Of a stretch of 64,000 nucleotides of DNA, positions 1 through 64,000 are shown piece by piece (within the stretch, counting starts at the first letter, position 1; each line of letters opens with the position of its first letter). The translations under genes were made by a program, and so were the position numbers. Under the pieces are notes generated by a model. That model saw nothing but the letters and a program-made list of their open reading frames with translations. It was not told the origin of the DNA and did not search any database. This DNA is from an uncultured Spirochaetaceae bacterium (lineage in GTDB: Bacteria; Spirochaetota; Spirochaetia; SZUA-6; RPPD01). The stretch spans positions 2,522-66,521 of the forward strand of contig CAZWYY010000013.1 of assembly GCA_964638895.1 (NCBI GenBank). Direction: 5' to 3'.

Positions 1-42
1 AAGACGATATCCTGCGGGAGCCGATTTAAAGGAATTTGCCGT

Positions 43-1323
43 ATGCGGTCATGGAAAAGCATAAAAAGACTCATTCACACGGGAAAACATTTTTGCATAA
101 TTCCGTGGATTCACCTTCATATCACGGGTTTGGGGTATATGGGGTTATGCTGCGGAGAAAAAAAAGGGCCGTACGCCAGGGGTTACGGCAGTGTAAATAA
201 AAATACCTTCCGGGCCCTGTGGCAGGGGGAGGCAATCAGGGAACTGCGCTTGAAAATGTTGAATGATGAAGCGGACCCGCGCTGCCGGCTCTGTTACGAG
301 CAGGAAAACCTGGGGCAGACAAGTCTGCGTTTTTTACATAACCGTTCGTATGCTGAAAAATTTTTGGACTGGTTGTTGAATACGGATGAGTGGGGCTTCG
401 CCCCGGATGCCAAACCGGTGTATTGGGATATACGCTTTTCCAATTTATGTAATTTACGGTGCAGGTCATGCAGTTATACGGCAAGCTCCGCCTGGTTCGA
501 GGACGCCAAAGCCCTGGGACCGGTAAGAACACGGAAAACAGGCGCCGCTGTTATCCGCGTGCAGCATACGGCCAGGCTTTTAAAGGAGCTGGAACCATAT
601 TATTCCTCCCTGGAAAAGGTGATATTTGCCGGAGGTGAACCTCTGCTCATGGATGAAAATTACGATATCCTGGACAACCTGGAAAGGCTGCAAAAGTATG
701 AGACCGAGCTGCATTTCATTACGAATTTAACGACCCTGAATTACAAAGGCCGTGATATCTTAAAGATCTGGAATAAATTCAAAAACCTGTTTGTAACGGT
801 CAGCCTGGACGGCAGCGGGGACCGCTGCGAATACCTGCGTAAGGGTTTGAAGTGGAAAGCGGTATTAAAAAACCTGGAGTCCCTAAAGGAAAACTGCCCC
901 AATGCGCGGTTGAGTATTAATTGCACGGTCAGCGTTTTCAATATTCTGCATATAACGGATTTCCACCGGGAACTGGTGGAAAAAAATTTCATCTCCCCGG
1001 AAATGCTGCAACTATGCTTTCTTTATGAACCCTCATATTACAGCGTAAAAATCCTGCCGTCTGAGATGAAAAAACATGCCATTAAAAAAATAATCACCCA
1101 TATACACTGGTTAAAAACACGGGAGCCTTTTCATAATTTACAGGGATTTAATATGCACGCGGAGCGTTTTTTCCAGTGGGAAAACTGCATCAAATATATC
1201 AGGGAGGGCGACCGGACACATTTGATTCCCAAATTCATAGCCTTCACCGAAAAACTGGATGCGTTGCGGAATGAAAACTGCCTGGAAATTTTCCCGGAGC
1301 TTAAACCCCTGTACACCCTATGA
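43..1323 (+). CDS. Radical SAM enzyme, family A, with an N-terminal Cys-rich SPASM-like region (FCxxPW...GxxxxCC) before the CxxxCxxC core
   Basis: CNLRCRSC cluster with GGEPL downstream; N-terminal FCIIPWIHLHITGLGYMGLCC and CRLC; about 55 percent identical to ORF 3717-5003. Confidence 0.7.
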   Translation: MRSWKSIKRLIHTGKHFCIIPWIHLHITGLGYMGLCCGEKKGPYARGYGSVNKNTFRALWQGEAIRELRLKMLNDEADPRCRLCYEQENLGQTSLRFLHNRSYAEKFLDWLLNTDEWGFAPDAKPVYWDIRFSNLCNLRCRSCSYTASSAWFEDAKALGPVRTRKTGAAVIRVQHTARLLKELEPYYSSLEKVIFAGGEPLLMDENYDILDNLERLQKYETELHFITNLTTLNYKGRDILKIWNKFKNLFVTVSLDGSGDRCEYLRKGLKWKAVLKNLESLKENCPNARLSINCTVSVFNILHITDFHRELVEKNFISPEMLQLCFLYEPSYYSVKILPSEMKKHAIKKIITHIHWLKTREPFHNLQGFNMHAERFFQWENCIKYIREGDRTHLIPKFIAFTEKLDALRNENCLEIFPELKPLYTL

Positions 1324-2330
1324 TGTCTGATATGATTTTTCTGGATCACAGAGCTGAAGAACACAAAAAGAATTTTTTACTCGACTGGTACCTGGAAAAT
1401 CCTTATAACCTGAAAATGAAGGCCGGGAGCTCCTCCGGTTCCCCGACCGAACCCGATGTGGGCAGATATCTGGATGTAAGGGTTATCAGTGAATTTTGTG
1501 ATCGGGTTCTGTGTCATTACGCGGATAAACTCCGGCGTAAAGTGATTTTTGAGTTCAGCGGCGGCGAGCTGACCCCCGTACGTTATCTTCTGCAGATTCT
1601 GGGTTATCTGAAAAACCGTGCATGCAAGAGGTCTCTTGTGGTTAATCATGCCAGAAAGCAGCCATACTGGAAAAAACTCATTGATGAGGTGGATTTCGTT
1701 ACCCTTACCTACCCGTCGGGATATAATCAACCGGAAGCGTACATCGCGCTGATGGAGTACCTTCAGAATCATACGATACTGAGGGCGGCGATAGTAATGC
1801 AGAAAGAACGCTTTGCGGAGTGCCGGGACCTGGCGCAGACCATTATGCGTTCTTTTCAGAATGTTATGCTCAGCATTTTACCACCTGAAGAGGAAAAATA
1901 CCTGACGTACTCCGGGGAAAAGCGTGAACGGCTTTCGGCCCTGCTTGATCTCTGCCGCGCTCACAATGAAAAAAACGGGCTGACAAACAAGTGGTATCGT
2001 GGGGAAATGACCGCTTACACTACCGACGGCGGGACGGGTCATCTGACCCCTGAACAAATTTTGGCCCATCGGCAAAACAACTGGAAATCATGGATGTGCT
2101 GGTCCGGTCTGCATAAAATGGTCGTAGCGCCAGACGGAGACGTTTACCGGGCATGGTGCTTTAATGAACGGTTGGGCAATGTAGGCGGTGACGTCACTTT
2201 TCCGACGGTACCTATCAGCTGTCCGCTGAAACGCTGCGCCGATATAAGGGACATCGCCTTAAAAAGACAAAGCCTTGTGTTATTTAATCCGGGGAATATC
2301 CGGGAACTCGCCGAAATCGGAATTTTCTGA
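1320..2330 (+). CDS. Pseudo-radical-SAM protein (family B paralog lacking the CxxxCxxC triad)
   Basis: Colinear with 2333-3358 (KVIFEFSGGELT vs KILFEFTGGEVT; C-terminal WMCWSGL...RAWCFNERLGN vs WLCWTGL...RAWCMQEQLGN) but no Cys triad; ATGA overlap with upstream gene. Confidence 0.55.
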   Translation: MMSDMIFLDHRAEEHKKNFLLDWYLENPYNLKMKAGSSSGSPTEPDVGRYLDVRVISEFCDRVLCHYADKLRRKVIFEFSGGELTPVRYLLQILGYLKNRACKRSLVVNHARKQPYWKKLIDEVDFVTLTYPSGYNQPEAYIALMEYLQNHTILRAAIVMQKERFAECRDLAQTIMRSFQNVMLSILPPEEEKYLTYSGEKRERLSALLDLCRAHNEKNGLTNKWYRGEMTAYTTDGGTGHLTPEQILAHRQNNWKSWMCWSGLHKMVVAPDGDVYRAWCFNERLGNVGGDVTFPTVPISCPLKRCADIRDIALKRQSLVLFNPGNIRELAEIGIF

Positions 2331-2332
2331 AC

Positions 2333-3358
2333 ATGGAAATGCGAAAACCTTTATATAAAGATAAGACCGTTTTTATTGATCATGAACTGGACAAACATAA
2401 GGATGTGTTTGTGGTCAACTGGAACCTGGGCAACCGTTGTAATTATCGCTGCAGCTATTGCAATGAGACGCTGAACAGCGGGTCGGTCCCCTGGCTGGAC
2501 GCGGAGGCCGTGTTATGCTTCGCCGACAAGGTTATAGCGCATTACTCGGGGAAATTGCATAAAAAAATCCTGTTCGAGTTTACGGGCGGTGAGGTTACCC
2601 TCTATAAGGATTTATACAAGGTATTGAAATATTTAAAAGAAAACGGGTGTAAAACGGAAATCTTATCGAACGCCAGTCCCCGGCTGGCGTTCTGGGAGAA
2701 AATAAAAGACGTGCTGGATTACGCGATTCTCAGTTACCACGCGGAACACTGCGCCCCCGAGCATTTTTATGAGGTAGTGAAATCCGTAAACCGCAATATC
2801 AATGTGCACGTCAACATCATGATGAACAGGAATCGTTTTAACCTCTGCCGGGACCTCGGGGTATCGATTATGGACCTGGGCTCCGGTATTTCCTTAAGGT
2901 TCCAGCCCTTGTTGGAAAAATTGGCCGTAAACGCAAAACTGATCGGATACACCGAAGAGCAGCTGGCGTCCATAGGAATACTGAATGATCGGTGCAGCAC
3001 GGATTTTACCGGCCAAAACAGGTACCGCGGGCGCATGATCCATTACACCAGCGGGGGCGGTGAGTTCATCATGGATCCCCTGCAGTATGTAACGGAAAAG
3101 AAGAATCACTGGAGAGGCTGGTTATGCTGGACCGGATTGGAACAGATCGTTGTTTCACAATGGGGCGAGGTTTTTCGTGCCTGGTGTATGCAGGAACAGC
3201 TAGGGAATATCAGCGGACATATTGAGTTTCCGACAAAGCCGGTGGTCTGTACGAAAAAGACCTGCCATTGCAATATCGACATGCTGTGCAAAAAGCAGCT
3301 GCCGGTTTACCTGGATCCGGCAAACCTGAACCGGCTTAAAAAAATCGGCCTTGTGTAA
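2333..3358 (+). CDS. Radical SAM enzyme, family B, with a C-terminal Cys-containing twitch/SPASM-like region
   Basis: CNYRCSYC, FEFTGGEV, C-terminal CTKKTCHC; paralog of 21303-22325. Confidence 0.7.
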   Translation: MEMRKPLYKDKTVFIDHELDKHKDVFVVNWNLGNRCNYRCSYCNETLNSGSVPWLDAEAVLCFADKVIAHYSGKLHKKILFEFTGGEVTLYKDLYKVLKYLKENGCKTEILSNASPRLAFWEKIKDVLDYAILSYHAEHCAPEHFYEVVKSVNRNINVHVNIMMNRNRFNLCRDLGVSIMDLGSGISLRFQPLLEKLAVNAKLIGYTEEQLASIGILNDRCSTDFTGQNRYRGRMIHYTSGGGEFIMDPLQYVTEKKNHWRGWLCWTGLEQIVVSQWGEVFRAWCMQEQLGNISGHIEFPTKPVVCTKKTCHCNIDMLCKKQLPVYLDPANLNRLKKIGLV

Positions 3359-3422
3359 ATTCACCGTCAACCGCGAAGTGTTGATGTAACCTAATATCAA
3401 ACTTTTAAAGGAGAGAACAGCA

Positions 3423-3695
3423 ATGAGTAATAACGGAGACGTAAAGGCAAAGATAAAAGAGCTTTTGGCCGAAGTGACGGGTGACACCGCATTGTCGGGA
3501 AATCTAACGGACTCCTCCGATCTTATCAATGAGATCGGTCTGGACTCGATCCAGATGATCAATTTTATCCTTATGGTCGAGGATGAATTCGGGATCGAGA
3601 TTGATTTTGAGAACTTCGATTACACCAATTTCGAACGCTTTGACTCTTTCTGTCAATTTGTCTCGGAAACCGTGAAGTACCAGACGGTTTCATAA
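3423..3695 (+). CDS. Stand-alone acyl/peptidyl carrier protein (ACP-like)
   Basis: 90 aa, acidic, GLDSIQ phosphopantetheine-attachment-type motif; RBS AAAGGAGAGAA upstream. Confidence 0.65.
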   Translation: MSNNGDVKAKIKELLAEVTGDTALSGNLTDSSDLINEIGLDSIQMINFILMVEDEFGIEIDFENFDYTNFERFDSFCQFVSETVKYQTVS

Positions 3696-3716
3696 GCTTG
3701 CAATAAAGGGATTCTC

Positions 3717-5003
3717 TTGATGAGAACAAAACGCGACATTCAGCGGCTGTTAAAAAAGGGCAAACATTTTTGTCTGGCGCCGTGGGTGCACCTACATGTG
3801 ACGGGCTTGGGGATCATGGGGTTATGCGCCATGTCGGAGCAGGGTCCCTTTGATACGGGGTACGGCAGCCTGAATACCAATTCATTCCCCGAATTATGGC
3901 AGGGTGAGGCTATCAGGGAGTTCCGTTTGAAGATGCTGGAGGATCAGCCGGATTCCCGCTGCGTCAACTGTTATAAAAGTCGGCTGGGATATACCACGTT
4001 GCGGAATGAGATCAATTCCTATTATTGGGGACATCTTGACTGGGTGGCGCATACGGACGCCTCGGGATACGCCCCGCGGGCGAAACCCATATTCTGGGAT
4101 ATTCGTTTTTCCAACATATGCAATTTAAAGTGCCGTTCCTGTATTGATGTATCCAGCACCGGATGGTATGAGGATGCCAAGGCCATGGGATTTTTAAATG
4201 CACGCCATAACGGGGAACCCATCCAAGGCGTAAAAGACCCTGCCCGGTTGTTGCAGGATCTTGAGCCGTACCTGCCCCACCTGGAAGGCATACGTTTCGC
4301 GGGGGGGGAGCCTTTATTAATGGAAGAGAATTATTATCTCATGCAGAAACTTGACGCCCAGCGCAAATACAACATTCGCATTGAATACGAAACGAATATG
4401 ACGAAGCTGTATTACAAAAAAGACCTTTTATTATCTCTATGGAAAAAATTCAAAAATATCCTGGTATCCGTCAGCCTGGACGGATTAGAGGAGAGGTGCG
4501 AATACCTGCGTAAGGGGCTGAAATGGGAGAAGGTACTGGGGTATATAAATGACATTAAAGCACACTGCCCGGGGATCGGCCTGCGGATTAATTACACGGT
4601 GAGCGCCTATAATATCCTGCACGCCGCGGAGTTTCACCGCACCATGGTGGAAAAAAAGTATATCGGGCCTGAACAGATTCAACTCATCTTCCTTGTTGAA
4701 CCCAATTACCTGAGTATGAAAATACTCCCCCCGGCAATGAAAAAAGCCGCAACCAACAAGCTGATGAATCACATACGCTGGCTGCACAGGGAGTATCCAT
4801 TCCGTTCCACCTGCGGATTCAGGAACTGCGGCGGGCTTTTCATTCAATGGCTTACCTGTATTAAAAAACTGAATGAAGAGGATTGGTCGCACCTGATACC
4901 GCAATTTATCGATTACACCAACAAACTGGATACGCTGCGCAGGGAAAACTGCCTCTCAGTTTTCCCTGAAGTAAACGGGCTTTTCCGGTTGCGGGTCGGA
5001 TGA
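3717..5003 (+). CDS. Radical SAM enzyme, family A (paralog of 43-1323)
   Basis: CNLKCRSC, GGEPL, N-terminal FCLAPWVHLHVTGLGIMGLC; likely ATG at 3720. Confidence 0.7.
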   Translation: MMRTKRDIQRLLKKGKHFCLAPWVHLHVTGLGIMGLCAMSEQGPFDTGYGSLNTNSFPELWQGEAIREFRLKMLEDQPDSRCVNCYKSRLGYTTLRNEINSYYWGHLDWVAHTDASGYAPRAKPIFWDIRFSNICNLKCRSCIDVSSTGWYEDAKAMGFLNARHNGEPIQGVKDPARLLQDLEPYLPHLEGIRFAGGEPLLMEENYYLMQKLDAQRKYNIRIEYETNMTKLYYKKDLLLSLWKKFKNILVSVSLDGLEERCEYLRKGLKWEKVLGYINDIKAHCPGIGLRINYTVSAYNILHAAEFHRTMVEKKYIGPEQIQLIFLVEPNYLSMKILPPAMKKAATNKLMNHIRWLHREYPFRSTCGFRNCGGLFIQWLTCIKKLNEEDWSHLIPQFIDYTNKLDTLRRENCLSVFPEVNGLFRLRVG

Positions 5004-5006
5004 ATC

Positions 5007-6734
5007 ATGGAGCTTGTTAAAAGGAAATTAAAGCAAGGCATCACTTTTTTTATGCCCGTCACGGCCGCCCCCCTGATAAATGAGATCTGGGAAAAGGAGG
5101 TGTACAACCGGGCATACTCGCTGAAGGAAAACGATATTGTGCTTGATGTGGGCGCGAATATCGGTGTTTTTTCACTCTACGCCGCTTCCAGGGGGGCGAA
5201 GGTCTTCAGTTTTGAACCCAACCCCGAAGTCTTTGCTGTTTTACAAGAGAACATCAGGATCAATAACCTGGAAAACAGGGTCACACCTTTGAATATGGCC
5301 CTGGGCGATCATAAAGGTAAAGCGACCTTATTCATGGCGCTTTCGGAAAAGATATACGCGCCGGGTTCGGCTTCCATTATGAGGGATTTTATTGATGATC
5401 TGGATAAAAGGTACGGCAAGAATGATTATACCGCCTTCACGGTTTCCTGCCTGCGGTTGGATCAGGCATTGGATTTACTGCGCCTTAAGATGGTTGATTT
5501 TATGAAGGTGGACTGCGAGGGAGCGGAGTACGACATCATGCAAAGCGTTCCGCAGCACAGGCTGGGAGAAATCCGCCGTATCGCCATGGAGATCCATATC
5601 GCCTGTTACTCCCAAAAAGAGTTGTGCCGGATTTTGCGGCAAAAGGGATACGTAGTCAACGAGTTCGAAAAAGCGGATGAATCCTCCCTGACCGGTTTTT
5701 TGTACTGTACCCATTCCGCAATGGGGATAACCGCACCCGGCAAACCGGTCGCGGTTTTGTCGGTCAGGCAGGGGCAAGACATAGATAAAGATTATGTTTT
5801 TTGTAATCAAAGCGTTATTTTTGACGGCAGCCGGAGTTTTATCACAAACGGCGGAGAGCGGAAACCCGTTTTTAAATGGAGCATAGATGAAATTAATGCC
5901 CGCAGCCAAGCTGAAAAATGGAGTTACAGGTTTACGGAACCGGGTTATCACCGGGTGACGCTCTGCCTGCGCCATGACCGTAAATCGGATTCGGCCGAAA
6001 AAGAACTCATGGTTTTACAGGCTGATTATTTTCGGGGCGGCGTTGATCATTACCTTTCACCGCTTAGGGAAGATACGGGAAGGAGTGATGCGAAATGTGT
6101 GACCTTTCATGACGGAGTCAAATTCTCAATCCGGAGTGATCACCTGCCGGCAACCAGGTTCGGACAGCTCTTGATCGAACTTGAAATTAAAAGTTTCCCC
6201 GGTGAACCGCTCTCCGGATTACAGGAGCAGCTGCTCTTATTTGAAATGAACGGCCGGAAGATCGTCCTCGGTGAGCCGAACGAAAAAATACTTATGGATA
6301 CAATTCTTTACGGCATCGACGCCGTTTTTACCCTCACTCCTTATATTTACCGGGGTCAAAGGGAGATCAGCATCAAATGGGGAATACCGGACACGATTTC
6401 CAACATACAAGAGGGAAACAAACCGGACACGGCTCCGCCGGCCGGGGAGACCGGTTTGTATCTTTTCCGGGGCGAGAAGCTTTTTACCATCGGCGTGGAT
6501 ATGTTTCCCCCGGACTGGACCCCGCGGGAAATTGTTATCGATATCAAGCCTTCACAGTACCGGGGCAAAAAAACCGCTTTGTCCGGCTTTCTGTGTTACG
6601 GAAAGCGGGTTACGGCATTATCCGGCTGGAAAGATGGGGCGCGCATAAAAAAGGGCGAGTGGGAGGATGATTTCTCATTCTCGATCAACCTGCCCACGGA
6701 GAATTGTCTCAGGCTGACATGGTGGCCCGAATGA
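5007..6734 (+). CDS. FkbM-family SAM-dependent methyltransferase fused to a ~330-aa C-terminal domain of unknown function
   Basis: LDVGANIGVFSLYAA, FEPNPEVF; C-terminal domain ends TWWPE as in paralog 23308-25038. Confidence 0.65.
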   Translation: MELVKRKLKQGITFFMPVTAAPLINEIWEKEVYNRAYSLKENDIVLDVGANIGVFSLYAASRGAKVFSFEPNPEVFAVLQENIRINNLENRVTPLNMALGDHKGKATLFMALSEKIYAPGSASIMRDFIDDLDKRYGKNDYTAFTVSCLRLDQALDLLRLKMVDFMKVDCEGAEYDIMQSVPQHRLGEIRRIAMEIHIACYSQKELCRILRQKGYVVNEFEKADESSLTGFLYCTHSAMGITAPGKPVAVLSVRQGQDIDKDYVFCNQSVIFDGSRSFITNGGERKPVFKWSIDEINARSQAEKWSYRFTEPGYHRVTLCLRHDRKSDSAEKELMVLQADYFRGGVDHYLSPLREDTGRSDAKCVTFHDGVKFSIRSDHLPATRFGQLLIELEIKSFPGEPLSGLQEQLLLFEMNGRKIVLGEPNEKILMDTILYGIDAVFTLTPYIYRGQREISIKWGIPDTISNIQEGNKPDTAPPAGETGLYLFRGEKLFTIGVDMFPPDWTPREIVIDIKPSQYRGKKTALSGFLCYGKRVTALSGWKDGARIKKGEWEDDFSFSINLPTENCLRLTWWPE

Positions 6735-6752
6735 ATGGGAGGGAAATGAGCA

Positions 6753-8087
6753 TTGGCCGGTAAATTAGTATTAGGCACGTTCAACGCGGAAAAATATTGG
6801 CGGGAAGACGGATTGGCCTGTCTGCCCGAGTTGTATGACGCGGGCGCGGCAAAGATCGTGCGCGCCATGGACGAGCTGTTGTTTCCCCTTTGTGAAAGGG
6901 GTGATGTGTTACTTACCCGTTTTAAGATGGACCCTGCCTTTAAAGACTACCTTAACAGGCTGGGTTTTCAATTTGTGTCAAACAATTTTAACCTGGAGGA
7001 AATCACTGCGGCGGCCGCGGGGCCGGGCGGGGGCTGTATTGAGGAACTGCTGAACCGCAAACGCCGTGACCCGCGACTCTTGGAGTTTCTGGGACCGGTT
7101 AGCTCCTTACACCCGTACGCCGTGCTCCCCGGTACGACGGAGACCGTAAAAAACTTCGGCTGGGAGGAGTGCCACCCGCCTTACGAGGCCGTGAAAAAGG
7201 TAAATTCCAAGGAATATTCCAATGAACTGAACGAGCGGATCGGTGTAAAAAAGTACGGAAAAATAATTCACAGTACGGACGAATATCATGAGACGGCCGC
7301 CCGGATAGGCAACGGAAGGGGGTTCATCATCAAGGACCTGTACGGCGTATCCGGTAAGGGGAACCTGCTTGTCGCCGGGCCCTCACTGCAGAAAAGGATC
7401 GGAAAGCACCTTGCCGCGCAGGAAGAGAAGGGTCTGGCCGTCCGCTTTCTGATGGAACCGTATTTTGACAAGGTGTATGACTTTTCCTGCCAGCTTTACA
7501 TCGGCAGGACGGGGGATTCCCGCATAGTTTCGATACAGGAGATCAAGAATTATCTCTTTACCTACATCGGTTCCCTGAGCGCCGGAGATGATTTTATCTG
7601 TTTTCTTAAGGACCGGGGATACTTCGAACTAATGCAAAAGGTTGCGGAAGAACTTTACGGCGACGGATACTGCGGCGATGTCTGTATAGACTCCATGATC
7701 CTCAAGAACGATGAGCTGGTTCCGGTGGTTGAGATCAACGCGCGTAAATCCATGGGACTGATAAATTATTACATCGACCGCTTCCTGGCTGGATATTCCG
7801 CGCGCGGATATTTTGTTTTTTTTACCGCTGTTTGTGAAGGTCGGACCGGTTTTCACGACATCCTGGAAAAGCTGGAACATGAAGGCATCCTCTTCACCGC
7901 CGCGCGCGGTCGCGGCGTACTGCCGTTGTCGGCCAATGCCCTGTTCGTGAACCAGGACGAGGAGAAGAGTTACAAAGGAAGATTTTATTTTTCCGCGGCC
8001 GCGGGCACCCAGCATGAAAGGCAGGGGCTGGTGGACCGGACCGTCAATGCCTTTACCTCGATGGGATTCCGTGTTTATTACCGCTAA
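6753..8087 (+). CDS. ATP-grasp domain ligase (TTG start)
   Basis: GFIIKDLYGVSGKGNLLV glycine-rich loop, VVEINARKSMG C-terminal motif; RBS GGAGGG upstream of TTG. Confidence 0.5.
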   Translation: MAGKLVLGTFNAEKYWREDGLACLPELYDAGAAKIVRAMDELLFPLCERGDVLLTRFKMDPAFKDYLNRLGFQFVSNNFNLEEITAAAAGPGGGCIEELLNRKRRDPRLLEFLGPVSSLHPYAVLPGTTETVKNFGWEECHPPYEAVKKVNSKEYSNELNERIGVKKYGKIIHSTDEYHETAARIGNGRGFIIKDLYGVSGKGNLLVAGPSLQKRIGKHLAAQEEKGLAVRFLMEPYFDKVYDFSCQLYIGRTGDSRIVSIQEIKNYLFTYIGSLSAGDDFICFLKDRGYFELMQKVAEELYGDGYCGDVCIDSMILKNDELVPVVEINARKSMGLINYYIDRFLAGYSARGYFVFFTAVCEGRTGFHDILEKLEHEGILFTAARGRGVLPLSANALFVNQDEEKSYKGRFYFSAAAGTQHERQGLVDRTVNAFTSMGFRVYYR

Positions 8088-8098
8088 AGGAGACATAA

Positions 8099-9243
8099 TG
8101 AAAGAAGACAAGGTTACTATTTTGGCCTCGGGCGTGGCCTTGGGAGTATATATCCCGGCCCTGCTTGTCAATTATCAGCTGCGGCGGCGCGGTGTGGCGG
8201 CTGAGGTTGTTGTTCTGGAAAATCTTTTGCTGCCTGAAAAAAAGGCGAAGATACCCGCCAACAAGCAGGCCTTTCACAGGAGTTTCCGTGTCGCCCTAGC
8301 CGGACAAAAAATGGCTGTCGACCTTTGGCCTCATTATGATAAGAAGGCGCTGGCCGGGTTATTCGACGCTTGGCAGGGGGAGGGGAGGAGGAACTTTATT
8401 GTTTTTTCCGGGTTCTGGATGTCCGTGCTCCGTGAATATATCAACACGGTTCCCGGAAACGGAATGAACGTGGAGATTGTGCACATGGACGCGGATATAT
8501 CCGCCTCGTGGCGGCTTTTCAGGCGGGAGACTACGGGGTTTAATAATGTCTGGCTGTTTGACGGGCGGAATAAGAAGGTGGACTATGAACTCAGGATCGC
8601 GCAGCATCCCCCCGTGCCGTACCGAAGCAGGCCGGACCGTTACGTAATTCACGGTGGCGGTTGGGGAATGGGGAACTACCGGGAAAAAATCGCGGAATTG
8701 GAAGAAGGCGGACTGAAGCTTGATATCGTTGCCTATGAAGCGGAGGAAACCGAGAACCTTAAAGCGGGCCACAGGAGTTTCATGATTGATCCGTGCTGGT
8801 CACCCTGGATAAAGAATAATAACGATGAACACGAGTTTCCGCCCTTCGGTCAAATAACCGGCGGCCGGGCCCCTGTATTTAAAAACAAACAGGAGTATCA
8901 CGATCTTTTTGACGTGATCCGCCTGAGCAGGGCGATTATCAGCAAGCCCGGCGGCGCTACCCTGGCGGATTCCCTGGCTTCAGCCACGCCCCTGGTTATA
9001 CTGGAGTCTTTCGGGAATTATGAGCAACAAAACGCTGAACTATGGGAGCACCTTGGTTTCGGTATCCGGTATGATGATTGGAAAACGGCAGGTTTCTCAG
9101 GGGGTATTCTGGAAAAATTTCATTATAACCTTTTATCTGCCGCGGGTTTGGCCGTGGACTATGTCAGTGATTATATAGACAGGAATTGCGGCCGCGCGCC
9201 CGGGGTCTTGGGACCGGGAAGGTCGCTTCACGGCGTAAATTAA
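8099..9243 (+). CDS. GT-B glycosyltransferase, MurG/MGDG-synthase (GT28)-like
   Basis: VIHGGGWGMGNY and KPGGATLADSLASATPLV motifs; RBS AAGGAGACA; start moved from ORF-track 8014 to ATG 8099. Confidence 0.5.
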
Positions 9244-9269
9244 CCGCCGTCTTTGTAAGGAGGATTATT

Positions 9270-10442
9270 TTGCAGCCAAAAACAGCGGTCAGGTTTGACC
9301 GGAAATCGTTCGAACGTATTAAGCGGACCATACGCAATATGTCGGTGGGCAGGAGCTCCATCAGGCAGGATCCCGGGTTTGCCATGAGGCTTCCCGATGA
9401 AATCGGCATCCAGTTGACCAACAAATGCAATCTGCGCTGCCGCCATTGTTTTCAATGGAATGAGGAGGGTTTTTTCAACAGCTTTGACAAGGGAACACAG
9501 AAAGACGAGCTTGATTTCCCGCTGATAGAAAAAATTCTGGCTCAAACGGCGGGCGTCAAATCCAACCTGTATTTATGGGGCGGTGAACCGCTTTGTTACA
9601 CCCACTGGGATGAGCTTTCGTATGCCCTGGAAAAGGATCCGCGTTGGACGGTCTTCTGTACGAACGGCATCGATGTTGAGAAGAAACTCGAGTCCCTGCT
9701 GCGGGTGTCCTCATCACTCGCCATGCTTGTCAGCGTTGAGGGGTTCGAGGAAGAGCACGACGCGGTCAGGGGCCGGGGTACGTATAAGAAGGTGATGGAA
9801 AGTATCGATCTGTTATTGAAGCTGAAAAGACAAAACAAGTTCAAGGGAGAGGTGTCCGTCAACTGTGTGATAAACGAGAGTATGATCGGGAAGCTGTATC
9901 AGTTCGCCCGGATGTTCGAGGAAAATGGCATCAACACCCTGTATTTCTGTTTTCCGTGGTACATCCCCCGCTCGTCCGCGCTGCATATGGATGCGTTCTT
10001 TAAAAAGAACTTCGGCTGGCTGCGCACATTGGACAATGACCATGCCGCGAGTTGGCATTCCTATACATACCATCTTTCCCCCGACGTGACGCGCGCGCTG
10101 ACGGCCGATTTGGGCCGGGTAAGCGAAAAGGTTTGGAAAATAAGAATGCGTTACCAGCCCGCGCTTAAGCCCGGAGAGATTGAAGGTTTTATCAGGGGTG
10201 AGGAAACCACAGCCCAGAAAAGAAGCAAATGTATCGGTCTTACCAACCGCATGAATGTCATGCCGTCGGGAAAGGTCACCGTCTGTAAGCTATTCCCGGA
10301 ATTTGAAATAGGCGACCTTACGGGTTCGGGCGTTGAAGAGGTATGGAACAATGAGACCTTCAGGCGGGTGCGTGAAATCTTAAATCGGGGACTGACCCCG
10401 GTCTGTTCAAAATGCATTCTCCTTTATCTGCACGGGGTGTAG
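9270..10442 (+). CDS. Radical SAM/SPASM-domain enzyme (AtsB/PqqE-like architecture)
   Basis: LTNKCNLRCRHC, GGEPL, C-terminal CIGL...VCKLFPEFEIGDL...CSKC; TTG 9270 with AAGGAGG at 9257-9263. Confidence 0.7.
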   Translation: MQPKTAVRFDRKSFERIKRTIRNMSVGRSSIRQDPGFAMRLPDEIGIQLTNKCNLRCRHCFQWNEEGFFNSFDKGTQKDELDFPLIEKILAQTAGVKSNLYLWGGEPLCYTHWDELSYALEKDPRWTVFCTNGIDVEKKLESLLRVSSSLAMLVSVEGFEEEHDAVRGRGTYKKVMESIDLLLKLKRQNKFKGEVSVNCVINESMIGKLYQFARMFEENGINTLYFCFPWYIPRSSALHMDAFFKKNFGWLRTLDNDHAASWHSYTYHLSPDVTRALTADLGRVSEKVWKIRMRYQPALKPGEIEGFIRGEETTAQKRSKCIGLTNRMNVMPSGKVTVCKLFPEFEIGDLTGSGVEEVWNNETFRRVREILNRGLTPVCSKCILLYLHGV

Positions 10443-10451
10443 CGGATTACA

Positions 10452-11528
10452 ATGAAGACCTACAGCTTTGTTATTCCCACGTATAATAAAAAAGCACTCC
10501 TAAAGAACACGCTTGAAGCGCTGAACTACCAGCCGGGCTACGGCTACTATGAAGCGGTTGTGGTGGACGACGGCTCGGACGACGGCACCCGTGATTATAT
10601 CAAGGAAACGGCCAGGAATTACGAGCTGAAGTATCTCTACCTGGAAAGGGATATGAATTCGTGCCGGGCCAGAACAAGGAACCACGGATGGAAGAACGCC
10701 GGGGGCGAGGTGATTGTCTTCATCGATTCGGATATAATCATCAAGCCGGATTACCTGGCGGAGCTTGAGCGCTGCTTTGGGCTTGATGATGATATCGCGG
10801 TTATCGGCAACAGGCTGATGCTGCCGGAACCGTCGACATATAAAGAGGTGACCGGCCTGGAGATCTACCGGAAATACGGCTTCGGCGGGCATAAGGATCT
10901 GCGGGAGTTCCGGTACCTTTTATACGGAGATACCTCCTACAATATCAACGCCCATGCCTACCCCTGGACGCAGTTTTACAGTTGTAATGCGGCGCTGCCG
11001 AAGAAATGCCTGGAACAAACCGGCGGCTTTGATGAAAATTTCAAGGGCTGGGGCGTGGAGGACATTGAGCTTGGTTATGAGCTGTATAAAAGGAACATTC
11101 CTATTGTCATAAACCATAAACTGGAAGTGTTTCATCAGTATCACGGTCCGAGGAACGACCTGTCCATTAAGCCTGAGCTTGTTCCCGACTATGAAAGGAA
11201 TATCGCTTACTTTCTAAAGAAACATCCGCAGTCGCTACACATGCCCGACAAGTATAAGTATGATTTTTTAAAAGGCGAGTTAAAGGACGATTCGTTTTTT
11301 AGCGAAAACGGCAAGCGGTATATCGGCGTGGATTTCAGAGACCGGTCTCAATTGGGTAATCTGAAGAACCTGCTGCTCAAGTCGATATCCAGGGATAAAA
11401 CCGTCATAGTGGTTAATGACTACCTTGAAAATACGGACCTTGATATCTGGATTCAGCTTCCCAAAAAGCAGGGGCAGATCACGGCCCGCTATTTCCCAAT
11501 GTCAAAAAAGGCGGAACGGCACGGATGA
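10452..11528 (+). CDS. Family 2 glycosyltransferase with a conserved C-terminal extension
   Basis: FVIPTYNK, VVDDGSDDGT, FIDSDI; paralog of 14112-15290 including the tail VNDYLENTDLDIWI...YFPMSKK. Confidence 0.7.
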   Translation: MKTYSFVIPTYNKKALLKNTLEALNYQPGYGYYEAVVVDDGSDDGTRDYIKETARNYELKYLYLERDMNSCRARTRNHGWKNAGGEVIVFIDSDIIIKPDYLAELERCFGLDDDIAVIGNRLMLPEPSTYKEVTGLEIYRKYGFGGHKDLREFRYLLYGDTSYNINAHAYPWTQFYSCNAALPKKCLEQTGGFDENFKGWGVEDIELGYELYKRNIPIVINHKLEVFHQYHGPRNDLSIKPELVPDYERNIAYFLKKHPQSLHMPDKYKYDFLKGELKDDSFFSENGKRYIGVDFRDRSQLGNLKNLLLKSISRDKTVIVVNDYLENTDLDIWIQLPKKQGQITARYFPMSKKAERHG

Positions 11529-12328
11529 GAGTCTTTATCACGGTTATAAAACTCTACCTCAAGGTGATGATCCAATACCGCACAACCTTCATGCTTTCGC
11601 TCATCGGGGAGCCTGTGCTGTATCTGATCAATATCATTTATTTTTCCGCCATCTATGCCTACAATGGCAAGGACACGGTTTTGGGTTATAGCCTGACCCA
11701 GATGATATGGTATTTTGCCGGTATATCACTTGTCTGGCAGTGTATCTGGAACTCCACCGACAATAATATCTCTCAAAAGATTCTATCCGGCGACCTGGCG
11801 GTAGACCTGTTGAAGCCGTTTTCCACGTTAAAACTGGAACTGGCCTATGCCCTGTCGGCGAGAATCCTGGCCGTTATGCTGGAGTTTGTACCGGTTCTGG
11901 CCATATACATGCTGCTTTTTTTCCCCGGGTTTATCACCATTTTTGTGGTAATCAAATTTTTGATCGTCATGCCCCTGTCTTTTCTTATGTTTTTTCTGTT
12001 GAACTACCTGATCGGGCTGACGGCATTTTTTATTAAAAACAATACCTCCCTGCAGACCGTCAAGTACGTGCTTATTACCCTGACGGCCGGCGGGTTCATT
12101 CCCCTGGATTTTTTTCCGCAATGGGTGCAGCGCGTAACCGGAGTGCTGCCGTTTCAATACCTTTTTTACTGGCCAATTCAGATCCTTTTAAACCGGGAAA
12201 CGACAAAGGGGTGGGAAAATTTTACGCGAATCGTTTCCTGGCAGTTGTTATGGATAGCGGGCTTTTATCTTTTATCCAGGATTTTCTGGAAACGGGCAAT
12301 AAGAAAATATTGCGCCGTGGGGGGATAG
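11525..12328 (+). CDS. ABC-2 type transporter permease
   Basis: About six hydrophobic segments; C-terminal KRAIRKYCAVGG similar to the next permease; 4-nt overlap with upstream gene. Confidence 0.55.
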   Translation: MRVFITVIKLYLKVMIQYRTTFMLSLIGEPVLYLINIIYFSAIYAYNGKDTVLGYSLTQMIWYFAGISLVWQCIWNSTDNNISQKILSGDLAVDLLKPFSTLKLELAYALSARILAVMLEFVPVLAIYMLLFFPGFITIFVVIKFLIVMPLSFLMFFLLNYLIGLTAFFIKNNTSLQTVKYVLITLTAGGFIPLDFFPQWVQRVTGVLPFQYLFYWPIQILLNRETTKGWENFTRIVSWQLLWIAGFYLLSRIFWKRAIRKYCAVGG

Positions 12329-12377
12329 CGTAATATTAATCCTCAACCTGTTCAGATTTTTCTTACTCAACAGCAGA

Positions 12378-13124
12378 TTGAAACTGTTACGGGGAATGCA
12401 GTACAAGACCGACTTCTTCATGGGCATATTTCTGTCCATGAGCTTTTCCAGTCTGGGTCCCCTTTTCCAGTACCTTATCTTCAGCCAGACAAGGGGATAC
12501 CCGCGCTGGAACCTGAAGCAGATCATCCTATTCCAAGGTGTGGTACTCTTATGGCTGGGTATAAAAGACCTGCTTTTCGGAGAAATACGCGGTTACGTGG
12601 AGAGTATGGTAAAAGGAGGGAATTTCGACAGGCTGCTGCTTAAGCCGTATCCCCCTCTGGGCGTTATCCTGACCAGCGGCTTCTATTACCATGCCTTTGG
12701 CACGATTATCGCGGGAGCGGTAATCATTGCCGTTTCCCTTCAGCAGTTGGGACTGGTCTTAAGCTGGTGGCAACCGCTGCTTTTCGTGGGTTTCTTTGCC
12801 TGCGGCATTTTGCTGCATATGACCATAACCATATTGTACTGTATCATGATTATCAGGCTTACCCACATGGGACGGCTGGGAGAAATCATCGACAAACTGC
12901 TCCAGTTCTCCCAATATCCCCTGGATATCCTTTCCCCGGTTCTCCGCATGGCCCTGATGGTGTTTCTGCCGATCGCCATCTGGATCTATTTCCCCACGGA
13001 GATCCTGCTTGACAGGCTTGAGGTGAACGCTTTCATGGGAGTGGCGGTGGCTCTTGCACTCTTCTTTGCCAGTCTTTTTTTATGGAAGAGAAGCCTTAAG
13101 AGATATACCAGTGCGGGAGGGTAG
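12378..13124 (+). CDS. ABC-2 type transporter permease (second subunit)
   Basis: Polytopic hydrophobic protein; C-terminal KRSLKRYTSAGG. Confidence 0.55.
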   Translation: MKLLRGMQYKTDFFMGIFLSMSFSSLGPLFQYLIFSQTRGYPRWNLKQIILFQGVVLLWLGIKDLLFGEIRGYVESMVKGGNFDRLLLKPYPPLGVILTSGFYYHAFGTIIAGAVIIAVSLQQLGLVLSWWQPLLFVGFFACGILLHMTITILYCIMIIRLTHMGRLGEIIDKLLQFSQYPLDILSPVLRMALMVFLPIAIWIYFPTEILLDRLEVNAFMGVAVALALFFASLFLWKRSLKRYTSAGG

Positions 13125-13127
13125 GTT

Positions 13128-14111
13128 ATGAGTGATAACATTATCAAAATAAAAAACTTAAAGAAGGTCTTCAAGGTGCGGGTAAAAAGTAAAGAAGGCA
13201 TGTGGGCTTCGGTAAGGCTGCTGTTTAAAGGAGAGTACAAGCTGGTGACCGCGGTTGACGGATTGAGCATGAATGTGAAAAGGGGCGAGATAAAGGGGCT
13301 GATCGGTCCGAACGGTGCCGGAAAGTCCACCACCATCAAAATAATTTCTGGTATTCTTTTTCCCAGTGAGGGTACCGTGGATGTGCTGGGGTTTACGCCG
13401 TGGCTGCAGAGGAGGGAGTACGTCAGGCACATCGGCGTACTCTTCGGTCAAAAAACGCAGTTGTTTTGGGATTTACCCCCTATGGACACCTTTTTACTGC
13501 ACAGGGAAATGTATAAAATACCCGAAAAGCGCTTTCGGAAAAACGTGGCGTATTTTAAACAGGTGCTGCAGCTGGAAGAGGTGGTAAAAAGGCCCGTACG
13601 GAATCTCTCCCTGGGAGAGAGGATGAAGTGCGAGCTGGTGTGCGCCATGCTGCATGAGCCGGAGCTTGTCTACCTGGACGAGCCGACCATCGGGCTTGAC
13701 CTGTTTGCCAAAGAGTCCATCAGGAATTACATCAAGCGGATTAAGAAAGAGAAAAACACCACCTTTATCCTGACCACCCATGATCTGAATGAAATTGAAA
13801 ATATCTGTGAAAACGTCAGTATCATCAATAAGGGCAAAATCGTATATAACGGGGCGCTGGAGAATCTCAGCTCCTTTTTTACAAAACGGAAGATTATCGA
13901 GGTGAAGTTTACGCGGAAAACGGACACGACGGCGCTGGGTAATTTCAAGATTGTTTCCTCCAACCCCTTTTCCGTAAAGATCGAGGTGGACCTGACAAAA
14001 AACAAGATTCAGGACGTCGTGTACGGTATTTTTAACGTACTGCCGGTACAGGACATCAATATACAGGATGTCGGTATCGAGGATATCATAAAACAGATTT
14101 ATACACGGTAA
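13128..14111 (+). CDS. ABC transporter ATP-binding protein with a ~90-aa C-terminal extension
   Basis: GPNGAGKSTT Walker A, LSLGERMKCEL signature, LVYLDEPTIGLD Walker B. Confidence 0.8.
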   Translation: MSDNIIKIKNLKKVFKVRVKSKEGMWASVRLLFKGEYKLVTAVDGLSMNVKRGEIKGLIGPNGAGKSTTIKIISGILFPSEGTVDVLGFTPWLQRREYVRHIGVLFGQKTQLFWDLPPMDTFLLHREMYKIPEKRFRKNVAYFKQVLQLEEVVKRPVRNLSLGERMKCELVCAMLHEPELVYLDEPTIGLDLFAKESIRNYIKRIKKEKNTTFILTTHDLNEIENICENVSIINKGKIVYNGALENLSSFFTKRKIIEVKFTRKTDTTALGNFKIVSSNPFSVKIEVDLTKNKIQDVVYGIFNVLPVQDINIQDVGIEDIIKQIYTR

Positions 14112-15290
14112 ATGAAGTACAGTATTGTAATTCCCACCCATAACAATAAAATCCTCTTGAAAAATACGCTGGAAGCCTTAAACCGCCAAAATGGATTCGG
14201 GAAAGACGATTACGAGGTGATCGTGGTCGACGATGGTTCACAGGACGGTACGTGGCGCTTTATCCGTGGGGTAGGGAGAAACTACGAATTAAAATACCAC
14301 TACCTTGAAAGGTGCAAGGACTCTTGTCGCGCCAGAACCAGGAATTACGGGTGGCGGAACGCCGGCGGTGATATTGTGGCGTTTATCGATTCCGATATCC
14401 TGGTGGCGGATGACTATCTCTTACAGCTTGAACGTTGCTTTTCAATAAGCGAGGATATCTTGTTAATAGGCAACCGCCTCATGCTCAACAAGCCCGTCTC
14501 CCCGGGGAGTATTGCCGGCGGAAGGGTGTTCAGGGATTTTGGTTTTGACGGAAATGATTTCAGTATCCTGGAATTCCGTTATTTTCTGTACGAGGTAGCG
14601 TCTTATAACGCCAATGCCATCATGTGTCCCTGGATGCAGATTTACAGCTGCAATATGGCCGTTTCGCGGAACTGGCTGCACAAGGTCGGGGGTTTTGATG
14701 AGCGCTTCAAGTTTTGGGGCATGGAGGACCTTGAAATCGGTTTTGCCCTTTACGACGCCGGGATCCAGATCGTTATCAATCCCAAGTTGGAGGTTCTGCA
14801 TCAATACCACGGCAGGCGCAATGATCTGGTGGTGGAGCAGAGAAAAATCGCCGGGTATGAAAAAAATATCGATTATTTCCTGGACAAACATCCCCACGCG
14901 CTCCGCATGGGTAGAAAATTCGCCTACAAATTATTCAAGGGGGAAATATCCTCTGATAAAATGCTTATCGACAACAAATGGGAAAAGACCGTGCTGGATT
15001 TCAGGGACAGTACCAGGCTGAATGAGATCAAGGACGTGATTTTAAAATTAAGCGCCAAAGAAAAAATAAAGCCTATTGTCAATGATTATGTTGAGGATAC
15101 AGACCTGGATATCTGGATCAACCTGCTGGGCGTCACACCCAGCGTAGTGAAGTATTTTCCCATGTCGAAAAGGCTCCCTGCGGGCAAGATGCTGAGTTTT
15201 TTGAAAGAGGAGAAAGCACGACAGCTCGGCACCCCGCCGACCGGATCCTGCCGCGAATTTAATACCGATGGAATAAGAAATGCAAATTAG
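14112..15290 (+). CDS. Family 2 glycosyltransferase (paralog of 10452-11528)
   Basis: IVIPTHNN, VVDDGSQDGT, FIDSDI; conserved tail VNDYVEDTDLDIWI...YFPMSKR. Confidence 0.7.
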   Translation: MKYSIVIPTHNNKILLKNTLEALNRQNGFGKDDYEVIVVDDGSQDGTWRFIRGVGRNYELKYHYLERCKDSCRARTRNYGWRNAGGDIVAFIDSDILVADDYLLQLERCFSISEDILLIGNRLMLNKPVSPGSIAGGRVFRDFGFDGNDFSILEFRYFLYEVASYNANAIMCPWMQIYSCNMAVSRNWLHKVGGFDERFKFWGMEDLEIGFALYDAGIQIVINPKLEVLHQYHGRRNDLVVEQRKIAGYEKNIDYFLDKHPHALRMGRKFAYKLFKGEISSDKMLIDNKWEKTVLDFRDSTRLNEIKDVILKLSAKEKIKPIVNDYVEDTDLDIWINLLGVTPSVVKYFPMSKRLPAGKMLSFLKEEKARQLGTPPTGSCREFNTDGIRNAN

Positions 15291-16260
15291 TATCCAACTT
15301 GAGAGGGTTGCCTGCAATATGAAATGTAGGGCATGTTATAATCATGACGGAAACCTCAGGCAAACTTCTCACGGCGCCGAAACCCGAAAATTGTTTTATA
15401 AAATAGAATTTATCAGACAGTCCATGGAGATATTTAAGGATTTATCCGTGGAAATTTTCGGCGGGGAGCCTTTTGTCTCTAAGGAAGAGCTTTATTTTTT
15501 GCTGGAGTATCTGTTTAAAAAAAACATACCGGTTTTTATCGTTACCAATGGAATTTTGCTTAATGAAAAGACCGTAAAACGTATTGCCAAATACGGGAAT
15601 CTGCTGCTTTTGGTGTCTTTTCACAGCTACAGGGAAAGAGGGTACAATTTGTACACCAATTCAAAAGGTAATTACCCCATCCTTGCTAAAAATTTGAAGT
15701 TATTGGTGAAGTATAATATCGATTTTAAACTCACCACCGCATTAATGCGTTTGAATGAAAATTATATCGTGGATCAAATCAGCTTTTTTAAAGAGAGTTT
15801 CAACCGGCCGGTCTACTTGTCATTTATTAATCCCACCTTCAACAATACCGACTGGCTTAAACTGCAGATAATGGCGCCCGCGCAGATACAGGAAACACTG
15901 TTGAGTATCCGCAAAAACCATCCGGATGTGTTGAGTGATATTGATATGGAGTATGTCTTCGATTATTACGACGGGAGATGCAAGGGACAACCATGTGATT
16001 TTATGAGTAAAAACCTGATTTTAAATAATAACGGGGTTTTAAACCTGTGTTTTATCGGTGATACACTGCCCTTTGATTTTTTTGAACTTCCGGACTTAAG
16101 CTCGTATATGGAATACATATATCCAAAAAACCGGGAATTACAAACATCAAATTTTTGTAAAAACAACAGCTGCCAGATATTGCAGGTAACCTGCAGGGAA
16201 AAGTTTGTACCCCGATATAGTACCGCAGGTGAAAAGGAAACAAATTTATGCAAGCATTGA
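15280..16260 (+). CDS. Radical SAM enzyme with C-terminal Cys residues
   Basis: CNMKCRACY, FGGEPF; overlaps upstream gene by 11 nt. Confidence 0.6.
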   Translation: MQISIQLERVACNMKCRACYNHDGNLRQTSHGAETRKLFYKIEFIRQSMEIFKDLSVEIFGGEPFVSKEELYFLLEYLFKKNIPVFIVTNGILLNEKTVKRIAKYGNLLLLVSFHSYRERGYNLYTNSKGNYPILAKNLKLLVKYNIDFKLTTALMRLNENYIVDQISFFKESFNRPVYLSFINPTFNNTDWLKLQIMAPAQIQETLLSIRKNHPDVLSDIDMEYVFDYYDGRCKGQPCDFMSKNLILNNNGVLNLCFIGDTLPFDFFELPDLSSYMEYIYPKNRELQTSNFCKNNSCQILQVTCREKFVPRYSTAGEKETNLCKH

Positions 16261-17681
16261 AACATAAAAAACAGAAGACCAGGCTGTTGCTGCTTCGCCC
16301 TTTTTATGGGATCACGGTTCACGGTGACATGCACGGCGACCTGGGGATCTCCGATCACCATCCGCATATTTACCCGGATCTGTCCTTTATTTACGCGGCA
16401 ACCATCGCCAAACACTCCCGGGTTACAGACCTGCACGTTATCGACGCCAATTCCGGTGAGTTTATGCCGGCGGCCGTATGGACGCAGATGGAGGATTATT
16501 ATGATATCATTATAATAAAAACCGCGGCGCCTACCGTGCGGTATGACCTGATGCTCGCAAAAGAGATTTTGAAGCGTTATCCCTTTTCCAGGGTCATACT
16601 GGCGGGGCAGGCGGCGAATCTCGTCCGAGGCTGGATAGAACGTAATCTGCCGGGCATATATGACATAGCGCGCGTTCCTTTGGAGTATTACGTACATAAC
16701 ATGATTTACGGTAGCCAAGAAATCTGTATGAATGATCTGCCCAGTCCTGATTATTCCCTGTTTCCCTATGAGAAACTCAGGGATATGGACGGGAATTTAC
16801 GCGGCTCGCTGTATACAAGCCGCGGCTGCGCGGTAGGCTGTTCGTACTGCCCGTATTCGCATTTTTACGGGCGTAACATGGAGTTCCGCTCCCCTGAACT
16901 GGTGATAAATGATATCAAACATCTTCTGGCTTTGGGTTTCAAGAAAATTCTTTTTCGCGACCAGTATTTTTCAATCAATCCGAGAAGAACCGAAGAGATC
17001 TGCCGGATGATTCTAAAACAGGGACTCAGGTTCAACTGGGAGTGCGAAACGCGGCTTGAGTCGCTTACGCCGAAGCTCATTAACCTTATGACGACAGCCG
17101 GAATGGATATGGTGTGTTTCGGCGTGGAGACCGCCTCACCGCAAACCCTGGAAACATACAACAGGCCCCCGGTTGACGAGGAAAAACTGGTGAAACTGAT
17201 CAATCACCTGCACACCAGGAAGGTAATGACCATAGCCTTTTACATGATTGGTTTTCCCAGGGACACATGGAGCATAATCCGTCAGACCTATGAGCTTGCC
17301 GTGCGCCTGGCCAGCAACAGCGCAAAATTTTCAATCTTCTCACCCTGTACCCCCCTTGTATATCCCCACCTGGAGCTGACCCCCGCGGAATTCACGCCCC
17401 TTGAGAATACCATGACCACCAATCCCTGTAAAAACCTGAGCAGAAAGGAGCTTGAGTTTCTGGTGGACCATTTGAACAATCTTTACCACACGGACATTGT
17501 GCGAAAAGAATCACGCAAAAAAAACTACATTGAGGTTATCTATAGGTTTCACGTTATGCACCAGATGAGATATCACAGCCTGGTAAAATACCTTAAAAAA
17601 AAGCTTGCGGAAGATAAAATCTTCAATATTGCCGTAAAAAAAGTCCAAAGGAGAAGAGCAAATGCATACAAGAGGATTTGA
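16248..17681 (+). CDS. B12-binding-domain radical SAM enzyme (class B-like)
   Basis: N-terminal LLLLRPFYG Rossmann-like region, then YTSRGCAVGCSYCPY. Confidence 0.6.
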   Translation: MQALKHKKQKTRLLLLRPFYGITVHGDMHGDLGISDHHPHIYPDLSFIYAATIAKHSRVTDLHVIDANSGEFMPAAVWTQMEDYYDIIIIKTAAPTVRYDLMLAKEILKRYPFSRVILAGQAANLVRGWIERNLPGIYDIARVPLEYYVHNMIYGSQEICMNDLPSPDYSLFPYEKLRDMDGNLRGSLYTSRGCAVGCSYCPYSHFYGRNMEFRSPELVINDIKHLLALGFKKILFRDQYFSINPRRTEEICRMILKQGLRFNWECETRLESLTPKLINLMTTAGMDMVCFGVETASPQTLETYNRPPVDEEKLVKLINHLHTRKVMTIAFYMIGFPRDTWSIIRQTYELAVRLASNSAKFSIFSPCTPLVYPHLELTPAEFTPLENTMTTNPCKNLSRKELEFLVDHLNNLYHTDIVRKESRKKNYIEVIYRFHVMHQMRYHSLVKYLKKKLAEDKIFNIAVKKVQRRRANAYKRI

Positions 17682-18831
17682 AAGCAACAAGGGAACCATT
17701 AAAGGCCCCAAGAAGATGCAGGGCAGGTACTGCCTGCAGCCGTTTACCAATATTGATATTCACTCCAACCATGGGGTCCGCTGCTGCAGTGAGTCCTGGA
17801 TGCCGTCGTGGATCGGGGATTTTTCCACGCATAACCTGAAGCAAATTTGGAACGCGCCCGCCATCCAGGCCATACGGCAGAGTATTTTGGACGGAAGTTA
17901 TTCATTTTGTGATTGGCATCAATGTCCTTTTTATTGCAATGACTCCTATTACCTGTACTCGCGGGAGGAGTTGGAGAATCCGCAGGGCCTTGGAGGGGTG
18001 GACGCATACAGACTTGCGAAATACGCGCCATGGATCAGGTATATTCTGCAGGAAAAAACCGAACTCGACATCCTGCCCGCCAATTACAACCTGGCCTATG
18101 ATGAAACCTGTAACCTGGCCTGCCCCAGCTGCCGCAAAAAAAGGGTGGCTTTCAGGAAGGGGGCGGAGTATACCCTGCGCTTGGGGATTCATAACAAGCT
18201 GTTAAAGGAGGTTAAGGAGAACGGGTTTGAACATATCGGACGCTTTAACCTGACCGGCTCCGGTGAACCCTTTGTGTCTCGTATTTTCACTGATTTTCTC
18301 TATAACTTTGACGGCGGGAAGTATCCGCGCCTGGATATTAATATTCAATCCAACGGGGTTCTCTTTACTCCCGCGGCCTGGGCCAGGATGAAAAAAATCC
18401 ACGTTAATATCAATGAGGTTATTATTTCATTGGACGCCTGCTGTGCCGAGACCTATAAAAAAATCCGGGTAAACGGCTCCTATAAAAAACTCCTGGTCAA
18501 CATTGAATTCCTGGCCGCGCTGCGCGCACAGGGCAAGATCCGCCGTTTTATGCTGGCTTTTGTGGTACAGCAAAAGAATTACCGTGAAATGCCCCGGGCC
18601 GTAAAAATGGCGAAATACTACGGCGCGGATCTTTTTATCTTTAATCTGTTAAACGACTGGAAATCGTGGAGTCCCCGGGATTATGAGGCAAACGCTGTGT
18701 GGAAGAGTTTTCATCCGGAATTCGAGGAGTTTCTGGGGGTTTTAAGGGATCCCGTGTTCAATGACCCCATTGTTGACCTAGGTAACATGATCGAGTATCG
18801 CAATAGGGCCTATTCTTATGCCGGGGCTTAA
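17662..18831 (+). CDS. Radical SAM enzyme with an N-terminal Cys-rich region (related to family A)
   Basis: CLQPF...HGVRCCSESW...CDWHQCPFYC, then CNLACPSC and LTGSGEPF. Confidence 0.6.
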   Translation: MHTRGFESNKGTIKGPKKMQGRYCLQPFTNIDIHSNHGVRCCSESWMPSWIGDFSTHNLKQIWNAPAIQAIRQSILDGSYSFCDWHQCPFYCNDSYYLYSREELENPQGLGGVDAYRLAKYAPWIRYILQEKTELDILPANYNLAYDETCNLACPSCRKKRVAFRKGAEYTLRLGIHNKLLKEVKENGFEHIGRFNLTGSGEPFVSRIFTDFLYNFDGGKYPRLDINIQSNGVLFTPAAWARMKKIHVNINEVIISLDACCAETYKKIRVNGSYKKLLVNIEFLAALRAQGKIRRFMLAFVVQQKNYREMPRAVKMAKYYGADLFIFNLLNDWKSWSPRDYEANAVWKSFHPEFEEFLGVLRDPVFNDPIVDLGNMIEYRNRAYSYAGA

Positions 18832-18857
18832 AAAAACAGCACCAGGGGGGTGATACA

Positions 18858-20249
18858 ATGAATATATTTCCAAGCACGTTTCATCGAAAAAAGCCCATGC
18901 TCATAATGTCCAATGGAAGCGAGCGCGGGGAGTTTGTGCCGATCGGGCGTATTTTTTCATGCACGCAGAGAATACATGACGGTATCCAGGCCTTAAAGGC
19001 TTATTATCCGTACGAGGCCAACTGGTCACCGCATCATAAAATATCCGAGGTAAGCCGCCGGGAAGAGGTGGATTTTGCCTGGGGCTATGAGTATGAGGAT
19101 TACCATCCCTTCAACCTGAATGCACGGGGGGGTGACTGCCGGGGGCAGTTCGAGGATATTAAGCGTTACGGGTCGGATCTGCACCTGACATTGGCCATGG
19201 ACCTTTCGCTGGGCGACAGGGATATAGAAGAGGTGATACGATCTTTAGGGCCGTACGGGCGCATATTCTTAAGGATTAACCATGAATGTAACGGCAACTG
19301 GTTCCGCTTTAATAAATACCACAGTTACAAAGAGGTAAACGATTTTTTTGTCCGCTGCCACCGGATTGTGAAGGCCAATTCATCACAGATATTTACGGTC
19401 TTCAGTTTAAGCGGGGATTTTTTTGCCCGGGAAAAGGTGGTCAGCGACTTCTTTTTACGGATCGCACCGGATGAGATGAGAGAAGCGCTTGAGCTGGCCG
19501 ATTATTGGTCCCTGGACAGGTATTCTTCTCTGCACTACGGCTGGCCCTTTGAGCAGACCATAAACCCAGAAAGCACGAATTCGTATTTCAAGGGCACGGC
19601 GGATGACTGGTGGCATTTAATTGAAGAGTGCTACCTCAGCATGATCTGGCATAACGGTTTGAAAATGAAACCGCTGTTCATTAATGAGTTTAATGCGGAT
19701 TCCAACGTTGACGGCCTTCAGGTTCAGGCGGAAATCGTGGGCAGCGTTTATGATAGGCTGTCAAGGGGAGATTTCGCCTGGCTTGCCGGAATCGCCTTTT
19801 ATCAGTACCGCGACCTGGGAGGACTGGGCCTGGAGAAGGGAAACACGGATAAGTTCTCCGAGAACCCCGTACTGGAAGTGTATCGCCGGGCCGTGAACAC
19901 CATACGCTACCATACAAAAATCGAAGACTGGCAGGAATGGCCGCGGGGCGAGTACTATTTCTCCTGGTACAACTCCGATTCCATCCGTGGATTATGCGTT
20001 CGCGGCGCCGGGGAACAAAAACAGTTTACCAACATCCTTCCGGTTCCGGTATACCTTGTGCTTGAAGAACAGCAGTGGGTGCGGCTTGAATCCGGGCAGG
20101 CATGCGGTATAAACGGACAGGAGCAGTTTTTTATGCTTGTGCCTCCCTATGTGGATGCGGCTGATAGAATTCAATATTCATTTGAGGTGCGGGACATTAA
20201 ACAGGCTTTGGGCCGGATGATGGCGGTGAAAAGTGAAATCTGCAATTAA
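18858..20249 (+). CDS. Hypothetical protein, possibly a TIM-barrel glycoside-hydrolase-like fold
   Basis: 463 aa, no Cys cluster; weak motifs LRINHECNGNW and FINEFNADSN; RBS GGGGGG upstream. Confidence 0.25.
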   Translation: MNIFPSTFHRKKPMLIMSNGSERGEFVPIGRIFSCTQRIHDGIQALKAYYPYEANWSPHHKISEVSRREEVDFAWGYEYEDYHPFNLNARGGDCRGQFEDIKRYGSDLHLTLAMDLSLGDRDIEEVIRSLGPYGRIFLRINHECNGNWFRFNKYHSYKEVNDFFVRCHRIVKANSSQIFTVFSLSGDFFAREKVVSDFFLRIAPDEMREALELADYWSLDRYSSLHYGWPFEQTINPESTNSYFKGTADDWWHLIEECYLSMIWHNGLKMKPLFINEFNADSNVDGLQVQAEIVGSVYDRLSRGDFAWLAGIAFYQYRDLGGLGLEKGNTDKFSENPVLEVYRRAVNTIRYHTKIEDWQEWPRGEYYFSWYNSDSIRGLCVRGAGEQKQFTNILPVPVYLVLEEQQWVRLESGQACGINGQEQFFMLVPPYVDAADRIQYSFEVRDIKQALGRMMAVKSEICN

Positions 20250-21315
20250 TAATTATTTAGACGCGGAGCAAACCGAGGAAGAAATTAAGCGCGGGTTCGA
20301 GGAAAATATCTCCGCTTACCTGGACTGCCGCTATGCCGTCCCGGTTGTCAATGGCACGGTTGCGCTTGAGGTTGCCCTGCGCGGGCTGGGCCTCTCACGG
20401 GGAGACTGCGTTATTGTGCCTGATATCTCCTTCATCGCCACGGCCACGGCCGTGGCCAATTGCGGCCTGGTGCCGGTGTATGCGGATGTAAGTCCCACAT
20501 ACTTCGGACTTACCCTGGAAACACTGCAAAACAGGAATTGTTCCGGGGTAAAAGCCGTGGTGCTGGTACATTTTTCCGGGTTTGTCAACAGGGAGCTGTT
20601 TGAGATAATCGAATACTGTTACAGTAACGGCCTGGCCCTGGTGGAAGACTGCGCCCAGGCGTTTGCCTGTACGGCCCACGGTAGAAAGGTGGGCACCTTC
20701 GGCGACGCGGGCGCGTTCAGTTTTCAATCCTCCAAAAGTATAAGCGCCGGTGAAGGGGGGCTTGTCTGCACCGACAAGCGGCACCTGGCCGCGCAGTTCC
20801 AGGCCGTTTCCGACTGGGGGATGAGCCCCTTGTTTAAGCGCCGAAAACTTGCGCTTGCCAGCAGCAACTTCCGGCTCAGCGCCCTGCAGTGTTATGTTTT
20901 GGGCCGGAAACTCGAACATATCGACAGCACGGTAGCGGCAAGACGCGAACGCTGCGCCCGGTTGGAAGACGCCTGCCGCGAACTGGGCCTGGAACACTGT
21001 CTGCCTGCCCCCAGACCGGAATATTTTGACTGCCCCTTCTTTTTTCCGCTGAAAAGCGCGCGCAAACTTAACAGCATAGAGCCCCGGGAAGAGTCTCCCC
21101 TGCATAGATCCGCCATAGTAGTCGCCATTCTGGAACGCTTTTACCCGGATCTGCTGAAGCGGTATTATGAACTCAATCCTCCCGGGGTCATGTCGGAATT
21201 CGCCGGCAACAAGGTTATTACTGATATTGATTTTATCAACATCAGCCAAACATGGAATCTGCCCGCGGATCAGGTAGTGTCTGCGTACAAGGAGGCGGTG
21301 TTATGTCGGAAATAA
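20233..21315 (+). CDS. DegT/DnrJ/EryC1/StrS-family PLP-dependent (sugar) aminotransferase
   Basis: VNGTVALEVAL, GDCVIVPDISFIATA, FSFQSSKSISAGEGG (PLP Lys). Confidence 0.75.
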   Translation: MKSAINNYLDAEQTEEEIKRGFEENISAYLDCRYAVPVVNGTVALEVALRGLGLSRGDCVIVPDISFIATATAVANCGLVPVYADVSPTYFGLTLETLQNRNCSGVKAVVLVHFSGFVNRELFEIIEYCYSNGLALVEDCAQAFACTAHGRKVGTFGDAGAFSFQSSKSISAGEGGLVCTDKRHLAAQFQAVSDWGMSPLFKRRKLALASSNFRLSALQCYVLGRKLEHIDSTVAARRERCARLEDACRELGLEHCLPAPRPEYFDCPFFFPLKSARKLNSIEPREESPLHRSAIVVAILERFYPDLLKRYYELNPPGVMSEFAGNKVITDIDFINISQTWNLPADQVVSAYKEAVLCRK

Positions 21316-22325
21316 TGGCCCTGCGGCACCAGTTTGAAAAAACCGAAAATATTCTGCTTGTAGACTGGTGTGTCAGCAATATCTGTAATTTCGCCTGCTC
21401 GTATTGCCCGGAACATACCCACGCGGGTACGCATCCGTTTATGCCAATTAAAAATATCCTACTGTTTTCGGACCGGATTGTGGATCACTACGTAAAGAAA
21501 CTGCATAAAGAGGTCTATTTTCTTTACACGGGTGGCGAGGTGACCTTGTATAAGGATTTTATTCCCCTGATCCGCACTCAAAAAGAGAACGGCCACCGTG
21601 TGAGTATCAGTACCAATGGATCGCGCAGGTTGTCCTTCTGGCAGGAGGTTAAAAAATACCTGTTCCAGGTAAGCATGAGCTACCACGATGAGTATACGGA
21701 CCTGGATCATTTCATCAATGTAATAAACCTGATAAAGTCGGACACCTATACCCATGTTAATATCATGGTCCAGCCCGACCGCTTCCAGCAGTGTCTGGAC
21801 GCGGCCTACCGGGTGCTGCATGAAACCGATGATATCACCATCGATCTCCAGATTGTGTTGAGGGATTTCATCGAGCCTTACCCATATACAAATCAGCAGC
21901 GCAGGCTCATCATCGCGGTGGGTAAGGAAATCAACGGCAAACTGAAACTAAAACGCAAGCGGGACAGTTACCGCGGGCTGATGAAACTTGTGTTTCGTGA
22001 CGGCTCACACGAGTTGGTAAAACCCGGTGATCTTCTAACAAGAAATTTGCACGCCTGGCGGGGCTGGAGCTGTTACATTGGTCTTGAGATCCTGGTGGTT
22101 GATCTGAACGGTGATATCTACAGGAGCTGGTGCGGCGACGCCGGTAAAATCGGGAATATTAATGATGAACAGATACACTTTCCCACAAAACCGCATATCT
22201 GCGGCAGGGCCTATTGCAGCGGGGGGATCACCGACACCATGGTCACAAAAATCAAGGAGGCATGTAATGAGCAGCCGGACGACAGCCGGAGTGTTCTCGC
22301 CGTTTACAATCAGGGACGGGTTTGA
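21303..22325 (+). CDS. Radical SAM enzyme, family B (paralog of 2333-3358)
   Basis: CNFACSYC, YTGGEVTLYKDF, C-terminal WRGWSCYIGL...CGRAYC; AAGGAGG RBS before ATG 21303. Confidence 0.7.
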   Translation: MSEIMALRHQFEKTENILLVDWCVSNICNFACSYCPEHTHAGTHPFMPIKNILLFSDRIVDHYVKKLHKEVYFLYTGGEVTLYKDFIPLIRTQKENGHRVSISTNGSRRLSFWQEVKKYLFQVSMSYHDEYTDLDHFINVINLIKSDTYTHVNIMVQPDRFQQCLDAAYRVLHETDDITIDLQIVLRDFIEPYPYTNQQRRLIIAVGKEINGKLKLKRKRDSYRGLMKLVFRDGSHELVKPGDLLTRNLHAWRGWSCYIGLEILVVDLNGDIYRSWCGDAGKIGNINDEQIHFPTKPHICGRAYCSGGITDTMVTKIKEACNEQPDDSRSVLAVYNQGRV

Positions 22326-23292
22326 GCTGTCCAACCGGATAGTGTTCGCCCCCGTATACATAAACAGGGCAAACGAGTCCGCTGAGTTCAGGAATTTCTA
22401 CGCCGGGCGGGCCAAGGGCGGCGCCGGGCTGATAATCACGCCGGTTCAGACAATGGGGGGCTTTACCGATCTTTATACCCCGGCCTTCCGCAAGGCGGCA
22501 CGCATGCTTCTGGATGAATGCAGGGCGCACGGAGCCCGGGTTATCCCGCAGGTATTTTCCGGTGTGGGAGCCTGGGTAAACCGGATGAGTACGCGGGAGC
22601 TTTCCCGCCTGCCTGAGGCCTTCGCGCTCTGCGCACTTAAACTGCGTGAGGCCGGATACCCCGGCATGGAGATTCACGGTGCGCATCACAGCCTGTTCAT
22701 GCACCTGCTGTGCCCCGGTATTAATCAGCGTACCGACCGTTATAACGGCGGTTTGGAGGCAAGAGCCGCCCTTCAGGTTGAAACCGTAAAAGCCGTTAAA
22801 GCCGGGGCGGGACGGAATTTCAGCCTTTTTTACCGCTTGAGCGCCACGGACTTCACTGCGGGAGGTTTTGATATTATCCATGCCGTGGATGTTGCCCGGA
22901 TGCTTGAGCGGGCCGGCGCGGACTGTCTTGATATTTCGGCGGGAGGGACCTCAATCAGCCCCACGGGTTCCGAATGCCCGGACCATACACAGCCGGAGTC
23001 TTGTTTCCGTTCATATTTCAGTAAAGTGAAACGGGCCGTAAAGATTCCCGTAATCGGCGCGGGCAGAATCAACTCACGCGCGGCCGCCGAAAAAATTCTG
23101 GTACAGGGAAGGGCCGACCTGATCGCCCTAGGCAGGACGCTGGTGGCTGATCCCTTCTGGCCGCTTAAAGTCAGACAGGGGAGGGAGACGGAGATTCTGC
23201 CCATGAACGAATGGTATAAATATATGCCCGGGTACCGCTCGGCGGAGCAACATGCCGCGACAGGCGATGGCGCCCTTGGAACTAAAGTATAA
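22267..23292 (+). CDS. Old Yellow Enzyme family NADH:flavin oxidoreductase
   Basis: MEIHGAHHSLFMHLL, RTDRYNGGLEARA, GGFDIIHAVDVARMLERAGADCLDISAGG; start uncertain (ORF track 22111, first ATG 22267). Confidence 0.75.
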   Translation: MSSRTTAGVFSPFTIRDGFELSNRIVFAPVYINRANESAEFRNFYAGRAKGGAGLIITPVQTMGGFTDLYTPAFRKAARMLLDECRAHGARVIPQVFSGVGAWVNRMSTRELSRLPEAFALCALKLREAGYPGMEIHGAHHSLFMHLLCPGINQRTDRYNGGLEARAALQVETVKAVKAGAGRNFSLFYRLSATDFTAGGFDIIHAVDVARMLERAGADCLDISAGGTSISPTGSECPDHTQPESCFRSYFSKVKRAVKIPVIGAGRINSRAAAEKILVQGRADLIALGRTLVADPFWPLKVRQGRETEILPMNEWYKYMPGYRSAEQHAATGDGALGTKV

Positions 23293-23307
23293 AGGGAGGG
23301 TTTTCTG

Positions 23308-25038
23308 ATGAGGACCGTGACAAATAAACTGGACAATGGCTATGAGGTGGAGATGGACCCCGGTGCTGAGTTCATTGTGCATGAGATCTGGGACGATTTG
23401 TTTTATGACCGTGATTACCACATCGGACGCGGTGATATAGTCCTGGATATCGGGGCGAATATAGGCATATTTTCGCTTTTCGCCGCATACCGCGGGGCCC
23501 GGGTCTATGCCGTGGAACCGGATGAACATAACTACAATCTATTGTGCTCGAATATTGAAAGGAACGGACTCGGCCGCCGGATTCATCCCATTTTCTGCGC
23601 TGCCGCCAAAAATGACGGTACTATAGCGCTTTACATCCCCCCTGCGGAAAAATTATGCGCGTCCGGCATGATAACAACCTCGCTTGCCCAGATAGAGAAG
23701 CTTACAGGGCATGACACTTCCGGGGTCAGTGTAACCAGGGTGAAATCCGTCTCACTCCCCGGCCTGCTGAGGCAAATAGCGGAAGCGCACATCTCCCTAT
23801 TAAAACTGGATACCGAAGGCGCGGAACTGGATATTCTTCTCGGAACGGACGCGGACGATCTGCGATCCGTGGAGTGCATAGTCATGGAGACACACTCATC
23901 CTATACCGAGCGGGAGCTTTATCACCGGGTGCGCAGGCTGGGATTCGACGTTATCAGTTATGAAAAGCGCACCGGACCTTTCTTAACCGGCTATCTTTAC
24001 GCAAAGAAGGCCCGGGCGGGAAGGCCTGCCGGTCGTACCAGGCCCGTCGCCATCCTCACTGTTCCCGGGAGTGTGGATTCCCCGAACAGTGCCATCGCAG
24101 ACGCCGGACAGAGTTTTTCAACCGTAAACCCGGATTGCTGCGGTCTCGGTTACCGTTTCAGCGTGGATGGGAAGGAGGAACCATTTTCCACCGATCCTGT
24201 CCGGCATATACATTTTAAGAAACCGGGACTTCACCGCATTTCAGTTGATATTCTGGAAGGCGGTATTGACAACTGCAGGCAGAAAAACATGCCGGCCGGT
24301 TTCGGCAGCGACCGGGCCGAGAAAACAGTATGGGTTTTCACCGAGCACTACGGACCGTCCCCGCGCGCCCTGGCCCTGCCCGAACTGGGGAAAAAAAAGG
24401 AGTTTACCGTTTCCGCCCAAACAGAGTTTTTCATACCGGCAGAGAACATTCCCAAGCAATGGGATTATGACGCCCTGGGTATCGGTGTAGGTCTATTGGA
24501 CACGCCCGAAAACCCGGAAGAACCGCACATCAGCCTGCTACATAACGGGGTGCGGACCAAAATCACCTCAAGTTACCAGGAGGTCATTATTCCCGCTTTT
24601 CCCAGGGGGCGCGATCTTTGTTTTTCTTTCGAAAGCGCGTGCAATTTCCGGGTATGCCTGCATTGGTTTGCCAGAGTCGGGGCGGAGGCTCCCGTGCTTC
24701 CGGTGCTTGATTGCCGTAACAGCCGAGGACAGCTTCTTGGAGAAAAATCATCGGCGCATATCTGCCTGTTCGAAGGTGAGGGCCGTTTGGTGGTCGCGCG
24801 GGAGTTATTGCCGAAAACATGGAATCCGGTCTGTGTAAAGATCTGTTTTTCGGTGCACGAGCGGGATACCACAGGAAAGGAACTGGAGGGCGAACTGGTG
24901 TTCAAGGGGCGTTGTTTCACATTACTGGGTTGGTATAAGGAAATTAACTTCAGCGGGGAGGAGATCCGTAACAAAATGGAGTATATGGTGCGGGTGCCGT
25001 GCGCCCGTGTCTATCAGGTTACCTGGTGGCCCGAATAA
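23308..25038 (+). CDS. FkbM-family methyltransferase with C-terminal unknown domain (paralog of 5007-6734)
   Basis: LDIGANIGIFSLFAA, VEPDEHNY; C-terminus YQVTWWPE. Confidence 0.65.
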   Translation: MRTVTNKLDNGYEVEMDPGAEFIVHEIWDDLFYDRDYHIGRGDIVLDIGANIGIFSLFAAYRGARVYAVEPDEHNYNLLCSNIERNGLGRRIHPIFCAAAKNDGTIALYIPPAEKLCASGMITTSLAQIEKLTGHDTSGVSVTRVKSVSLPGLLRQIAEAHISLLKLDTEGAELDILLGTDADDLRSVECIVMETHSSYTERELYHRVRRLGFDVISYEKRTGPFLTGYLYAKKARAGRPAGRTRPVAILTVPGSVDSPNSAIADAGQSFSTVNPDCCGLGYRFSVDGKEEPFSTDPVRHIHFKKPGLHRISVDILEGGIDNCRQKNMPAGFGSDRAEKTVWVFTEHYGPSPRALALPELGKKKEFTVSAQTEFFIPAENIPKQWDYDALGIGVGLLDTPENPEEPHISLLHNGVRTKITSSYQEVIIPAFPRGRDLCFSFESACNFRVCLHWFARVGAEAPVLPVLDCRNSRGQLLGEKSSAHICLFEGEGRLVVARELLPKTWNPVCVKICFSVHERDTTGKELEGELVFKGRCFTLLGWYKEINFSGEEIRNKMEYMVRVPCARVYQVTWWPE

Positions 25039-25062
25039 CATGGATGATGATGGGAATATTAC

Positions 25063-26457
25063 ATGAGAATCGTACTGATAATCTTGCCCTGCTGGTCGGT
25101 CAATACGCCGCCCCTGGGCATATCTTACATTGCCGCTGCCTTAAGAAAGGCGGGGTATGACGTCACCGTATTTGATTTAAACACAAGGTTATGGAATGAG
25201 TTTAAAGCGGATGAGGACGACCTCTGGGAATCACGCAATCACACAAAATGGGAGTTCCATGATGATTTTATCGGATACGTGTTGCCGCATATTAAACACA
25301 GGCTTGATTATCATATAAAAAGAATAATCGACGGCGATTTTGACATTGTCGGATTTTCCGTTTTTATCACCTCCCTTAATACGACAAAATATTTTATAGA
25401 AGAAATAAAAAAAGAGAAACCGGAAACAAAAATTATTTTCGGCGGTCCGGGGGTGGATATCTATGAAATAAAAAACAGTCTGAAAAAAGGATTTGTCGAC
25501 GCCGCGATCGTCGGAGAAGGTGAGGAGGCAATCGTCGGTTTGCTTTCAAGATGGAAAACAGGCGATGATATATTGGGGATACCGGGCATTATTGCCAAAA
25601 GTAAAACCGGGAGGTTTGTTTTTTCGCAGGGTGCGCTTATTGAAATCCTTGATAATCTGCCCCCACCCGATTTTAGTGATTATAGGGACCTGACCTATTC
25701 CGACAAAAGGCTTCCGATAATGATGAGCCGCGGATGCATCGGTTCCTGCAGTTTCTGCTCCGAAGTTAAATATTGGAAGAAATTCCGCAGGCGGTCGGCT
25801 TTTCATATCTATGAGGAGATCGAAACGGACGTAAAAAAGTATGGGATATCAAAATTTATTTTTGCCGATTCGCTGATCAACGGAGATCATAAAATACTGG
25901 AAGAACTGGTGGATTTAATACTGGAAAACGGGTTGGAGATTACCTGGTTGGGAAACGCGAGAATTGACGGAAGATTAACCAAAAATTTACTGCAAAAAAT
26001 GGCTGCCGCCGGATGCGCCTGTTTGATGTATGGATTGGAGAGCGGCTCACCGAAGATCTTGAAATTGATGAAAAAGGGAATCAGACTCGAAGAAGCCCGG
26101 CGGGTTATCAGGGATACCTGTAATGCGGGAATTGAGGTGCAGATAAACATGATCGTCGGGTTCCCGGGTGAAACGGAGGAGGATTTTTGCAGCAGCCTTG
26201 ATTTTCTGTTTAAAAATCAGGTCTTCATTAATGTAGTGAATACCGGTGTTCCCTTAGGAATCGGCCCCAACATGGAACTATACGAACATCCCGAGAAATA
26301 CGGGATAATGACCAATAAATACGGGAAAGTATTTTATGATGAGAATGATTCATGGATGACTATCGACAAAAAAAATACGTATCCTGTGCGCTATAAGCGG
26401 TTATTACGCATGCGAGAATTTTTAGCGTATAATCATATAGACTATAATCCAAGGTAA
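25063..26457 (+). CDS. B12-binding-domain radical SAM enzyme
   Basis: MRIVLIILP...GISYIAAALRKAGYDV B12-like N-terminus; MMSRGCIGSCSFCSE. Confidence 0.7.
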   Translation: MRIVLIILPCWSVNTPPLGISYIAAALRKAGYDVTVFDLNTRLWNEFKADEDDLWESRNHTKWEFHDDFIGYVLPHIKHRLDYHIKRIIDGDFDIVGFSVFITSLNTTKYFIEEIKKEKPETKIIFGGPGVDIYEIKNSLKKGFVDAAIVGEGEEAIVGLLSRWKTGDDILGIPGIIAKSKTGRFVFSQGALIEILDNLPPPDFSDYRDLTYSDKRLPIMMSRGCIGSCSFCSEVKYWKKFRRRSAFHIYEEIETDVKKYGISKFIFADSLINGDHKILEELVDLILENGLEITWLGNARIDGRLTKNLLQKMAAAGCACLMYGLESGSPKILKLMKKGIRLEEARRVIRDTCNAGIEVQINMIVGFPGETEEDFCSSLDFLFKNQVFINVVNTGVPLGIGPNMELYEHPEKYGIMTNKYGKVFYDENDSWMTIDKKNTYPVRYKRLLRMREFLAYNHIDYNPR

Positions 26458-26477
26458 AAAACCGGCGGATCCTCGCA

Positions 26478-27722
26478 ATGATCCGCACAATGAACAAAAA
26501 AAGGCTTTCAATTCAGAAGAGAAGTATTCACATGGTAAAAGAACAGCCCGTATTCGTGATTCGTAATAAAATCCATACGTTTATCAGGCGGTTGGATTTT
26601 AAGGTGTATGTTCAGTATAAGGTATGCGGACGGGAAAAACAAAAACTCATGGCTGTGGGAACCGTTAACGGCGGGGACCTTGAGACTCTGCGGATAAACC
26701 TTTGTGCCTTTGGTTTCAAACTTACTATTATAGACACACCGCATTACCGGGGTCTTTACGGTCAGGCCCCTTCAGGGATATACGGGCTGTTTTTATCACC
26801 CAAGCGGGAAATCATCTCATTGAACCAGGATATCCTGAATCAAACCCTGCTTGAACAGCCCATATTCGAGCTGAATCGATTCGGTAAGGAGCACGGGATT
26901 GAGGACCTGGTGTTTCTGGAATATGAAGCCTGCCTTTCACTCTGGGCATGCCTGGATCGGGTATTTGCCGAACTGCTTGGAATCTCCTATCCTGAATTGC
27001 TTTTTACAAAATATAAAAACAGCCATAACCAATATATCAGAAACTACCTGAAACTTAAACGGAATGCGGAAATCTTTCATTATGATCCGGAATATGCCGG
27101 TAACAACATTGCCTTGTTTAGTTGGATATATTGCCTGGAAGTAAAAATAACCGAGGAACTGGTAAGAGGTGAAACGGTTTCCCTTCATGACACGGGCACA
27201 AGCCTGGCCCATTTTCCCCTGCTTTTAAGCGGATTATCCTGCGCTCAACTCTTTGGCTTGAAGATTGGCGCGATTTCAGCCTCGGACAAAGTCTGGACCG
27301 GGCAGGGGTATATAGAGAGAATACTCCGGGAGAATCCGCATTACAGAAAAATCGATTTCGTACGGGCCGATTTGACCAAAGACATGGAGCTGTTACCTGA
27401 ATCCGATGTAATCATTTTAAATGATGTTTTGGAGCACCTGCCGGATGACCGCACCGCATTCGCGGTCTTACACGGGCTTTGGAACAAGGCCGGCAGACTA
27501 CTGATTGCCCACGTGCCGTTGGAATCCGAACCGAACGCGGCCTGGGATCACCATATTTCGTTTACCCCCGAGAAGATCCGTGATTGGTCGCGTTCATTGC
27601 CGGGGGGGTGTGTGCGTTCCGACACCTATTCCGCCGGCGACATAAGCCTGACCGCTTTGGGTTTTTTCATCATAACAAAAAACAACTTATCATCATCAGC
27701 AGGACAGCGGCACCGGCACTGA
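26478..27722 (+). CDS. Class I SAM-dependent methyltransferase with an N-terminal unknown domain
   Basis: VIILNDVLEHLPDD motif in C-terminal half; last gene of the co-directional block. Confidence 0.45.
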   Translation: MIRTMNKKRLSIQKRSIHMVKEQPVFVIRNKIHTFIRRLDFKVYVQYKVCGREKQKLMAVGTVNGGDLETLRINLCAFGFKLTIIDTPHYRGLYGQAPSGIYGLFLSPKREIISLNQDILNQTLLEQPIFELNRFGKEHGIEDLVFLEYEACLSLWACLDRVFAELLGISYPELLFTKYKNSHNQYIRNYLKLKRNAEIFHYDPEYAGNNIALFSWIYCLEVKITEELVRGETVSLHDTGTSLAHFPLLLSGLSCAQLFGLKIGAISASDKVWTGQGYIERILRENPHYRKIDFVRADLTKDMELLPESDVIILNDVLEHLPDDRTAFAVLHGLWNKAGRLLIAHVPLESEPNAAWDHHISFTPEKIRDWSRSLPGGCVRSDTYSAGDISLTALGFFIITKNNLSSSAGQRHRH

Positions 27723-27935
27723 TCCCGCCCCGCCTTGATCTGTCCGGGTAAGGCGTACCGCATTTTTCTCCTCCCACCGCTTATGAGGCGAATATGCCGG
27801 GCCGCGTACGATGCTTTCGGCCTTCCGCGCCTTCCCGCACAGACAATCCCCCTCTTCCCCGAATTAATACTTAAGTATGATGGTAAAACACTCCCGGTAT
27901 GCTAAACTTGTAAACGTAACCATGGGGGTGCGTCG

Positions 27936-28589
27936 ATGAAACAAAAAAGCAAAATAGTTCCCTGTCTCCTCCTTTTACCGGTATTCGTTATGTCAGCGGC
28001 GTGTGTGAGTATAAAAAGTGAGGTCTGGGTGGAGGAAAACGGCGACGGCAGGGTGGAAATGCAGTACCGCATGCCGGTGAAGCTGATCGAGTGGCTTAAG
28101 CAATCAGATTATGGCGGGCAGGTGATTCTTGTCAATGGGATTGAGATTCCCGAAGGGCTGTCCGAACCATACATGCGCGGGGAAATTTCCGATGAACAGG
28201 ACTTGCGCCTGTCCGCGTATAAGGTGACCCAGGACGGAAACGATATCTTCGTCTCTTTTACAATTGAGTTCATGCAGGCCGATGATCTGTCCCGCATTTC
28301 ATTTATTCCGCCCATATCCATAGACCCCGGAGATGGAACCATGGAGTTCAGTCAGTCCGTATGCATGCAGGCGGATCTGGACACTTCGAACAGTGAGGCG
28401 GTCAGGGTGTATAAGGACTACAAAAACACGTTTATTGTGCACGCACCGCGGCCGATCACGGCGCATAACATGGGCCGGTTGGAAGAGGACGGACGCACTC
28501 TGGTTTTTGAATACGAACTATTGTCCTGTCCGGAATGTGAGAAGGCCATGCAGGACGGGGGGGATGGGCAGTTGACGGCATCATGGTAG
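27936..28589 (+). CDS. Secreted protein / putative lipoprotein
   Basis: N-terminal signal-like LLLLPVFVMSAAC. Confidence 0.4.
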   Translation: MKQKSKIVPCLLLLPVFVMSAACVSIKSEVWVEENGDGRVEMQYRMPVKLIEWLKQSDYGGQVILVNGIEIPEGLSEPYMRGEISDEQDLRLSAYKVTQDGNDIFVSFTIEFMQADDLSRISFIPPISIDPGDGTMEFSQSVCMQADLDTSNSEAVRVYKDYKNTFIVHAPRPITAHNMGRLEEDGRTLVFEYELLSCPECEKAMQDGGDGQLTASW

Positions 28590-28598
28590 GCGGATGAA

Positions 28599-29309
28599 TC
28601 AGGCAAACAAATCCACCCGGCTTCCGGGGTCGGATATTTTGACGGTTCGGGTAGTGCCGCCCGCGATGTACGGCTGGCCGGTCCTGGGGTCATACCGTAC
28701 CCTATAGGAAACGGTCACCAGGATGCGTTCACCCTTGAGTGCGGCCTCGCTCACTCTTCTGCCCACGTGTTCCGCTTCATGGGCGGGAACGGCCAGAAAG
28801 GACTGGGGGCCGGTCAGGGTGGAGGGATAGGTGAACGACACGCCGGCATCATTGGAAACATCCTTATAAGTGTGCTTCACCTGTTCCGGCGTTTGTAAGG
28901 CAGGCTGCGGGGCCGGTTTTTCAGGCGGATTTGCCTCTGCTGCCCCAAGCGGAGGCATACGGCTTTTTTCGGATGGCGGGCCGGGTGGTGTGGCGCCGGA
29001 CTGCAGAGGCGGTGCGCCGGTTTCTTTTCCCGGGCTGAGGATCCGAACCGCCTTCTGCGCGAAATTCTCAGCCGCGGCTGTATTCCCGTTTTTCAGCGCG
29101 GTCTGGGCCATGAACATAAGATTCAATACCCTGGGATCAACAGCGCCGAATGTTGACCTAAAAAGTAATGCCCTGGCCTTACGCAGGGTCTCGCCCGCCT
29201 GACCCGGGGAGACCCGGGGACGAGCCGGTAAAATCGCTGACATGTTGGTATAATACCCGGCCGCACCTGTTACGAACGCACTTCTCATACTATTAATAAT
29301 ACTATACAC
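28599..29309 (-). CDS. Hypothetical protein with Pro-rich linker and an HExxH motif (possible metallopeptidase)
   Basis: AHEAEHV motif; immediately downstream of the hybrid kinase gene on the same strand. Confidence 0.3.
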   Translation of the reverse strand: MYSIINSMRSAFVTGAAGYYTNMSAILPARPRVSPGQAGETLRKARALLFRSTFGAVDPRVLNLMFMAQTALKNGNTAAAENFAQKAVRILSPGKETGAPPLQSGATPPGPPSEKSRMPPLGAAEANPPEKPAPQPALQTPEQVKHTYKDVSNDAGVSFTYPSTLTGPQSFLAVPAHEAEHVGRRVSEAALKGERILVTVSYRVRYDPRTGQPYIAGGTTRTVKISDPGSRVDLFA

Positions 29310-29330
29310 GTTACGGATTTGAAAAATGAA

Positions 29331-32300
29331 TTATTCCATTTCCTGAAGTTCCGTAAAACCAACTGTTTTATTTTTTCCGGTTTTTTTGGCATGGCTCATT
29401 GCACGTTGTGCCATTTCCAAAAGCAGGTTTTTAATATCCTGTTTTATTTTTTGAATACCACGCCAATCCGTACTTTCCTCAAGGTTCATTTCAAAGACGG
29501 CCTTAAGATCTTCTATGTTAAGCTTCGAGCAAATATAGCCGCCGTTGTCTATCAATGATGAAATTCCCAGGCTGGCACTCAAGGTGATTTTTTTTCCTCT
29601 TGCGGTGATTTGTGTGCTTTCAATGGTATGCCGAAGCTTTTCAGCATATGAATGCGCCTGTTCGAGTGTGGTCTCGGGCAGTATGATCAAAAACTCCTGT
29701 GCGTTGTAGCGCCCGGCCCGGTAGTATCCCCGAAGCGAATCCTTGATTATTCTTCCTGCGTCGGCAAGAATCGCGTCACCGGAACGGTATCCGAACTCCT
29801 TGTTTAAAGCGGTAAAATCATCAAGATCAAACAGGATTACCGAAAGGTGCCGGTATACGCGCAGCATAAGCAGGTCTTCCAGTGAAACCATGATTGTGGT
29901 CCTGTTGGCAAGCCCGGTCAGGCTGTCGAGGGGTGCCTGGTTAAGCAGCTGCAGGTACTCCATATGCCTCCGCATATGGATATCGACACTTACCAGGAAC
30001 TCCTTTTCGTCAATCGGTTTGGTGAGAAAGGTCAGCACGCCTTTTTCCTTTCGTTCCTGGATGATGCGTTTGTCGGTCATCACGGTCAGGAAAAGCACGG
30101 GTGTCTGTTTTAAATACGGATTTGAGGCGATTATATCTTGCATTTCATCCCCGCGCATCTTGGGCATATTATAATCCGAGATGATCAGGTCGACGCCGTA
30201 TTTATACACGGCATCGATCGCGTCCCTGCCGTTGGTGGCGGTGATAAAATTCATATACCCGGCCTTTTCCAGATACTCCTTGACAATGGCCCGGATGGGC
30301 TCGTCGTCATCCACGATGAGGATTACCCCTTTTTTGGGATCATACTCGTTTTCCCTGTTTCGCTCGGGGAAAAAGGTCTGAATCTCCTCTTTTTGCAGGC
30401 TGTCCTTGATATTTGATTTGATAATTTTTTTCAATTGAGAACGCTTTGAGAGATCCGACGGTTCATTTGCGTTTTGGCTGTCAATACTCAAATCATAAAA
30501 GGCCTCCGTACCTTTTTTAAACTCCAGAATAAAACAGGCTCCCTTTCCGGGGCCCTCGGACTCGGCCCGGATTGAACCCCGTAGGTAGCGGGTAAGCTCT
30601 TTCGCGAAGGCCAGCCCGATACCCGTGCCCGCGTACCTGTTATTGTGATGTTCATCCAACTGCTCGAACCTGCCGAAGATTATTTCAAGCTTATCCCGGG
30701 GAATTCCTATGCCATTGTCGCGGACCCTGATTTCCACCGTAGTTGCTTTATTGAGTAATGAGATGGTGATTATCCCTTTGCGCGGGTCAACAAACTTCAG
30801 TGCATTGGATACCAGGTTATGCAGAATCTCTTCCAGTTTATCCACATCGGTATAAAAATCTTCTATTTCATGTTCGGGCAGGCGACTTTGAATGGTTACC
30901 CCGGACGAGGCCGTGGCCGATTTATAGAAATTGATTATATTTTCAATATAGGCCTTGAGTCCTAGCTTTTGAATCCGTAGTTTGATGCCCAGGGCGTCCA
31001 TCTTTGCCAGGTCCAACAGCCTGTCTATGGTTTGTTTAAGTTTCACGGACGCTTCATAGATGATATTATACCGGTCTATGACCTCATTAAAATGCTCCTT
31101 AGTATCGGACATAAGGCCGAGCCGGGCGGAGTTGAGAATTACCGTCAGGTGGGACCGAAAATCGTGCGTAATATTGGCTATAAAATCGTTTTTTAAGCGG
31201 TCCAGGTCGGACAGCTTTTTATCTTTTTCTATAATCTCCTGCATCATCATGGAAGCCTTAAGTGAGCTTCTAATCAGCTCACTTAAGGCCAGGCTGGATA
31301 TCTCCTCCAGTGGGTTAAACTCCAGGCCCACAAAACCCATCTGTTCCTGCCTGAAGATAAGGGGCTGGAAGATGATATTGTAGCGGCGCTTCAGTTTTAC
31401 AACTTCTTTAGGGAGTAAATGCCTGGCCGTGTACATATACCCTGTTTTCCCCAAGGGAATCCGGCCGTTTTCATTATAGGCAAGCAATAGACAAGCTATT
31501 TTATAAATTTTTTCCGCGGCCGTATGCACCGAAAGATAACAGCTTTTTATCCCGATCCGGGGAAGCTCAACGGCAAGGTTATCCATGAGTGTGGGTACAT
31601 CAAAAGACCCGATAAAGGTATCGATTACATACTGCAGGGTTTTGGTGGTGTCAGCAAGCCTCAGTCTCTTGTCGGATTCGAAGTGTTTGGCCATATCTTT
31701 GATCATAATCCTGGCCTGGTGCAGCATGTTTTCGGCTTTTATCAGTTGATCGGGGTTGGTGCGGAGATAAGGCAGCATGATTTTCCGCAGACTCGAGATA
31801 GTATTTCCCCAGACCATATCATCCATACCCGCGGGCCAGGATCTGTGCAAAGCCTTATCGAGTCTGGGCAGGAATATATTCGATTGTGTATCGATACTTA
31901 ATTCAGTCTGAAAAGCGTCGATCACATCCTCAACAAACGGGGTGATGAAATTTTGGGATATGGGCCCATTATGTTCGTTCAGTTCATGCAGCAAAGAGGT
32001 TTTAATGCTGTCAAAACCGGGCTTAGAGGCGTTTTTGGGCGTGTCCTTCCCGGACGGGGCCACCCTCCCCGTTTCGTGCGAAAGGCAACCGCATGAGCGC
32101 CTGATTATTACCTTGGTCTTGAACAGTTCCAAATCAGGCACCGGCTCTCCCCTTATTTTTTGCAGCAGGATCTCGGCGGCACGTTTGGACATTTCAAAGG
32201 TCGGCTGACGCACCGTGGTGAGCGGCAGAAAAAGGTGGCGGGCGCTCCGGATATCATCAAAACCGGTAACGGCCACCTGGTCTGGAATAATGATATTACG

Positions 32301-32987
32301 GTCTCGTAATGCTTTCATGGCGGCTATGGCCATTCCGTCATTGGCGGAAACTACCGCTTCAAACTCCCGTTTCTTGTTTAAGGCGTCAAGCACAATCCTG
32401 TAAGCCGCATCCGTATAAAAATCGGCTTGTGTTATCAACGCGGGATCGGGCATAATATTATGTGCCTGCAGAGCGGATTCAAAAATGCGCTGTCTTTCCG
32501 CCGCGTCCTGGTTTGTTTTGGGCCCGCCGATATAAAGGAATTTGCGGTACCCGTGATCTTCAATAAGGTGGTTCATGATTGATCTGAAACCCAGTTGGTT
32601 TTCGGCCTGGACATTGGTAATGCCCTGAAGTTGAAATCCGATGCTGACCATAGGCAGGGGCTGAAATCTTTTGCAGTATTCGCTTAACCGTTCATTCCCT
32701 ATAAACGTTGCCAAAACGGTGGAGGCCACGATCAGGCCGTTCAGTGAAAAAGGGGAGATGAGTTTGAATATTTCGTTATGCAGGCGCGCCGATTTATCCT
32801 CAGGCTTAAAATCACCGCTTAGAAAACAGACTACATTGACATCGGCCTCCTTGGCGGTCTGTTCCACTCCGGCCCAGATAATCCGCTGGTAGTCATCATC
32901 CACGTTATCCAAAAGCAGACCGATGGTAAGGCGTAAATCCTTTTTATCCGTGTTCTTTTTATTCGCTGTCTTCTTCCGCATTTTCAT
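29331..32987 (-). CDS. Hybrid sensor histidine kinase / response regulator with LacI-type (PBP type-1) ligand-binding domain and degenerate GGDEF domain
   Basis: N-terminal PBP1 sugar-binding-like region; H-box ITHDFRSHL; HATPase GTGIGLAFAKEL; REC ILIVDDDEPIR...DLIISDYNMP; GGDEF-like region with RYNAQEF. Confidence 0.8.
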   Translation of the reverse strand: MKMRKKTANKKNTDKKDLRLTIGLLLDNVDDDYQRIIWAGVEQTAKEADVNVVCFLSGDFKPEDKSARLHNEIFKLISPFSLNGLIVASTVLATFIGNERLSEYCKRFQPLPMVSIGFQLQGITNVQAENQLGFRSIMNHLIEDHGYRKFLYIGGPKTNQDAAERQRIFESALQAHNIMPDPALITQADFYTDAAYRIVLDALNKKREFEAVVSANDGMAIAAMKALRDRNIIIPDQVAVTGFDDIRSARHLFLPLTTVRQPTFEMSKRAAEILLQKIRGEPVPDLELFKTKVIIRRSCGCLSHETGRVAPSGKDTPKNASKPGFDSIKTSLLHELNEHNGPISQNFITPFVEDVIDAFQTELSIDTQSNIFLPRLDKALHRSWPAGMDDMVWGNTISSLRKIMLPYLRTNPDQLIKAENMLHQARIMIKDMAKHFESDKRLRLADTTKTLQYVIDTFIGSFDVPTLMDNLAVELPRIGIKSCYLSVHTAAEKIYKIACLLLAYNENGRIPLGKTGYMYTARHLLPKEVVKLKRRYNIIFQPLIFRQEQMGFVGLEFNPLEEISSLALSELIRSSLKASMMMQEIIEKDKKLSDLDRLKNDFIANITHDFRSHLTVILNSARLGLMSDTKEHFNEVIDRYNIIYEASVKLKQTIDRLLDLAKMDALGIKLRIQKLGLKAYIENIINFYKSATASSGVTIQSRLPEHEIEDFYTDVDKLEEILHNLVSNALKFVDPRKGIITISLLNKATTVEIRVRDNGIGIPRDKLEIIFGRFEQLDEHHNNRYAGTGIGLAFAKELTRYLRGSIRAESEGPGKGACFILEFKKGTEAFYDLSIDSQNANEPSDLSKRSQLKKIIKSNIKDSLQKEEIQTFFPERNRENEYDPKKGVILIVDDDEPIRAIVKEYLEKAGYMNFITATNGRDAIDAVYKYGVDLIISDYNMPKMRGDEMQDIIASNPYLKQTPVLFLTVMTDKRIIQERKEKGVLTFLTKPIDEKEFLVSVDIHMRRHMEYLQLLNQAPLDSLTGLANRTTIMVSLEDLLMLRVYRHLSVILFDLDDFTALNKEFGYRSGDAILADAGRIIKDSLRGYYRAGRYNAQEFLIILPETTLEQAHSYAEKLRHTIESTQITARGKKITLSASLGISSLIDNGGYICSKLNIEDLKAVFEMNLEESTDWRGIQKIKQDIKNLLLEMAQRAMSHAKKTGKNKTVGFTELQEME

Positions 32988-33153
32988 AATTTATATGTAA
33001 TTTATTTTTATCCTCTTATATATATTTTAAATGGAAAACGGATGAATATCAACACAAGATACGGGAGAGTGCGGGTAAAAAAGTCTTACCGCCGTCTGAA
33101 ACAATGATTTTTTTCTTGAAGAAAACCATTCTACATTATAGTGTAAGAACCAA
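32988..33153. promoter_or_regulatory. AT-rich divergent intergenic region between the kinase (-) and SDR (+) genes; probable promoters
   Basis: ATAATTTATATGTAATTTATTTTTATCCTCTTATATATATTTTAAATGG between two divergently oriented starts. Confidence 0.3.
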
Positions 33154-33999
33154 ATGGCGGAAGGCCCCGTTGGAACACATGTTATGAAAGATTCATTCTT
33201 AATGCGCTACGGGCCCTGGGCTGTGGTGGCCGGGGCTTCGGAGGGATTGGGAAGGGCCTTTGCACAGGCTTTGGCCGGTAAGGGACTGGATCTTATCCTT
33301 ATGGCCAGGAGACGGTCACCGCTGCAGGCGCTTGCCGCTGAATTAAAAGCGAAATTTGCAGTCCGTGTTCGTGTTTTAATAATGGACCTGGGCCGTGTCG
33401 ATCTTTCGGTGTACCTGAAGCGCGCACTACGGGGCATCGACATCGGGTTAGTGGTCTATAATGCCGCCTTTTCCAATATCGGAGGATTTCTGGAGAGGTC
33501 CCTGGAAGATCATAGAAGGCTTGTATCGGTCAACTGCCTGGGGCCGCTTATCTTCTGTCATGTAGTCGCTGGGCGGATGAGAAGCAGGGGAAGCGGCGGA
33601 ATCATCCTGATGTCTTCCCTGAGCGGAATGGTGGGCAGTGCCAAGCTGGTCCATTATGCGGCCAGTAAGGCCTACCTGAGGATTTTGGCCGAGGGCCTGT
33701 GGTATGAGTTTAAGCGGTGCGGGGTGGATGTCCTGGCCTGCTGCGCAGGCGCGGTCGACACGCCCAACTATCGCCGCAGCCTGACCACTGCGCAGACCGG
33801 GGCCGGAGTTCCGGTGACGCGGGCCGAGACGGTGGTGGCAAAGACCCTTGCTGCGCTGGGCAGAAAAATAATAATTGTTCCGGGTTTTTTAAACAAACTG
33901 AATTATTTCTTGATACAGAGGATTCTTTCCAGAAAAGGCGCGGTCTCTCTGATCTGTAAGGTAACCGAGAGGTTGTATAAAGGCGACTCCCGAAAGTAA
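33154..33999 (+). CDS. Short-chain dehydrogenase/reductase (SDR)
   Basis: AVVAGASEGLGRAFA cofactor-binding motif; YAASKAY catalytic motif. Confidence 0.8.
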   Translation: MAEGPVGTHVMKDSFLMRYGPWAVVAGASEGLGRAFAQALAGKGLDLILMARRRSPLQALAAELKAKFAVRVRVLIMDLGRVDLSVYLKRALRGIDIGLVVYNAAFSNIGGFLERSLEDHRRLVSVNCLGPLIFCHVVAGRMRSRGSGGIILMSSLSGMVGSAKLVHYAASKAYLRILAEGLWYEFKRCGVDVLACCAGAVDTPNYRRSLTTAQTGAGVPVTRAETVVAKTLAALGRKIIIVPGFLNKLNYFLIQRILSRKGAVSLICKVTERLYKGDSRK

Positions 34000-34015
34000 G
34001 TTTCCAGGGGAAAAA

Positions 34016-34029
34016 GCCGCTTAAGCGGC
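34016..34029. terminator. Palindromic hairpin (GCCGCTTAAGCGGC) between convergent genes
   Basis: Perfect 14-nt palindrome after the SDR stop; no T-run, so weak. Confidence 0.25.
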
Positions 34030-34065
34030 CGCGCGCAAGCTAATATGATATCCGTACGGCCGCGC

Positions 34066-34785
34066 TTACGCCTCCGTATGTAGGAAGAACGGCCAGGCTG
34101 ACCTCCGCCCCGCCTTGTTTTTGACTATGGTCTGATCCCTTTTCCACGCCTTGTATGAACCGTACTCATTTTCAGCAGAGGATTTAATACTCAGCCGCAA
34201 AATACGAAGACCACAGTGTAATATACCTTGGTAGAGAAACGTATCATGCGCATAAGCTAAATTTGTGTTGCTGTCCGGTGGAACGAACAGGTAAAAAGCC
34301 AACTCGGCCAACCCGGTGGCGATCAATACTCCGCCCCCAATATACCTGTCGCTTTCCGTCTCGTGCGCCAGTTTTTCCAGGTATATTTCGCCTGTATTGA
34401 TCTTTTTACGCATATTCTCCGGAGTGTCCTGGGGAAGCTCCTTAAACCGTTCCGGGAGGGTCTCAAAATCCGTCGGCAGGCATAAGACCAGCACCCCGCC
34501 GATAACGGCCGCGCCGACGCTGGCCGCAAAAATTATATCATACATCAGGCGGTCATCAGATGGTACATCAGGTATTGTCTCGGCTAATATCACCCCGCCC
34601 GCGCCGATAAGTACCCCCGAACCTATGAGGGCCCAGCCTCCTATATTTCTTCCCAGCCTGGCCACCTCCTGAATCAAGGAAAGATGAGTTTCCAGTCGAT
34701 CCAACTGCCGATGCTCGTATTCCTGGCTGAAACCACTGAACCCCAGGCAGATCGTAAGAATCGTAACCATAATTATTTTCTTCAT
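34066..34785 (-). CDS. Membrane/exported hypothetical protein
   Basis: N-terminal signal-like MKKIIMVTILTICLGFSGFS plus internal hydrophobic segments. Confidence 0.4.
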   Translation of the reverse strand: MKKIIMVTILTICLGFSGFSQEYEHRQLDRLETHLSLIQEVARLGRNIGGWALIGSGVLIGAGGVILAETIPDVPSDDRLMYDIIFAASVGAAVIGGVLVLCLPTDFETLPERFKELPQDTPENMRKKINTGEIYLEKLAHETESDRYIGGGVLIATGLAELAFYLFVPPDSNTNLAYAHDTFLYQGILHCGLRILRLSIKSSAENEYGSYKAWKRDQTIVKNKAGRRSAWPFFLHTEA

Positions 34786-34914
34786 TTTTTATCCAATCCG
34801 CTTCTACATATTAAGAGCAATAAATAGCAGTGATTTTAAAAAAACAATACCTGTAGGATACATTCAAAAAATAGATTCTGGTTGTTTTTGAAATAATTCT
34901 CTATACTACGAAAC

Positions 34915-37900
34915 ATGAGTGCGCTTGAGCTTTTCCATCCCGTAATTCGGGAATGGTTTTTACGCAGGTTTGGGTCTCCTACCGAGGTGCAGGAGCGCTC
35001 CTGGCCCGAAATCAGCGCCGGCAGGCATGTGCTGGTTACGGCGCCTACGGGCAGCGGAAAGACTTTGACGGCCTTCCTCTGGGCCTTGGACCGGTTCATA
35101 CGCGGAGCGCTCCCGCGGGGAGGCATGCGCGTGCTTTATATCTCGCCGCTGAAGGCCCTGAATAACGATATGAAGCAGAACCTCCTTTCGCCCCTGGAAG
35201 AATTGGAGGGTGTGTTTGCCGGAAAGGGACTGGAGTTTCCCCGACTTACGGTCGCGGTACGCAGCGGGGATACTCCACAGGCCGAGCGGCGGGCACTGCT
35301 TCACCACCAGCCCGAAATATTCATTACCACACCGGAAAGCCTGAATATTCTGCTTACCTCGATTCACGGCCGGCGGTTGTTTGCGGGCCTGACTGTGGTA
35401 ATCCTCGACGAGATTCACGCATTGGTTTCTCAGAAGCGAGGTACGCACCTGATTACCGCGGTGGAAAGGCTTGTGCCGATATGCGGTGAGTTCCAGCGCA
35501 TCGCGCTTTCGGCCACCGTGCGTCCGCTTGAGGTTGTGGCCGAGTTTGTGGGCGGTTACAGCATGCGTTCGGAGGACAAGACCGCCCTGTACAACAAACG
35601 CCCGGTTACTATAATAGAGGTTCCGCAGGGCAAGCGATATGAATTGGCCGTATGCCTGGCCGAAGAGGAAGGGCTGGAGGCCGTGCCGCGGATCCAAGAG
35701 CAGGGGCCGCGGGCGGGAGAGAATGGGGAGCCGGGGGATACGACGCGGGCGCCTGCGTCCACGGCGTCCCAGGTGATGGATTCCCTCGCGGGGCGGGACG
35801 CGGACATGGTATGGGACCTGCACGCCGCGGAGTTCCTGAAGCGGATTTCCGCGCACAACTCCACCCTGCTTTTTGTAAACAGCCGCAAAACAAGCGAAAG
35901 GGTCGCCCACCTCATAAACCAACAGGCCGGGGGGCTGGTTGCGTACTCACACCACGGCTCTCTTTCCCGGGAAATCCGCCTGGCGGTGGAGGAAAAGCTT
36001 AAATACGGGGAACTGAAGGCGATCGTGGCCACCAGTTCGCTTGAGTTGGGTATCGACATCGGCGAGCTGGACCAGGTGATTCTGGTCCAGACCCCGCCGT
36101 CACTCTCCTCGGCCGTGCAGCGCATCGGCAGGGCCGGTCATAAAGTAGGGGAAGTAAGCAGGGGCCTGTTTTACCCGCTGTTCGGCAGGGAGTTTGTTCT
36201 GGCCGCCGTGGCCGGCAGGTGCATCGTGAGACATGAGATCGAGGAGGTGCGCCCGGTAACAGGAGCGCTGGACATACTGGCCCAGGTTATTCTCTCCATG
36301 ACCGCGGTCGAGACCTGGGACCGGGATGAGCTTTATAATTTTATACGCTGCAGTTATCCGTATCATACACTCTCGCGCAGGCAGTTTGAGCTGGTCCTGG
36401 CCATGCTGGCCGGACGTTATGCCGATACCCCGCTGCGGGAGTTAAAGCCACGTCTGTCGCTGGACAAACTGGATAATTCCCTGCGGGCCAAAAAGGGGGC
36501 GCCGCTTCTGCTTTACCTCTCCGGCGGCACCATACCAGACCGCGGTTATTATAATCTTCGCCTTGGGTCCGGCGGGGAAAAAATCGGCGAACTGGACGAG
36601 GAGTTCGTCTGGGAGCGCAACATCGGTGATACCTTTGCCTTCGGGGTTCAGGCCTGGCGCATCCAACGCATCACCCATAATGACGTGGAGGTGGCGCCCG
36701 CTGACCGGGGCAGGGGCATGATCCCCTTCTGGCGGGCCGACCCCCGGAACAGGGACTTCTATTTTTCCGAGCGGATTCTGCTATTTCTACGGAAGGCGGA
36801 CGCCGAACTGGAAACGGCCGCGTTTGCGGATTATCTGCAGGATGAATGTTTTATGGAGCAGGAAGCCGCCGGCGAGCTCATCCATTATCTAACGCGACAG
36901 AAGCAGGTCCTGCAGACCGCTTTACCGCACCGGTACCATATCGTGATCGAGCATTACAACGATCCTTTTAATACCTCGGGCGGCAAACAGGTGATACTGC
37001 ATACATTCTGGGGGGGCAGGATCAACAGGCCCTTTGCCCTGGCCCTGGCCCAGGCCTGGGAAGAAGAATACAAATACCCACTGGAGGTTTTTGCGGATGA
37101 CGACTGCATTCTTTTAAACCTCCCCCATGATTTTCATGCCGAAGAACTGCTGCGGCTTGTACCCACCGATAAACTTGAGCTGCTGCTTAAAAAAAAGCTC
37201 CCAGGCTCGGCTTATTTCGGCGCCCTGTTCCGCGAGAACGCCGGCCGCGCGCTGCTTTTACCCCGGGCCTCCTTCGCCAGGCGCATGCCCTTGTGGCTCA
37301 ACCGCCTACGCGCGCAAAAGCTGCTGAAAGCGGTATCGCGCTATGACGATTTTCCCCTGGTTGTGGAAACCTGGAGGCAGTGCCTGCAGGACGAGTTTGA
37401 CCTTTCTTCACTCCAGATGCTGCTTGCGGAAATCGGCGGTGGTGAGATTACAGTCTCCGAGGCTGTCACCACCGTCCCTTCCCCCTTCGCGGGTAATATC
37501 ATCTGGAGGCAGACCAATAAATACATGTACGCGGACGACACCCCGTCCGCGGACGCCGTCTCATCCCTGGCCCAGGACCTCTATAAGGAGGTGGTGTCCT
37601 CGGCGCTTCTGCGGCCGCGCATCCCCCCTGAGCTGATCGAAGAACTTGAGCGCAAGCTGCAGCGGACTGCGCCGGGGTATGTGCCCGCGGACGCCCGGGA
37701 TATGCTGGACTGGGTTATTGAACGGCTGGTTATTCCGGAAAAAGAATGGCCGGCCCTGGCCGGCGCGTTCGAAAGGGATACGGGCAGGAGTTTCGGTGAG
37801 TTGCACCCGGAGCTATCTCTAAAACTGGTCCTGCTCTGTTTTCCGGGGGCGGCGGAGCGGATGGTTGCCGCGGCGGAGAACCTGCCCAGGATTACCAGGG

Positions 37901-39546
37901 GCTTTGGAATCCCGCCGCAGATGCTTATAGTCTCGCTCTTTTCTGCCCCCGATTCCGCGGCTGTTGGTGAAAATGCGCAAAAATTGTTCCCGGCGGCGAG
38001 TCCCCGGCCGGTGGAACTCAAGGCGGGACGGCCGGCCGCGGCGATAACCTCACCACCGGCGGAAAAATCGGCGCATGACGCACCGATTCAGGAAACGCCT
38101 GGGGCCACGGAGCTTGTGGAACAGTTTCTGGCTTATTACGGACCGCTTGACCCGCGGAGACTGAAGAGCTGGTTCGGTTTTTCAGACGGCGTACTGGCCG
38201 AGCTTATCCGCGGACTCAGGCAAAACGACGTGGTGTTGTACGAACCCCTCAGTGAAGGGGCCCGTGACCCGGAGCTGTGCCTGACCGAGAATGTAGAGCG
38301 TCTGCTGCGCATGTACCGCCGGCAGAGAAGGCCGTCATTCACCGCGCTGCCTATCCGGCACCTGGTCCTTTTTCTGGCCCGGCACCAGGGGGTGATAGGG
38401 GCGGGCGTAAAACAGGCCGATCTTGAGGGTGTCCTGGAAAAGCTCTTCGGTTATGTAACACCTGCCGCGGCCTGGGAGGAGTACATCTTCCCCGTGCGCC
38501 TTAAACCCTATTACCCGGCATGGCTGGACAGCATCATGCAGCAGAGTGATCTGATCTGGCTGGGATGCGGAAAAGAGCGGCTGACATTCTGTTTTCCCGA
38601 GGACGCTTCCCTATTCGGTCAGGCGAGGGCGGGAGCCGCCGCCCTGCTGCCCTCGCTTAAGGGCAGATACAGCCTTTCGGAGATCGCAGACCACGGCATG
38701 TTGGACAGCCTGCGGGCCACGGAGCTGGTATGGAAGCAAACCTGGCAGGGGGCATTGACCAATGATACCTTCGAGGTGGTGCGCAGGGCTGTATTAAACA
38801 GCTTTACGCCGCAGCGCCTACAGGGCCCCGGCTCAAGATCAGCGCGCCATGGATACTCCCGCTGGCGGTCCACGCGCGCCCTGCGCGGAAGCTGGTACGC
38901 GGTTGCGTATGAAGAGCAGGAGGAACCGGACCCGGTCATGGGCCTGGAGCTGCAGCGCCGGCGGGTAAGGCAGGTTCTGTCTCGCTACGGTATCGTATTC
39001 AGGGAACTTCTGCTGCGTGAGAGCAAACCGCTGAGGTGGCCGGACCTGTTCCGCACCCTGCGCCTGATGGAGCTTGCGGGTGAGGTGTACAGCGGGTATT
39101 TCTTTGAGAATATTCCGGGGTTGCAGTTCGCCTCGGCCGAGGCCCTACACATGCTGCGGCAGGAATTCCCGCTTGACGCGGTTTACTGGCTGAACGCCGC
39201 CGACCCCGCCTCCCCATGCGGTCTGGGACTTGATGCGCTGACGGGTACGCTGCCCAGGCGTGTGGCCACCACCTCCCTTGTCTACCATGGGGTGCGCCTG
39301 GTACTGATTGTATTGCGTAACGGCCGGGCGCTGGAGATCCGGGTTCCGCCGGATCATGCCCGCCTGCTTGAATATTATGGGGTTTTGAATGAGCTGGTGA
39401 CCAGGGAGTTCAATCCGTTACCCGCGGTCAAGGTGGAGATCGTGAACGGAAAAGCCGCGGCGCGCAGCCCGTACAAGGAAAGCCTTTTGGAGTTCGGCCT
39501 GCGGGAGGATTACAAGGCCCTGGTCTTAAGGAAACGATACGTGTAA
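34915..39546 (+). CDS. lhr: Lhr-family large ATP-dependent helicase (superfamily 2)
   Basis: 1543 aa; VLVTAPTGSGKTLTAF Walker A, ILDEIHAL DEAH box, helicase C motifs (HHGSLSRE, VATSSLELGIDIG). Confidence 0.8.
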   Translation: MSALELFHPVIREWFLRRFGSPTEVQERSWPEISAGRHVLVTAPTGSGKTLTAFLWALDRFIRGALPRGGMRVLYISPLKALNNDMKQNLLSPLEELEGVFAGKGLEFPRLTVAVRSGDTPQAERRALLHHQPEIFITTPESLNILLTSIHGRRLFAGLTVVILDEIHALVSQKRGTHLITAVERLVPICGEFQRIALSATVRPLEVVAEFVGGYSMRSEDKTALYNKRPVTIIEVPQGKRYELAVCLAEEEGLEAVPRIQEQGPRAGENGEPGDTTRAPASTASQVMDSLAGRDADMVWDLHAAEFLKRISAHNSTLLFVNSRKTSERVAHLINQQAGGLVAYSHHGSLSREIRLAVEEKLKYGELKAIVATSSLELGIDIGELDQVILVQTPPSLSSAVQRIGRAGHKVGEVSRGLFYPLFGREFVLAAVAGRCIVRHEIEEVRPVTGALDILAQVILSMTAVETWDRDELYNFIRCSYPYHTLSRRQFELVLAMLAGRYADTPLRELKPRLSLDKLDNSLRAKKGAPLLLYLSGGTIPDRGYYNLRLGSGGEKIGELDEEFVWERNIGDTFAFGVQAWRIQRITHNDVEVAPADRGRGMIPFWRADPRNRDFYFSERILLFLRKADAELETAAFADYLQDECFMEQEAAGELIHYLTRQKQVLQTALPHRYHIVIEHYNDPFNTSGGKQVILHTFWGGRINRPFALALAQAWEEEYKYPLEVFADDDCILLNLPHDFHAEELLRLVPTDKLELLLKKKLPGSAYFGALFRENAGRALLLPRASFARRMPLWLNRLRAQKLLKAVSRYDDFPLVVETWRQCLQDEFDLSSLQMLLAEIGGGEITVSEAVTTVPSPFAGNIIWRQTNKYMYADDTPSADAVSSLAQDLYKEVVSSALLRPRIPPELIEELERKLQRTAPGYVPADARDMLDWVIERLVIPEKEWPALAGAFERDTGRSFGELHPELSLKLVLLCFPGAAERMVAAAENLPRITRGFGIPPQMLIVSLFSAPDSAAVGENAQKLFPAASPRPVELKAGRPAAAITSPPAEKSAHDAPIQETPGATELVEQFLAYYGPLDPRRLKSWFGFSDGVLAELIRGLRQNDVVLYEPLSEGARDPELCLTENVERLLRMYRRQRRPSFTALPIRHLVLFLARHQGVIGAGVKQADLEGVLEKLFGYVTPAAAWEEYIFPVRLKPYYPAWLDSIMQQSDLIWLGCGKERLTFCFPEDASLFGQARAGAAALLPSLKGRYSLSEIADHGMLDSLRATELVWKQTWQGALTNDTFEVVRRAVLNSFTPQRLQGPGSRSARHGYSRWRSTRALRGSWYAVAYEEQEEPDPVMGLELQRRRVRQVLSRYGIVFRELLLRESKPLRWPDLFRTLRLMELAGEVYSGYFFENIPGLQFASAEALHMLRQEFPLDAVYWLNAADPASPCGLGLDALTGTLPRRVATTSLVYHGVRLVLIVLRNGRALEIRVPPDHARLLEYYGVLNELVTREFNPLPAVKVEIVNGKAAARSPYKESLLEFGLREDYKALVLRKRYV

Positions 39547-39673
39547 GCATTTTCCGTCAACTTTGCTTGTTCCGGCCTCACGATTGTTTTAAAATAAGTA
39601 TAGAAAGCGGAGGCGTTCCGGCGGGTTTTTCCCACATTCGGATTTTATTGAGTTGCAAGAGAGGATCTAACAG

Positions 39674-39865
39674 GTGTCCAAGAAGGTAAGCTCATTCAAG
39701 GAACTGGCGGAGTTCGTGCAGTCCTTCGGCATCAGCGAGAGTGAGGCCATTCACATTGCCGAAAGCTTTATGGACAGGAATAAGATCGATTTCGACGCGG
39801 ACGGGAACTTCACCCCGCTTGACGTGGATTTTTCCAAAGACAGCAATGAAATAAAAAAAGCCTGA
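39674..39865 (+). CDS. Small hypothetical protein
   Basis: 63-aa ORF with RBS-like GAGAGGA upstream; no recognisable motif. Confidence 0.25.
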   Translation: MSKKVSSFKELAEFVQSFGISESEAIHIAESFMDRNKIDFDADGNFTPLDVDFSKDSNEIKKA

Positions 39866-39869
39866 TACC

Positions 39870-40802
39870 ATGAAGTTTTTTCGAGCCGGCCTGCTGCCGT
39901 GCATCATTATTTTTTTTACCTGCGCCCCGTCTAATCAGTCTTCCCATGTCCCGGTGTATATCCAGGACTACCACACCGGCAGTTTTTACTGGCTGGCACG
40001 GCACCTTGACTGGTACAAAGAGTACCGGCTTATCCTCTTTGACGCGCACAGCGATGCGTTTGCCGTCTACCACTCCCAGACCTTAAAACAGGATCTAAGG
40101 CACGCCGTGGAGCAGGGGCGGCTGAATGAGCTGCTGGAGGCACTGCGCAGCCATAACATCATCCAGTGCTATAACTGGCTGGAGCCCCTCCTGCCGCGGC
40201 CGATCAACAGTGTGATCTGGGTCCCGCCCACGTATGTGGACGCTGAAGCGGAAAAACGCTTTCGCGCGCAGGTGAAACGGGAACTATGCGCAAGAGATCC
40301 CTCGTGCCCGGCCGGAGCATGTCCTCTGGGGAATATATTCAGCATTATGGATTTTGAAAAGTTGCTCTCAACTAATCAGACCGATACCCCCTGCGTAGTG
40401 AGCATCGATCTTGATTATTTTGCCTGCATGACCGCGGAACGGGCGGAAAAGAAACTTGAACAGGTACTCGATTTTGTGTTTCGCCTGCCCGGGCTTACGG
40501 CTGTGACCGTAGCCGTTTCCAACATATATCTGAAGGACGCGGCCCAGGGCCACCTGCTGTTGTTTTTTCTTTTGTGCTCACTTGTGGAAAAGCGCAGCCT
40601 GACCGTATTTTTTGAACCGTTCATGGACAACGGGAAGGACCTAAGCAGGGAAGCAAGAGAGTTTCTACAAAGGGGTGAGGTTCTGCCCGCCTATGATATT
40701 GAAACGGCGCCCGATTTTTTACGGCGGTTTTTCACCAGGCATCGGGAGAGTATAATTGTAAATCATGAAAACCGGCGCTGGCGGGAGCTGCTTGACCATT
40801 AG
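39870..40802 (+). CDS. Hypothetical lipoprotein with arginase/deacetylase-fold-like motifs
   Basis: Lipobox-like IIIFFTCAP; FDAHSDA and SIDLDYFA resemble ureohydrolase-fold metal-binding motifs. Confidence 0.3.
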   Translation: MKFFRAGLLPCIIIFFTCAPSNQSSHVPVYIQDYHTGSFYWLARHLDWYKEYRLILFDAHSDAFAVYHSQTLKQDLRHAVEQGRLNELLEALRSHNIIQCYNWLEPLLPRPINSVIWVPPTYVDAEAEKRFRAQVKRELCARDPSCPAGACPLGNIFSIMDFEKLLSTNQTDTPCVVSIDLDYFACMTAERAEKKLEQVLDFVFRLPGLTAVTVAVSNIYLKDAAQGHLLLFFLLCSLVEKRSLTVFFEPFMDNGKDLSREAREFLQRGEVLPAYDIETAPDFLRRFFTRHRESIIVNHENRRWRELLDH

Positions 40803-40868
40803 AAAAATAATAATTGACAACTGTTCCAGGCGTTTTATAATAAATACTGTTTAAAGGAGGGCGTGAAT

Positions 40869-43619
40869 ATGAAGTATCTTCAAATAGTTTTTGCGATAGC
40901 AGTCATGGCAGTGGTTGTTCCGGCCTGCAGTCCGGAACAGGGGCAAAGTCAGGATACCGCAGCGGGAAATACGGGTTTCGAAGATGAGGAGACTAAAAAA
41001 CTGGAACAGTCGTTGATCGGGGATGTAAAGGTAGATACGAAAAGCATCGATCAACTTCTTGACAATATTTCCGCAACGGACTTTAAACTGCCGGACAGAA
41101 ACATAAAACAGCCTTCCTATAACATGCTGGCCTTATATCTGGATGATCAACTTGTCTTTAAAAGCCTCGATTACGGCACATGGGAGGGAAAACGCATTGC
41201 CGTAGTGGGCAAGAGTAATGTGTTTATCTATGAAGATATTATTGCCGGCGGTTCCACGGATTTTTCCGGCCTTGAGAAAAAAAAGATTATAGAAGTTCCC
41301 AAGGGCACGATTGTTCCGCTTGAGAAAAAATATACAAACAAGGAAGGCGAATACAGCGACCTTTTTACCTATAACAACTACATGAACTACTGGTTTAAGA
41401 CCACCTATAAAGGGAAAAGGGGGATAATCTTCGGTGCCTACCTGGCAGGGCTCGATTACAGCGCAGAGCCCCGGGACGCGGCGGAAATCGTACGCACAAG
41501 TTATTATTATACCAAACCGGAAAAGGAAACGGTTTTTTATGACCATGTAGGAAGCCGACGCTTAAGTGATCAGATAAAAACCTGTCTGGTTGCGGATAAG
41601 CTGGCATTTGAAAAGGTAAAACAGAATGAGTATTACCTCAGTATTGATAACCCGGATGACCTGCTTGCACTTTATAAAAGGCTTTCGAATGACAAAACCT
41701 CAACTATATTCATTACCACCGATATGCTGACGCACTGCCTGCACCTGCTTTTTGACCGCATGCTGGAGTACGTGGAGCAGGAGAAATTCCTCCCCATCCT
41801 TACCTCGCTGGTGGATGATTATCTCCTTGAACTGGAGGCTTTGAAAACCGATACCGATGCTTCATCCAAGGTAATGCTTGCGTCCATAGAAACCATGAAA
41901 AATTATTTTAAGGTGGCCCAGGCCCTGTTAAAGGTTGCTTCTGCGGCAAAGCAGATCAAATCACAGAATGAGTCCCAGCCATGGGAAGATGAAAAAAAAC
42001 CGGCCGTTGATATCAAGACCATCAACGCATCATATCCTGAAATTGTAAAAAGTGAGCTGTCACTTATTTATAAAGCGGAAGGATTCGCCATATCCCCTAT
42101 CTTTAAATACAAGGAGGATTACACTCAGTTCAAACCGCGTGGGCATTATACCCGCAGTGTGGAGCTGGAGGCCTACTTTCGTACTATGATGTGGTTCGGA
42201 CGCATACACATGTATATCGATCCTAGTAAGGCGACGGTAAAAGGAGACGGAACACGTTTTGAAAAATCAATCGAACATGTGCCCTATATTCTTATACTGA
42301 CCAAGATCAGCAAAGAGAATAAAGACATCTTCAATAAATGGGTATCGTTATTCAAACCCATTAATTATGTGGTGGGTGAGCCCGATGATCTAAGCTTTTA
42401 CGATATCTATACTGTCCTGGACAAGGTTGATATGGACAATCTTGGGCCCTGGCTGGAAAAAAAGCAGAACATAGAAAACTTTATCAAACAAGCAGCACCG
42501 CTGCTGCGAGGAGCGCTTATACAGGGAAACACCGATGTGGTGTCCGGTCCCGGAGACACTGGACAGGTACCACCGCCACCCACAGGTTTCCGCTTTTTCG
42601 GCCAGCGTTTTACAATTGATTCGTTTATCCACAACCAGTTGAGCGGTGCCAGGGTAGATACCCGTAACATGGTAAAGGGGCTGGATATTATGGCGGTTTT
42701 CGGCAACAGTACCGCTTTGTCCCTACTGAAGGATGATTTTGCACATGTTAAAAATTTTAAAGAACAGTTTGCGAAGATGAAAACATTGATCCGGGGCTTT
42801 GATAATACAAGCTGGCGCAAGACCTTTTATAACGGCTATCTCAAGCTGGTACAGGAGATCACCACCTTTCAGAAGGGCAGCGGGTTTTATTTTACCCAGA
42901 GTAATAAATGGGATAAGAAGGCCCTGCTTACCTCTCATGCCTCGTGGGCCGAGCTGCGCCATGATACCATTCTGTACGTAAAACAGAGTTATGCCGAGCG
43001 GGCCGGGGGAGGGGGGGATGAGCCCATGTATGATCTTGACCCTATACCGGAGCCGATAAATTATGTGGAACCCAACCTGGGATTCTTTTACTGGCTGCAG
43101 GTGCTGTTACAGGATGGTATAGATATTATGGGTAATACCGGATTTATGGATGATAATTTCAAGACCAAATTCGCTGATTTCAACGAGATTGTTGATAAGC
43201 TTACGGCGATTGTGGAGCAGGAGGTAGCGGACAAACCGATCAGTAAAATGCAGAACGAGTTTATCCGCGGAATACCGGCCAAACTGGCCCGTATCATTCT
43301 TCCCCCCAAGGCCACCTTCGGCGGAAGCGGGGATGTCGATACCTTCAGGATGGCCCTGGTGGCCGACGTGCACACAGATGCGCTTGCCGGAGAGGTATTG
43401 GAAGTAGCCACCGGGATTCCCTACAGGATATACCTGGCCTTGAACGACGGCCAGGGAGGGAAACGCATCGCCATTGGGTATTCATACAGTTACTATGAGT
43501 TCCACCAGCCTATGGACAACCGACTGAACGACGACCAGTGGAAAAAGGTGGTGTATAAACAAACTGGAACACTCGACAAATATTTGCCGCCATGGGCCGA
43601 AGATATTATCTGCCGCTGA
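40869..43619 (+). CDS. Large (916 aa) hypothetical lipoprotein
   Basis: Signal plus lipobox MAVVVPACSP; AAAGGAGGG RBS before ATG 40869; no catalytic motif recognised. Confidence 0.45.
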   Translation: MKYLQIVFAIAVMAVVVPACSPEQGQSQDTAAGNTGFEDEETKKLEQSLIGDVKVDTKSIDQLLDNISATDFKLPDRNIKQPSYNMLALYLDDQLVFKSLDYGTWEGKRIAVVGKSNVFIYEDIIAGGSTDFSGLEKKKIIEVPKGTIVPLEKKYTNKEGEYSDLFTYNNYMNYWFKTTYKGKRGIIFGAYLAGLDYSAEPRDAAEIVRTSYYYTKPEKETVFYDHVGSRRLSDQIKTCLVADKLAFEKVKQNEYYLSIDNPDDLLALYKRLSNDKTSTIFITTDMLTHCLHLLFDRMLEYVEQEKFLPILTSLVDDYLLELEALKTDTDASSKVMLASIETMKNYFKVAQALLKVASAAKQIKSQNESQPWEDEKKPAVDIKTINASYPEIVKSELSLIYKAEGFAISPIFKYKEDYTQFKPRGHYTRSVELEAYFRTMMWFGRIHMYIDPSKATVKGDGTRFEKSIEHVPYILILTKISKENKDIFNKWVSLFKPINYVVGEPDDLSFYDIYTVLDKVDMDNLGPWLEKKQNIENFIKQAAPLLRGALIQGNTDVVSGPGDTGQVPPPPTGFRFFGQRFTIDSFIHNQLSGARVDTRNMVKGLDIMAVFGNSTALSLLKDDFAHVKNFKEQFAKMKTLIRGFDNTSWRKTFYNGYLKLVQEITTFQKGSGFYFTQSNKWDKKALLTSHASWAELRHDTILYVKQSYAERAGGGGDEPMYDLDPIPEPINYVEPNLGFFYWLQVLLQDGIDIMGNTGFMDDNFKTKFADFNEIVDKLTAIVEQEVADKPISKMQNEFIRGIPAKLARIILPPKATFGGSGDVDTFRMALVADVHTDALAGEVLEVATGIPYRIYLALNDGQGGKRIAIGYSYSYYEFHQPMDNRLNDDQWKKVVYKQTGTLDKYLPPWAEDIICR

Positions 43620-44497
43620 TCGCGGCGGCAGTGCTTTGCGCGTGCAGCGGCCGCGGGCATGGGGCCGATTCCGGTTACCCGTATAAGGTCCATCCCACCA
43701 CCGCCATGCTGGATAAGGATGTGCTGCGGGATATTCTAGAGCGGCGGCGGATTCCGCGGCATATAACAGTTCATGCGCTTCCGGCACATATGTTCCCGGT
43801 TGCCGGTTCGGTAAGCCATCACCTGTTGGTGGCTCCGCTGATCAATTTTTGGTTTACGGAGCTGGCACGGCTGCGCCCCGTAAATACATTTATCATCATA
43901 AGCCCGCGCCACTTTGAGCAGGGCAGGGAGTATATCTCGCTTTCGTCTCTTGCCTGGGACGCAGGTATTGGCGTGGTTAAACCGGATATCGAGTGCATCG
44001 CATTTTTGAAGAACCGCCTGGGGCTGGCCGAAGACCCGGAGGCCATGCACCTGGAACATGGGGTGGGTGCCCTGCTGCCTTACATAAAGCGTTATTTCCC
44101 GGCGGCACGGATCGTCCCGATTGTTATTGATCAAAAAAACTCGAAGGCCGGCAGGATAGACCTGCTGGCCGGGGCAATATTAAATTTGATAAGCAGCAGA
44201 AAAAATATATTTTTGTTAATTTCCACGGATTTTTCTCATCATGCCGACCCTGCAACAACCGTACAGCGGGACGAAAAAACGGTGCGGTTTTTGGACCGGC
44301 CGGCACCGGCCACGCTTCCCCTGGTGTACTCGGACAACAACAGGGGCCTGCGGATACTGGCTGAGTTGTATGTGGGGTTGGATCTGAACAGCGGCGCTCT
44401 GCTTTGCCATACGGATTCCTTTGCCTATACGGGTAAGGAGTCGGACGATATTACCAGTTATTTTTTTTACATGTGGGGCCGGACCGCAGGGGAATAA
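43592..44497 (+). CDS. MEMO1-family (AmmeMemoRadiSam system protein B-like) protein with N-terminal signal-like sequence
   Basis: IIISPRHFEQG, HGVGALLPYIKRYFP, LISTDFSHH motifs; N-terminal LPLIAAAVLCACSG. Confidence 0.5.
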   Translation: MGRRYYLPLIAAAVLCACSGRGHGADSGYPYKVHPTTAMLDKDVLRDILERRRIPRHITVHALPAHMFPVAGSVSHHLLVAPLINFWFTELARLRPVNTFIIISPRHFEQGREYISLSSLAWDAGIGVVKPDIECIAFLKNRLGLAEDPEAMHLEHGVGALLPYIKRYFPAARIVPIVIDQKNSKAGRIDLLAGAILNLISSRKNIFLLISTDFSHHADPATTVQRDEKTVRFLDRPAPATLPLVYSDNNRGLRILAELYVGLDLNSGALLCHTDSFAYTGKESDDITSYFFYMWGRTAGE

Positions 44498-44522
44498 TGC
44501 TGAAGCACCCGCGGGCGCGGAA

Positions 44523-45161
44523 CTAATGTAATTCCGCCCAGGGCTTACGCAGGTGTACGGACACCGCCTTGTAGAGACGGGCGTTTGGGTTAAGAAAAGC
44601 ATTCCTGTCCAGTCCCGCCTTGCGGCAGAGGGCGCCTAAAAAGGCCCGCTTGTCATACCCATGCTCTCCTGCGATCTGCGGCTGCAGCATGGCTTCGTGA
44701 TGATCCAGCTCTATACGCAGCATATGGATTTCCAGGTCGAAATCCATGGGATCCGTGATAGGAATCAGCCTGCCGATTACGGTTACTTCAAACTCGCATA
44801 GAGGAAGCTCCTCCTGTCGCAGCGGAGGATAACGGCCGTCGAAGAACGCGGCATCGATGACCGCGGCGCACACAGCCTGTTCCGGGGACCCGACACCTTG
44901 GTAGAACCCGATACAGCCCCGATCTTCCCCGTGATTGATAATTCGTAGGAAAACCCCCAAGTCATTTTCCGTATAGGGAATTTCTTTAAAGCCCAAAGAC
45001 GCGTGTGTGTCAAACTCTTCCCGGATGGCTGTCTTGGCCAGGATCAATAGACTGCGCAGCGTACGGTTATTATATGTCCGTCTCAATGAATCAGGGGAGT
45101 CGGCGACACAGGAAACCAGAAGCAGAATAAGCAGACCGTGAAATATGAAGGTGCGTCTCAC
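44523..45161 (-). CDS. AMMECR1-domain protein with lipoprotein-type signal
   Basis: DRGCIGFYQG hallmark motif, AVIDAAFFDGRYPPL; N-terminal LLILLLVSC lipobox; ATGA-coupled to upstream gene. Confidence 0.6.
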   Translation of the reverse strand: MRRTFIFHGLLILLLVSCVADSPDSLRRTYNNRTLRSLLILAKTAIREEFDTHASLGFKEIPYTENDLGVFLRIINHGEDRGCIGFYQGVGSPEQAVCAAVIDAAFFDGRYPPLRQEELPLCEFEVTVIGRLIPITDPMDFDLEIHMLRIELDHHEAMLQPQIAGEHGYDKRAFLGALCRKAGLDRNAFLNPNARLYKAVSVHLRKPWAELH

Positions 45162-46237
45162 GATGAACCTTCAACCTCGGCCAAGAGGCTTTCGGCGTCC
45201 GTGTAAAACGGGTTTATTTCCAGGGCCTTGCGCAACTCGATGCGCGCTTCATCCGGCCGGTGCCGGACGAGTGCCACCCGGGCACGGTAATACCAGGCCT
45301 CCTCGGAAAAGGGGTTGCGCCTGAGGATGCGTCCGGCAATGCCCAAAATCTGATCATAATCAGCGTCCCGGAAGAATATTTCATACATCGAGGTGTCGTA
45401 CCACGGCAGCCTCCAGGGCAGACCGGCCTTATATGCGTTTTTCAAGGCGGCGGCCGCCTCAGGATATCGGCCGGTGAGCAGCAGGTAGCGGGCCACGTTA
45501 TACCAGGCGAATCCGGATGTGGGATGCGCGGCAAGATCACCGTATACACGCCGCTGAAGCCGGATATGGTACAGGGAATTATCCCGACAGGTATTAATGA
45601 TCTCCCTGATCTTTTTTTGTTTTTGCCGTGGGGCGATCAGTACATAGGTCCACATAAAATGAGACCAAAGTGCATTCAGTTTTTCATACGAATAGAAGAC
45701 CGCGGGGCCGTACAGCGCGTCCATGACGATATAACCGGCCCTTTTATCCGAATACCCGGTGATGATGATATAATGGCACATCCAATTCCCGGGCTCCGGT
45801 TCAAGTCCGATCTTGAGCATCACCGGAATGTTGTTTGTGAGCAGTTCTTTTACCATTTGGCCGCTGCCGTCAGTGTTCCGCACGGCGTACAGTCCCAGGC
45901 CGTGCGCGTAGGCCATAAGCTCGCGTATGCCGGTGTGTTTATCATCCGGATCGGGACGCACCATCTGTCTGATTTCCTCCTGTGACTTATCAATTCCATA
46001 GGCGCTCAACAGCATTGAAAGCGAGGCGGGGCCGCAGTTGTTCCAGGTCTGGTAGTAATGCTTCAGGTTTTTTATAACGTATTCGGCCGGAAGCGCGGCA
46101 GCGTGGTCGTACGCGTGACGCCCCCGGCATTCTACCTGCATATCCTTAATGCGCGACTGCGCGCTGTGGGAACTACAGGATGGTATCGCGGCAAATAGCG
46201 GGATGCAGATACAGCCGAGCAATAATATTCTGTTCAC
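45158..46237 (-). CDS. Peptidase C39-like (papain-fold) domain protein with C-terminal TPR repeats, exported
   Basis: WNNCGPASLSMLLSAYG Cys motif, HYIIITGY His region; TPR-like C-terminal repeats; signal-like N-terminus. Confidence 0.5.
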   Translation of the reverse strand: MNRILLLGCICIPLFAAIPSCSSHSAQSRIKDMQVECRGRHAYDHAAALPAEYVIKNLKHYYQTWNNCGPASLSMLLSAYGIDKSQEEIRQMVRPDPDDKHTGIRELMAYAHGLGLYAVRNTDGSGQMVKELLTNNIPVMLKIGLEPEPGNWMCHYIIITGYSDKRAGYIVMDALYGPAVFYSYEKLNALWSHFMWTYVLIAPRQKQKKIREIINTCRDNSLYHIRLQRRVYGDLAAHPTSGFAWYNVARYLLLTGRYPEAAAALKNAYKAGLPWRLPWYDTSMYEIFFRDADYDQILGIAGRILRRNPFSEEAWYYRARVALVRHRPDEARIELRKALEINPFYTDAESLLAEVEGSS

Positions 46238-46286
46238 GCATAAAGCCTATCATACGGCGGTGGGCTGTGCAAGACGCCGAGGACCG

Positions 46287-47594
46287 CTATAACCTGCGCC
46301 TGTCAATTACGCGCCTGCTTTTACCTTCGCCCTGCTGCAGGAGGGATTTGGGCTCAGCCAGGGTTACCTTGGCCTCGAGCCCCAACTGTTCTTCCAGTTT
46401 GCCGGCGATGGTGCGGCGCAGGCTTTCCAAGGTCTTAAGCTCGTCAATGGAAGGCAATTTCTGTGAGAGCTCGACCCTGATCTCGATGGTTTCCTCACCC
46501 CCCTCTCGATCAAGGACGATCTGGTAGTGGGGGGCCGTGCCCTCGATACCATGGAGTATTTCCTCGATCTGGGAAGGGAAGATCTTCAGCTCTTTATAGA
46601 AGATACAGTCGTCGGTGCGGTCCGTGACCCGGTGCATGCGCACCAGGGTGCGGCCGCAGGAACACGGCTCCGGGATCAGCCTGCTTAGATCCCCGGTGCG
46701 GTAGCGGATAAGGGGGAACCCTTCTTTGGTAATGGTGGTAAACACAAGCTCGCCCTCCTCTGAGGGCCCAACCGGCTCTAGGGTCTTGGGATTGATGACC
46801 TCCACGATAAAATGATCCTCGTTTACATGCAGGCCGCTGCGCTGGTCGCACTCACCGGCCACGCCCGGCCCCACTATCTCCGTCAGGCCGTAATTATCGT
46901 AACACACGACATGCAGCCTTTCCTCCAGGTATGCGCGGAGTTTTTCGCTCCACGGCTCGGCGCCCAGAAGCCCGGTCTTTAAAAACAGGGATTCCGGGTG
47001 CACCCCGCCTTCCTCCAGGGCGTATGCCAACTGCAGGGCGTAGCCGGGCGAACAGACCAGCGCCGTGGTTTTAAAATCCCTCATCACGGTGATTTGCCGT
47101 TCGGGCATTTTGGCGAACGAGGCCGGGATCACGGACGCGCCGATCTGCTCCGCTCCCTGGTGAAACCCGAATCCGCCGGTAAAAAGACCGTAATTATAGG
47201 CGATCTGCACCACATCGTGCTCCGTGATGCCCGCGGCGTTCAACACACGCGCCGTGCACTCGCTCCACATTTTAAGATCGTTCCTGGTATAGCCCACGAT
47301 TACGGCCTTGCCGGTGGTGCCGGAGGTGGCGTGAATCCTGATGATGTCGCGCAGAGGCACGGCGAACATATCGTAGGGATAGCTTTTGCGCAGGTCCTCC
47401 TTGGTGGTGAAGGGCAGGAAGCGCAGGTCGCCGATCGATTTTATCTTTTCGATATTTATATTTTGCCGGTTAAAAAGCTGTCTGTAAAAGGCCACATTGC
47501 GGTATACCCTGTTTAGGGTGGACTGCAGCCGTTCGATCTGGAGCTGATCCAGGTCGCGGCGTTCCATACTCTCCATGTCCTTGTTATACAACAT
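46287..47594 (-). CDS. Phenylacetate-CoA ligase family (PaaK/F390 synthetase-like) adenylate-forming enzyme
   Basis: HATSGTTGKAVIVGYTRNDLKMW; ~40-50 percent identical to paralogs 52764-54062 and 56270-57619. Confidence 0.75.
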   Translation of the reverse strand: MLYNKDMESMERRDLDQLQIERLQSTLNRVYRNVAFYRQLFNRQNINIEKIKSIGDLRFLPFTTKEDLRKSYPYDMFAVPLRDIIRIHATSGTTGKAVIVGYTRNDLKMWSECTARVLNAAGITEHDVVQIAYNYGLFTGGFGFHQGAEQIGASVIPASFAKMPERQITVMRDFKTTALVCSPGYALQLAYALEEGGVHPESLFLKTGLLGAEPWSEKLRAYLEERLHVVCYDNYGLTEIVGPGVAGECDQRSGLHVNEDHFIVEVINPKTLEPVGPSEEGELVFTTITKEGFPLIRYRTGDLSRLIPEPCSCGRTLVRMHRVTDRTDDCIFYKELKIFPSQIEEILHGIEGTAPHYQIVLDREGGEETIEIRVELSQKLPSIDELKTLESLRRTIAGKLEEQLGLEAKVTLAEPKSLLQQGEGKSRRVIDRRRL

Positions 47595-47606
47595 GCTATA
47601 ACCTCC

Positions 47607-48341
47607 CTACTCATTGATCTTTTTGTATTCCTTGCCCAAATAAGCCCGCTGTACGTCGCGGTTATCAAGCAACTCACCGGATGTGCCCTCCAGCACAACC
47701 TGGCCGGTTTCCAACACATAGCCACGATCCGCCACGGCTAGGGCCGCCCTGGCGTTTTGCTCGACCAGGAGAATTGTCACCCCCCGCTTCCGCAGGATGG
47801 TGATTGTATGAAAAATCTGCCGCACCACCAGCGGGGCTATGCCCATGGACGGCTCATCCATCATCAAAAGCCCGGGCCCGGCCATCAGCGCCCGGCCCAT
47901 GGCCAGCATCTGTTGTTCACCGCCGGAGAGCGTCCCGGCCAGCTGCCGCCTGCGTTCCTGCAGCACGGGAAACATAGCGTACACCTCCTCAAGGCGCTCG
48001 GCCGTTTGGCGTGCCCGCCCCTGCCGGAGATGCCGGTACGCGCCCAGGGTAAGGTTTTCCGCTACGCTCATAGGACTGAACACCAGACGCCCCTCGGGTA
48101 CCAGCGCGCACCCCAATCCGATTATCTTTTCCGGAGGTTTGTTTTCGATATGTTCATCGTGCAGCAGTATTTCACCCTGTTGTGTCTTCACTACACCGGC
48201 GATGGTGTTAAGCAGCGTGGATTTTCCCGCGCCATTGGCGCCGATGATGGTGACGATCTCACCACGGTTCACATGCAAAGAAATACCCTTCAACACACGC
48301 AGCTGCCCGTAGCCCGATTCCAGGTTCCGTACCTTAAGCAT
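47607..48341 (-). CDS. livF: Branched-chain amino acid (HAAT) ABC transporter ATP-binding protein LivF-like
   Basis: MLKVRNLESGYG..., IIGANGAGKSTLLNTIAG; start trimmed to Met 48341. Confidence 0.75.
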   Translation of the reverse strand: MLKVRNLESGYGQLRVLKGISLHVNRGEIVTIIGANGAGKSTLLNTIAGVVKTQQGEILLHDEHIENKPPEKIIGLGCALVPEGRLVFSPMSVAENLTLGAYRHLRQGRARQTAERLEEVYAMFPVLQERRRQLAGTLSGGEQQMLAMGRALMAGPGLLMMDEPSMGIAPLVVRQIFHTITILRKRGVTILLVEQNARAALAVADRGYVLETGQVVLEGTSGELLDNRDVQRAYLGKEYKKINE

Positions 48342-49107
48342 ACTCCTCCCCCAAATACACGCGGATGACCTCGGGGTTCTTTTGAATTTCCCTGGGCTTG
48401 CCCTGAGTAAGGAGCCGACCCTGATCCAGGACCACGATATGATCGGAAATGTCCATAATAAGCGACATGTCGTGCTCAACCACCAGCAGCGTTATCCCCG
48501 ATTTTTTTAGGCATGTAATATACGAGGAAAGCTCCGCGGTTTCATGCATATTCAGTCCCGCGGCCGGTTCGTCGAGCAGCATAAGTGCGGGCTTCGCGGC
48601 CAGGGCGCGCGCGAACTCCACCAGACGCTGCTTGCCGAAGGGTAGGCCCCCGGCGAACTCATTAGCGTAAGGCAGCAGGTCGAACCGCCGCAGGAGTTCC
48701 AGTGCCATGCGCCGGAGCTCCCGCTCATCCCTCCAGGAGCCGGGCAGGGCCATAATACAGGAGAAGAAGCCGGCGCGGGAGCGGATGTGGCACCCGGCCA
48801 TGACGTTTTCAAGTACGGTCATGTTCTGAAACAACCTTGTGGTCTGAAAGGTCGAGGTGATTCCCAGGCGGGCGATCTCGTGCGGTCTTAATCCATGAAT
48901 GGATTTCCCCCTGTACCATACGCCGCCGCTGTCCGCCTGCAGCCTGCCGGAGATCAGATTGAACAGCGTGCTTTTGCCCGCGCCGTTGGGGCCGATCACC
49001 GCCTGGATAACCCCGGACGGTACCGTGAAGCTGACATCATGCACGGCCTTAAGGCCGCCGAAAGAGCGGCAGAGGTTTTTTATCTCAAGCAGAATTTCTT
49101 TTGGCAT
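48334..49107 (-). CDS. livG: HAAT ABC transporter ATP-binding protein LivG-like
   Basis: VIGPNGAGKSTLFNLISG, LLDEPAAGL. Confidence 0.75.
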   Translation of the reverse strand: MPKEILLEIKNLCRSFGGLKAVHDVSFTVPSGVIQAVIGPNGAGKSTLFNLISGRLQADSGGVWYRGKSIHGLRPHEIARLGITSTFQTTRLFQNMTVLENVMAGCHIRSRAGFFSCIMALPGSWRDERELRRMALELLRRFDLLPYANEFAGGLPFGKQRLVEFARALAAKPALMLLDEPAAGLNMHETAELSSYITCLKKSGITLLVVEHDMSLIMDISDHIVVLDQGRLLTQGKPREIQKNPEVIRVYLGEEYA

Positions 49108-50176
49108 ATTTTCCGATCTTTTCCACGAGTTTTTCTTTCCAGCGGGCGAGCCGTACCAGGTTCAAAAGCCCGCGCGGGGCGAACAGCATGATCAAAATAA
49201 GGATGGCTCCAAAAACGATATCGTCGAACGAGCCGAATACGCCGCGTAGGGATAAAAAGTTAAGCAGGGCGCTCATCAACACGCAGCCCCAAAGGTTGGC
49301 CATGCCGCCCACGGCCACAATGGCAACGTAGCGTACGGATTTCATCACCGAGGCCTCGGACGGGCCGATCGAGCCGTTATAATGGGTCAGCAGCGCTCCG
49401 GCCACGGCCGCGAACACCGCGCTTAAAATGAAGGTATACAGCTTGTAGCGCGTGGTGTGGATGCCCAGTGAGTTGGCGGCCGTCTCATCCCCATGAACGG
49501 AGCGCAGGGCCCTACCCGCGCGCGAATGGATGAGATTGATGCAGATAAGCAGGGCGATGAAAACAACCCCCCAGGCAATATAATAGTTTGATACGCGCAG
49601 GGGCACGCCGGAACTCACCTCGGTAAGCCCGAAAAATGAGAAGGGCGGGACCCCGGTGATGGGATCGTGCGCCCCCAGAACCGGTGTTGCGTCTATAAGC
49701 GTCTTGATGATCACGCCGAAACCCAGGGTGGCCATGGCCAGGTAATGGCCGCGCAGCCTGATAACCGGAATCCCGATAATCAGCGCCACCAGGACCGCCA
49801 GGAATATGGCCAGCACAAATGCCGCCGCCGGGGCAAAGGAAAGCAGCCGCGCTCCGTACAGGTCCTGCCGCGTAACCAGCAGTCCGGCGGCACGCAGCAA
49901 CCGGATAAAGGGCGACGAGGCAAAAACCGTGAGATCAAAGGTGGTAAGCACGGCGGACGTGTACCCGCCGATGGCGAAAAAGGCCGCGTGGCCCAGGGAG
50001 ATCTGGCCGGCGTACCCGATGAGCATACTCAGGCCTACTACCACGACCGTGTAGTAAGCGGCCTGGGTAAACTCTTTCAGGTAAAAGGAAAGCCCGGCGG
50101 CTGAGAGGATAAGCTGGAGCACAATAATGATTCCTAAAAGTACGCCCAAGGGGAGGTAGCGCCTAAGATCCATCAA
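49085..50176 (-). CDS. livM: HAAT ABC transporter permease LivM-like
   Basis: Polytopic membrane protein in liv gene order. Confidence 0.65.
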   Translation of the reverse strand: MMDLRRYLPLGVLLGIIIVLQLILSAAGLSFYLKEFTQAAYYTVVVVGLSMLIGYAGQISLGHAAFFAIGGYTSAVLTTFDLTVFASSPFIRLLRAAGLLVTRQDLYGARLLSFAPAAAFVLAIFLAVLVALIIGIPVIRLRGHYLAMATLGFGVIIKTLIDATPVLGAHDPITGVPPFSFFGLTEVSSGVPLRVSNYYIAWGVVFIALLICINLIHSRAGRALRSVHGDETAANSLGIHTTRYKLYTFILSAVFAAVAGALLTHYNGSIGPSEASVMKSVRYVAIVAVGGMANLWGCVLMSALLNFLSLRGVFGSFDDIVFGAILILIMLFAPRGLLNLVRLARWKEKLVEKIGKYAKRNSA

Positions 50177-51084
50177 AACTCCTTAAGCGCGTTTTCCTCG
50201 GCACTGCCGAAAAGCCCGCTTGGTTTTATGGTCAGAATAAGCAAAAGAATGCCCACCGAGACCGCGTCGCGATAGGCCATGGGCAGGACACTGACGCTGA
50301 AGCTTTCGATCATGCCCAGCATGATCCCGCCGGCCACGGCCGCCATGCTGTTGCCCAGCCCCCCGATGATGGCCACGGTAAACCCTTTGATCGCAAAGCC
50401 CGAGCCCATATCGTAACTGGTTTTTGCCAGGGGTGAGATGGCGCAGCCGGCCAGGGCCCCCAGGGCCGCTGAGATCATGAAGGAAAGCGTGACCATGAGT
50501 TTGACATTGATGCCGCACAGCCCGGCCGCTGTTTTATTGGCCGCGCAGGCCCGCATGGCCTTGCCCGTAAGCGTGTACCGGAAAAACAGATACAGGGCGC
50601 CCACCAGCAGGGCGCAGATGCCGATGATCCACAGGTCCTGGGGAGAGATGTTCGCGCCCAGGATACCGAGAGAACTCCCCTCCGTGCCGCTGAAAAAGGG
50701 CAGGGCGTAGGTTTTTATACCCCAGATGTAGGACATGCCCTCGCGCATCACGATAGACAATCCGATGGTGATCACGATCAGGCGCAGCACCGCCGGATTT
50801 TGGGGCCAGCCGATAAACAAAAACTCTATGGCCGCGCCGATAGCCGTGGTGATGGCCACGGCCACCAGGATGGCCAGGACCAGGGCCAGGCCGGTGGGCA
50901 GGGCCAACGCGGTAAAAAGCGCGTGTAGGCTGACGGCAAGGAGAGCCCCCACAATGAGGAACTCTCCCTGTGCAAAGTTGATTACTCCGGTTGTGTTATA
51001 GATTATATTAAAACCGATGGCCACGATGGCGTAGATGCTGCCCACGCGCAGCCCGGCAAAAAAGTACTGGAGTATGATATCCAT
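50173..51084 (-). CDS. livH: HAAT ABC transporter permease LivH-like
   Basis: Polytopic membrane protein; ATGA-type overlap. Confidence 0.65.
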   Translation of the reverse strand: MDIILQYFFAGLRVGSIYAIVAIGFNIIYNTTGVINFAQGEFLIVGALLAVSLHALFTALALPTGLALVLAILVAVAITTAIGAAIEFLFIGWPQNPAVLRLIVITIGLSIVMREGMSYIWGIKTYALPFFSGTEGSSLGILGANISPQDLWIIGICALLVGALYLFFRYTLTGKAMRACAANKTAAGLCGINVKLMVTLSFMISAALGALAGCAISPLAKTSYDMGSGFAIKGFTVAIIGGLGNSMAAVAGGIMLGMIESFSVSVLPMAYRDAVSVGILLLILTIKPSGLFGSAEENALKEF

Positions 51085-51093
51085 AACGTCCGG

Positions 51094-52263
51094 TTATTCC
51101 TTATATAAAACGAATTTTCCGTCCTTTACCACGTACATGACCAGCGAGTCCATGCCCAGGCCGTTGTGATCGGTGGGTGAATAATTATAAATACCGCCCG
51201 TGCCCGGGTGATTTTTAAGGTTCTCGATATACTCACGCACTTTTTCCTTGTCCGTTCCCACGGCCTTGATGGCCTCCACCAGGATCATTAATGCGTCATA
51301 AGCATGTCCGCCGAAGGTGCTGACGTCTTCCTTGTAAGTGTCTTCGTACATCTTTTTGTATGCCACCAGCAGCGCCTTCTGGGGGTTGCTGTCCGGTAGT
51401 TGTTCGGCTGCAAGCAGCCTTCCACAGGGGAAGAGGATCCCCTCGGCGGCGTCCTTGCCGATGGCCTCCACGTACTTGATGTTGCCGAAACCGTGACTGT
51501 GGAACAACGGAACGTTAAAGCCGATCTGTTTCATGTTCTGCGGGATGATGGACTGGGCCGGAAACACGGACCAGTTTACCACAGCGTCCACATTGCTGGC
51601 CTTTACCTTGTTGAGTAGGGCCGTGAAATCGCTGTCCTTTACGCTGTACTCCTCCGAGATTACGATCTCCACCCCGTACTGTGACGCGTATTTCTCGAAC
51701 TGCTCCTTGCCGGATTTGCCGAACCCGGTGGCGCCCACAACCAGTCCGATACGCTTGATGCCCTTGTCCTGCATGGTTTTCAGGACCCACTGGGCCGCGT
51801 AACGGTCCTGCTGCGGGGTGGTGAACACCCATTTGGCGACCGGATTGGAAATGGACTCGGCCGCGGCGCATGACATATTGATAGTCCGGCCCTTTTCACA
51901 GATGTCCTTTATGGCCATTGAGGTGCCGCTTGAGGTGGGCCCGATAATGGCGAACACCTGGTCCTCTTCTATCAGTTGGTTGGCAAAACCGATGGCCTTT
52001 TCCGAACTGGCCTGCGAATCTTTGAGAATGAGTTCGATCTTGTGGCCGTTGACGCCTCCTTTGGCGTTGATCTCATCGACAAGCATCTGCGCGGTTTTTA
52101 CCTCGGGATCCCCCAGGAAGGAGATGGGCCCGGTTTGCGCGAAGATCGCTCCGATCTTTATGCTCTCACCGCCCCCCTGGGCGCAGGCGGATAAAAAATA
52201 CGCGAGACTTAGGGCAATAGTGAGAAGCATGGAAAGTCTGAACCAAAGCCGAAATTTTTTCAT
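51094..52263 (-). CDS. livK: Branched-chain/aromatic amino acid ABC substrate-binding protein (LivK-type)
   Basis: Signal peptide, type I PBP features (GPTSSG...). Confidence 0.65.
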   Translation of the reverse strand: MKKFRLWFRLSMLLTIALSLAYFLSACAQGGGESIKIGAIFAQTGPISFLGDPEVKTAQMLVDEINAKGGVNGHKIELILKDSQASSEKAIGFANQLIEEDQVFAIIGPTSSGTSMAIKDICEKGRTINMSCAAAESISNPVAKWVFTTPQQDRYAAQWVLKTMQDKGIKRIGLVVGATGFGKSGKEQFEKYASQYGVEIVISEEYSVKDSDFTALLNKVKASNVDAVVNWSVFPAQSIIPQNMKQIGFNVPLFHSHGFGNIKYVEAIGKDAAEGILFPCGRLLAAEQLPDSNPQKALLVAYKKMYEDTYKEDVSTFGGHAYDALMILVEAIKAVGTDKEKVREYIENLKNHPGTGGIYNYSPTDHNGLGMDSLVMYVVKDGKFVLYKE

Positions 52264-52319
52264 ACCGTGATACCTCCTTTTTTTGCACGTATGATAATAC
52301 TTTTTATCTGATCTTCCAA

Positions 52320-52751
52320 TTATAAATCTTTGAGTCCTGCGTCAGTGACTACCGAGATATTATTGTCCCGCAGCACTTTAATGGCCGCGGAGGCGTCCTC
52401 GATCCTGAATACCAGGATGGCATTGTCCACCCGTTTTTCCACGAACGCGTACATGTACTCGATGTTGATGTTGTTTTTCAGGAATATCTCCAGGATGCGG
52501 TGCAGGCCTCCGGGCCGGTCCTCAACCTCGACCGCGATCACGTCCGTCTCCTGGGCCACGAAATGATGCTCCTTTAACACCTTCAGGCACGCGGCAGGAT
52601 CGTCCACTATCAGGCGCAGAACTCCGAACTCCGCGGTCTCGGCCAGGGCCAGAGTGCGGATGTTTATCCCGGCGTCCGCCAATAGCCCGGTCACCTCGGC
52701 CAGCCTGCCGATCTTGTTCTCCAGAAAAATTGATATCTGTTTTATCTTCAT
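52320..52751 (-). CDS. ACT domain-containing protein (tandem ACT)
   Basis: ISIFLENKIGRLAEVTGLLADAGINIRTL. Confidence 0.6.
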   Translation of the reverse strand: MKIKQISIFLENKIGRLAEVTGLLADAGINIRTLALAETAEFGVLRLIVDDPAACLKVLKEHHFVAQETDVIAVEVEDRPGGLHRILEIFLKNNINIEYMYAFVEKRVDNAILVFRIEDASAAIKVLRDNNISVVTDAGLKDL

Positions 52752-52763
52752 GTTTGACTCCTT

Positions 52764-54062
52764 TTATAACTGACGTTTGTCTATGACCCGCTTGGCCTTG
52801 CCTTCGCTGCGCGGGATTGTGCCGGGCTCCACCAGTTTGACCCTGGCGTGAACGTTCAGCGCGGAATAAAGCTCCTCCTCCATGCGTTTCTCGTTGGCAT
52901 TGAGGTTCTTGATTTCGTCCGAAAAAAGATTTTCGGTCATCTCCACCTGGACCTCGATGCTGTCGAGCTGTTCCTTGCGGTCCACCAGAATCTGGTAGTG
53001 GGGTTCCACCCCCTCCACGCGCAGGAGTACCTCCTCCACCTGGGAGGGAAACACGTTCACCCCGCGCACGATGAGCATGTCGTCCGTACGCCCCAGCAGG
53101 CGGTGCATGCGCACCAGGCTGCGGCCGCAGGCGCATGTTTCGCGCGTAAGAAAGGTGATGTCGCGGGTGCGGTAACGCAGCACGGGCGTGCCCTCCTTGG
53201 TCAGGGTGGTAAACACCAGTTCCCCCCTTTGCCCTTCCGGTAGCGTCTCGCCCGTGGCCGGGTCTATGATCTCGGCGTAGAAATGGTCTTCGAAGATGTG
53301 CAGGCCGTCCTGCTCGAGACACTCGGCCGATACCCCCGGCCCGATAATCTCGGTCAGCCCGTAAATATCCAGGGCCTTTAAAAAAAGTTTGGCCTCGATC
53401 TCCCTGCGCATGCCGTCACTCCAGGGCTCGGCGCCGAACAGCCCCACCCGCAGCGGCAGATCGTTGAAGTCCACTCCTTCGCTTTTGCCGATCTCGGCCA
53501 GCAGCAGCGAGTAGGAGGGGGTGCAGGTAAGTACGGTGGACCCGAAGTCACGCATGATCTGGAGCTGGCGCTTGGTGTTGCCGCCCGAGATGGGAATCAC
53601 ATTGGCGCCCAGTTTGCGCGCTCCGTAATGAACGCCCAGGCCCCCGGTAAACAGCCCGTATCCGTACGCATTCTGCACGGTGTCATCCGCCGTCGTGTCG
53701 CCCATGGCCAGGGTGCGGGCCATGACCTCGGACCAGATTTCAATATCGCCCCTTGTATAGGCATCCACAACGGGCTTGCCGGTGGTGCCGGAAGAGGTGT
53801 GTATTTCTACTATATCGCGCTTGTCCGCGGCCAAAAGGCCCAGGGGATATACATCGCGCATATCGTCCTTGGTGGTAAAGGGCAGCTTGACGATATCCGA
53901 AATATCCTTGATATCGGACGGTTTCACGCGCAGTGCGTCCATCTTTTCCCTATAGAAGGGCACGCGTTTGTACAGCCGGGCCGTAAGCTCGCACAGGCGC
54001 CTGCTTTGCAGCTTCCGCAGCCCGGCCGGTTCCATGGCCTCGTATTCCCGGTTCCAGATCAT
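52764..54062 (-). CDS. Phenylacetate-CoA ligase family protein (PaaK-like), paralog 2
   Basis: [23 protein letters not shown]. Confidence 0.75.
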
Positions 54063-54655
54063 GTGGTTACCTCCTTCGTGAATGTCTTATAATAATCGCC
54101 GCCCTCTGCAAAGGCGGCCAGGTTTTGTTCCAGGAAGCGCCACGGCACCACTCCGGCGACGGCCTGTTCCCAGGCCGTGTTCGGGATTTCCAAGAGCGGG
54201 GCTATAAATCCCAGCAGGGCCGTGTTAAAGAACCTTTTGTCCGCGATACGCCCGGACAGGCGTTCCGGATCAATCAGGAGGAGTTCGGGGCAGGCTTTCT
54301 GCAGCTCATCCTCTATCTGCGCCGGGTACTCTTTCGCGGCCGCGGGTCTGATCCTGAAGCGGCAGACGGCGACCACGGTTTTCCTGTTGGCGTACGCCAG
54401 CCAGCGCAGGGTCTCCATCTCCTCCAGGGAGAGCAGAATGTCGGCCTCTCCCCGTGAGATTACCGGAGAATACACACTGGGGCCGAAGCGAACGTGGCTC
54501 GACACCGAACCGCCCCGCTGGCTCATGCCGTGAATTTCGCTTTTTTTGACATCCAACCCGTGGATCATGGCGGCCGTGCTCAGGATGTTGCTTGCCGTAA
54601 TGATACCCTGCCCGCCCACGCCCACCATCAGGATGTTGAAGTTTTTCCGCCGCAT
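54059..54655 (-). CDS. iorB: Indolepyruvate ferredoxin oxidoreductase subunit beta
   Basis: [19 protein letters not shown]...[16 protein letters not shown]. Confidence 0.7.
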
Positions 54656-54659
54656 GCGC

Positions 54660-56273
54660 CTACTCTTTCTTTGCCTTTTTTTTCAGAATTACGCACTGCC
54701 CCTGCGCCACCACCAGGGAAAGCTCGCGTTTTTCCAGGGCCGCGCTAATGGTCTGTTCCAGTTCCCGGCGCGCGTAGGCGTCAACCAGGTGAATGTTTTG
54801 TTCAGGTATGCCCACGGCCTGGGCAAGTTTCACATAATTGAGCCTTACGGTCTGTTCCCTGTTGATCCGCTCTCCGGACAGTGGATTGGGCTGCATGCCG
54901 GTCATGGCGGTTGTGCCGTTGTCCAGCACGATGATCACCGAATGCCGCTTGTTGTAGGCCGCGTTGATCAGGCCCGTGACCCCGGAATGGGCGAAGGTAG
55001 AGTCCCCGATCACGGCCACGGCGCCCCCCGCGTATTCCCGTCCCATGGCCGCCTCCATGCCTTGGACCATGCCGATGCTGCCGCCCATCTCCACGCAGGT
55101 GTCCATGGCGCTGAAGGGGGGCAGGACCCCCAGGGTATAACAGCCGATATCGCCGGATACAATGACGTTCAGTTTGTTCAGGATGGTAAACACGGCGCGG
55201 TGGGGGCAGCCCGGGCAGAGCGTGGGTGGTCGCGGGGGCAGCGCGAACCCCGCAGCGGGCAGGACCTGTCCGGCGGAAGGGTCGGGAGCCGTAAGCTCCG
55301 GCGGAATAATATCCTTAAACGCCCCGCGGATAATATCCGGGGAAAGCTCCCCTACGGTGGGCAGGTATTGCTTGCCGCGTACCTCCAGGCCCATGGCCCG
55401 GATGCGCATCTCGAAGAAGGGGTCCAACTCTTCCACAACCAGAAGCGTGTCCACGCCTCCGGCAAAACCGCGGATCAGGTCCTCGGGCAGGGGGTGGGAC
55501 ATGCCCAGTTTTAAGACCGAGACCCCCGGGTAAAGTTCTTTCACGTAGGTATAGGCTACTCCGGCGGTGATGATTCCCACGCGCGGATCGCCCTTTTCGA
55601 CGCGGTTTATCTCCAGCGTGCCGCAGTCATGGCGGAGCCGCTGCATGCGCTCCTCCACCACGCCGTGGCGCACGCGGGCGTGCGCCGGGATCATCACGTA
55701 TTTCGGCCTGTCGCGGTAAAAGCCCGCCGGCTTCGGCGGCCGTGCCGTGGTCTCCTCCTTTTGCACCACGGACAGCGAATGGGAGACGCGGGTGGTGGTG
55801 CGCAGCAGCACCGGCGTATCGTAACGCTCACTTATGGAATAGGCCAGGGCGGTGAAATCCCGGGCCTCCTGGGAATCCGCCGGCTCCAGCATGGGCAGTT
55901 TGGCCGCTTCCGCGTAATGGCGGTTGTCCTGCTCGTTCTGCGACGAGTGGATCCCGGGATCGTCCGCGGTTACGATAACAAGCCCCGCGGCAACGCCGGT
56001 GTACGCGGCGATAAAAAGGGGGTCCGCGGCCACGTTAAGTCCCACGTGCTTCATTGTCACCAGGGTGCGCGCGCCGCTTAAAGACGCGCCCAGCCCCACC
56101 TCCAGCGCCACCTTTTCGTTCACCGACCATTCGGTGTACACATCGGGATATTCGGTCAGCGCTTCCAGTATCTCCGAGGAGGGGGTGCCGGGATATCCCG
56201 TTCCCACCGTAACCCCGGCCTGGAAGGCCCCTAAAGCGATGGCCTGGTTTCCGGAGAGCAGCGCTTTTTTCAT
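54660..56273 (-). CDS. iorA: Indolepyruvate ferredoxin oxidoreductase subunit alpha (TPP-dependent)
   Basis: CPGCPH motif, TPP-binding GDSTFAHSG; adjacent to iorB. Confidence 0.7.
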   Translation of the reverse strand: MKKALLSGNQAIALGAFQAGVTVGTGYPGTPSSEILEALTEYPDVYTEWSVNEKVALEVGLGASLSGARTLVTMKHVGLNVAADPLFIAAYTGVAAGLVIVTADDPGIHSSQNEQDNRHYAEAAKLPMLEPADSQEARDFTALAYSISERYDTPVLLRTTTRVSHSLSVVQKEETTARPPKPAGFYRDRPKYVMIPAHARVRHGVVEERMQRLRHDCGTLEINRVEKGDPRVGIITAGVAYTYVKELYPGVSVLKLGMSHPLPEDLIRGFAGGVDTLLVVEELDPFFEMRIRAMGLEVRGKQYLPTVGELSPDIIRGAFKDIIPPELTAPDPSAGQVLPAAGFALPPRPPTLCPGCPHRAVFTILNKLNVIVSGDIGCYTLGVLPPFSAMDTCVEMGGSIGMVQGMEAAMGREYAGGAVAVIGDSTFAHSGVTGLINAAYNKRHSVIIVLDNGTTAMTGMQPNPLSGERINREQTVRLNYVKLAQAVGIPEQNIHLVDAYARRELEQTISAALEKRELSLVVAQGQCVILKKKAKKE

Positions 56274-57619
56274 CCTGTTGTTTCACTCCCCATCTTACTC
56301 CCCACCTCGCTCCCGTCGTTCCTGTGATCGAACACCCTGACCGCCTTTCCCTCGTGCGCCCGCAGGCTGCGGGCCTCCACCAGGTTTACCACCGGGTTCA
56401 CGGTGATCTCGGCGGCCAGTTCCTCCTCAAGCCGTTTCTGCAGGTGCTCAATGCCGGACAGGGAATCCGTAAACCCCGCCTCGTCCAGCTCCACTTTGAT
56501 ATGCAGTTTGTCCATGAAATTTTCTTTGTAGATATGGATCTCGTAATTGGTTCCTACCTGGGGCACGCGCATCAGCACCTGCTCCACCTGGATGGGAAAC
56601 AGGTTGACGCCGTTGATGATCAGCATGTCATCGGTCCTGCCGCGGATGCGCTCAATGCGCCGGTGCGTCCGCCCGCAGGAGCAGGTCCCGGGCAGGATGC
56701 GCGTCAGGTCTCCGGTGCGATAGCGCAAGAGGGGCATGGCCTCCCTGTTCAGGCTGGTGAGCACCAGCTCGCCCTGTTCGCCGTCCGGCAGGGTTTCCCC
56801 TGTGCCCGGATCGATAATTTCGGCCAGGACCTGGTCCTCCCAGATGTGGAGCCCGTTTTGCGCTTCGCACTCGAAGGCCACGCCCGGCCCGCAGATTTCG
56901 GACAGGCCGTATGAATTATAGGCCTTGAGGCCCAAAAGATCCTGGATTTTAACGCGGACCTCCTGGCTGTGGGGCTCGGCGCCGATAAACGCCAGGCGCA
57001 GGGCCAGGTCCTCCCGCGGGTTAACGCCCGTTTCGGCCAGAAGCCCCGCCAGGCGCAGGGCGTAGCTGGGCAGGATGTGCAGGGCCGTTGTCCTGAACTG
57101 ATTCATAAACCAAAGCTGGCGTTTGCTGTTGCCCGGACCGATGGGGATGGTGAGCATGCCCAGTTTTTCCGCGCCGTAATGCAGGCCCAGGCCGCCGGTG
57201 AACAGGCCGTACCCCATCATGTTCTGGAACACGTCACGCGGCCGCGCGCCTGCCGCAAAAAGGCAGCGGGCCATGACATTGCTCCACTCCTCTATATCAC
57301 GGCGCGTATGGTAGACCACGGTGGGGTTCCCCGTTGTTCCGGAGGAAGAGTGCAGGCGCACCACCTGTTCCAGGGGCACGGCCAAAAAGCCGTAGGGGAA
57401 GTTGTCGCGCAGGTCCTGTTTGCCGGTCAATGGCAGGTCCCGTATCCCGTCCATGCCGCGGACACCCGGTTTTTGTTTTTCCAGGAGGTTTTTGTAAAAT
57501 GGCGCCTTGGCGGCCCGCTCAAGCACGGCCGCAAAACGTGAAGACTGAAGCTTGGAAAGCTCCGGGCGGGTGAGACATTCAAGGTGTTCTTCCCAGTAAG
57601 GGCCGCCGGCCATTATCAT
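56270..57619 (-). CDS. Phenylacetate-CoA ligase family protein (PaaK-like), paralog 3
   Basis: HSSSGTTGNPTVVYHTRRDIEEW; start trimmed to Met at 57619. Confidence 0.7.
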   Translation of the reverse strand: MIMAGGPYWEEHLECLTRPELSKLQSSRFAAVLERAAKAPFYKNLLEKQKPGVRGMDGIRDLPLTGKQDLRDNFPYGFLAVPLEQVVRLHSSSGTTGNPTVVYHTRRDIEEWSNVMARCLFAAGARPRDVFQNMMGYGLFTGGLGLHYGAEKLGMLTIPIGPGNSKRQLWFMNQFRTTALHILPSYALRLAGLLAETGVNPREDLALRLAFIGAEPHSQEVRVKIQDLLGLKAYNSYGLSEICGPGVAFECEAQNGLHIWEDQVLAEIIDPGTGETLPDGEQGELVLTSLNREAMPLLRYRTGDLTRILPGTCSCGRTHRRIERIRGRTDDMLIINGVNLFPIQVEQVLMRVPQVGTNYEIHIYKENFMDKLHIKVELDEAGFTDSLSGIEHLQKRLEEELAAEITVNPVVNLVEARSLRAHEGKAVRVFDHRNDGSEVGSKMGSETTG

Positions 57620-57704
57620 GATCTTATTCGAAACAGTACGACATGTAAAGGCCGTTGCCAGAATAATAATTACCTGATACCCTGCGTACGAAAGGGGTGT
57701 TGCC

Positions 57705-58886
57705 ATGGCTGTTGCAGTGAAAATAAAGAGAATGATGGAAGAATCCTCTTGGATACGCAGAATGTTTGAGGCCGGCGCCCAGCTTAAGGAGCGGCATGGG
57801 GAGGATAAGGTGTGTGATTTCAGCCTGGGAAATCCCATCCTCGAGCCGCCGCAGGCTTTCCGGGAGACCCTGCGCGGGCTGGCCGCCGAGGATATGCCTC
57901 TGAAGCACGCCTACATGCCCAACGCCGGCTATCGCTTTGCGCGGGAGGCCGTCTCCGGGTACGTAGGCAGGGAGTACGGCGTGGAGCCCGGCTGGACCAA
58001 TGTAATCATGACCTGCGGGGCCGGGGGCGCCCTGAACGTGATCCTCAAGACCATCCTTAATCCCGGGGACAAGATCCTGGTCCCAACCCCGTGTTTTGTG
58101 GAGTACAGGTTCTATGTGGAGAACCACGGCGGTGTGCCGGAGTTCGTGCCGGGCACGGAGGATTTTAATATTGATGTCGGGGCCCTGGAACGCAGCATCG
58201 ACGCGCATACCGCCGGCATCATCATCAACTCACCCAACAATCCTTCGGGCAGGGTGTATGACGGAGACACGCTCGAAAGACTCTGCCGTATGCTTGAACA
58301 AAAAAGCCGCGACACGGGACGGTCCCTTTACCTGGTAAGCGATGAGCCCTACCGCCGGGTGACGTATGACGGGGTCCGCGTGCCGTCGCTGCCCAAGCTT
58401 TACCGCAATACCGTTATCGCCACCTCGTTCTCCAAGGACCTGTCCATTCCCGGAGAAAGGATCGGCTGGCTGGCCGTGCACCCGGAGGCTGATGACGCCG
58501 CCGCCTTGGTAAACGGATGCATTCTCTGCAACCGCATCCTGGGATATGTAAACGCCCCGGCCCTGATGCAGCGGGCCGTATCAGGGCTGTTGGACGTCAC
58601 CATAGACGCCGGTATATATCGTAAAAAAAGGGATCTGCTGTATGACAACCTGACGCGTTTGGGTTACAGCGCGCGCCGGCCCGAGGGGGCGTTTTATCTC
58701 TTCCCGCGCGCGCCCGGCGGGGACGATCTGAAATTCACGGCCCTGCTGCAGGACCAACTGATTCTGGCCGTACCGGGCACGGGCTTTGCTTTTCCGGGAT
58801 ATTTCCGCCTGGCCTACTGCGTGGAGGATGAGGTGATCGAAAGGTCGCTGGAAGGTTTCGCGCGGGCCCTGGCCGCGGCCGGCTAA
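57705..58886 (+). CDS. Class I/II PLP-dependent aminotransferase (aromatic/aspartate type)
   Basis: SLGNP N-terminal motif, SFSKDLSIPGERIGW with PLP Lys; divergent from the ior/paaK operon. Confidence 0.75.
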   Translation: MAVAVKIKRMMEESSWIRRMFEAGAQLKERHGEDKVCDFSLGNPILEPPQAFRETLRGLAAEDMPLKHAYMPNAGYRFAREAVSGYVGREYGVEPGWTNVIMTCGAGGALNVILKTILNPGDKILVPTPCFVEYRFYVENHGGVPEFVPGTEDFNIDVGALERSIDAHTAGIIINSPNNPSGRVYDGDTLERLCRMLEQKSRDTGRSLYLVSDEPYRRVTYDGVRVPSLPKLYRNTVIATSFSKDLSIPGERIGWLAVHPEADDAAALVNGCILCNRILGYVNAPALMQRAVSGLLDVTIDAGIYRKKRDLLYDNLTRLGYSARRPEGAFYLFPRAPGGDDLKFTALLQDQLILAVPGTGFAFPGYFRLAYCVEDEVIERSLEGFARALAAAG

Positions 58887-58965
58887 AACGGCGCAAAGAC
58901 GGCGCAAACCGCGGCTGTTACGCGAGGCGCACGGCGGGGAACGGCGCGTGCGGACGTCGACCGCC

Positions 58966-59982
58966 TTACAGATCCGTGCTTCCCGGAGGGAAAAACACAA
59001 AGGTCAGCGCGATGTACAGGGCGTAAAGCGCCAGCAGCACGACAGCCTTCCATTTTGTCAGCCTGTATCCCATTCTGGCGAATAACAACAGGACCAGGTT
59101 TATCAGGATCATGAAGGGAAACATGAATATGATCTCCCTGTGATCGATGGCCAGGGGTTTGGCCAGGGCGGCGGTGCCGATAATCCAGAGGAGGTTCAAG
59201 ATATTCGCCCCGATAATGTCCCCGACCGCGATGTCGCCGTGACCCTTTCTGCAGGCCACGATACAGGTGGCTATCTCGGGCAGGGAGGTGCCCACGGCGA
59301 TGATCGTAAGTCCGATAAATATCTCCGGTATCTTGATTACGTGGGCGATGTTCACCGCGCCCTCGATCAGGATCTTGCTGGAGATGACCACCCCCGCCAC
59401 CCCAAGCAGGAACAGGAAAAGCTGCCTGGGAAGCGAACCGGGCCGCTCATGTTCCTGTATCTCCTCCGTCATCTCGCCCATGATGCTCTGCCTGTGTTTT
59501 TTTTGATACCGGATAAGCACGATAAAGTAAACAATCAGCACGGCGATCAGGATCAGGCCTTCCAGCCGCGTGATGTCGCTGCCCAGGATGCTCAGGCCGA
59601 AGGTCAGAAAGGAAACCGCGATCAGAAACAGGCCGATGCCCTTCAAGAGTTTGGAGGGAACCTTGACCGCGGCAGGCGCCATGAGCACACCCAGGGCCAG
59701 GGCCAGCGCATTGTCCGCGATCACCGAGCCCACCGCGTTGCCCAAAGCGATCTTGTTGCGTCCCATGAGTGAGGAGAGCAGCGAGACGGTGAACTCGGGC
59801 ATGGTGGTGGCAAAGCTTACCAGCACAATACCGATGATGATCTTGGGGATGTTTAAAAAACGGGCCACTCCCACGGCTCCGTCCACCAGCCAGTCAGCTG
59901 TTTTGGCGATAACGATGAAACACAGCACCAGCACGGCCGCGTTTAAGGGGATGCTGTCGGGGAAGGGGATTATCTGTAACAT
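58966..59982 (-). CDS. Sodium/calcium exchanger (CaCA family, YrbG-like) membrane protein
   Basis: Two alpha-repeat-like regions (GNAVGSVIADN, GDIIGANILN). Confidence 0.65.
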   Translation of the reverse strand: MLQIIPFPDSIPLNAAVLVLCFIVIAKTADWLVDGAVGVARFLNIPKIIIGIVLVSFATTMPEFTVSLLSSLMGRNKIALGNAVGSVIADNALALALGVLMAPAAVKVPSKLLKGIGLFLIAVSFLTFGLSILGSDITRLEGLILIAVLIVYFIVLIRYQKKHRQSIMGEMTEEIQEHERPGSLPRQLFLFLLGVAGVVISSKILIEGAVNIAHVIKIPEIFIGLTIIAVGTSLPEIATCIVACRKGHGDIAVGDIIGANILNLLWIIGTAALAKPLAIDHREIIFMFPFMILINLVLLLFARMGYRLTKWKAVVLLALYALYIALTFVFFPPGSTDL

Positions 59983-60149
59983 GTTATGGCTCTTTTCATA
60001 TCCTTCTTTCAGGAGTAGCCGCAGTGCATGTGCTCATTTATAGTATATTTTTTTTTCTATGGCAATCGCCGGTATTTAAATATGTATTGAAATATACACA
60101 AAAAGATGGTATGCATAGAGAAGTCGTATCTAAAAAAAAGGAGGAAGGC

Positions 60150-60617
60150 ATGAAGGGCAATGATAAATTACTCGAAAAATTAAACGATCTGCTCGCGGAC
60201 GAACTGACCGCGATCAACCAGTACATTGTGCACGCGGAGATGTGCGATGATTGGGGTTACGAAGAGCTGCACAAGGCAATCGAAAAAAGAGCCATAACCG
60301 AGATGAAGCACGCGGAAAAACTTATCGGCAGAATTCTTTTTCTGGAAGGAAAGCCCATAGTGAGCAAGTTGAATCCCATCCACATCGGCGAAGATGTTGA
60401 AAAGCAGTTTGCCAATGACTGGGCCGCGGAAGAAGGAGCCATAAAATCATACAACCACGGGATCAAGCTGGCCGCCGAGGTGGGGGACAACGGAACCCGA
60501 GATATGCTGGTGGACATCCTCAAGGACGAGGAAGACCATATCGACGAGATTGAAAAACATCAAGGCCAGATTGAAAGAATAGGACTCAAGAGCTACCTGA
60601 TGGAGCTGATGGAATAG
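60150..60617 (+). CDS. bfr: Bacterioferritin
   Basis: LNDLLADELTAINQY, ferritin-like di-iron Glu/His pattern; AGGAGG RBS before ATG 60150. Confidence 0.8.
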   Translation: MKGNDKLLEKLNDLLADELTAINQYIVHAEMCDDWGYEELHKAIEKRAITEMKHAEKLIGRILFLEGKPIVSKLNPIHIGEDVEKQFANDWAAEEGAIKSYNHGIKLAAEVGDNGTRDMLVDILKDEEDHIDEIEKHQGQIERIGLKSYLMELME

Positions 60618-60618
60618 C

Positions 60619-60665
60619 CCTGACAGCCGGGTCCGGGTGTCAGGCCCGGACCGGCCGGGTTTTTC
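60619..60665 (+). terminator. Rho-independent terminator after bfr (two GC hairpins, then TTTTT)
   Basis: CCTGACA-loop-TGTCAGG, then CCCGG-ACCGG-CCGGG followed by TTTTT at 60660-60664. Confidence 0.55.
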
Positions 60666-60761
60666 CTTTGGCATTGCTTTCTGTCCGAACGGGCTGTTTC
60701 TCCGGCATTGCTTCCGGCCCGGACGGGCTTTCCGTTTTCCCTGTTCGCGTCATTCGTCCTG

Positions 60762-61493
60762 TCAGGCCAGGTTTTTCAGGTAACGCCTGAAGAGCAAGAC
60801 CAAAGGCAGTGCGTGGAGCGCAACCGCAGCTCCTGCCGCCAGGGCAAGATACCAGCCGGGCCCGCGGTTCATGGAAGCGAACAAAAACTCCGCGCTCCAG
60901 AACGGGGGGAATATGGCCCCCAGGTATTTGAGCGGGGAAGGCAGGATTCCGGAAGCCACCGGTCCCAAAAGAATTACTCCCAATGCCTTGCCCAGGGCCA
61001 GGCCCTCCACCTTGTTATGGGCCAACGCGGCCAGGGCAAAGAAGAATATCAGGCTTAAGACCGAGCTAAAAACAGCAAATACCATTATCTGCCACAAGGT
61101 GAAGACCACCAGGCCGTTTGTTGCGGCAAGCAGCACCGTAAAGGCGAAGGAAAATACAAGCGGAAAACTCAGGCGATAGGCCAGGTAACCGCTTTTACGA
61201 AGGGGCGTGATAAAAAAATAGGCGGTAAGGCCGTTGTCCTTTTCATCCAGGTACAAAAAGGCGGTTGTCAGCCCCCACAGCATGGCGGGAAGCAGGGAGA
61301 AAAAAACCGCGATCAACGGGTAAAACTGCGCAAGATCAAACGGTAAATAAGCGGCAAGGAGGTCGCGCGCCGCGGGAACACCCAGCCGCATCAGCGCCAG
61401 CAGCAGCAGCGGGGCGCCGGACGCGAACAACAGCATGGGATCACGTCCCATGTTCTTAATATCCGCCCCCAGAAGCATCAGGTATTTTTTCAT
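60762..61493 (-). CDS. ABC-2 type transporter permease
   Basis: Polytopic; ATGA overlap with the upstream permease stop at 61490-61493. Confidence 0.5.
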   Translation of the reverse strand: MKKYLMLLGADIKNMGRDPMLLFASGAPLLLLALMRLGVPAARDLLAAYLPFDLAQFYPLIAVFFSLLPAMLWGLTTAFLYLDEKDNGLTAYFFITPLRKSGYLAYRLSFPLVFSFAFTVLLAATNGLVVFTLWQIMVFAVFSSVLSLIFFFALAALAHNKVEGLALGKALGVILLGPVASGILPSPLKYLGAIFPPFWSAEFLFASMNRGPGWYLALAAGAAVALHALPLVLLFRRYLKNLA

Positions 61494-62215
61494 GAGGGCC
61501 TCCCCATCCGCCGGCGTCCCAAAATACGGCGCAGGCTCCCGTATATATATCGATACAGTACAAGATAACATACACCAAAGAATATAATGTTCCACAACAA
61601 AAGCCCGGCCATGCTCCACAGCGAAAGAGGGGCGGGGGTCAGGGCGGATTGAAACAGGAGATACGCGGCTGTAAGCGGAAAGGCAGTGAATATGGTCTGG
61701 GGTGTGAGCTGCAGGATGTAGGTTGCGCTGGGAATGAAGAAAACCAGAAACCCCATGCTCAGGGCAAAGTACTGGTTCAGGCTCTTGGCCAGGGTTCCGA
61801 GCATCAGGCCGAACAGGGTGTAGAGTGTGCCGGAGAGCACCACGGCATACACAAACAGGGCCGGATTCTCCGGAATCAAACCCGTGCAGGCCTGGACAGC
61901 CAGGCTTGAGCCCGTGATCAGGATAAGAAACGACAGGCATTTGGACGCAATGTACTCACTGATGGAGAGCGGGGTAACCGCCACATTGGTAAGCAGCGAT
62001 TGTCTTTTCTCCAGCAACACCACCCCGCCGATAAAGAAGAACCCCAGCACCGAGGTGTCGGAGAGAATCAGGAACAGGGCCGTAACCTGTCTGTACGCGG
62101 TTGGTAAAAACATGATGATGACGCCGTAGAACACGGTGATGAAAATATAGGCATAGTAGAAGCCTTGTCGGAATTGGAACAATATATCCATTTTGATCTG
62201 CCGCGCCAGTCTCAT
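61490..62215 (-). CDS. ABC-2 type transporter permease
   Basis: Six hydrophobic segments; overlaps ATPase gene by 4 nt. Confidence 0.55.
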   Translation of the reverse strand: MRLARQIKMDILFQFRQGFYYAYIFITVFYGVIIMFLPTAYRQVTALFLILSDTSVLGFFFIGGVVLLEKRQSLLTNVAVTPLSISEYIASKCLSFLILITGSSLAVQACTGLIPENPALFVYAVVLSGTLYTLFGLMLGTLAKSLNQYFALSMGFLVFFIPSATYILQLTPQTIFTAFPLTAAYLLFQSALTPAPLSLWSMAGLLLWNIIFFGVCYLVLYRYIYGSLRRILGRRRMGRPS

Positions 62216-63066
62216 ACCAGCCTCCGTCCGGTTACCTGGATAAACACATCGTCCAGCCGCGCCTCCTGGGTATGCATGGTTTCGATGGTGCGGGCGGCCA
62301 GGATGTCCAGATAGGCTTTGTTTTCGGCCAGTCCGTCCAGCTCAAACGATTCACGCTCCGGAGCGCCGTTTTTATTAAACTCAACAATCAGGATTTTTTT
62401 CCCGTAGCGCAACTTCAGGTTGCGGGGCGAATCGATGAGGTTGATCCTGCCGTCCACCAGAAAGGCAAGCTTGTCGCACAGGGTTTCGGCCACGTTCATG
62501 TTATGGGTGGAGAGAAAGATTGTCTTTCCCTGCCTTTTCAGGTCAAGGATAATTTCGATAATGGTTTTGGTATTGGCCGGGTCCAGTCCGCTGGTGGGTT
62601 CGTCCAGAAAGATCAGATCCGGGTTATTGATCAGGGCGCGGATAAAGTTGAGGCGGACCTTCATACCCTTGGAATACTTTTCCACGCGCACGTCGGCGTG
62701 CTGCCGCAGCCCGACCATGGAAAGCAGCGTAAGCGGCTCCATGCCCGTGCGCTTGTAAAGACCCCTGAAAAAAACCAGGTTTTCCATGGCCGTAAATTTT
62801 TCAAATAGGTTGGGCACTTCAAAGGCCGCGCCCAGGTGTTCGTAGAACTCCTTGCCCGCGGCCCCGGCCGGTTGCCTGAGGACTGTGACCTCACCCTTGT
62901 AATCCTTTAACAGGCCGATGAGCACCTTTACGGTAGTACTCTTGCCCGCACCGCTCGGTCCGATAAACCCGAAGATCTCCCCCCTGCCCACACCGAAGGT
63001 AATGTCATGCAGGGTATCTTCATGGTTTTTGGGATAGCGGAAACATAATCCTGAAACCTTAATCAT
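62212..63066 (-). CDS. ABC transporter ATP-binding protein
   Basis: FIGPSGAGKSTT, IFLDEPTSGLD. Confidence 0.8.
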   Translation of the reverse strand: MIKVSGLCFRYPKNHEDTLHDITFGVGRGEIFGFIGPSGAGKSTTVKVLIGLLKDYKGEVTVLRQPAGAAGKEFYEHLGAAFEVPNLFEKFTAMENLVFFRGLYKRTGMEPLTLLSMVGLRQHADVRVEKYSKGMKVRLNFIRALINNPDLIFLDEPTSGLDPANTKTIIEIILDLKRQGKTIFLSTHNMNVAETLCDKLAFLVDGRINLIDSPRNLKLRYGKKILIVEFNKNGAPERESFELDGLAENKAYLDILAARTIETMHTQEARLDDVFIQVTGRRLV

Positions 63067-63709
63067 GCGCGGCCTCCTTGGCGTTTTTTCTCCCTGCCGT
63101 ATCCGTCGGCCGATCCTTGATCAGCCCTTCGGCCAGAAGCTCTATCAACAGCTCCATCTGCTTATAGAAGTCCGGGCCGATCTCTTTTTTATGGATGGCC
63201 AGAAAAAAGATGGTCTGCAGCAGGGCGCCCGCGGTATTAATATCCTCGGTCCAAAGCTTGCCCCGGCGCGCAAGCCCCTCAAGAAAGGCCAGGAAAAAAC
63301 GGTTGTGTTCGCGTATGTGCCCGGACAGGGCGTCCGGCGGCAGATTCCTTGTCAGATAGGCGATCTCCTCAGGATTGAAAAGGGTCTCCACAATAGGATT
63401 CTCCCTTACCGATTCCAACTGCATCCGCAGCACCTGCTTCAGCCGCTGCTTGGGGTTTTTATCCTCATCCTCAAGAATTTTCTTGAACAGTGGTTGGGCT
63501 TCCGCCTCCAACTCGTCCATGGCCGCCAGAAGCAGGGCTTCCTTGGAAGGAAAAAACGAATAAAAGGTCCCCTTGGCAATCCCCACGCGGCGCGTAATGT
63601 CCTCAATCCTTGTTTTTTTCAGGCCGAACTCGGAAAATACCTTGCGCCCTTCTTCCATCAATTTTTTTTGCAACAGCTCGCGCTGCTCCTGGGTAAAAAT
63701 CCTGGGCAT
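63059..63709 (-). CDS. TetR/AcrR-family transcriptional regulator
   Basis: N-terminal HTH RIEDITRRVGIAKGTFYSFFPSKEALL. Confidence 0.75.
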   Translation of the reverse strand: MPRIFTQEQRELLQKKLMEEGRKVFSEFGLKKTRIEDITRRVGIAKGTFYSFFPSKEALLLAAMDELEAEAQPLFKKILEDEDKNPKQRLKQVLRMQLESVRENPIVETLFNPEEIAYLTRNLPPDALSGHIREHNRFFLAFLEGLARRGKLWTEDINTAGALLQTIFFLAIHKKEIGPDFYKQMELLIELLAEGLIKDRPTDTAGRKNAKEAAHD

Positions 63710-63727
63710 ATCCTGTTCCTTAAAAAA

Positions 63728-63760
63728 CTAAATGACCAAATAAATAATTTAGTCATTTAG
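63728..63760. promoter_or_regulatory. Inverted repeat CTAAATGAC-N15-GTCATTTAG upstream of the TetR gene; candidate TetR operator
   Basis: Perfect 9-bp arms 19-52 nt upstream of the tetR start codon, within an AT-rich promoter region. Confidence 0.4.
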
Positions 63761-64000
63761 ATTATAATAATATATTATCATGCTGTCAAGTTAAAAGACG
63801 GATTCCACAAATTATTAGAAAAACATAAAACCGCAGATTACGCTGATTATAAAGGATTATACAGATTAAACTAGAAAAAGCAAAATCTGTGAAATCTTAT
63901 AAAATCTACGTAATCCTTGTTCCCGTGTTACTACGTGCGCATCCGTGAGCCATACATTGTTCATAACACTTCTTTACAGGATGTGCGGTTTCGGCCTATG

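Follow-up and report, generated by a model that had tools for sequence, protein, structure and literature searches.

The DNA stretch analysed here, referred to as the window, comprised 64,000 nucleotides of an uncultured, anaerobic Spirochaetaceae bacterium (GCA_964638895.1 CAZWYY010000013.1:2522-66521) and carried 24 open reading frames (ORFs) on the + strand between positions 43 and 27722. About 99% of this span was coding and the widest intergenic gap was 64 nt. This is in line with the single, dense, co-directional biosynthetic operon described in the initial annotation, although its estimate of about 25 genes becomes 24 and its tight junctions include gaps of up to 64 nt; the ATGA overlaps at 1320 and 11525 were both real, each of 4 nt. 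The upstream end of the cluster is missing, as the window and the source contig both stop inside it. Upstream of position 43, where a short precursor ORF or further genes had been envisaged, a further gene was found (P0012, a third N_Twi_rSAM paralogue directly upstream of the window start), so that the cluster continues there, whereas the genes downstream of W24 were unrelated to it. The cluster had a GC of 0.49 and a GC3 of 0.60, versus 0.55 and 0.71 in the remainder of the window, a difference that argues for a foreign origin, the cluster probably having been acquired horizontally. The genes are the following:

W01, 43..1323, + strand: radical SAM enzyme with N-terminal twitch/SPASM domain (N_Twi_rSAM; NF033640, Pfam SPASM, and Radical_SAM)
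W02, 1320..2330, + strand: pseudo-radical SAM protein, paralogue of W03 (aligned with W03, without the SAM-cluster cysteines)
W03, 2333..3358, + strand: radical SAM enzyme, weakly STM4011-like, probable catalytic partner of W02 (Radical_SAM)
W04, 3423..3695, + strand: free acyl/peptidyl carrier protein (PP-binding, 6.9e-11)
W05, 3717..5003, + strand: second N_Twi_rSAM enzyme (NF033640, 335 bits, cut-off 170; CNLKCRSC at residue 135)
W06, 5007..6734, + strand: FkbM methyltransferase with C-terminal domain of ~340 aa (Methyltransf_21, 4e-18)
W07, 6753..8087, + strand: ATP-grasp ligase of the PGM1/BesA/BtrJ type (AF2 model, Foldseek)
W08, 8098..9243, + strand: GT-B glycosyltransferase, GT1/GT28-like (AF2 model, Foldseek)
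W09, 9186..10442, + strand: radical SAM enzyme with C-terminal SPASM/twitch domain (Radical_SAM and SPASM)
W10, 10452..11528, + strand: GT2 glycosyltransferase with C-terminal extension (Glycos_transf_2, 1.2e-25)
W11, 11525..12328, + strand: ABC-2 permease (ABC2_membrane_6, 1.4e-18)
W12, 12378..13124, + strand: ABC-2 permease (ABC2_membrane_6, 7.9e-32)
W13, 13128..14111, + strand: ABC transporter ATPase, final gene of the conserved core (ABC_tran, 8.3e-24)
W14, 14112..15290, + strand: second GT2 glycosyltransferase, first gene of the extension (Glycos_transf_2, 3.4e-22)
W15, 15280..16260, + strand: radical SAM enzyme (Radical_SAM, 5.2e-17; CNMKCRAC at residue 12)
W16, 16248..17681, + strand: class-B-like radical SAM enzyme (Radical_SAM, 9e-18)
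W17, 17662..18831, + strand: divergent radical SAM enzyme with N-terminal SPASM-like domain (SPASM, residues 24-88)
W18, 18858..20249, + strand: 463-aa protein, family unassigned (ORF)
W19, 20233..21315, + strand: DegT-type PLP sugar aminotransferase (DegT_DnrJ_EryC1, 5.7e-60)
W20, 21252..22325, + strand: third radical SAM enzyme of the W02/W03 family (Radical_SAM, 4.8e-11)
W21, 22111..23292, + strand: OYE-type flavin oxidoreductase (Oxidored_FMN, 2.9e-44)
W22, 23308..25038, + strand: second long FkbM methyltransferase (Methyltransf_21, 8.6e-18)
W23, 25063..26457, + strand: B12-binding radical SAM enzyme, class B, candidate C-methyltransferase (B12-binding, 1.6e-19; Radical_SAM, 5.6e-20)
W24, 26478..27722, + strand: divergent methyltransferase-like protein, last gene of the cluster (weak Methyltransf_11 and MftM matches)

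Nine proteins (W01, W03, W05, W09, W15, W16, W17, W20, and W23) combined an intact CX3CX2C motif with a Pfam Radical_SAM match, the number given in the initial annotation; the match of W17, with CNLACPSC at residue 150, scored 29.3 bits (cut-off 29.5). SPASM/twitch domains, of which at least one had been expected, occurred in four proteins and were N-terminal in three of these (W01, W05, and W17). W01 matched NF033640 with 366 bits (cut-off 170), its SPASM domain spanning residues 18-85 and its Radical_SAM domain residues 131-294, with CX3CX2C at residue 136. The one Cys-less pseudo-radical SAM protein noted earlier is W02, a paralogue of W03 (31-39% identity) without CX3CX2C and without any family match in profile searches. 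According to the alignment, the motif is also lost in its orthologues in two related clusters, L002 and L003. Despite this loss, W02 kept C260, C280, C301, and C306, which are invariant in the W02/W03-family alignment; W20 (CNFACSYC at residue 45) possesses the same four C-terminal cysteines. The family of W03 (CNYRCSYC at residue 36; orthologues at 60% and 48% identity) comprised 171 representatives (E <= 1e-30), including proteins of 640-660 aa with two matched stretches, which suggests that these proteins of ~650 aa are fused pairs. In three clusters, moreover, the catalytic paralogue is directly preceded by the Cys-less one. Judged from these alignments, W02 and W03 probably form a heterodimer of a non-catalytic and a catalytic subunit. 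As to the two B12-binding radical SAM enzymes claimed, a Pfam B12-binding domain was found in W23, but none was detected in W16 despite its class-B architecture. Indeed, the best NCBIfam matches of W16 were B12-radical SAM families, all far under their cut-offs, and W16 aligned with W23 from residue 93; its orthologue in L034 (46% identity) adjoins a DegT gene.

Four genes, encoding the carrier protein (W04), the ATP-grasp ligase (W07), the GT-B glycosyltransferase (W08), and a radical SAM enzyme with one auxiliary cluster (W09), form a cassette. The GLDS serine of W04 (Ser42) was at least 95% conserved over 79 aligned sequences, in agreement with the free ACP/PCP-like protein reported before. 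Neither W07 nor W08 had a Pfam match, but AlphaFold models and Foldseek searches bore out both earlier assignments. For W07 (pLDDT 93), the best structural neighbours were PGM1-family peptide ligases and BesA (8ynd, 8yi6 (BesA), and 3wvq (PGM1)), and its EINAR Mg-ATP motif was invariant in the family alignment. W07 was 26% identical end to end (E 2e-30) to a BtrJ-like protein of Paenibacillus sophorae, an ATP-grasp enzyme located with BtrK-, BtrI-, and BtrH-like genes and whose own function is deduced from this synteny. W07 is proposed to load the carrier protein. W08, annotated as GT28-like, adopted a GT-B fold (pLDDT 89; best matches elaiophylin GT, CalG3, MurG, OleD, and MGD1) with invariant nucleotide-sugar motifs HGGGWG and SKPGG-T-DS; its longest ORF begins at 8014 and the deposited product is 381 aa. 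A natural ACP::GT-B fusion (P0351) was represented by a single sequence on a 2.4-kb contig. The true start of W09 probably lies ~28 codons further in than called, because its orthologues are 390 aa long. Among 75 aligned sequences, Cys 81, 85, 88, 158, 349, and 367 were invariant and Cys 407 and 410 were 99% conserved, and the conserved set C-X17-C-X39-C-X2-C would be enough for one auxiliary cluster.

The remaining genes encode tailoring and export functions that largely correspond to those listed in the initial annotation. The two FkbM methyltransferases, W06 and W22, are paralogues over their full length; the C-terminal ~340 aa of W06, which has an orthologue in L002 (40% identity), had no known relative and no PDB match. 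The class I methyltransferase could be retained as methyltransferase-like only (W24), given its weak matches; relatives of W24 (40-43% identity) form part of larger proteins in Spirochaetota clusters. Both GT2 glycosyltransferases were found, W10 having orthologues (50-63% identity) in L003, Spirochaetota loci, L034, L042, and L065. The exporter consists of two ABC2_membrane_6 permeases and one ATPase. Pfam matches substantiated the DegT aminotransferase (W19; orthologues in L034 and L058, 47-49% identity) and the OYE reductase (W21), the latter likely starting near 22267. W18 had no Pfam, NCBIfam, or PDB match.

The genes at 43-14111 were collinear with two fully bounded clusters from other uncultured genomes. 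Orthologues of W01-W13 occurred in near-identical order in L002/L092 (38-66% identity), and those of W02-W05 and W07-W14 in L003 (32-65% identity), with W01 orthologues in L002 and L003 being 52-53% identical. Both clusters open after a MalT/BTAD-type regulator; L002/L092 ends after the counterpart of the ABC ATPase W13 and L003 one gene beyond. At a wider scale, the ACP was found in 83, the ATP-grasp gene in all, the GT-B gene in 85, and the radical SAM/SPASM gene in 81 of 86 cassette loci, 47 of which contained an ABC-2 exporter. No characterised pathway with this gene order was found; the related clusters were all orphan, with no known product.

The carrier protein and PGM1/BtrJ-type ATP-grasp enzyme are shared with the AHBA side-chain module of butirosin biosynthesis in Bacillus circulans (BtrI, BtrJ, BtrK, BtrH, and BtrG). 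Similarly, both have a sugar-rich setting, the window containing a GT-B enzyme, a DegT aminotransferase, and a radical SAM enzyme with one auxiliary cluster. BtrN is a radical SAM enzyme with a single twitch-like auxiliary cluster; a search of PDB sequences with W09 (390 aa) did not retrieve it. In Paenibacillus, the cassette adjoins true BtrH/I/J/K-like genes. In contrast to butirosin, the window lacks BtrH/BtrG transfer enzymes and 2-deoxy-scyllo-inosose synthase, a BtrK/CtaF-type decarboxylase was not found among the cluster genes, and the identity of W07 to the BtrJ-like protein is low. BtrJ and CtaD are thiotemplated ATP-grasp enzymes that attach acidic amino acids to carrier proteins (PMC7183216; PMC11350588). 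The closthioamide or noncanonical thiotemplated class of anaerobic Firmicutes (Dunbar et al. 2020, PMC7183216) also relies on an NRPS-independent ATP-grasp enzyme and stand-alone carrier proteins, and its ~400 uncharacterised clusters include large orphan groups with a glycosyltransferase or KASIII-like gene, matching the cassette neighbours. By contrast, the CtaG papain-like transacylase, CtaF decarboxylase, CtaC thioamide synthetase, and CtaI ligase of the closthioamide pathway are all missing from the window; W08 has no Pfam match, whereas the glycosyltransferase group of that study is defined by PF13528; and the density of radical SAM enzymes and the invariant pairing of GT-B and radical SAM genes are not in that study (PMC7183216). 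An off-loading enzyme was not recognised: neither the window nor the compact L003 cluster contained a gene for a thioesterase or BtrH, or one like CtaG or KASIII.

In profile searches of the window, KS/AT, adenylation, lanthipeptide, and cyclodehydratase enzymes were missing, as had been stated before, and so were condensation enzymes. The claim that the locus matches no canonical layout was nevertheless overstated, because a carrier protein with a BtrJ/PGM1-type ATP-grasp enzyme represents the butirosin/closthioamide logic, so that the core follows an already described noncanonical thiotemplated route (PMC7183216). As W07 folds like the PGM1/BesA ligases and is homologous to a BtrJ-like protein, NRPS-independent thiotemplated logic is most likely. 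We give about an even chance to the locus being a specialised-metabolite cluster that most likely yields an exported, glycosylated, and heavily tailored small molecule by NRPS-independent carrier-protein assembly. Of the three product options raised initially, the carrier-protein-bound small molecule is hence favoured, and the RiPP and lipid options are disfavoured.

It is possible, albeit rather unlikely, that the cluster modifies and exports a surface glycan or glycoconjugate by an ABC-transporter-dependent route instead of making a diffusible small molecule. The ACP/ATP-grasp pair would then supply an aminoacyl or acyl decoration, while the radical SAM enzymes, methyltransferases, and aminotransferase would tailor sugars. 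The two GT2 enzymes (best match EpsD-like), FkbM methyltransferases, DegT aminotransferase, and ABC-2 exporter are indeed reminiscent of O-antigen/teichoic-acid type loci, a close relative of W01 (48% identity) belongs to a locus with many GT4, GT2, GT61, GT1, and PMT_2 genes, and a GFO/IDH/MocA sugar-type dehydrogenase gene often follows the cassette. In Nostoc, the cassette is surrounded by polysaccharide-type genes (encoding GT2, PS_pyruv_trans, sulfotransferases, and APS kinase) and by carbamoyltransferase genes, a context that fits glycan decoration and a small molecule equally well. However, the window contains no initiating phosphoglycosyl transferase, Wzx/Wzy, other polymerase, or nucleotide-sugar (NDP-sugar) synthesis gene, and both permeases are ABC2_membrane_6 (PF06182), not Wzm-type (PF01061) or TagG. 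Moreover, the bounded relatives open with SARP-like MalT/BTAD regulators, which are typical of secondary metabolism, and the Paenibacillus versions, with BtrH-like transferases and a second ACP accompanied by an AMP-ligase, display small-molecule logic. There is also a small chance that the locus represents two adjacent clusters, a complete one at 43-14111 and a separate tailoring or second-product module at 14112-27722 that merely shares its orientation. The ends of L002/L092 and L003 agree with such a division, as does the finding that W15, W17, W18, W21, and W23 had no orthologue near the cassette in the 86 loci; the two bounded relatives lack the genes at 14112-27722, which might be devoted to a second product. 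Against this, the gap at the 14111/14112 junction is 0 nt and the next junctions overlap, the single GT2 of L003 has its closest orthologue in W14 (60% identity), genes like W16, W19, W14, and W24 recur beside the cassette (L034 and Spirochaetota loci), and GC is the same in both halves (0.49 and 0.49).

A radical SAM-modified RiPP with its precursor gene beyond the upstream edge of the window, as once suggested for the sequence before position 43, is now quite improbable. Its peptide would be modified by the SPASM/twitch and B12-radical SAM enzymes, glycosylated by the GT2 enzymes, and exported by the ABC transporter. The many SPASM/twitch enzymes, the B12-radical SAM enzyme, and the exporter recall sactipeptides, ranthipeptides, and mycofactocin (a GT2 weakly matching MftF and a methyltransferase MftM), the best NCBIfam match of W23 is the RiPP C-methyltransferase family TIGR03975, and the window and contig end within the cluster. 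Yet this match (158 bits, cut-off 282) and those to all RiPP-maturase models are far under cut-offs; profile searches found no PqqD/RRE, peptidase, or leader-processing domain in the window proteins; and no conserved precursor-sized ORF was present in the gaps of the regulator-bounded L003 and L002/L092 or of the Spirochaetota relative L010. It is this lack of a precursor ORF and RRE domain that makes a RiPP unlikely. Known RiPP logic leaves no role for the conserved ACP/ATP-grasp/GT-B module. Equally improbable is a tailored lipid or glycolipid, with a fatty acyl chain bound to the ACP, a lipid as acceptor of the GT28-like glycosyltransferase (compare UgtP and MGDG synthases), and alkyl chains methylated or cross-linked by the radical SAM enzymes. 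The sequence matches of W08 are exclusively diglucosyl-diacylglycerol synthases, W16 and W23 weakly match TIGR04072 ('lipid biosynthesis B12-binding/radical SAM'), W03 and W20 weakly match Tes, and some cassette relatives carry a FabH-like gene. Those scores are, however, 4 to 17 times under the family cut-offs, W08 is structurally as near to natural-product GT1 as to GT28 enzymes, and the constant partner of the carrier protein is an ATP-grasp and not a FAS/PKS enzyme; no KS, AT, KR/DH/ER, acyltransferase, or glycerol-lipid enzyme in the window backs this option.

For the favoured carrier-protein-bound small molecule, we infer the following chemical steps. W07 would activate a carboxylate, most likely of an amino acid, as acyl-phosphate and thioesterify it onto the phosphopantetheine arm of W04, in the manner of BtrJ and CtaD with their respective partners BtrI and CtaE. 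W08 would transfer a sugar from its nucleotide-activated form to the intermediate, either still tethered or just released, after which W09 may perform a radical oxidation or bond-forming step. The scaffold would be decorated by three N-terminal-twitch radical SAM enzymes, the W02/W03 pair and W20, W15-W17, and the B12-radical SAM enzyme W23, together with the FkbM and other methyltransferases, the DegT aminotransferase, the OYE reductase, and two GT2 enzymes, and the ABC-2 transporter W11-W13 would export the product. Judging by their co-location, the four cassette genes are proposed to act as one conserved module. This core recurs in about 200 bacterial species, relatives of its ATP-grasp enzyme being found in 199 GTDB species, including culturable Paenibacillus, Clostridium, and Nostoc.

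Positions 43-27722 carry a genuine and coherent biosynthetic cluster, which is an orphan. It comprises 24 ORFs on the plus strand (W01 to W24), which overlap or are separated by no more than 64 nt, with about 99% of the sequence coding. The initial annotation had described about 25 co-directional genes with tight junctions; the single strand, the tight junctions, and the 4-nt overlaps at 1320 and 11525 were all retrieved, and the ORF listing corrected the count to 24. The positions on which the further analysis is based are as follows.

43-27722, plus strand: biosynthetic cluster
43-14111, plus strand: conserved core of the cluster
14112-27722, plus strand: extension of the cluster
43-1323, plus strand: W01, rSAM with N-terminal twitch/SPASM domain
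1320-2330, plus strand: W02, pseudo-rSAM
2333-3358, plus strand: W03, rSAM paralogue of W02
3717-5003, plus strand: W05, rSAM with N-terminal twitch/SPASM domain
5007-6734, plus strand: W06, long FkbM protein
17662-18831, plus strand: W17, rSAM with N-terminal twitch/SPASM domain
23308-25038, plus strand: W22, long FkbM protein
27936-28589, plus strand: ORF of 217 aa without Pfam family
28599-29309, minus strand: ORF of 236 aa without Pfam family
29331-32987, minus strand: hybrid sensor of 1218 aa
40863-45161: DUF3160, Memo-like, and AMMECR1 genes

Searches of the cluster proteins with Pfam and NCBIfam models recovered nine radical SAM (rSAM) proteins, each with a CX3CX2C motif, one PP-binding carrier protein (W04), two FkbM methyltransferases of about 575 aa (W06 and W22), two GT2 glycosyltransferases (W10 and W14), a DegT aminotransferase (W19), an OYE reductase (W21), and exporter genes coding for two ABC2_membrane_6 permeases and one ATPase (W11-W13). 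The carrier, FkbM, GT2, ABC-2, DegT, and OYE families read initially from the sequence were thus all matched by HMM, as were the nine rSAMs with intact CxxxCxxC; the single Cys-less pseudo-rSAM corresponds to W02, a paralogue of the rSAM W03. Similarly, at least one SPASM protein had been expected, and SPASM/twitch domains occur in four proteins, lying N-terminally in W01, W05, and W17. Of two rSAMs annotated as B12-binding, W23 stands and the other does not, as a B12-binding domain is detectable in W23 only (W16 is class-B-like).

The cluster extends upstream of the window. Further genes or a short precursor ORF had been proposed before position 43; a further gene (P0012), coding for a third N_Twi_rSAM, was found there, and the 66.6-kb source contig, which exceeds the window by at most 2.6 kb, ends at this gene. 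The missing upstream end was not recovered: the only exact match for W01 was a 3-kb Logan contig, P0012 had no database record, and a metagenome scan with P0012 found nothing. Downstream of 27722, unrelated genes follow, coding for a hybrid sensor kinase with GGDEF, an Lhr helicase, DUF3160, Memo, AMMECR1, and a branched-chain amino acid ABC transporter. The cluster (1-27722; GC 0.49, GC3 0.60) is of lower GC and GC3 than the flanking housekeeping genes (27723-64000; GC 0.55, GC3 0.71), which is consistent with its horizontal acquisition. No Rfam families or tRNAs were found in the 64-kb window. The two ORFs without Pfam family separate the cluster from the sensor gene, which is convergent with the cluster end and encodes a periplasmic-binding domain, HisKA/HATPase, a receiver, and GGDEF. 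Further on, the gene for a 918-aa DUF3160 protein precedes the Memo-like gene, after which comes the convergent AMMECR1 gene, with no adjoining rSAM, unlike the usual AmmeMemoRadiSam partner arrangement.

Four genes of the cluster form a cassette, namely those for the carrier protein (ACP; W04), an ATP-grasp protein (W07), a GT-B glycosyltransferase (W08), and an rSAM/SPASM protein (W09). W04 (PP-binding, 6.9e-11, Pfam) contains a GLDS motif whose Ser42 is kept in at least 95% of 79 aligned sequences, and hence represents the stand-alone carrier protein with conserved phosphopantetheine-attachment serine that is typical of noncanonical thiotemplated (NCT) clusters. The AlphaFold model of W07 (pLDDT 93) best matched, by Foldseek, PGM1-family ATP-grasp peptide ligases (8ynd, 3wvq) and BesA, and its E-I-N-A-R Mg-ATP motif and Lys-rich loop are invariant across 26 homologues. 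A full-length homologue (E 2e-30) is the Paenibacillus sophorae ATP-grasp beside BtrK-, BtrI-, and BtrH-like genes. W07 thus provides the second NCT feature, a PGM1/BtrJ/CtaD-clade ATP-grasp beside an ACP, the reference for this assignment being the BtrJ-like protein of P. sophorae. W08, labelled 'UDP-glucuronosyltransferase' as a family in some databases, was modelled as a GT-B fold (pLDDT 89), with GT1 natural-product enzymes (elaiophylin GT, CalG3, OleD, VinC) and MurG/MGD1 as nearest Foldseek matches, and with HGGGWG and SKPGG-T-DS invariant across 29 homologues. A PDB sequence search with W07 and W08 gave marginal matches only. In W09 (75 aligned sequences), no variation was seen at the three SAM-cluster cysteines or at Cys158, Cys349, and Cys367, and conservation reaches 99% at Cys407 and Cys410; the C-X17-C-X39-C-X2-C set is enough for one auxiliary cluster. 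In addition, the carrier protein and the cassette GT-B are naturally fused in a database protein of 486 aa (P0351), encoded on a 2.4-kb Logan contig.

Searching one genome per GTDB species with the ATP-grasp alignment revealed relatives in 199 species, among which many of Paenibacillus, Clostridium, Nostoc, Spirochaetota, Margulisbacteria, Methylococcaceae, Chlorobiaceae, and Anaerolineales; a GTDB genome scan using W01 alone found no relatives. The search for similar neighbourhoods suggested by the initial annotation yielded homologous clusters, the cassette genes being co-located in nearly all of 86 loci (ACP 83/86, ATP-grasp 86/86, GT-B 85/86, rSAM/SPASM 81/86). The ABC-2 exporter accompanied them in 47 and GT2 in 11 of the 86 loci, and the N_Twi_rSAM and the pseudo-rSAM/rSAM pair in a handful only. 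Frequent neighbours were a GFO/IDH/MocA dehydrogenase directly 3' of the rSAM and a FabH-like KASIII 5' of the ACP; in Paenibacillus, the neighbours were BtrH-, BtrK-, and BtrJ-like genes or an AMP-ligase together with a second ACP. In three loci of the Paenibacillus polymyxa group (L063, L055, L071), the cassette is rearranged and a second ATP-grasp paralogue is present; in the main ATP-grasp, about 60 aa of low-complexity, Ser/Gly-rich sequence are inserted close to the C-terminus.

Two relatives are bounded on both sides. The cluster of a Bacillota MAG (L003/L004) starts with a MalT/BTAD regulator, a pseudo-rSAM, an rSAM, an Fe-S aldo-keto reductase, the ACP, the ATP-grasp, the GT-B, and a methyltransferase, followed by two rSAM-SPASM proteins, an N_Twi_rSAM, a GT2, two ABC-2 permeases, the ATPase, and a GFO/IDH/MocA dehydrogenase, before convergent hydrogenase genes. 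The cluster on a JGI contig (L002/L092) starts with a MalT/BTAD regulator, five rSAMs including two N_Twi_rSAMs, a pseudo-rSAM, its rSAM partner, and a long FkbM, and continues with the ACP, ATP-grasp, GT-B, rSAM-SPASM, GT2, two ABC-2 permeases, and the ATPase, where it ends. The proteins of both are 32-66% identical to those of the window, and all cluster proteins looked up are singletons at 90% identity. Based on the gene content of these relatives, 43-14111 is assigned as the conserved core and 14112-27722 as an extension. No gap occurs at the junction (14111/14112), GC is equal on either side, and extension members W14, W16, W19, and W24-like genes recur by the cassette in another relative (L034) and in Spirochaetota MAGs.

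The rSAM complement is unusual in its domain order. Indeed, the twitch/SPASM domain is N-terminal to the rSAM core in W01, W05, W17, and P0012, the usual order being the reverse. W01 (366 bits) and W05 (335 bits) belong to N_Twi_rSAM (NF033640; cut-off 170; SPASM 18-86, Radical_SAM about 130-294) and W17 (64 bits) does not. This family, without assigned function, had more than 4,700 matches among the candidates scored, and literature searches found no characterised member of the N-terminal twitch rSAMs. No uniform context emerges for it: it stands alone in Chromatiales, belongs to an ORFan-rich locus of marine origin, and occurs in glycosyltransferase-rich loci with ACP and KS; therefore, membership alone gives no function. 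Two marine metagenome contigs (L090, L091) encode a 552-aa N_Twi_rSAM fusion. Its gene forms a block with others of the same direction, coding for two further rSAMs, a PNP_UDP_1 nucleosidase, a SAM synthetase, and a carbamoyltransferase, and the majority of the adjacent ORFs belong to no Pfam family; these contigs may derive from a novel lineage or a large virus. Among solved structures, viperin was closest to W01, as a weak match, and a viperin-like or antiviral role was rejected (viperin_w_prok 39-53 bits, cut-off 180).

The W02/W03 family comprised 171 representatives at E ≤ 1e-30, including members of about 650 aa with two matched stretches, which look like fused pairs. The upstream paralogue lacks CX3CX2C in three clusters (window 1320-2330, L002:14901-15911, and L003:307-1344) and keeps four invariant C-terminal cysteines (C-X19-C-X20-C-X4-C) in common with the catalytic paralogues, so that it may still bind an auxiliary Fe-S cluster; in Spirochaetota, both copies retain CX3CX2C. 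The motif loss in three clusters, the retained cysteines, and the two-stretch members suggest a heterodimer in which one subunit is catalytic and the other is not. W06 and W22 are full-length paralogues (25% identity), both ending in WWPE, in which FkbM is followed by a C-terminal domain of about 340 aa without Pfam, NCBIfam, or PDB match. W18 and W24 retrieved nothing in a PDB sequence search.

Beyond the folds, motifs, synteny, and fusion observed, a pathway chemistry can be inferred from the homology of W07 to the P. sophorae Btr-type ATP-grasp and the published chemistry of BtrJ and CtaD. These ATP-grasp enzymes attach Glu or Asp to a carrier protein as a thioester, via an acyl-phosphate; NCT logic is widespread, butirosin and closthioamide being the only known products, and large orphan NCT groups carry a glycosyltransferase or KASIII-like gene (PMC7183216, PMC11350588). 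W07 would load W04, W08 would glycosylate the tethered or nascent intermediate, and W09 would carry out a radical step, after which the other rSAMs, the methyltransferases, DegT, OYE, and GT2 would tailor the product and W11-W13 would export it. The core follows a known, barely explored logic. It is conceivable, yet rather improbable, that the cassette constitutes a new module for thiotemplated glycoside assembly, in which the glycosyltransferase acts on a carrier-tethered aminoacyl thioester and the rSAM then forges or oxidises a bond on the tethered glycoside. About 200 species would then produce glyco-amino-acid metabolites of a previously unseen kind, the scaffold being rebuilt further in this window by N-terminal-twitch rSAMs and a catalytic/non-catalytic rSAM heterodimer. 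Weak points of the model are that no off-loading enzyme is recognisable in the cluster and that the ACP::GT-B fusion is a single observation. Further, no Orn/DAP decarboxylase, BtrH_N, or papain-like protein matched among the 24 proteins (Pfam/NCBIfam), leaving the cluster without a recognised BtrK/CtaF decarboxylase or BtrH/CtaG transacylase; the decarboxylase and the transacylase occur in about 65% and 45% of PCP-associated NCT clusters, respectively, and are thus frequent but not universal (PMC7183216).

The strongest rival to this thiotemplated pathway is the decoration of a surface glycan, which would fit the Nostoc cassette context as well as the GT2, FkbM, DegT, and ABC-2 genes. The SARP/MalT-like regulators and the BtrH-like genes in Paenibacillus argue against it. 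Moreover, ABC-transporter-dependent polysaccharide loci possess Wzm/Wzt, an initiating phosphoglycosyl transferase, and NDP-sugar genes, whereas the permeases here are PF06182 and the window contains neither an initiating transferase nor NDP-sugar genes; the former could be encoded elsewhere in the genome. An rSAM RiPP cluster is unlikely. The initial annotation had seen no short precursor ORF, and indeed no gap within the window (at most 64 nt) fits a precursor gene, nor was a precursor ORF present in the relatives L003, L002, and L010, the latter from Spirochaetota; among the 24 proteins, PqqD/RRE had no match and every RiPP maturase model scored far below cut-off. For this window, whose upstream cluster end lies outside the available sequence, the RiPP reading keeps a small probability. 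A lipid or glycolipid product found only sub-threshold support, with TIGR04072 (ladderane/lipid B12-rSAM) at 78 and 103 bits (cut-off 360) and tetraether synthase Tes at about 26 bits (cut-off 450).

Known systems were likewise not recovered. As read initially for KS/AT and adenylation domains, no ketosynthase, acyltransferase, adenylation, or condensation domain of a Type II FAS/PKS or NRPS occurs in the 24 proteins (Pfam/NCBIfam). Butirosin-type 2-deoxystreptamine clusters encode a 2-deoxy-scyllo-inosose synthase, a BtrN-type dehydrogenase, and a paromamine-forming glycosyltransferase, whereas no DHQ-synthase-like protein is present here and W09 did not retrieve BtrN. Mycofactocin requires MftA, MftB, and MftC, whereas the cluster scores at most 50 bits for MftC (cut-off 265), 66 for MftF (280), and about 21 for MftM (200). 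Literature searches on the gene combination and on NCT follow-ups gave neither a description nor a characterised member of the cassette or its rSAM elaboration, and the gene order, whose presence in a characterised pathway would have spoken against novelty, was not found in one.

Standard genome-mining rules miss NRPS-independent thiotemplated pathways. The present analysis defines a compact four-gene module that is almost always co-located and is tied, in uncultured anaerobes, to a far larger rSAM-rich elaboration. In addition, two rSAM families without assigned function, N_Twi_rSAM and the W03 family with its conserved Cys-less partner, gain a biosynthetic context. Since the module occurs in some 200 species, readily cultured Paenibacillus and Clostridium among them, it offers a direct experimental handle. 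If a glycosyltransferase indeed acts on a carrier-bound substrate, this would represent an unusual enzymatic logic.

What the first reader, a model, noticed from the sequence alone, without database searches (positions are those of the whole stretch)
1320..3358. Pseudo-radical-SAM paralog translationally coupled to its intact radical SAM twin
ORF 1320-2330 is colinear with 2333-3358 and with 21303-22325 (shared FEF(S/T)GGE(L/V)T and C-terminal W(M/L)CW(S/T)GL...RAWC...LGN), but the N-terminal CxxxCxxC cluster is missing (region reads LDWYLENPYNLKMKAGSS). The two genes are 2 nt apart. Cys-less partners of radical SAM enzymes are described for some peptide-modification systems; here it may act as a substrate-binding or scaffolding subunit.
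Basis: partly seen in the sequence, partly recalled or inferred. Interest (0 to 1): 0.7.

Follow-up and report, generated by a model that had tools for sequence, protein, structure and literature searches.

The report
Conserved dead paralog beside radical SAM enzyme
Next to a working radical SAM enzyme gene sits a sister gene that lost its catalytic iron-sulfur site but has been kept intact beside that enzyme in at least seven distinct loci (at least one of them from a different phylum), so it is probably a non-catalytic helper subunit, not a broken gene.

Summary
ORF 1320-2330 is a full-length paralog of the radical SAM (rSAM) gene 2333-3358: 33% identity, E 7e-73. It lacks all three CxxxCxxC cysteines. 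No upstream extension or frameshift can restore them, and the gap to the twin is 2 nt.

It is not a decaying pseudogene. The same Cys-less protein lies directly upstream of the twin's ortholog in seven distinct loci. The Cys-less proteins form one clade (95% bootstrap). dN/dS is 0.32, against 0.16 for the twin.

Elsewhere in the family, about ten cluster representatives fuse an intact half to a degenerate half that keeps the same four cysteines.

Best reading: a non-catalytic partner subunit of the twin, similar to a "prozyme", that may still hold an auxiliary metal or Fe-S site. The physical complex and the pathway's chemistry are inferred, not shown.

The protein matches no Pfam, NCBIfam or PHROG model. 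I rate it a new variant of a known kind, of moderate interest.

The parts
1320..2330 (+). Pseudo-rSAM gene (336 aa). It is a Cys-less paralog of the adjacent rSAM. It keeps GGE (residues 81-83) and four C-terminal cysteines (C260, C280, C301, C306).
2333..3358 (+). Intact rSAM twin (341 aa) with CNYRCSYC, GGE, and five C-terminal cysteines that include the CHC motif.
2328..2335 (+). Stop-start junction TGA-AC-ATG. The gap is 2 nt and only a weak SD-like sequence (cggaa) lies upstream.
1320..1323 (+). ATGA overlap between the stop of the upstream N-terminal-twitch rSAM gene and the start of the pseudo-rSAM. No SD motif lies upstream.
43..1323 (+). N-terminal twitch-domain rSAM (NF033640, 366 bits). 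It is also the upstream neighbour of the pseudo in L006 and L003, but not in L011.
3423..3695 (+). Acyl/peptidyl carrier protein (PP-binding). A carrier protein follows the twin, directly or after the FkbM gene, in the window, L006/L001/L002, L003 and L057.
5007..6734 (+). Long FkbM-family methyltransferase (575 aa, with an uncharacterised C-terminal half). It co-occurs with this rSAM family in L001/L002, L003, L006, L049 and L051. A second copy lies at 23308-25038.
21303..22325 (+). Third, intact paralog (340 aa, CNFACSYC) in the same cluster. It has no Cys-less partner and lacks the C-terminal tail shared by the pseudo and the twin.

Best explanation
ORF 1320-2330 encodes a functional but catalytically dead paralog of the rSAM enzyme encoded 2 nt downstream.

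Proposed history: an ancient duplication in the twin's lineage produced a copy that lost the three cysteines holding the SAM-cleaving [4Fe-4S] cluster and most conserved barrel-lining residues. That copy kept three things: the rSAM partial TIM-barrel fold, a twitch-like C-terminal domain with four invariant cysteines (a likely auxiliary Fe-S or metal site), and a C-terminal tail found only in these two proteins.

Proposed function: it is made together with the twin through stop-start coupling and most likely forms a heterodimer with it, as a non-catalytic subunit. Possible roles are stabilising the twin, presenting the substrate (perhaps a carrier-protein-bound intermediate), or passing electrons through its remaining metal site. 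The pathway is rSAM-rich and also encodes a carrier protein, an ATP-grasp ligase, FkbM methyltransferases, glycosyltransferases and an ABC-2 exporter.

Shown here: homology, motif loss, fold, conservation, purifying selection and invariant synteny.

Inferred: the physical complex, the metal site, the role in catalysis and the pathway's product.
For: 1. Homology and loss: E 7e-73 to the twin. All three cluster cysteines are absent in all six full-length pseudos.
2. Not an artefact: an in-frame stop lies upstream and no Cys codons occur in any frame.
3. Conserved pairing: a Cys-less ORF lies directly upstream of the twin ortholog in the window, L006 and its close relative L001 (about 92% protein identity, counted as one locus), L003, L007, L011 (a Bacillota MAG), L052 and L057.
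4. The six pseudos are monophyletic (95% NJ bootstrap). Their branching matches that of the twins, and pairwise identities correlate with r = 0.76.
5. Purifying selection: between L001 and L006, dN/dS is 0.32 for the pseudo and 0.16 for the twin. ORFs remain full length at 22-39% mutual identity.
6. Selective retention: of 96 family-conserved columns, 19 are kept in 6/6 pseudos, among them W258, C260, G263, G273, R277, C280, G286, P295, P298, C301 and C306. SxHxE, H155, the MM pair of HxNxMM, QPL and HCN are largely lost (N157 and M160 survive in 4 of 6). The pseudos also have their own conserved signature: LEN, ELTP and R155.
8. The family tends to act in pairs. Ten cluster representatives are fusions of 631-661 aa with an intact N-half and a degenerate C-half that keeps only the same Cys4 module. 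In L049 two intact paralogs flank the FkbM gene, and in L051 two intact paralogs are adjacent.
9. The tail KKQxPvyxxPxNIxxLxxxG occurs only in pseudos and twins.
10. Arg112, conserved in 90% of the family, is Pro in 5/5 twins but kept in 5/6 pseudos. This hints at complementary degeneration.
11. Coupling signals.
Against: - No direct evidence of a complex. Multimer modelling was not available, and the natural-fusion model was too poor to read an interface (pLDDT 61, pTM 0.49).
- The third paralog in the same window, and most of the roughly 950 family representatives, have no Cys-less partner. A partner is therefore not a general requirement of the family.
- GGE is lost in 2 of 6 pseudos, so ligand binding at the old SAM site is not conserved.
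- Deep nodes that place the pseudo clade inside the twin clade have only 41-50% bootstrap.
- dN/dS rests on 55 substitutions in a single pair of loci.
- The four cysteines could hold zinc or be purely structural.
Confidence: 0.55

Rival explanations
1. A neofunctionalised, free-standing protein. The Cys-less paralog works in the same pathway but not as a subunit of the twin. It could be a binding or chaperone protein for an intermediate, a small Fe-S electron carrier, a regulator or inhibitor of the twin, or a non-radical enzyme that reuses the barrel.
For: - The pseudos have their own conserved residues (LEN, ELTP, R155, D308-x-RDI-xx-KRQ), which suggests new constraints and not mere retention.
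- They evolve about twice as fast as the twins: mean identity 30% against 51%.
- Cys-less relatives P0227 and P0240 occur with no adjacent paralog, so a Cys-less member can exist alone.
Against: - Adjacency to the twin is invariant in every locus with enough sequence, including a minimal Bacillota locus with none of the other cluster genes.
- The shared clade-specific tail and the natural intact-degenerate fusions point to a physical pairing.
Confidence: 0.3
2. Still a radical SAM enzyme. The protein binds a SAM-cleaving cluster through non-canonical ligands, for example the C-terminal cysteines or cysteines supplied in trans.
For: - GGE is retained in 4 of 6 pseudos, and four cysteines are invariant.
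- Non-canonical cluster motifs exist in Dph1-Dph2 (PMC11048331).
Against: - The only cysteines conserved across the six pseudos are the four in the C-terminal domain. These are also present in the intact enzymes in addition to CxxxCxxC, so they belong to a separate site.
- Most barrel-lining residues conserved in intact members are lost.
- The cluster-loop region is the only low-confidence part of the model.
Confidence: 0.07
3. A decaying duplicate (true pseudogene) or an assembly or sequencing artefact, with no function.
For: - The catalytic motif is lost.
- Evolution is faster than in the twin.
- No family model matches.
Against: - Intact ORFs of 329-350 aa occur in seven distinct loci from independent assemblies at 22-42% mutual identity.
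- dN/dS is 0.32.
- 19 family-conserved columns are invariant in 6/6 pseudos.
- The model is confident.
- The same sequence was recovered in an independent Logan assembly.
Confidence: 0.03

Closest known systems
TIGR04347 pseudo-SAM/SPASM protein family (NCBIfam)
   Same: A curated family of rSAM-like proteins named for being 'pseudo' radical SAM. It shows that Cys-less rSAM relatives are a recognised kind.
   Different: The window's pseudo gives no hit to it at E <= 0.01. The intact twin scores only 28 bits against a cutoff of 525. The lineage, architecture (no Pfam SPASM hit) and context all differ.
Dph1-Dph2 heterodimer (eukaryotic diphthamide synthesis)
   Same: Two paralogous SAM-radical subunits form an obligate heterodimer (PMC11048331, PMC10669111). 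That the two subunits have unequal catalytic roles is my recollection, not taken from those abstracts.
   Different: Both Dph subunits keep Fe-S clusters. The fold and the chemistry (an ACP radical) are non-canonical and unrelated to the TIM-barrel rSAM fold. Here the partner has lost its SAM cluster entirely.
Prozyme-type pseudoenzymes (e.g. trypanosomatid AdoMetDC prozyme; from my own knowledge, not checked here)
   Same: A catalytically dead paralog, kept under selection, that pairs with the active paralog.
   Different: Activation of the twin by the pseudo is not shown here. The enzyme class is different.
Twitch/SPASM rSAM enzymes BlsE, MoaA, SkfB, PqqE and DesII
   Different: All of them have the CxxxCxxC cluster and are catalytic. 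Sequence identity is 10-13%. Pfam SPASM does not match the pseudo or the twin.
The twin's own unnamed rSAM family (about 956 representatives at E <= 1e-3, common in Bdellovibrionota MAGs)
   Same: The pseudo is a diverged member by descent. It shares the overall fold, GGE and the C-terminal module.
   Different: Nearly all full-length members have CN(Y/F)xCSYC. Only about nine full-length Cys-less proteins were seen, six of them forming this paired clade.

Membership tests
Radical SAM superfamily (PF04055) | CxxxCxxC (or a variant three-Cys) motif that binds the SAM-cleaving [4Fe-4S] cluster | tested here: not met
   The motif position reads NPYNLKMK-AGSS. 0 of 6 pseudos keep any of the three Cys. 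No alternative conserved three-Cys set exists outside the C-terminal module.
Radical SAM superfamily (PF04055) | Match to the Pfam Radical_SAM profile above its gathering score | tested here: not met
   No Pfam family at E <= 0.01. The twin scores 35 bits and the third paralog 43.6 bits, against a cutoff of 29.5.
Radical SAM superfamily (PF04055) | Partial (beta/alpha)6 TIM-barrel fold | tested here: met
Radical SAM superfamily (PF04055) | GGE motif that binds the SAM methionine amino group | tested here: met
   GGE lies at residues 81-83 of the window's pseudo. It is kept in 4 of 6 pseudos and replaced by GAE and GVG in the other two.
TIGR04347 pseudo-SAM/SPASM | Score above the NCBIfam cutoff (525 bits) | tested here: not met
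   No NCBIfam hit at all for the pseudo.
SPASM/twitch rSAM subgroup | C-terminal Cys-rich domain that binds an auxiliary Fe-S cluster | tested here: inconclusive
   Pfam SPASM is not detected. However, four cysteines (C260, C280, C301, C306) are invariant in 6/6 pseudos and in the family. The spacing C-x12-G-x6-C resembles the twitch hairpin. The closest folds are twitch/SPASM enzymes. Metal content cannot be tested here.
Twin's rSAM family (unnamed) | Full-length homology to family members | tested here: met
   E 7e-73 to the twin. A profile of the pseudos retrieves 956 family representatives.
Prozyme-type pseudoenzyme partner | Paralog of the active enzyme with its catalytic residues lost | tested here: met
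Prozyme-type pseudoenzyme partner | Maintained by purifying selection and co-inherited with the active paralog | tested here: met
   dN/dS is 0.32. The pair is found in seven distinct loci. The trees are congruent.
Prozyme-type pseudoenzyme partner | Forms a complex with the active paralog and activates or stabilises it | not testable with these tools
   Only single-chain prediction was available. The natural-fusion model was low confidence.

The most novel reading that the evidence does not exclude
The pseudo-rSAM keeps a redox-active auxiliary Fe-S cluster in its twitch-like Cys4 domain and is an obligate second subunit of the twin. It would supply electrons or a substrate-binding half-site; the retained Arg112 that the twins have lost is a candidate residue.

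This would define a previously undescribed two-subunit class of twitch-type rSAM enzymes, seen in three forms: an intact plus intact pair, a pseudo plus intact pair, and an intact-degenerate fusion.
Probability: 0.3. Interest if true: 0.7.

Novelty: new variant of a known kind. Interest (0 to 1): 0.5.

Why it matters
Radical SAM enzymes are usually annotated and studied as single polypeptides. This is a conserved dead paralog that always accompanies its active sister, and fused versions exist in the same family. Together they suggest that some twitch-type rSAM enzymes work as asymmetric two-copy units.

In practice, anyone trying to reconstitute the twin, or to express this rSAM-rich gene cluster in another host, should co-express the gene annotated as 'hypothetical protein'. 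Annotation pipelines currently miss it entirely: it has no Pfam, NCBIfam or PHROG match, and NCBI calls the L011 ortholog 'hypothetical protein'.

It also offers a natural experiment on which parts of an rSAM scaffold are needed for non-catalytic roles.

Tried and rejected
- Word-indexed homolog search with the pseudo alone found only itself. With an alignment of three pseudos it found only three proteins.
- A GTDB genome scan with pseudo-derived patterns gave 250 pattern matches but no relative. The source genome was not recovered by the twin-based scan either, so the organism is unidentified. Flanking genes suggest an anaerobic bacterium.
- A metagenome scan returned only three distant relatives at 26-27% identity, in L008-L010. 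I did not inspect them further.
- The 341-aa no-Pfam ORF next to the rSAM genes in L049 was suspected to be a pseudo. Its translation is unrelated.
- The ORF upstream of the Cys-less orphan P0227 was suspected to be a partner paralog. It is unrelated.
- Structure prediction of a natural fusion (P0177, 10-sequence alignment), run to read the inter-half interface, gave pLDDT 61 and pTM 0.49, which is unusable. The tools return no coordinates, so I could not check the geometry of the Cys4 site.
- The afdb50 fold library was unavailable.
- A PDB sequence search gave only generic rSAM-core hits, such as 8VPO (TigE in the PDB title).
- Literature searches for pseudo-rSAM partners, BzaA/BzaB, STM4011 and the FkbM/ACP/twitch combination found nothing specific.
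- PHROGs gave no hit for any Cys-less member.
Full report
**1. The observation**

The window carries two adjacent same-strand ORFs, 1320-2330 (336 aa) and 2333-3358 (341 aa).

- BLASTP aligns them end to end at 33% identity, E 7e-73.
- Both also align to a third ORF at 21303-22325, at 27% (E 7e-39) and 34% (E 2e-66).
- The twin and the third paralog carry CNYRCSYC and CNFACSYC, and both match Pfam Radical_SAM.
- The first ORF reads NPYNLKMK-AGSS at the aligned position and matches no Pfam, NCBIfam or PHROG model.
- The junction is TGA-AC-ATG, a 2-nt gap. The first ORF's ATG overlaps the stop of the upstream gene as ATGA.

- The nearest in-frame stop upstream of 1320 is TAA at 1302-1304, so the ORF cannot be extended.
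- No Cys codon exists in any frame between 1360 and 1456, so a frameshift cannot hide the motif.

The same protein sequence was also recovered from an independent Logan assembly.

**2. A conserved gene, not a decaying copy**

The twin belongs to a sizeable rSAM family. All 120 listed relatives have CxxxCxxC.

I looked up the closest twin orthologs on their contigs. Each one has a Cys-less ORF with no Pfam match directly upstream:

| Locus | Pseudo | Twin ortholog |
|---|---|---|
| L006 (and close relative L001, ~92% protein identity) | P0122 | P0004 |
| L003 | P0124 | P0003 |
| L007 | P0123 | twin N-terminus |
| L011 (Bacillota MAG) | P0126 | P0005 |
| L052 | P0125 | P0008 |
| L057 | pseudo C-terminus | P0007 (4-nt overlap) |

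With the window, that makes seven distinct loci.

- In an NJ tree the six full-length pseudos form one clade (95% bootstrap). Its internal branching mirrors that of the twins.
- Pairwise identities of pseudos and twins across loci correlate with r = 0.76. The pseudos diverge faster: mean identity 30% against 51%.
- Between the closely related loci L001 and L006, Nei-Gojobori dN/dS is 0.32 for the pseudo and 0.16 for the twin. Selection is relaxed but clearly purifying.
- A profile search of 1.84 billion cluster representatives found 956 family members. About nine are full-length and Cys-less: P0001 and P0122-P0126 (the six pseudos of this clade, P0122 coming), plus three unrelated orphans, P0227, P0240 and P0241.

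**3. What was lost and what was kept**

I examined the 96 alignment columns that are at least 85% conserved among intact members.

Lost in the pseudos:
- all three cluster cysteines (0 of 6 retained);
- most of the strand-end motifs SxHxE and QPL; in HxNxMM, H155 and M159 are lost, while N157 and M160 survive in 4 of 6;
- the HCN that follows the last cysteine.

Kept in the pseudos:
- GGE, in 4 of 6;
- a C-terminal block in 6 of 6: N253, W258, C260, G263, G273, R277, C280, G286, P295, P298, C301, C306.

Other points:
- The pseudos have their own conserved residues: LEN in place of LGN, ELTP, R155, and D-x-RDI-xx-KRQ.
- A C-terminal tail (KKQxPvyxxPxNIxxLxxxG) occurs only in pseudos and twins, not in the rest of the family.
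- Several derived states are shared by pseudos and twins (Q208L, G278A, D270S). This supports an origin by duplication within the twin lineage, although the deep tree nodes have only 41-50% bootstrap.
- Arg112 is conserved in 90% of the family. It is Pro in all five twins but kept in five of six pseudos. This is a single-column hint of complementary degeneration.

**4. Fold**

The AlphaFold2 model of the pseudo, built on 122 sequences, is confident (pLDDT 89.2, pTM 0.88). The only disordered stretch is residues 31-50, where the cluster loop would be.

- The spacing C260-x12-G273-x6-C280 ... C301-x4-C306 resembles the twitch/SPASM hairpin motif (my knowledge of that family).
- The retained four cysteines therefore plausibly bind an auxiliary Fe-S cluster or another metal. 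This is an inference, because no coordinates were available to check the geometry.

**5. The family tends to work in twos**

Three arrangements were seen:

1. Two intact paralogs in one locus. One is 482-487 aa with a C-terminal extension and the other 325-336 aa. In L049 they flank the FkbM gene inside an NRPS cluster. In L051 they are adjacent.
2. Pseudo plus intact, as in this clade.
3. Single polypeptides of 631-661 aa (ten cluster representatives). The N-half is intact. The C-half is a degenerate copy with no CxxxCxxC. It is detectable over most of its length in P0177, P0187 and P0250, and in all ten it keeps just the same four-cysteine module.

The fusions are a Rosetta-stone-type argument that an active copy and a degenerate copy form one functional unit. 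A model of a fusion was too poor to show an interface.

**6. Context**

The pair sits in a 27.7-kb same-strand cluster with nine intact rSAM genes:
- three with N-terminal twitch domains (two match NF033640 strongly; the third is assigned from Pfam SPASM plus Radical_SAM only);
- one B12-binding type, and a second resembling it in size and domain position but with no B12-binding hit;
- one SPASM type.

The cluster also encodes:
- a carrier protein;
- an ATP-grasp ligase-like protein (closest PDB match 8YND);
- two long FkbM methyltransferases;
- a DegT aminotransferase and an OYE-type flavoenzyme;
- GT2 glycosyltransferases, a GT-B-like protein and an ABC-2 exporter.

L006 is largely syntenic. 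A carrier protein follows the twin, directly or after FkbM, in the window, L006/L001/L002, L003 and L057. The Bacillota locus L011 is minimal: regulator, pseudo, twin, aldo-keto reductase. The only invariant is therefore the pseudo-twin pair itself.

In the window, the pseudo has no Shine-Dalgarno motif and the twin only a weak one (cggaa). The carrier protein gene, the first twitch rSAM and the third paralog have clear ones. No promoter-like or terminator-like site lies between 1094 and 3500 on the + strand. This fits stop-start coupling along the run twitch-rSAM, pseudo, twin.

**7. Interpretation**

The best-supported reading (confidence about 0.55) is a non-catalytic partner subunit of the twin, analogous to a prozyme. 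It may retain an auxiliary metal site and may help to bind or present a substrate, possibly a carrier-protein-tethered one.

Rivals:
- a free-standing neofunctionalised protein in the same pathway (0.3);
- a non-canonical rSAM enzyme that is still active (0.07);
- a functionless pseudogene or artefact (0.03).

The remaining 0.05 covers readings not listed here.

Points against an obligate partnership: the third paralog and most family members manage without a Cys-less partner, and no complex could be tested.

**8. Comparison with known systems and novelty**

- Cys-less rSAM relatives are a recognised kind (NCBIfam TIGR04347, 'pseudo-SAM/SPASM'), but this protein does not match that model.
- Paralogous heterodimeric SAM-radical enzymes exist (Dph1-Dph2; PMC11048331, PMC10669111), but both of those subunits keep clusters and have a different fold.
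- The clade is rare, with five 50%-identity clusters among 1.84 billion representatives. It is unannotated: the L011 ortholog is 'hypothetical protein' NLW46627.1.

I rate it a new variant of a known kind, with moderate interest (0.5). It is useful to rSAM enzymologists and to anyone trying to reconstitute this cluster, but it is not a new category.

Noticed in passing
window 1-27722: A single same-strand cluster with nine intact rSAM genes plus the pseudo. The rSAM genes are at 43, 2333, 3717, 9186, 15280, 16248, 17662, 21303 and 25063. It also has two 575/576-aa FkbM methyltransferases that both end in WWPE, an ACP, an ATP-grasp-like protein, DegT, OYE, two GT2s and an ABC-2 exporter. The product is unknown. 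The cluster starts at the window edge, so it may extend upstream.
   Followed up: partly
P0177, P0187, P0198, P0215, P0216, P0221, P0222, P0224, P0226, P0250 (alignment A6): Proteins of 631-661 aa that fuse an intact rSAM of this family to a degenerate second copy. The second copy lacks CxxxCxxC and retains only the four-cysteine C-terminal module. I did not examine their genomic context.
   Followed up: partly
L053:5001-5912 (P0227); L055:5001-5918 (P0240): Independent Cys-less members of the family lie in 357-376 kb contigs filled with short ORFs that have no Pfam match. In L055 a Macro-domain gene is adjacent. The contigs may be jumbo-phage-like. There is no adjacent paralog.
   Followed up: partly
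L001:9530-9975: Compared with L006 (27-nt gap), L001 has about 444 extra bases between the pseudo and the twin. They consist of a tandem array of GTCCAAAGTCTAAAA units, then an array of TTCGACCTTCGAC-like units. Both are flanked by the inverted repeat AGTAACTATTCAGT / ACTGAATAGTTAC, which looks like a small palindromic insertion element.
   Followed up: no
L049:252-13897: An intact short paralog (P0006) and a 487-aa intact paralog of this rSAM family, with a long FkbM methyltransferase, sit between NRPS genes (C-PCP-C and C-A-PCP-C) and a free PCP. This links the family to carrier-protein chemistry.
   Followed up: partly
window 43-1323, 3717-5003, 17662-18831: Three paralogs of the N-terminal-twitch rSAM type: a SPASM/twitch domain at the N-terminus and the rSAM core after it. 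The first two match NF033640 at 366 and 335 bits; the third was scanned with Pfam only. The first overlaps the pseudo's start codon.
   Followed up: partly
window 6753-8087 and 8014-9243: The listed ORFs for the ATP-grasp-like protein and the GT-B-like protein overlap by 74 nt. The true start of the second is probably further downstream and was not resolved.
   Followed up: no
window 44523-57838 (- strand): The region holds AMMECR1, a C39-peptidase/TPR protein, three phenylacetate-CoA-ligase-like paralogs (AMP-binding_C_2), a branched-chain amino-acid ABC transporter and an indolepyruvate-ferredoxin-oxidoreductase-like gene. A Memo-like gene lies just upstream on the + strand (43592-44497). 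This gene set is typical of an anaerobic amino-acid or aromatic-acid degrader. The organism was not identified.
   Followed up: no
L012-L048: Intact members of this rSAM family are frequent in Bdellovibrionota MAGs (Bdellovibrionales, Bacteriovoracaceae, Pseudobdellovibrionaceae). Several tblastn matches span about 1300 nt for a 1000-nt query, which suggests insertions or the longer 482-487-aa form.
   Followed up: no

What the first reader, a model, noticed from the sequence alone, without database searches (positions are those of the whole stretch)
43..5003. Radical SAM family with a Cys-rich SPASM-like motif at the N-terminus instead of the C-terminus
Paralogs 43-1323 and 3717-5003 begin with K-HFC(I/L)(I/A)PW(I/V)HLH(I/V)TGLG(Y/I)MGLC and a later C(R/V)(L/N)CY pair, i.e. 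a CxxPW...GxxxxC...CxxC pattern reminiscent of auxiliary Fe-S (SPASM/twitch) domains. These precede the canonical CNL(R/K)CRSC site by about 110 residues. ORF 17662-18831 has a related N-terminus (CLQPF...RCC...CDWHQCPFYC). I do not recognise this permuted arrangement as a standard family.
Basis: seen in the sequence. Interest (0 to 1): 0.65.

Follow-up and report, generated by a model that had tools for sequence, protein, structure and literature searches.

The report
N-terminal twitch radical SAM enzymes
Three genes in this window encode radical SAM enzymes whose extra iron-sulfur-binding "twitch" domain comes before the catalytic core instead of after it; the feature is real, but the family is large and already catalogued (NCBIfam NF033640), and its reaction is still unknown.

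Summary
ORFs 43-1323 and 3717-5003 are 54%-identical paralogs. Each has a Cys-rich N-terminal domain (C-x17-C-x44-C-x2-C) about 50 residues upstream of the canonical CX3CX2C site.

The Fe-S interpretation is supported:
- Pfam SPASM matches the N-terminal domain above its cutoff.
- A profile of that domain hits only one solved protein, BtrN, in its C-terminal twitch domain (E=1e-7). The four Cys align one-to-one with the only four Cys of that BtrN segment.
- The AlphaFold2 model (pLDDT 95.5) shows the hairpin-plus-helix twitch topology.

With four conserved Cys and no CX2CX5CX3C block, this is a one-cluster twitch domain, not a two-cluster SPASM domain.

The claim that this is not a standard family is wrong. 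Both proteins match NCBIfam NF033640 (N_Twi_rSAM) end to end at 366 and 335 bits (cutoff 170). The family has at least 5,748 50%-identity clusters.

ORF 17662-18831 belongs to a sister family with the same layout (C-x17-C-x40-C-x4-C).

I found no solved structure or characterised reaction for these families. The genes sit in a conserved cluster with ten radical-SAM-type genes, an ACP, glycosyltransferases and an exporter, so a tailoring role for a glycosylated metabolite or surface glycan is likely. Interest is moderate to low.

The parts
43..1323 (+). N-twitch radical SAM protein A (426 aa), a member of NCBIfam NF033640
   Evidence: NF033640 366.2 bits over aa 15-424 against profile positions 2-398 of 398, cutoff 170. 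Pfam SPASM followed by Radical_SAM. AF2 pLDDT 95.5, pTM 0.92.
85..312 (+). N-terminal twitch domain of protein A (aa 15-90); proposed auxiliary [4Fe-4S] ligands C18, C36, C81, C84; C37 is conserved in 89% of homologs
   Evidence: Pfam SPASM aa 18-85. Profile hit to the BtrN twitch domain with Cys-for-Cys alignment. Cys conservation. DSSP shows H20-23, E24-27, E32-34, H56-60, H63-73, H79-89.
448..471 (+). Radical SAM cluster motif C136-x3-C140-x2-C143 of protein A
   Evidence: Invariant in 61 homologs. Pfam Radical_SAM aa 131-294. The G197-G198-E199-P200 motif is also invariant.
1060..1320 (+). C-terminal all-helical domain of protein A (about aa 340-426), with no conserved Cys; it occupies the sequence position where SPASM/twitch domains normally lie
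   Evidence: DSSP helices 340-358, 366-371, 373-387, 392-408, 413-416 and 418-425. Conserved W356, D406, R409. Only C382 (57%) and C413 (28%) occur there.
3717..5003 (+). N-twitch radical SAM protein B (428 aa), a 54%-identical paralog of A and a member of NF033640
   Evidence: NF033640 334.9 bits. Pfam SPASM aa 19-86 followed by Radical_SAM aa 130-285.
3762..3989 (+). N-terminal twitch domain of protein B (aa 16-91); C19, C37, C82, C85
4119..4142 (+). Radical SAM motif C135-x3-C139-x2-C142 of protein B
17662..18831 (+). Sister-family radical SAM protein (389 aa) with an N-terminal twitch-like domain; it scores below the NF033640 cutoff
   Evidence: Pfam SPASM aa 24-88 at 22.5 bits, Radical_SAM at 29.3 bits against a cutoff of 29.5. 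NF033640 64 bits, below 170. hhalign against the N-domain profile gives 90% probability. AF2 pLDDT 93.2 with the same N-domain topology.
17725..17937 (+). N-terminal twitch-like domain of the sister-family protein (aa 22-92); invariant C24, C42, C83, C88 (C-x17-C-x40-C-x4-C)
   Evidence: 46 homologs.
18109..18132 (+). Radical SAM motif C150-x3-C154-x2-C157 of the sister-family protein
   Evidence: Invariant.
1320..2330 (+). Context: pseudo-radical-SAM paralog (336 aa) that lacks the CX3CX2C motif
   Evidence: 33% identical over its full length to ORF 2333-3358, but with NPYNLKMKAG in place of NRCNYRCSYC. No Pfam or NCBIfam hit.
2333..3358 (+). Context: radical SAM protein (341 aa), distantly STM4011-like
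3423..3695 (+). Context: acyl/peptidyl carrier protein (90 aa) immediately upstream of protein B
   Evidence: Pfam PP-binding E=6.9e-11. The carrier protein is also present in related clusters L009, L083 and L085.
5007..27722 (+). Context: remainder of the co-directional cluster. It holds two FkbM methyltransferases, an ATP-grasp-like protein, a GT-B-like protein, one classical radical SAM/SPASM protein, two GT2 glycosyltransferases, an ABC-2 exporter, two further radical SAM proteins, two B12-type radical SAM proteins (a B12-binding domain is detected in only one), a DegT aminotransferase and an OYE flavoenzyme.

Best explanation
ORFs 43-1323 and 3717-5003 are two-cluster radical SAM enzymes of the catalogued family NF033640 (N_Twi_rSAM).

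Catalytic core: a canonical partial-barrel core binds the SAM-cleaving [4Fe-4S] cluster at CX3CX2C (C136/C140/C143 in ORF1).

Auxiliary domain: about 75 N-terminal residues form a twitch domain homologous to the C-terminal twitch domain of BtrN. It most likely binds one fully Cys-ligated auxiliary [4Fe-4S] cluster (C18, C36, C81, C84). The domain order is therefore permuted relative to every structurally characterised SPASM/twitch enzyme that turned up in the structure searches. The sequence position after the barrel is taken by a Cys-poor helical domain. ORF 17662-18831 is a sister-family enzyme with the same layout.

Inferred mechanism: the 5'-deoxyadenosyl radical abstracts a substrate hydrogen. 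The coordinatively saturated auxiliary cluster then acts as an electron conduit or acceptor, as proposed for BtrN, rather than as a substrate-binding site as in MoaA.

Inferred substrate: gene context points to a small-molecule, sugar, nucleotide-sugar or carrier-protein-bound intermediate of a glycosylated, exported product, not a ribosomal peptide. The exact reaction is unknown.

What is shown: family membership, domain homology, Cys conservation and predicted fold. What is inferred: metal content, the cluster's role, and the substrate.
For: Family membership and size:
- NF033640 matches end to end at 366 and 335 bits against a cutoff of 170.
- Homologs carry the NCBI name 'twitch domain-containing radical SAM protein'.
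- 5,748 representative clusters match at E<=1e-30.

Auxiliary domain:
- Pfam SPASM matches the N-terminal domain over the full model.
- The N-domain HMM hits only BtrN (4m7s/4m7t, aa 165-244) in the PDB at E=1e-7. The four conserved Cys fall on C169, C187, C232 and C235, the only Cys in that segment.
- The BtrN auxiliary cluster is Cys4-ligated and proposed to act in electron transfer.
- hhalign links the N-domain to the C-terminal SPASM domain of the classical enzyme at 9186-10442 (76% probability).
- Cys conservation is shown.

Fold:
- The AF2 model has pLDDT 95.5 and pTM 0.92, with hairpin-plus-helix N-domain topology.

Context:
- The syntenic clusters L009, L083 and L085 carry an ACP, a GT2, an ABC-2 exporter and many radical SAM genes.
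- The cluster around P0022 (L002) carries GTs, an ACP, a ketosynthase and an epimerase.
- P0016 lies between PKS and NRPS genes.
- Recurrent neighbours family-wide are GT4, NAD-epimerase, UbiA and PhyH proteins.
- One homolog of ORF 17662 is fused to an NAD-dependent sugar epimerase/dehydratase domain.
- The core of ORF 17662 resembles SkfB, viperin, BlsE and DesII.
Against: - Neither the spatial clustering of the four Cys nor their distance from the SAM cluster was measured.
- More distant family members stand alone among unrelated genes, so the family is probably not isofunctional and context-based substrate inference may not transfer.
- The cluster also contains RiPP-like elements: a radical SAM/SPASM protein and a B12 radical SAM protein with a sub-threshold match to RiPP C-methyltransferases.
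- The extra conserved C37 (89%) and C285 (87%) are unexplained.
Confidence: 0.8

Rival explanations
1. The N-terminal cysteines form a structural zinc site (zinc ribbon or treble clef) rather than an Fe-S cluster.
For: Four conserved Cys including a CxxC pair could in principle bind Zn. No metal analysis is available.
Against: - The spacing C-x17-C-x44-C-x2-C is not a zinc-ribbon pattern.
- The domain matches Pfam SPASM over the full model.
- It matches only BtrN's [4Fe-4S]-binding twitch domain in the PDB, with all four Cys aligned.
- No zinc-finger family appears in the Pfam or NCBIfam scans.
Confidence: 0.04
2. The domain is a full SPASM domain that binds two auxiliary clusters.
For: The best Pfam match is named SPASM. 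A fifth Cys (C37) is conserved in 89% of members, and C285 in 87%. ORF 17662 has extra Cys at C41 and C92.
Against: - Only four N-domain Cys are invariant, and there is no CX2CX5CX3C block after the CxxC pair.
- C92 is not among the conserved columns in the sister family.
- The PF13186 model matched here spans only the stretch from C18 through the C81-x2-C84 pair, which is the part shared with twitch domains.
- NCBI's curated name for the family is twitch.
Confidence: 0.04
3. The auxiliary site is not an electron conduit. It holds a [2Fe-2S] cluster, or a cluster that binds substrate directly (SkfB- or MoaA-like).
For: Twitch domains are functionally heterogeneous. MoaA's cluster has an open Fe that binds GTP. 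SkfB and MoaA are among the top structural neighbours.
Against: Four, not three, Cys are conserved. They align with the Cys4-ligated BtrN site, not with the 3-Cys MoaA site.
Confidence: 0.1
4. The enzymes are RiPP (peptide) maturases and the cluster makes a modified peptide.
For: - Many SPASM/twitch enzymes are peptide maturases.
- The cluster contains a classical radical SAM/SPASM protein and a B12 radical SAM protein with a sub-threshold hit to RiPP C-methyltransferase TIGR03975 (158 bits against 282).
- A C39-like peptidase lies at 45158-46237.
Against: - No N-terminal extension is left for a peptide-recognition (RRE-type) domain: the twitch domain begins at about residue 15.
- No sizeable intergenic gap was seen between the listed ORFs of the first 27 kb; short ORFs were not searched.
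- The cluster is rich in sugar genes: DegT aminotransferase, two GT2, two FkbM, an ABC-2 exporter.
- The C39-like gene is 18 kb away on the other strand.
- The closest cores include small-molecule enzymes: BlsE, viperin, DesII, MoaA.
Confidence: 0.1
5. The N-terminal position is an annotation artefact: the Cys-rich segment is really the C-terminus of an upstream radical SAM gene, split by a frameshift or misassembly.
For: Tandem radical SAM genes are common here, and fused double units exist.
Against: - The upstream genes are an unrelated 211-aa protein and an ACP, each ending in a stop codon and followed by a ribosome-binding site.
- All 61 homologs share the same N-terminal start.
- The curated full-length HMM matches from profile position 2.
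- AF2 packs the domain confidently (pTM 0.92).
Confidence: 0.01

Closest known systems
NCBIfam NF033640 (N_Twi_rSAM), 'twitch domain-containing radical SAM protein'
   Same: ORF1 and ORF5 match the whole model at about twice the curated cutoff. They share its architecture (twitch, then radical SAM, then helical tail) and its conserved Cys.
   Different: The two proteins are divergent members: at most 57% identity to anything else in a 5.8-billion-protein collection. The family has no assigned reaction. ORF 17662-18831 falls below the cutoff (64 bits) and represents a sister family that NCBI names only 'radical SAM protein'.
BtrN (butirosin 2-deoxy-scyllo-inosamine dehydrogenase; PDB 4M7S/4M7T), the prototype twitch enzyme
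   Same: The twitch domain is homologous (E=1e-7), with identical Cys spacing C-x17-C-x44-C-x2-C. BtrN's auxiliary [4Fe-4S] cluster is Cys4-ligated. The substrate is a small molecule or sugar.
   Different: In BtrN the twitch domain follows the core (aa 165-244 of about 250). Here it precedes the core, and a roughly 90-residue helical domain follows it. BtrN does not appear in the whole-protein PDB sequence hits or in the listed top structural matches. No 2-deoxystreptamine pathway genes were seen in the cluster.
SPASM-domain radical SAM enzymes (anSME, CteB, SuiB, PqqE; Pfam PF13186 / TIGR04085)
   Different: SPASM domains are C-terminal, carry 7-8 Cys and bind two clusters. Here the domain is N-terminal, carries 4 conserved Cys, and is inferred to bind one cluster.
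BlsE, DesII and viperin (nucleoside or nucleotide-sugar modifying radical SAM enzymes)
   Different: Only about 200-250 residues align (TM-score on the query at most 0.44). None has an N-terminal Fe-S domain. From my own knowledge, not tested here: DesII and viperin lack an auxiliary cluster.

Membership tests
NCBIfam NF033640 (N_Twi_rSAM) | Whole-protein HMM score at or above the curated cutoff (170 bits), with end-to-end coverage | tested here: met
   ORF1 scores 366.2 bits (aa 15-424 against profile positions 2-398 of 398). ORF5 scores 334.9 bits. ORF 17662 scores 64.1 bits, so the feature is not met for that ORF.
NCBIfam NF033640 (N_Twi_rSAM) | Twitch-type Cys-rich domain N-terminal to the radical SAM core | tested here: met
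   Pfam SPASM at aa 18-85 precedes Radical_SAM at aa 131-294. The same order holds in the listed homologs that have both Pfam hits on record.
Radical SAM superfamily (PF04055) | CX3CX2C cluster motif and GGE SAM-binding motif in a partial TIM barrel | tested here: met
Twitch domain (as defined on BtrN and MoaA) | Homology to a known twitch domain, with the cluster-ligating Cys conserved | tested here: met
   The N-domain HMM hits BtrN aa 165-244 at E=1e-7. The four Cys align with C169/C187/C232/C235.
Twitch domain (as defined on BtrN and MoaA) | Beta-hairpin followed by a helix, with Cys before and after the hairpin and after the helix | tested here: met
   DSSP of the AF2 model: C18, E24-27/E32-34, C36, H56-73, then C81/C84 at the start of H79-89. 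ORF 17662 shows the same pattern.
Twitch domain (as defined on BtrN and MoaA) | Located C-terminal to the radical SAM core | tested here: not met
   The domain occupies aa 15-90, before the core. Reviews describe SPASM/twitch domains as C-terminal extensions. This is the permutation.
Twitch domain (as defined on BtrN and MoaA) | Binds exactly one auxiliary Fe-S cluster about 16 A from the SAM cluster | not testable with these tools
   No coordinates are returned for the model and no metal analysis is possible. The feature is inferred from four conserved Cys and the BtrN homology.
SPASM domain (TIGR04085 / PF13186 in the strict sense) | Seven or eight conserved Cys, including CX2CX5CX3C, binding two auxiliary clusters | tested here: not met
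   Only C18, C36, C81 and C84 are invariant, plus C37 at 89%. There are no Cys between C84 and C136.
BtrN-type DOIA dehydrogenase | Full-length orthology and a 2-deoxystreptamine pathway context | tested here: not met
   Only the twitch domain matches BtrN. The whole-protein PDB sequence search does not return BtrN. No DOI-synthase-type gene appeared in the Pfam scans of the cluster.
RiPP radical SAM/SPASM maturases | Score above the cutoff of a maturase model, plus an adjacent precursor peptide or peptide-recognition element | tested here: not met
   All maturase models score 16-28 bits against cutoffs of 300-650. No recognition-domain hit was found. No gap for a precursor gene was seen between the listed ORFs.

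The most novel reading that the evidence does not exclude
The N-twitch enzymes are parts of a previously undescribed, radical-chemistry-dominated biosynthetic cluster type. The window version has ten radical-SAM-type genes in 27 kb: three with N-terminal twitch domains and one pseudo-radical-SAM/radical-SAM pair, alongside an ACP, an ATP-grasp-like protein, glycosyltransferases, FkbM methyltransferases and an ABC-2 exporter. The type recurs in metagenome contigs and MAGs whose named relatives are Bacillota; two of the related clusters have a MalT/BTAD regulator (L083, L085). In this reading the permuted twitch enzymes catalyse a reaction type not yet known for SPASM/twitch enzymes. The permutation may have arisen through the tandem fusions seen in the family, and it may place the auxiliary cluster in a geometry different from that of BtrN.
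Probability: 0.3. Interest if true: 0.6.

Novelty: new member of a known kind. Interest (0 to 1): 0.3.

Why it matters
Reviews define SPASM and twitch domains as C-terminal extensions of the radical SAM core. Yet a family with at least 5,748 50%-identity clusters carries the twitch domain at the N-terminus.

A structure would show whether sequence-permuted twitch domains put the auxiliary cluster in the same place as in BtrN. That bears on the open question of what auxiliary clusters do.

For this window specifically the result is mostly clarifying. The feature is real, but databases already recognise it. The more promising lead is the conserved multi-radical-SAM gene cluster around it, whose product is unknown.

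Tried and rejected
- Single-sequence phmmer of the 121-aa N-domain against the PDB gave only chance GAPDH hits. A 30-sequence profile was needed to find BtrN.
- The AFDB fold library (afdb50) was not available.
- Model coordinates are not exposed.
- hhalign of the N-domain profile against the C-terminal Cys motif of ORF 2333-3358 gave nothing (1% probability). That C-terminal motif is therefore not demonstrably a twitch domain.
- Literature searches for 'N-terminal twitch', 'N-terminal SPASM', NF033640 or N_Twi_rSAM found no paper describing the architecture. The key twitch review (PMC4326806) is not held in the library.
- Rfam and tRNA scans of the window found nothing.
- I rejected the frameshift/fusion artefact, zinc ribbon and full-SPASM readings (see rival explanations).
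- I did not identify the organism rigorously. The closest named relatives of ORF 17662 are Spirochaetia/Spirochaetales MAGs (79-81% identity). Those of ORF1 are Bacillota MAGs and Paenibacillus (47-52%).

Full report
**Observation**

ORFs 43-1323 (426 aa) and 3717-5003 (428 aa) are present on the + strand. They are full-length paralogs, 54% identical.

The quoted motifs are exact:
- ORF1 has KHFC18-IIPWIHLHITGLGYMGL-C36C37, then C81RLC84Y, then C136NLRC140RSC143.
- ORF5 has C19, C37, C82, C85 and C135, C139, C142.

The N-terminal position is not an annotation artefact. Each ORF is preceded by the stop codon of the upstream gene and by an AAAGGAA or AAAGGGA ribosome-binding site. The upstream genes are an unrelated 211-aa protein without Pfam hits and an ACP. 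Sixty-one homologs share the same N-terminus.

**What the N-terminal domain is**

Pfam SPASM (PF13186) matches aa 18-85 and 19-86 over the whole 67-position model, at 33.3 and 31.0 bits against a cutoff of 21.5. Radical_SAM (PF04055) follows at aa 131-294 and 130-285.

In a 61-sequence alignment spanning 36-57% identity, C36, C81 and C84 and the radical SAM triad C136/C140/C143 are invariant. C18 is present in all 57 sequences that have a residue at that column. C37 is conserved in 89% and C285 in 87%.

A profile of the N-domain (aa 12-112, 30 sequences) searched against all PDB sequences returns a single protein, BtrN (4M7S/4M7T). The match falls in BtrN's C-terminal twitch domain (aa 165-244) at E=1e-7. 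The four conserved Cys fall on C169, C187, C232 and C235, which are the only Cys in that BtrN segment and have identical spacing, C-x17-C-x44-C-x2-C.

BtrN's auxiliary [4Fe-4S] cluster is Cys4-ligated. That these four residues are the ligands is my own recollection of Goldman et al. 2013, and it is consistent with the numbering.

The same profile aligns with the C-terminal SPASM domain of the classical radical SAM/SPASM protein encoded at 9186-10442 (hhalign probability 76%).

No Cys lies between C84 and C136, and there is no CX2CX5CX3C block. The domain is therefore a one-cluster twitch domain, not a two-cluster SPASM domain.

**Structure**

AlphaFold2 with the 61-sequence alignment gives a confident model: pLDDT 95.5 and pTM 0.92, with the N-domain blocks at 89-98. 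The model has four parts:
- N-domain: C18, a beta-hairpin (E24-27, E32-34), C36, helices 56-73, then C81/C84 at the start of helix 79-89. This is the twitch topology.
- A helical linker.
- A beta/alpha core, aa 127-326.
- A C-terminal helical domain of about 90 residues, without conserved Cys.

So the core belongs to the SPASM/twitch branch, and no solved structure shares the whole architecture. Model coordinates are not returned. The clustering of the four Cys and their distance to the SAM cluster therefore remain inferred.

**Is it a known family?**

Yes. NCBIfam NF033640, short name N_Twi_rSAM, 'twitch domain-containing radical SAM protein', matches ORF1 at 366.2 bits and ORF5 at 334.9 bits. 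The cutoff is 170 bits. Both matches run end to end.

Evidence that the family is large and widespread:
- Many homologs already carry that name in NCBI.
- At least 4,729 proteins match at E<=1e-5 in a word-indexed search.
- 5,748 50%-identity clusters match at E<=1e-30 in an exhaustive profile search of 1.84 billion representatives.
- 331 confirmed loci occur in a one-genome-per-species collection, across Bacillota (Paenibacillus), Bacteroidota, Myxococcota, Bdellovibrionota, Elusimicrobiota, Verrucomicrobiota, Proteobacteria and Synechococcus.

On the other hand, reviews describe SPASM/twitch domains as C-terminal. None of my literature searches found a paper on an N-terminal twitch or SPASM arrangement, or on NF033640.

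**The third ORF**

ORF 17662-18831 (389 aa) matches Pfam SPASM at aa 24-88 (22.5 bits) and nearly reaches the Radical_SAM cutoff (29.3 against 29.5). It scores only 64 bits on NF033640.

Its own family (153 proteins at E<=1e-5; up to 84% identity; named relatives include Spirochaetia MAGs and [Clostridium] polysaccharolyticum) has invariant C24, C42, C83, C88 (C-x17-C-x40-C-x4-C) and C150/C154/C157.

hhalign links its N-terminus to the N_Twi N-domain profile (90% probability). Its AF2 model (pLDDT 93.2) shows the same hairpin-plus-helix N-domain. The core resembles SkfB, viperin, BlsE and DesII. It is a sister family with the same permuted layout and no dedicated NCBIfam model.

**Context and likely role**

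The first 27.7 kb of the window is one co-directional cluster. Its genes, in order:
- N_Twi A.
- A pseudo-radical-SAM protein that lacks CX3CX2C. It is 33% identical to the next gene.
- A radical SAM protein.
- An ACP.
- N_Twi B.
- An FkbM methyltransferase.
- An ATP-grasp-like protein.
- A GT-B-like protein.
- A radical SAM/SPASM protein.
- A GT2 glycosyltransferase.
- Two ABC-2 permeases and an ATPase.
- A second GT2.
- A radical SAM protein.
- A B12-type radical SAM protein (no B12-binding Pfam hit).
- The N-twitch sister protein.
- An unknown protein.
- A DegT sugar aminotransferase.
- A radical SAM protein.
- An OYE flavoenzyme.
- A second FkbM methyltransferase.
- A B12-binding radical SAM protein.
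- An unknown protein.

The same cluster type recurs with 47-66% identical proteins in a Bacillota MAG (L009). It also recurs around two close homologs (L083, L085). In L085 and L083 a MalT/BTAD-type regulator is present.

Other contexts:
- One homolog sits between PKS and NRPS genes.
- Another sits among GTs, an ACP, a ketosynthase and an epimerase.
- Across 77 loci, 32 have two or more N_Twi paralogs within 8 kb. Recurrent neighbours are PhyH dioxygenases, GDSL-like proteins, UbiA, GT4 and NAD-epimerases.
- More distant members stand alone among unrelated genes.
- One homolog of ORF 17662 is fused to an NAD-dependent epimerase/dehydratase domain.

I therefore infer a tailoring role on a sugar, nucleotide-sugar or carrier-bound small molecule of an exported glycosylated product. 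The saturated auxiliary cluster would act as an electron relay, as proposed for BtrN. The reaction itself is unknown.

**Rivals**

- A zinc site is unlikely given the BtrN and SPASM homology and the Cys spacing.
- A two-cluster SPASM domain is excluded by the Cys count.
- A substrate-binding or [2Fe-2S] site cannot be excluded without spectroscopy.
- A RiPP role is disfavoured. There is no room for an N-terminal recognition domain, no gap for a precursor gene was seen, and the context is sugar-rich.

**Verdict**

The Fe-S interpretation is supported and sharpened to a twitch domain. The novelty claim is not supported, because the family is catalogued and very large. The window's proteins are divergent new members, at most 57% identical to any other sequence.

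Residual interest lies in two points. This abundant, permuted family has no structure and no known chemistry. The conserved multi-radical-SAM cluster around it has no known product.

Noticed in passing
window 1320-2330 and 2333-3358 (+): These are adjacent paralogs, 33% identical over their full length. The second is a radical SAM protein (CNYRCSYC at aa 36-43). The first has NPYNLKMKAG at that position and matches no Pfam or NCBIfam model, so it is a pseudo-radical-SAM partner. Both keep a C-terminal motif CW(S/T)GL...RAWC...C-x4-C. The same pair (about 336-345 aa without a Pfam hit, plus about 334 aa of radical SAM protein) recurs in L083 (14901-16946) and L085 (307-2361).
   Followed up: partly
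window 43-27722 (+); L009, L083, L085: A conserved multi-radical-SAM cluster type. It contains an ACP, an ATP-grasp-like protein of about 449 aa, a GT-B-like protein, methyltransferases, radical SAM/SPASM proteins, N-twitch radical SAM proteins, a GT2, two ABC2_membrane_6 permeases and an ATPase. Two of the related clusters also have a MalT/BTAD regulator. The window version has ten radical-SAM-type genes. The product is unknown and I did not find it described.
   Followed up: partly
L084 (contig LEMO22-1 scaffold_48), gene 10001-11269: A 49%-identical N_Twi homolog (P0016) lies between a 1,835-aa PKS and multi-module NRPS genes. Some family members therefore tailor PKS/NRPS products.
   Followed up: no
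P0075 (630 aa, truncated), and about 800-1100-aa hits P0245-P0250: Tandem fusions of two complete N_Twi units exist (twitch, radical SAM, helical domain, twitch, radical SAM). In these proteins a twitch domain does follow a radical SAM core in sequence. This is the kind of intermediate expected under a duplication-and-fusion route to domain permutation.
   Followed up: partly
L042-L076 (Elusimicrobia MAG MJ-2014_bin-0981): This single MAG carries N_Twi paralogs on at least 15 contigs, with up to six copies within 17 kb (L052). That is a striking lineage-specific expansion.
   Followed up: no
P0161 (676 aa), homolog of window 17662-18831: The N-twitch sister-family radical SAM protein is fused to an NAD-dependent epimerase/dehydratase (UDP-glucose 4-epimerase-like) domain. 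This fusion hints at a nucleotide-sugar substrate.
   Followed up: no
P0091, P0073, P0081, P0112 and similar proteins (about 540-570 aa): A large subgroup of N_Twi proteins carries an extra N-terminal extension of about 150 residues with no Pfam match, ahead of the twitch domain.
   Followed up: no
window 29331-32987 (-): A 1,218-aa hybrid sensor lies just downstream of the cluster on the opposite strand. It combines a periplasmic sugar-binding domain, a histidine kinase, a receiver and a GGDEF domain.
   Followed up: no
window 1-64000: GC content shifts from 44-52% in the radical SAM cluster (1-28 kb) to 55-62% in the housekeeping region (about 34-40 kb and 46-60 kb; Lhr helicase, branched-chain amino-acid ABC transporter). 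ORF 17662's closest relatives are Spirochaetia, whereas ORF1's are Bacillota. This may indicate horizontal acquisition of the cluster.
   Followed up: no
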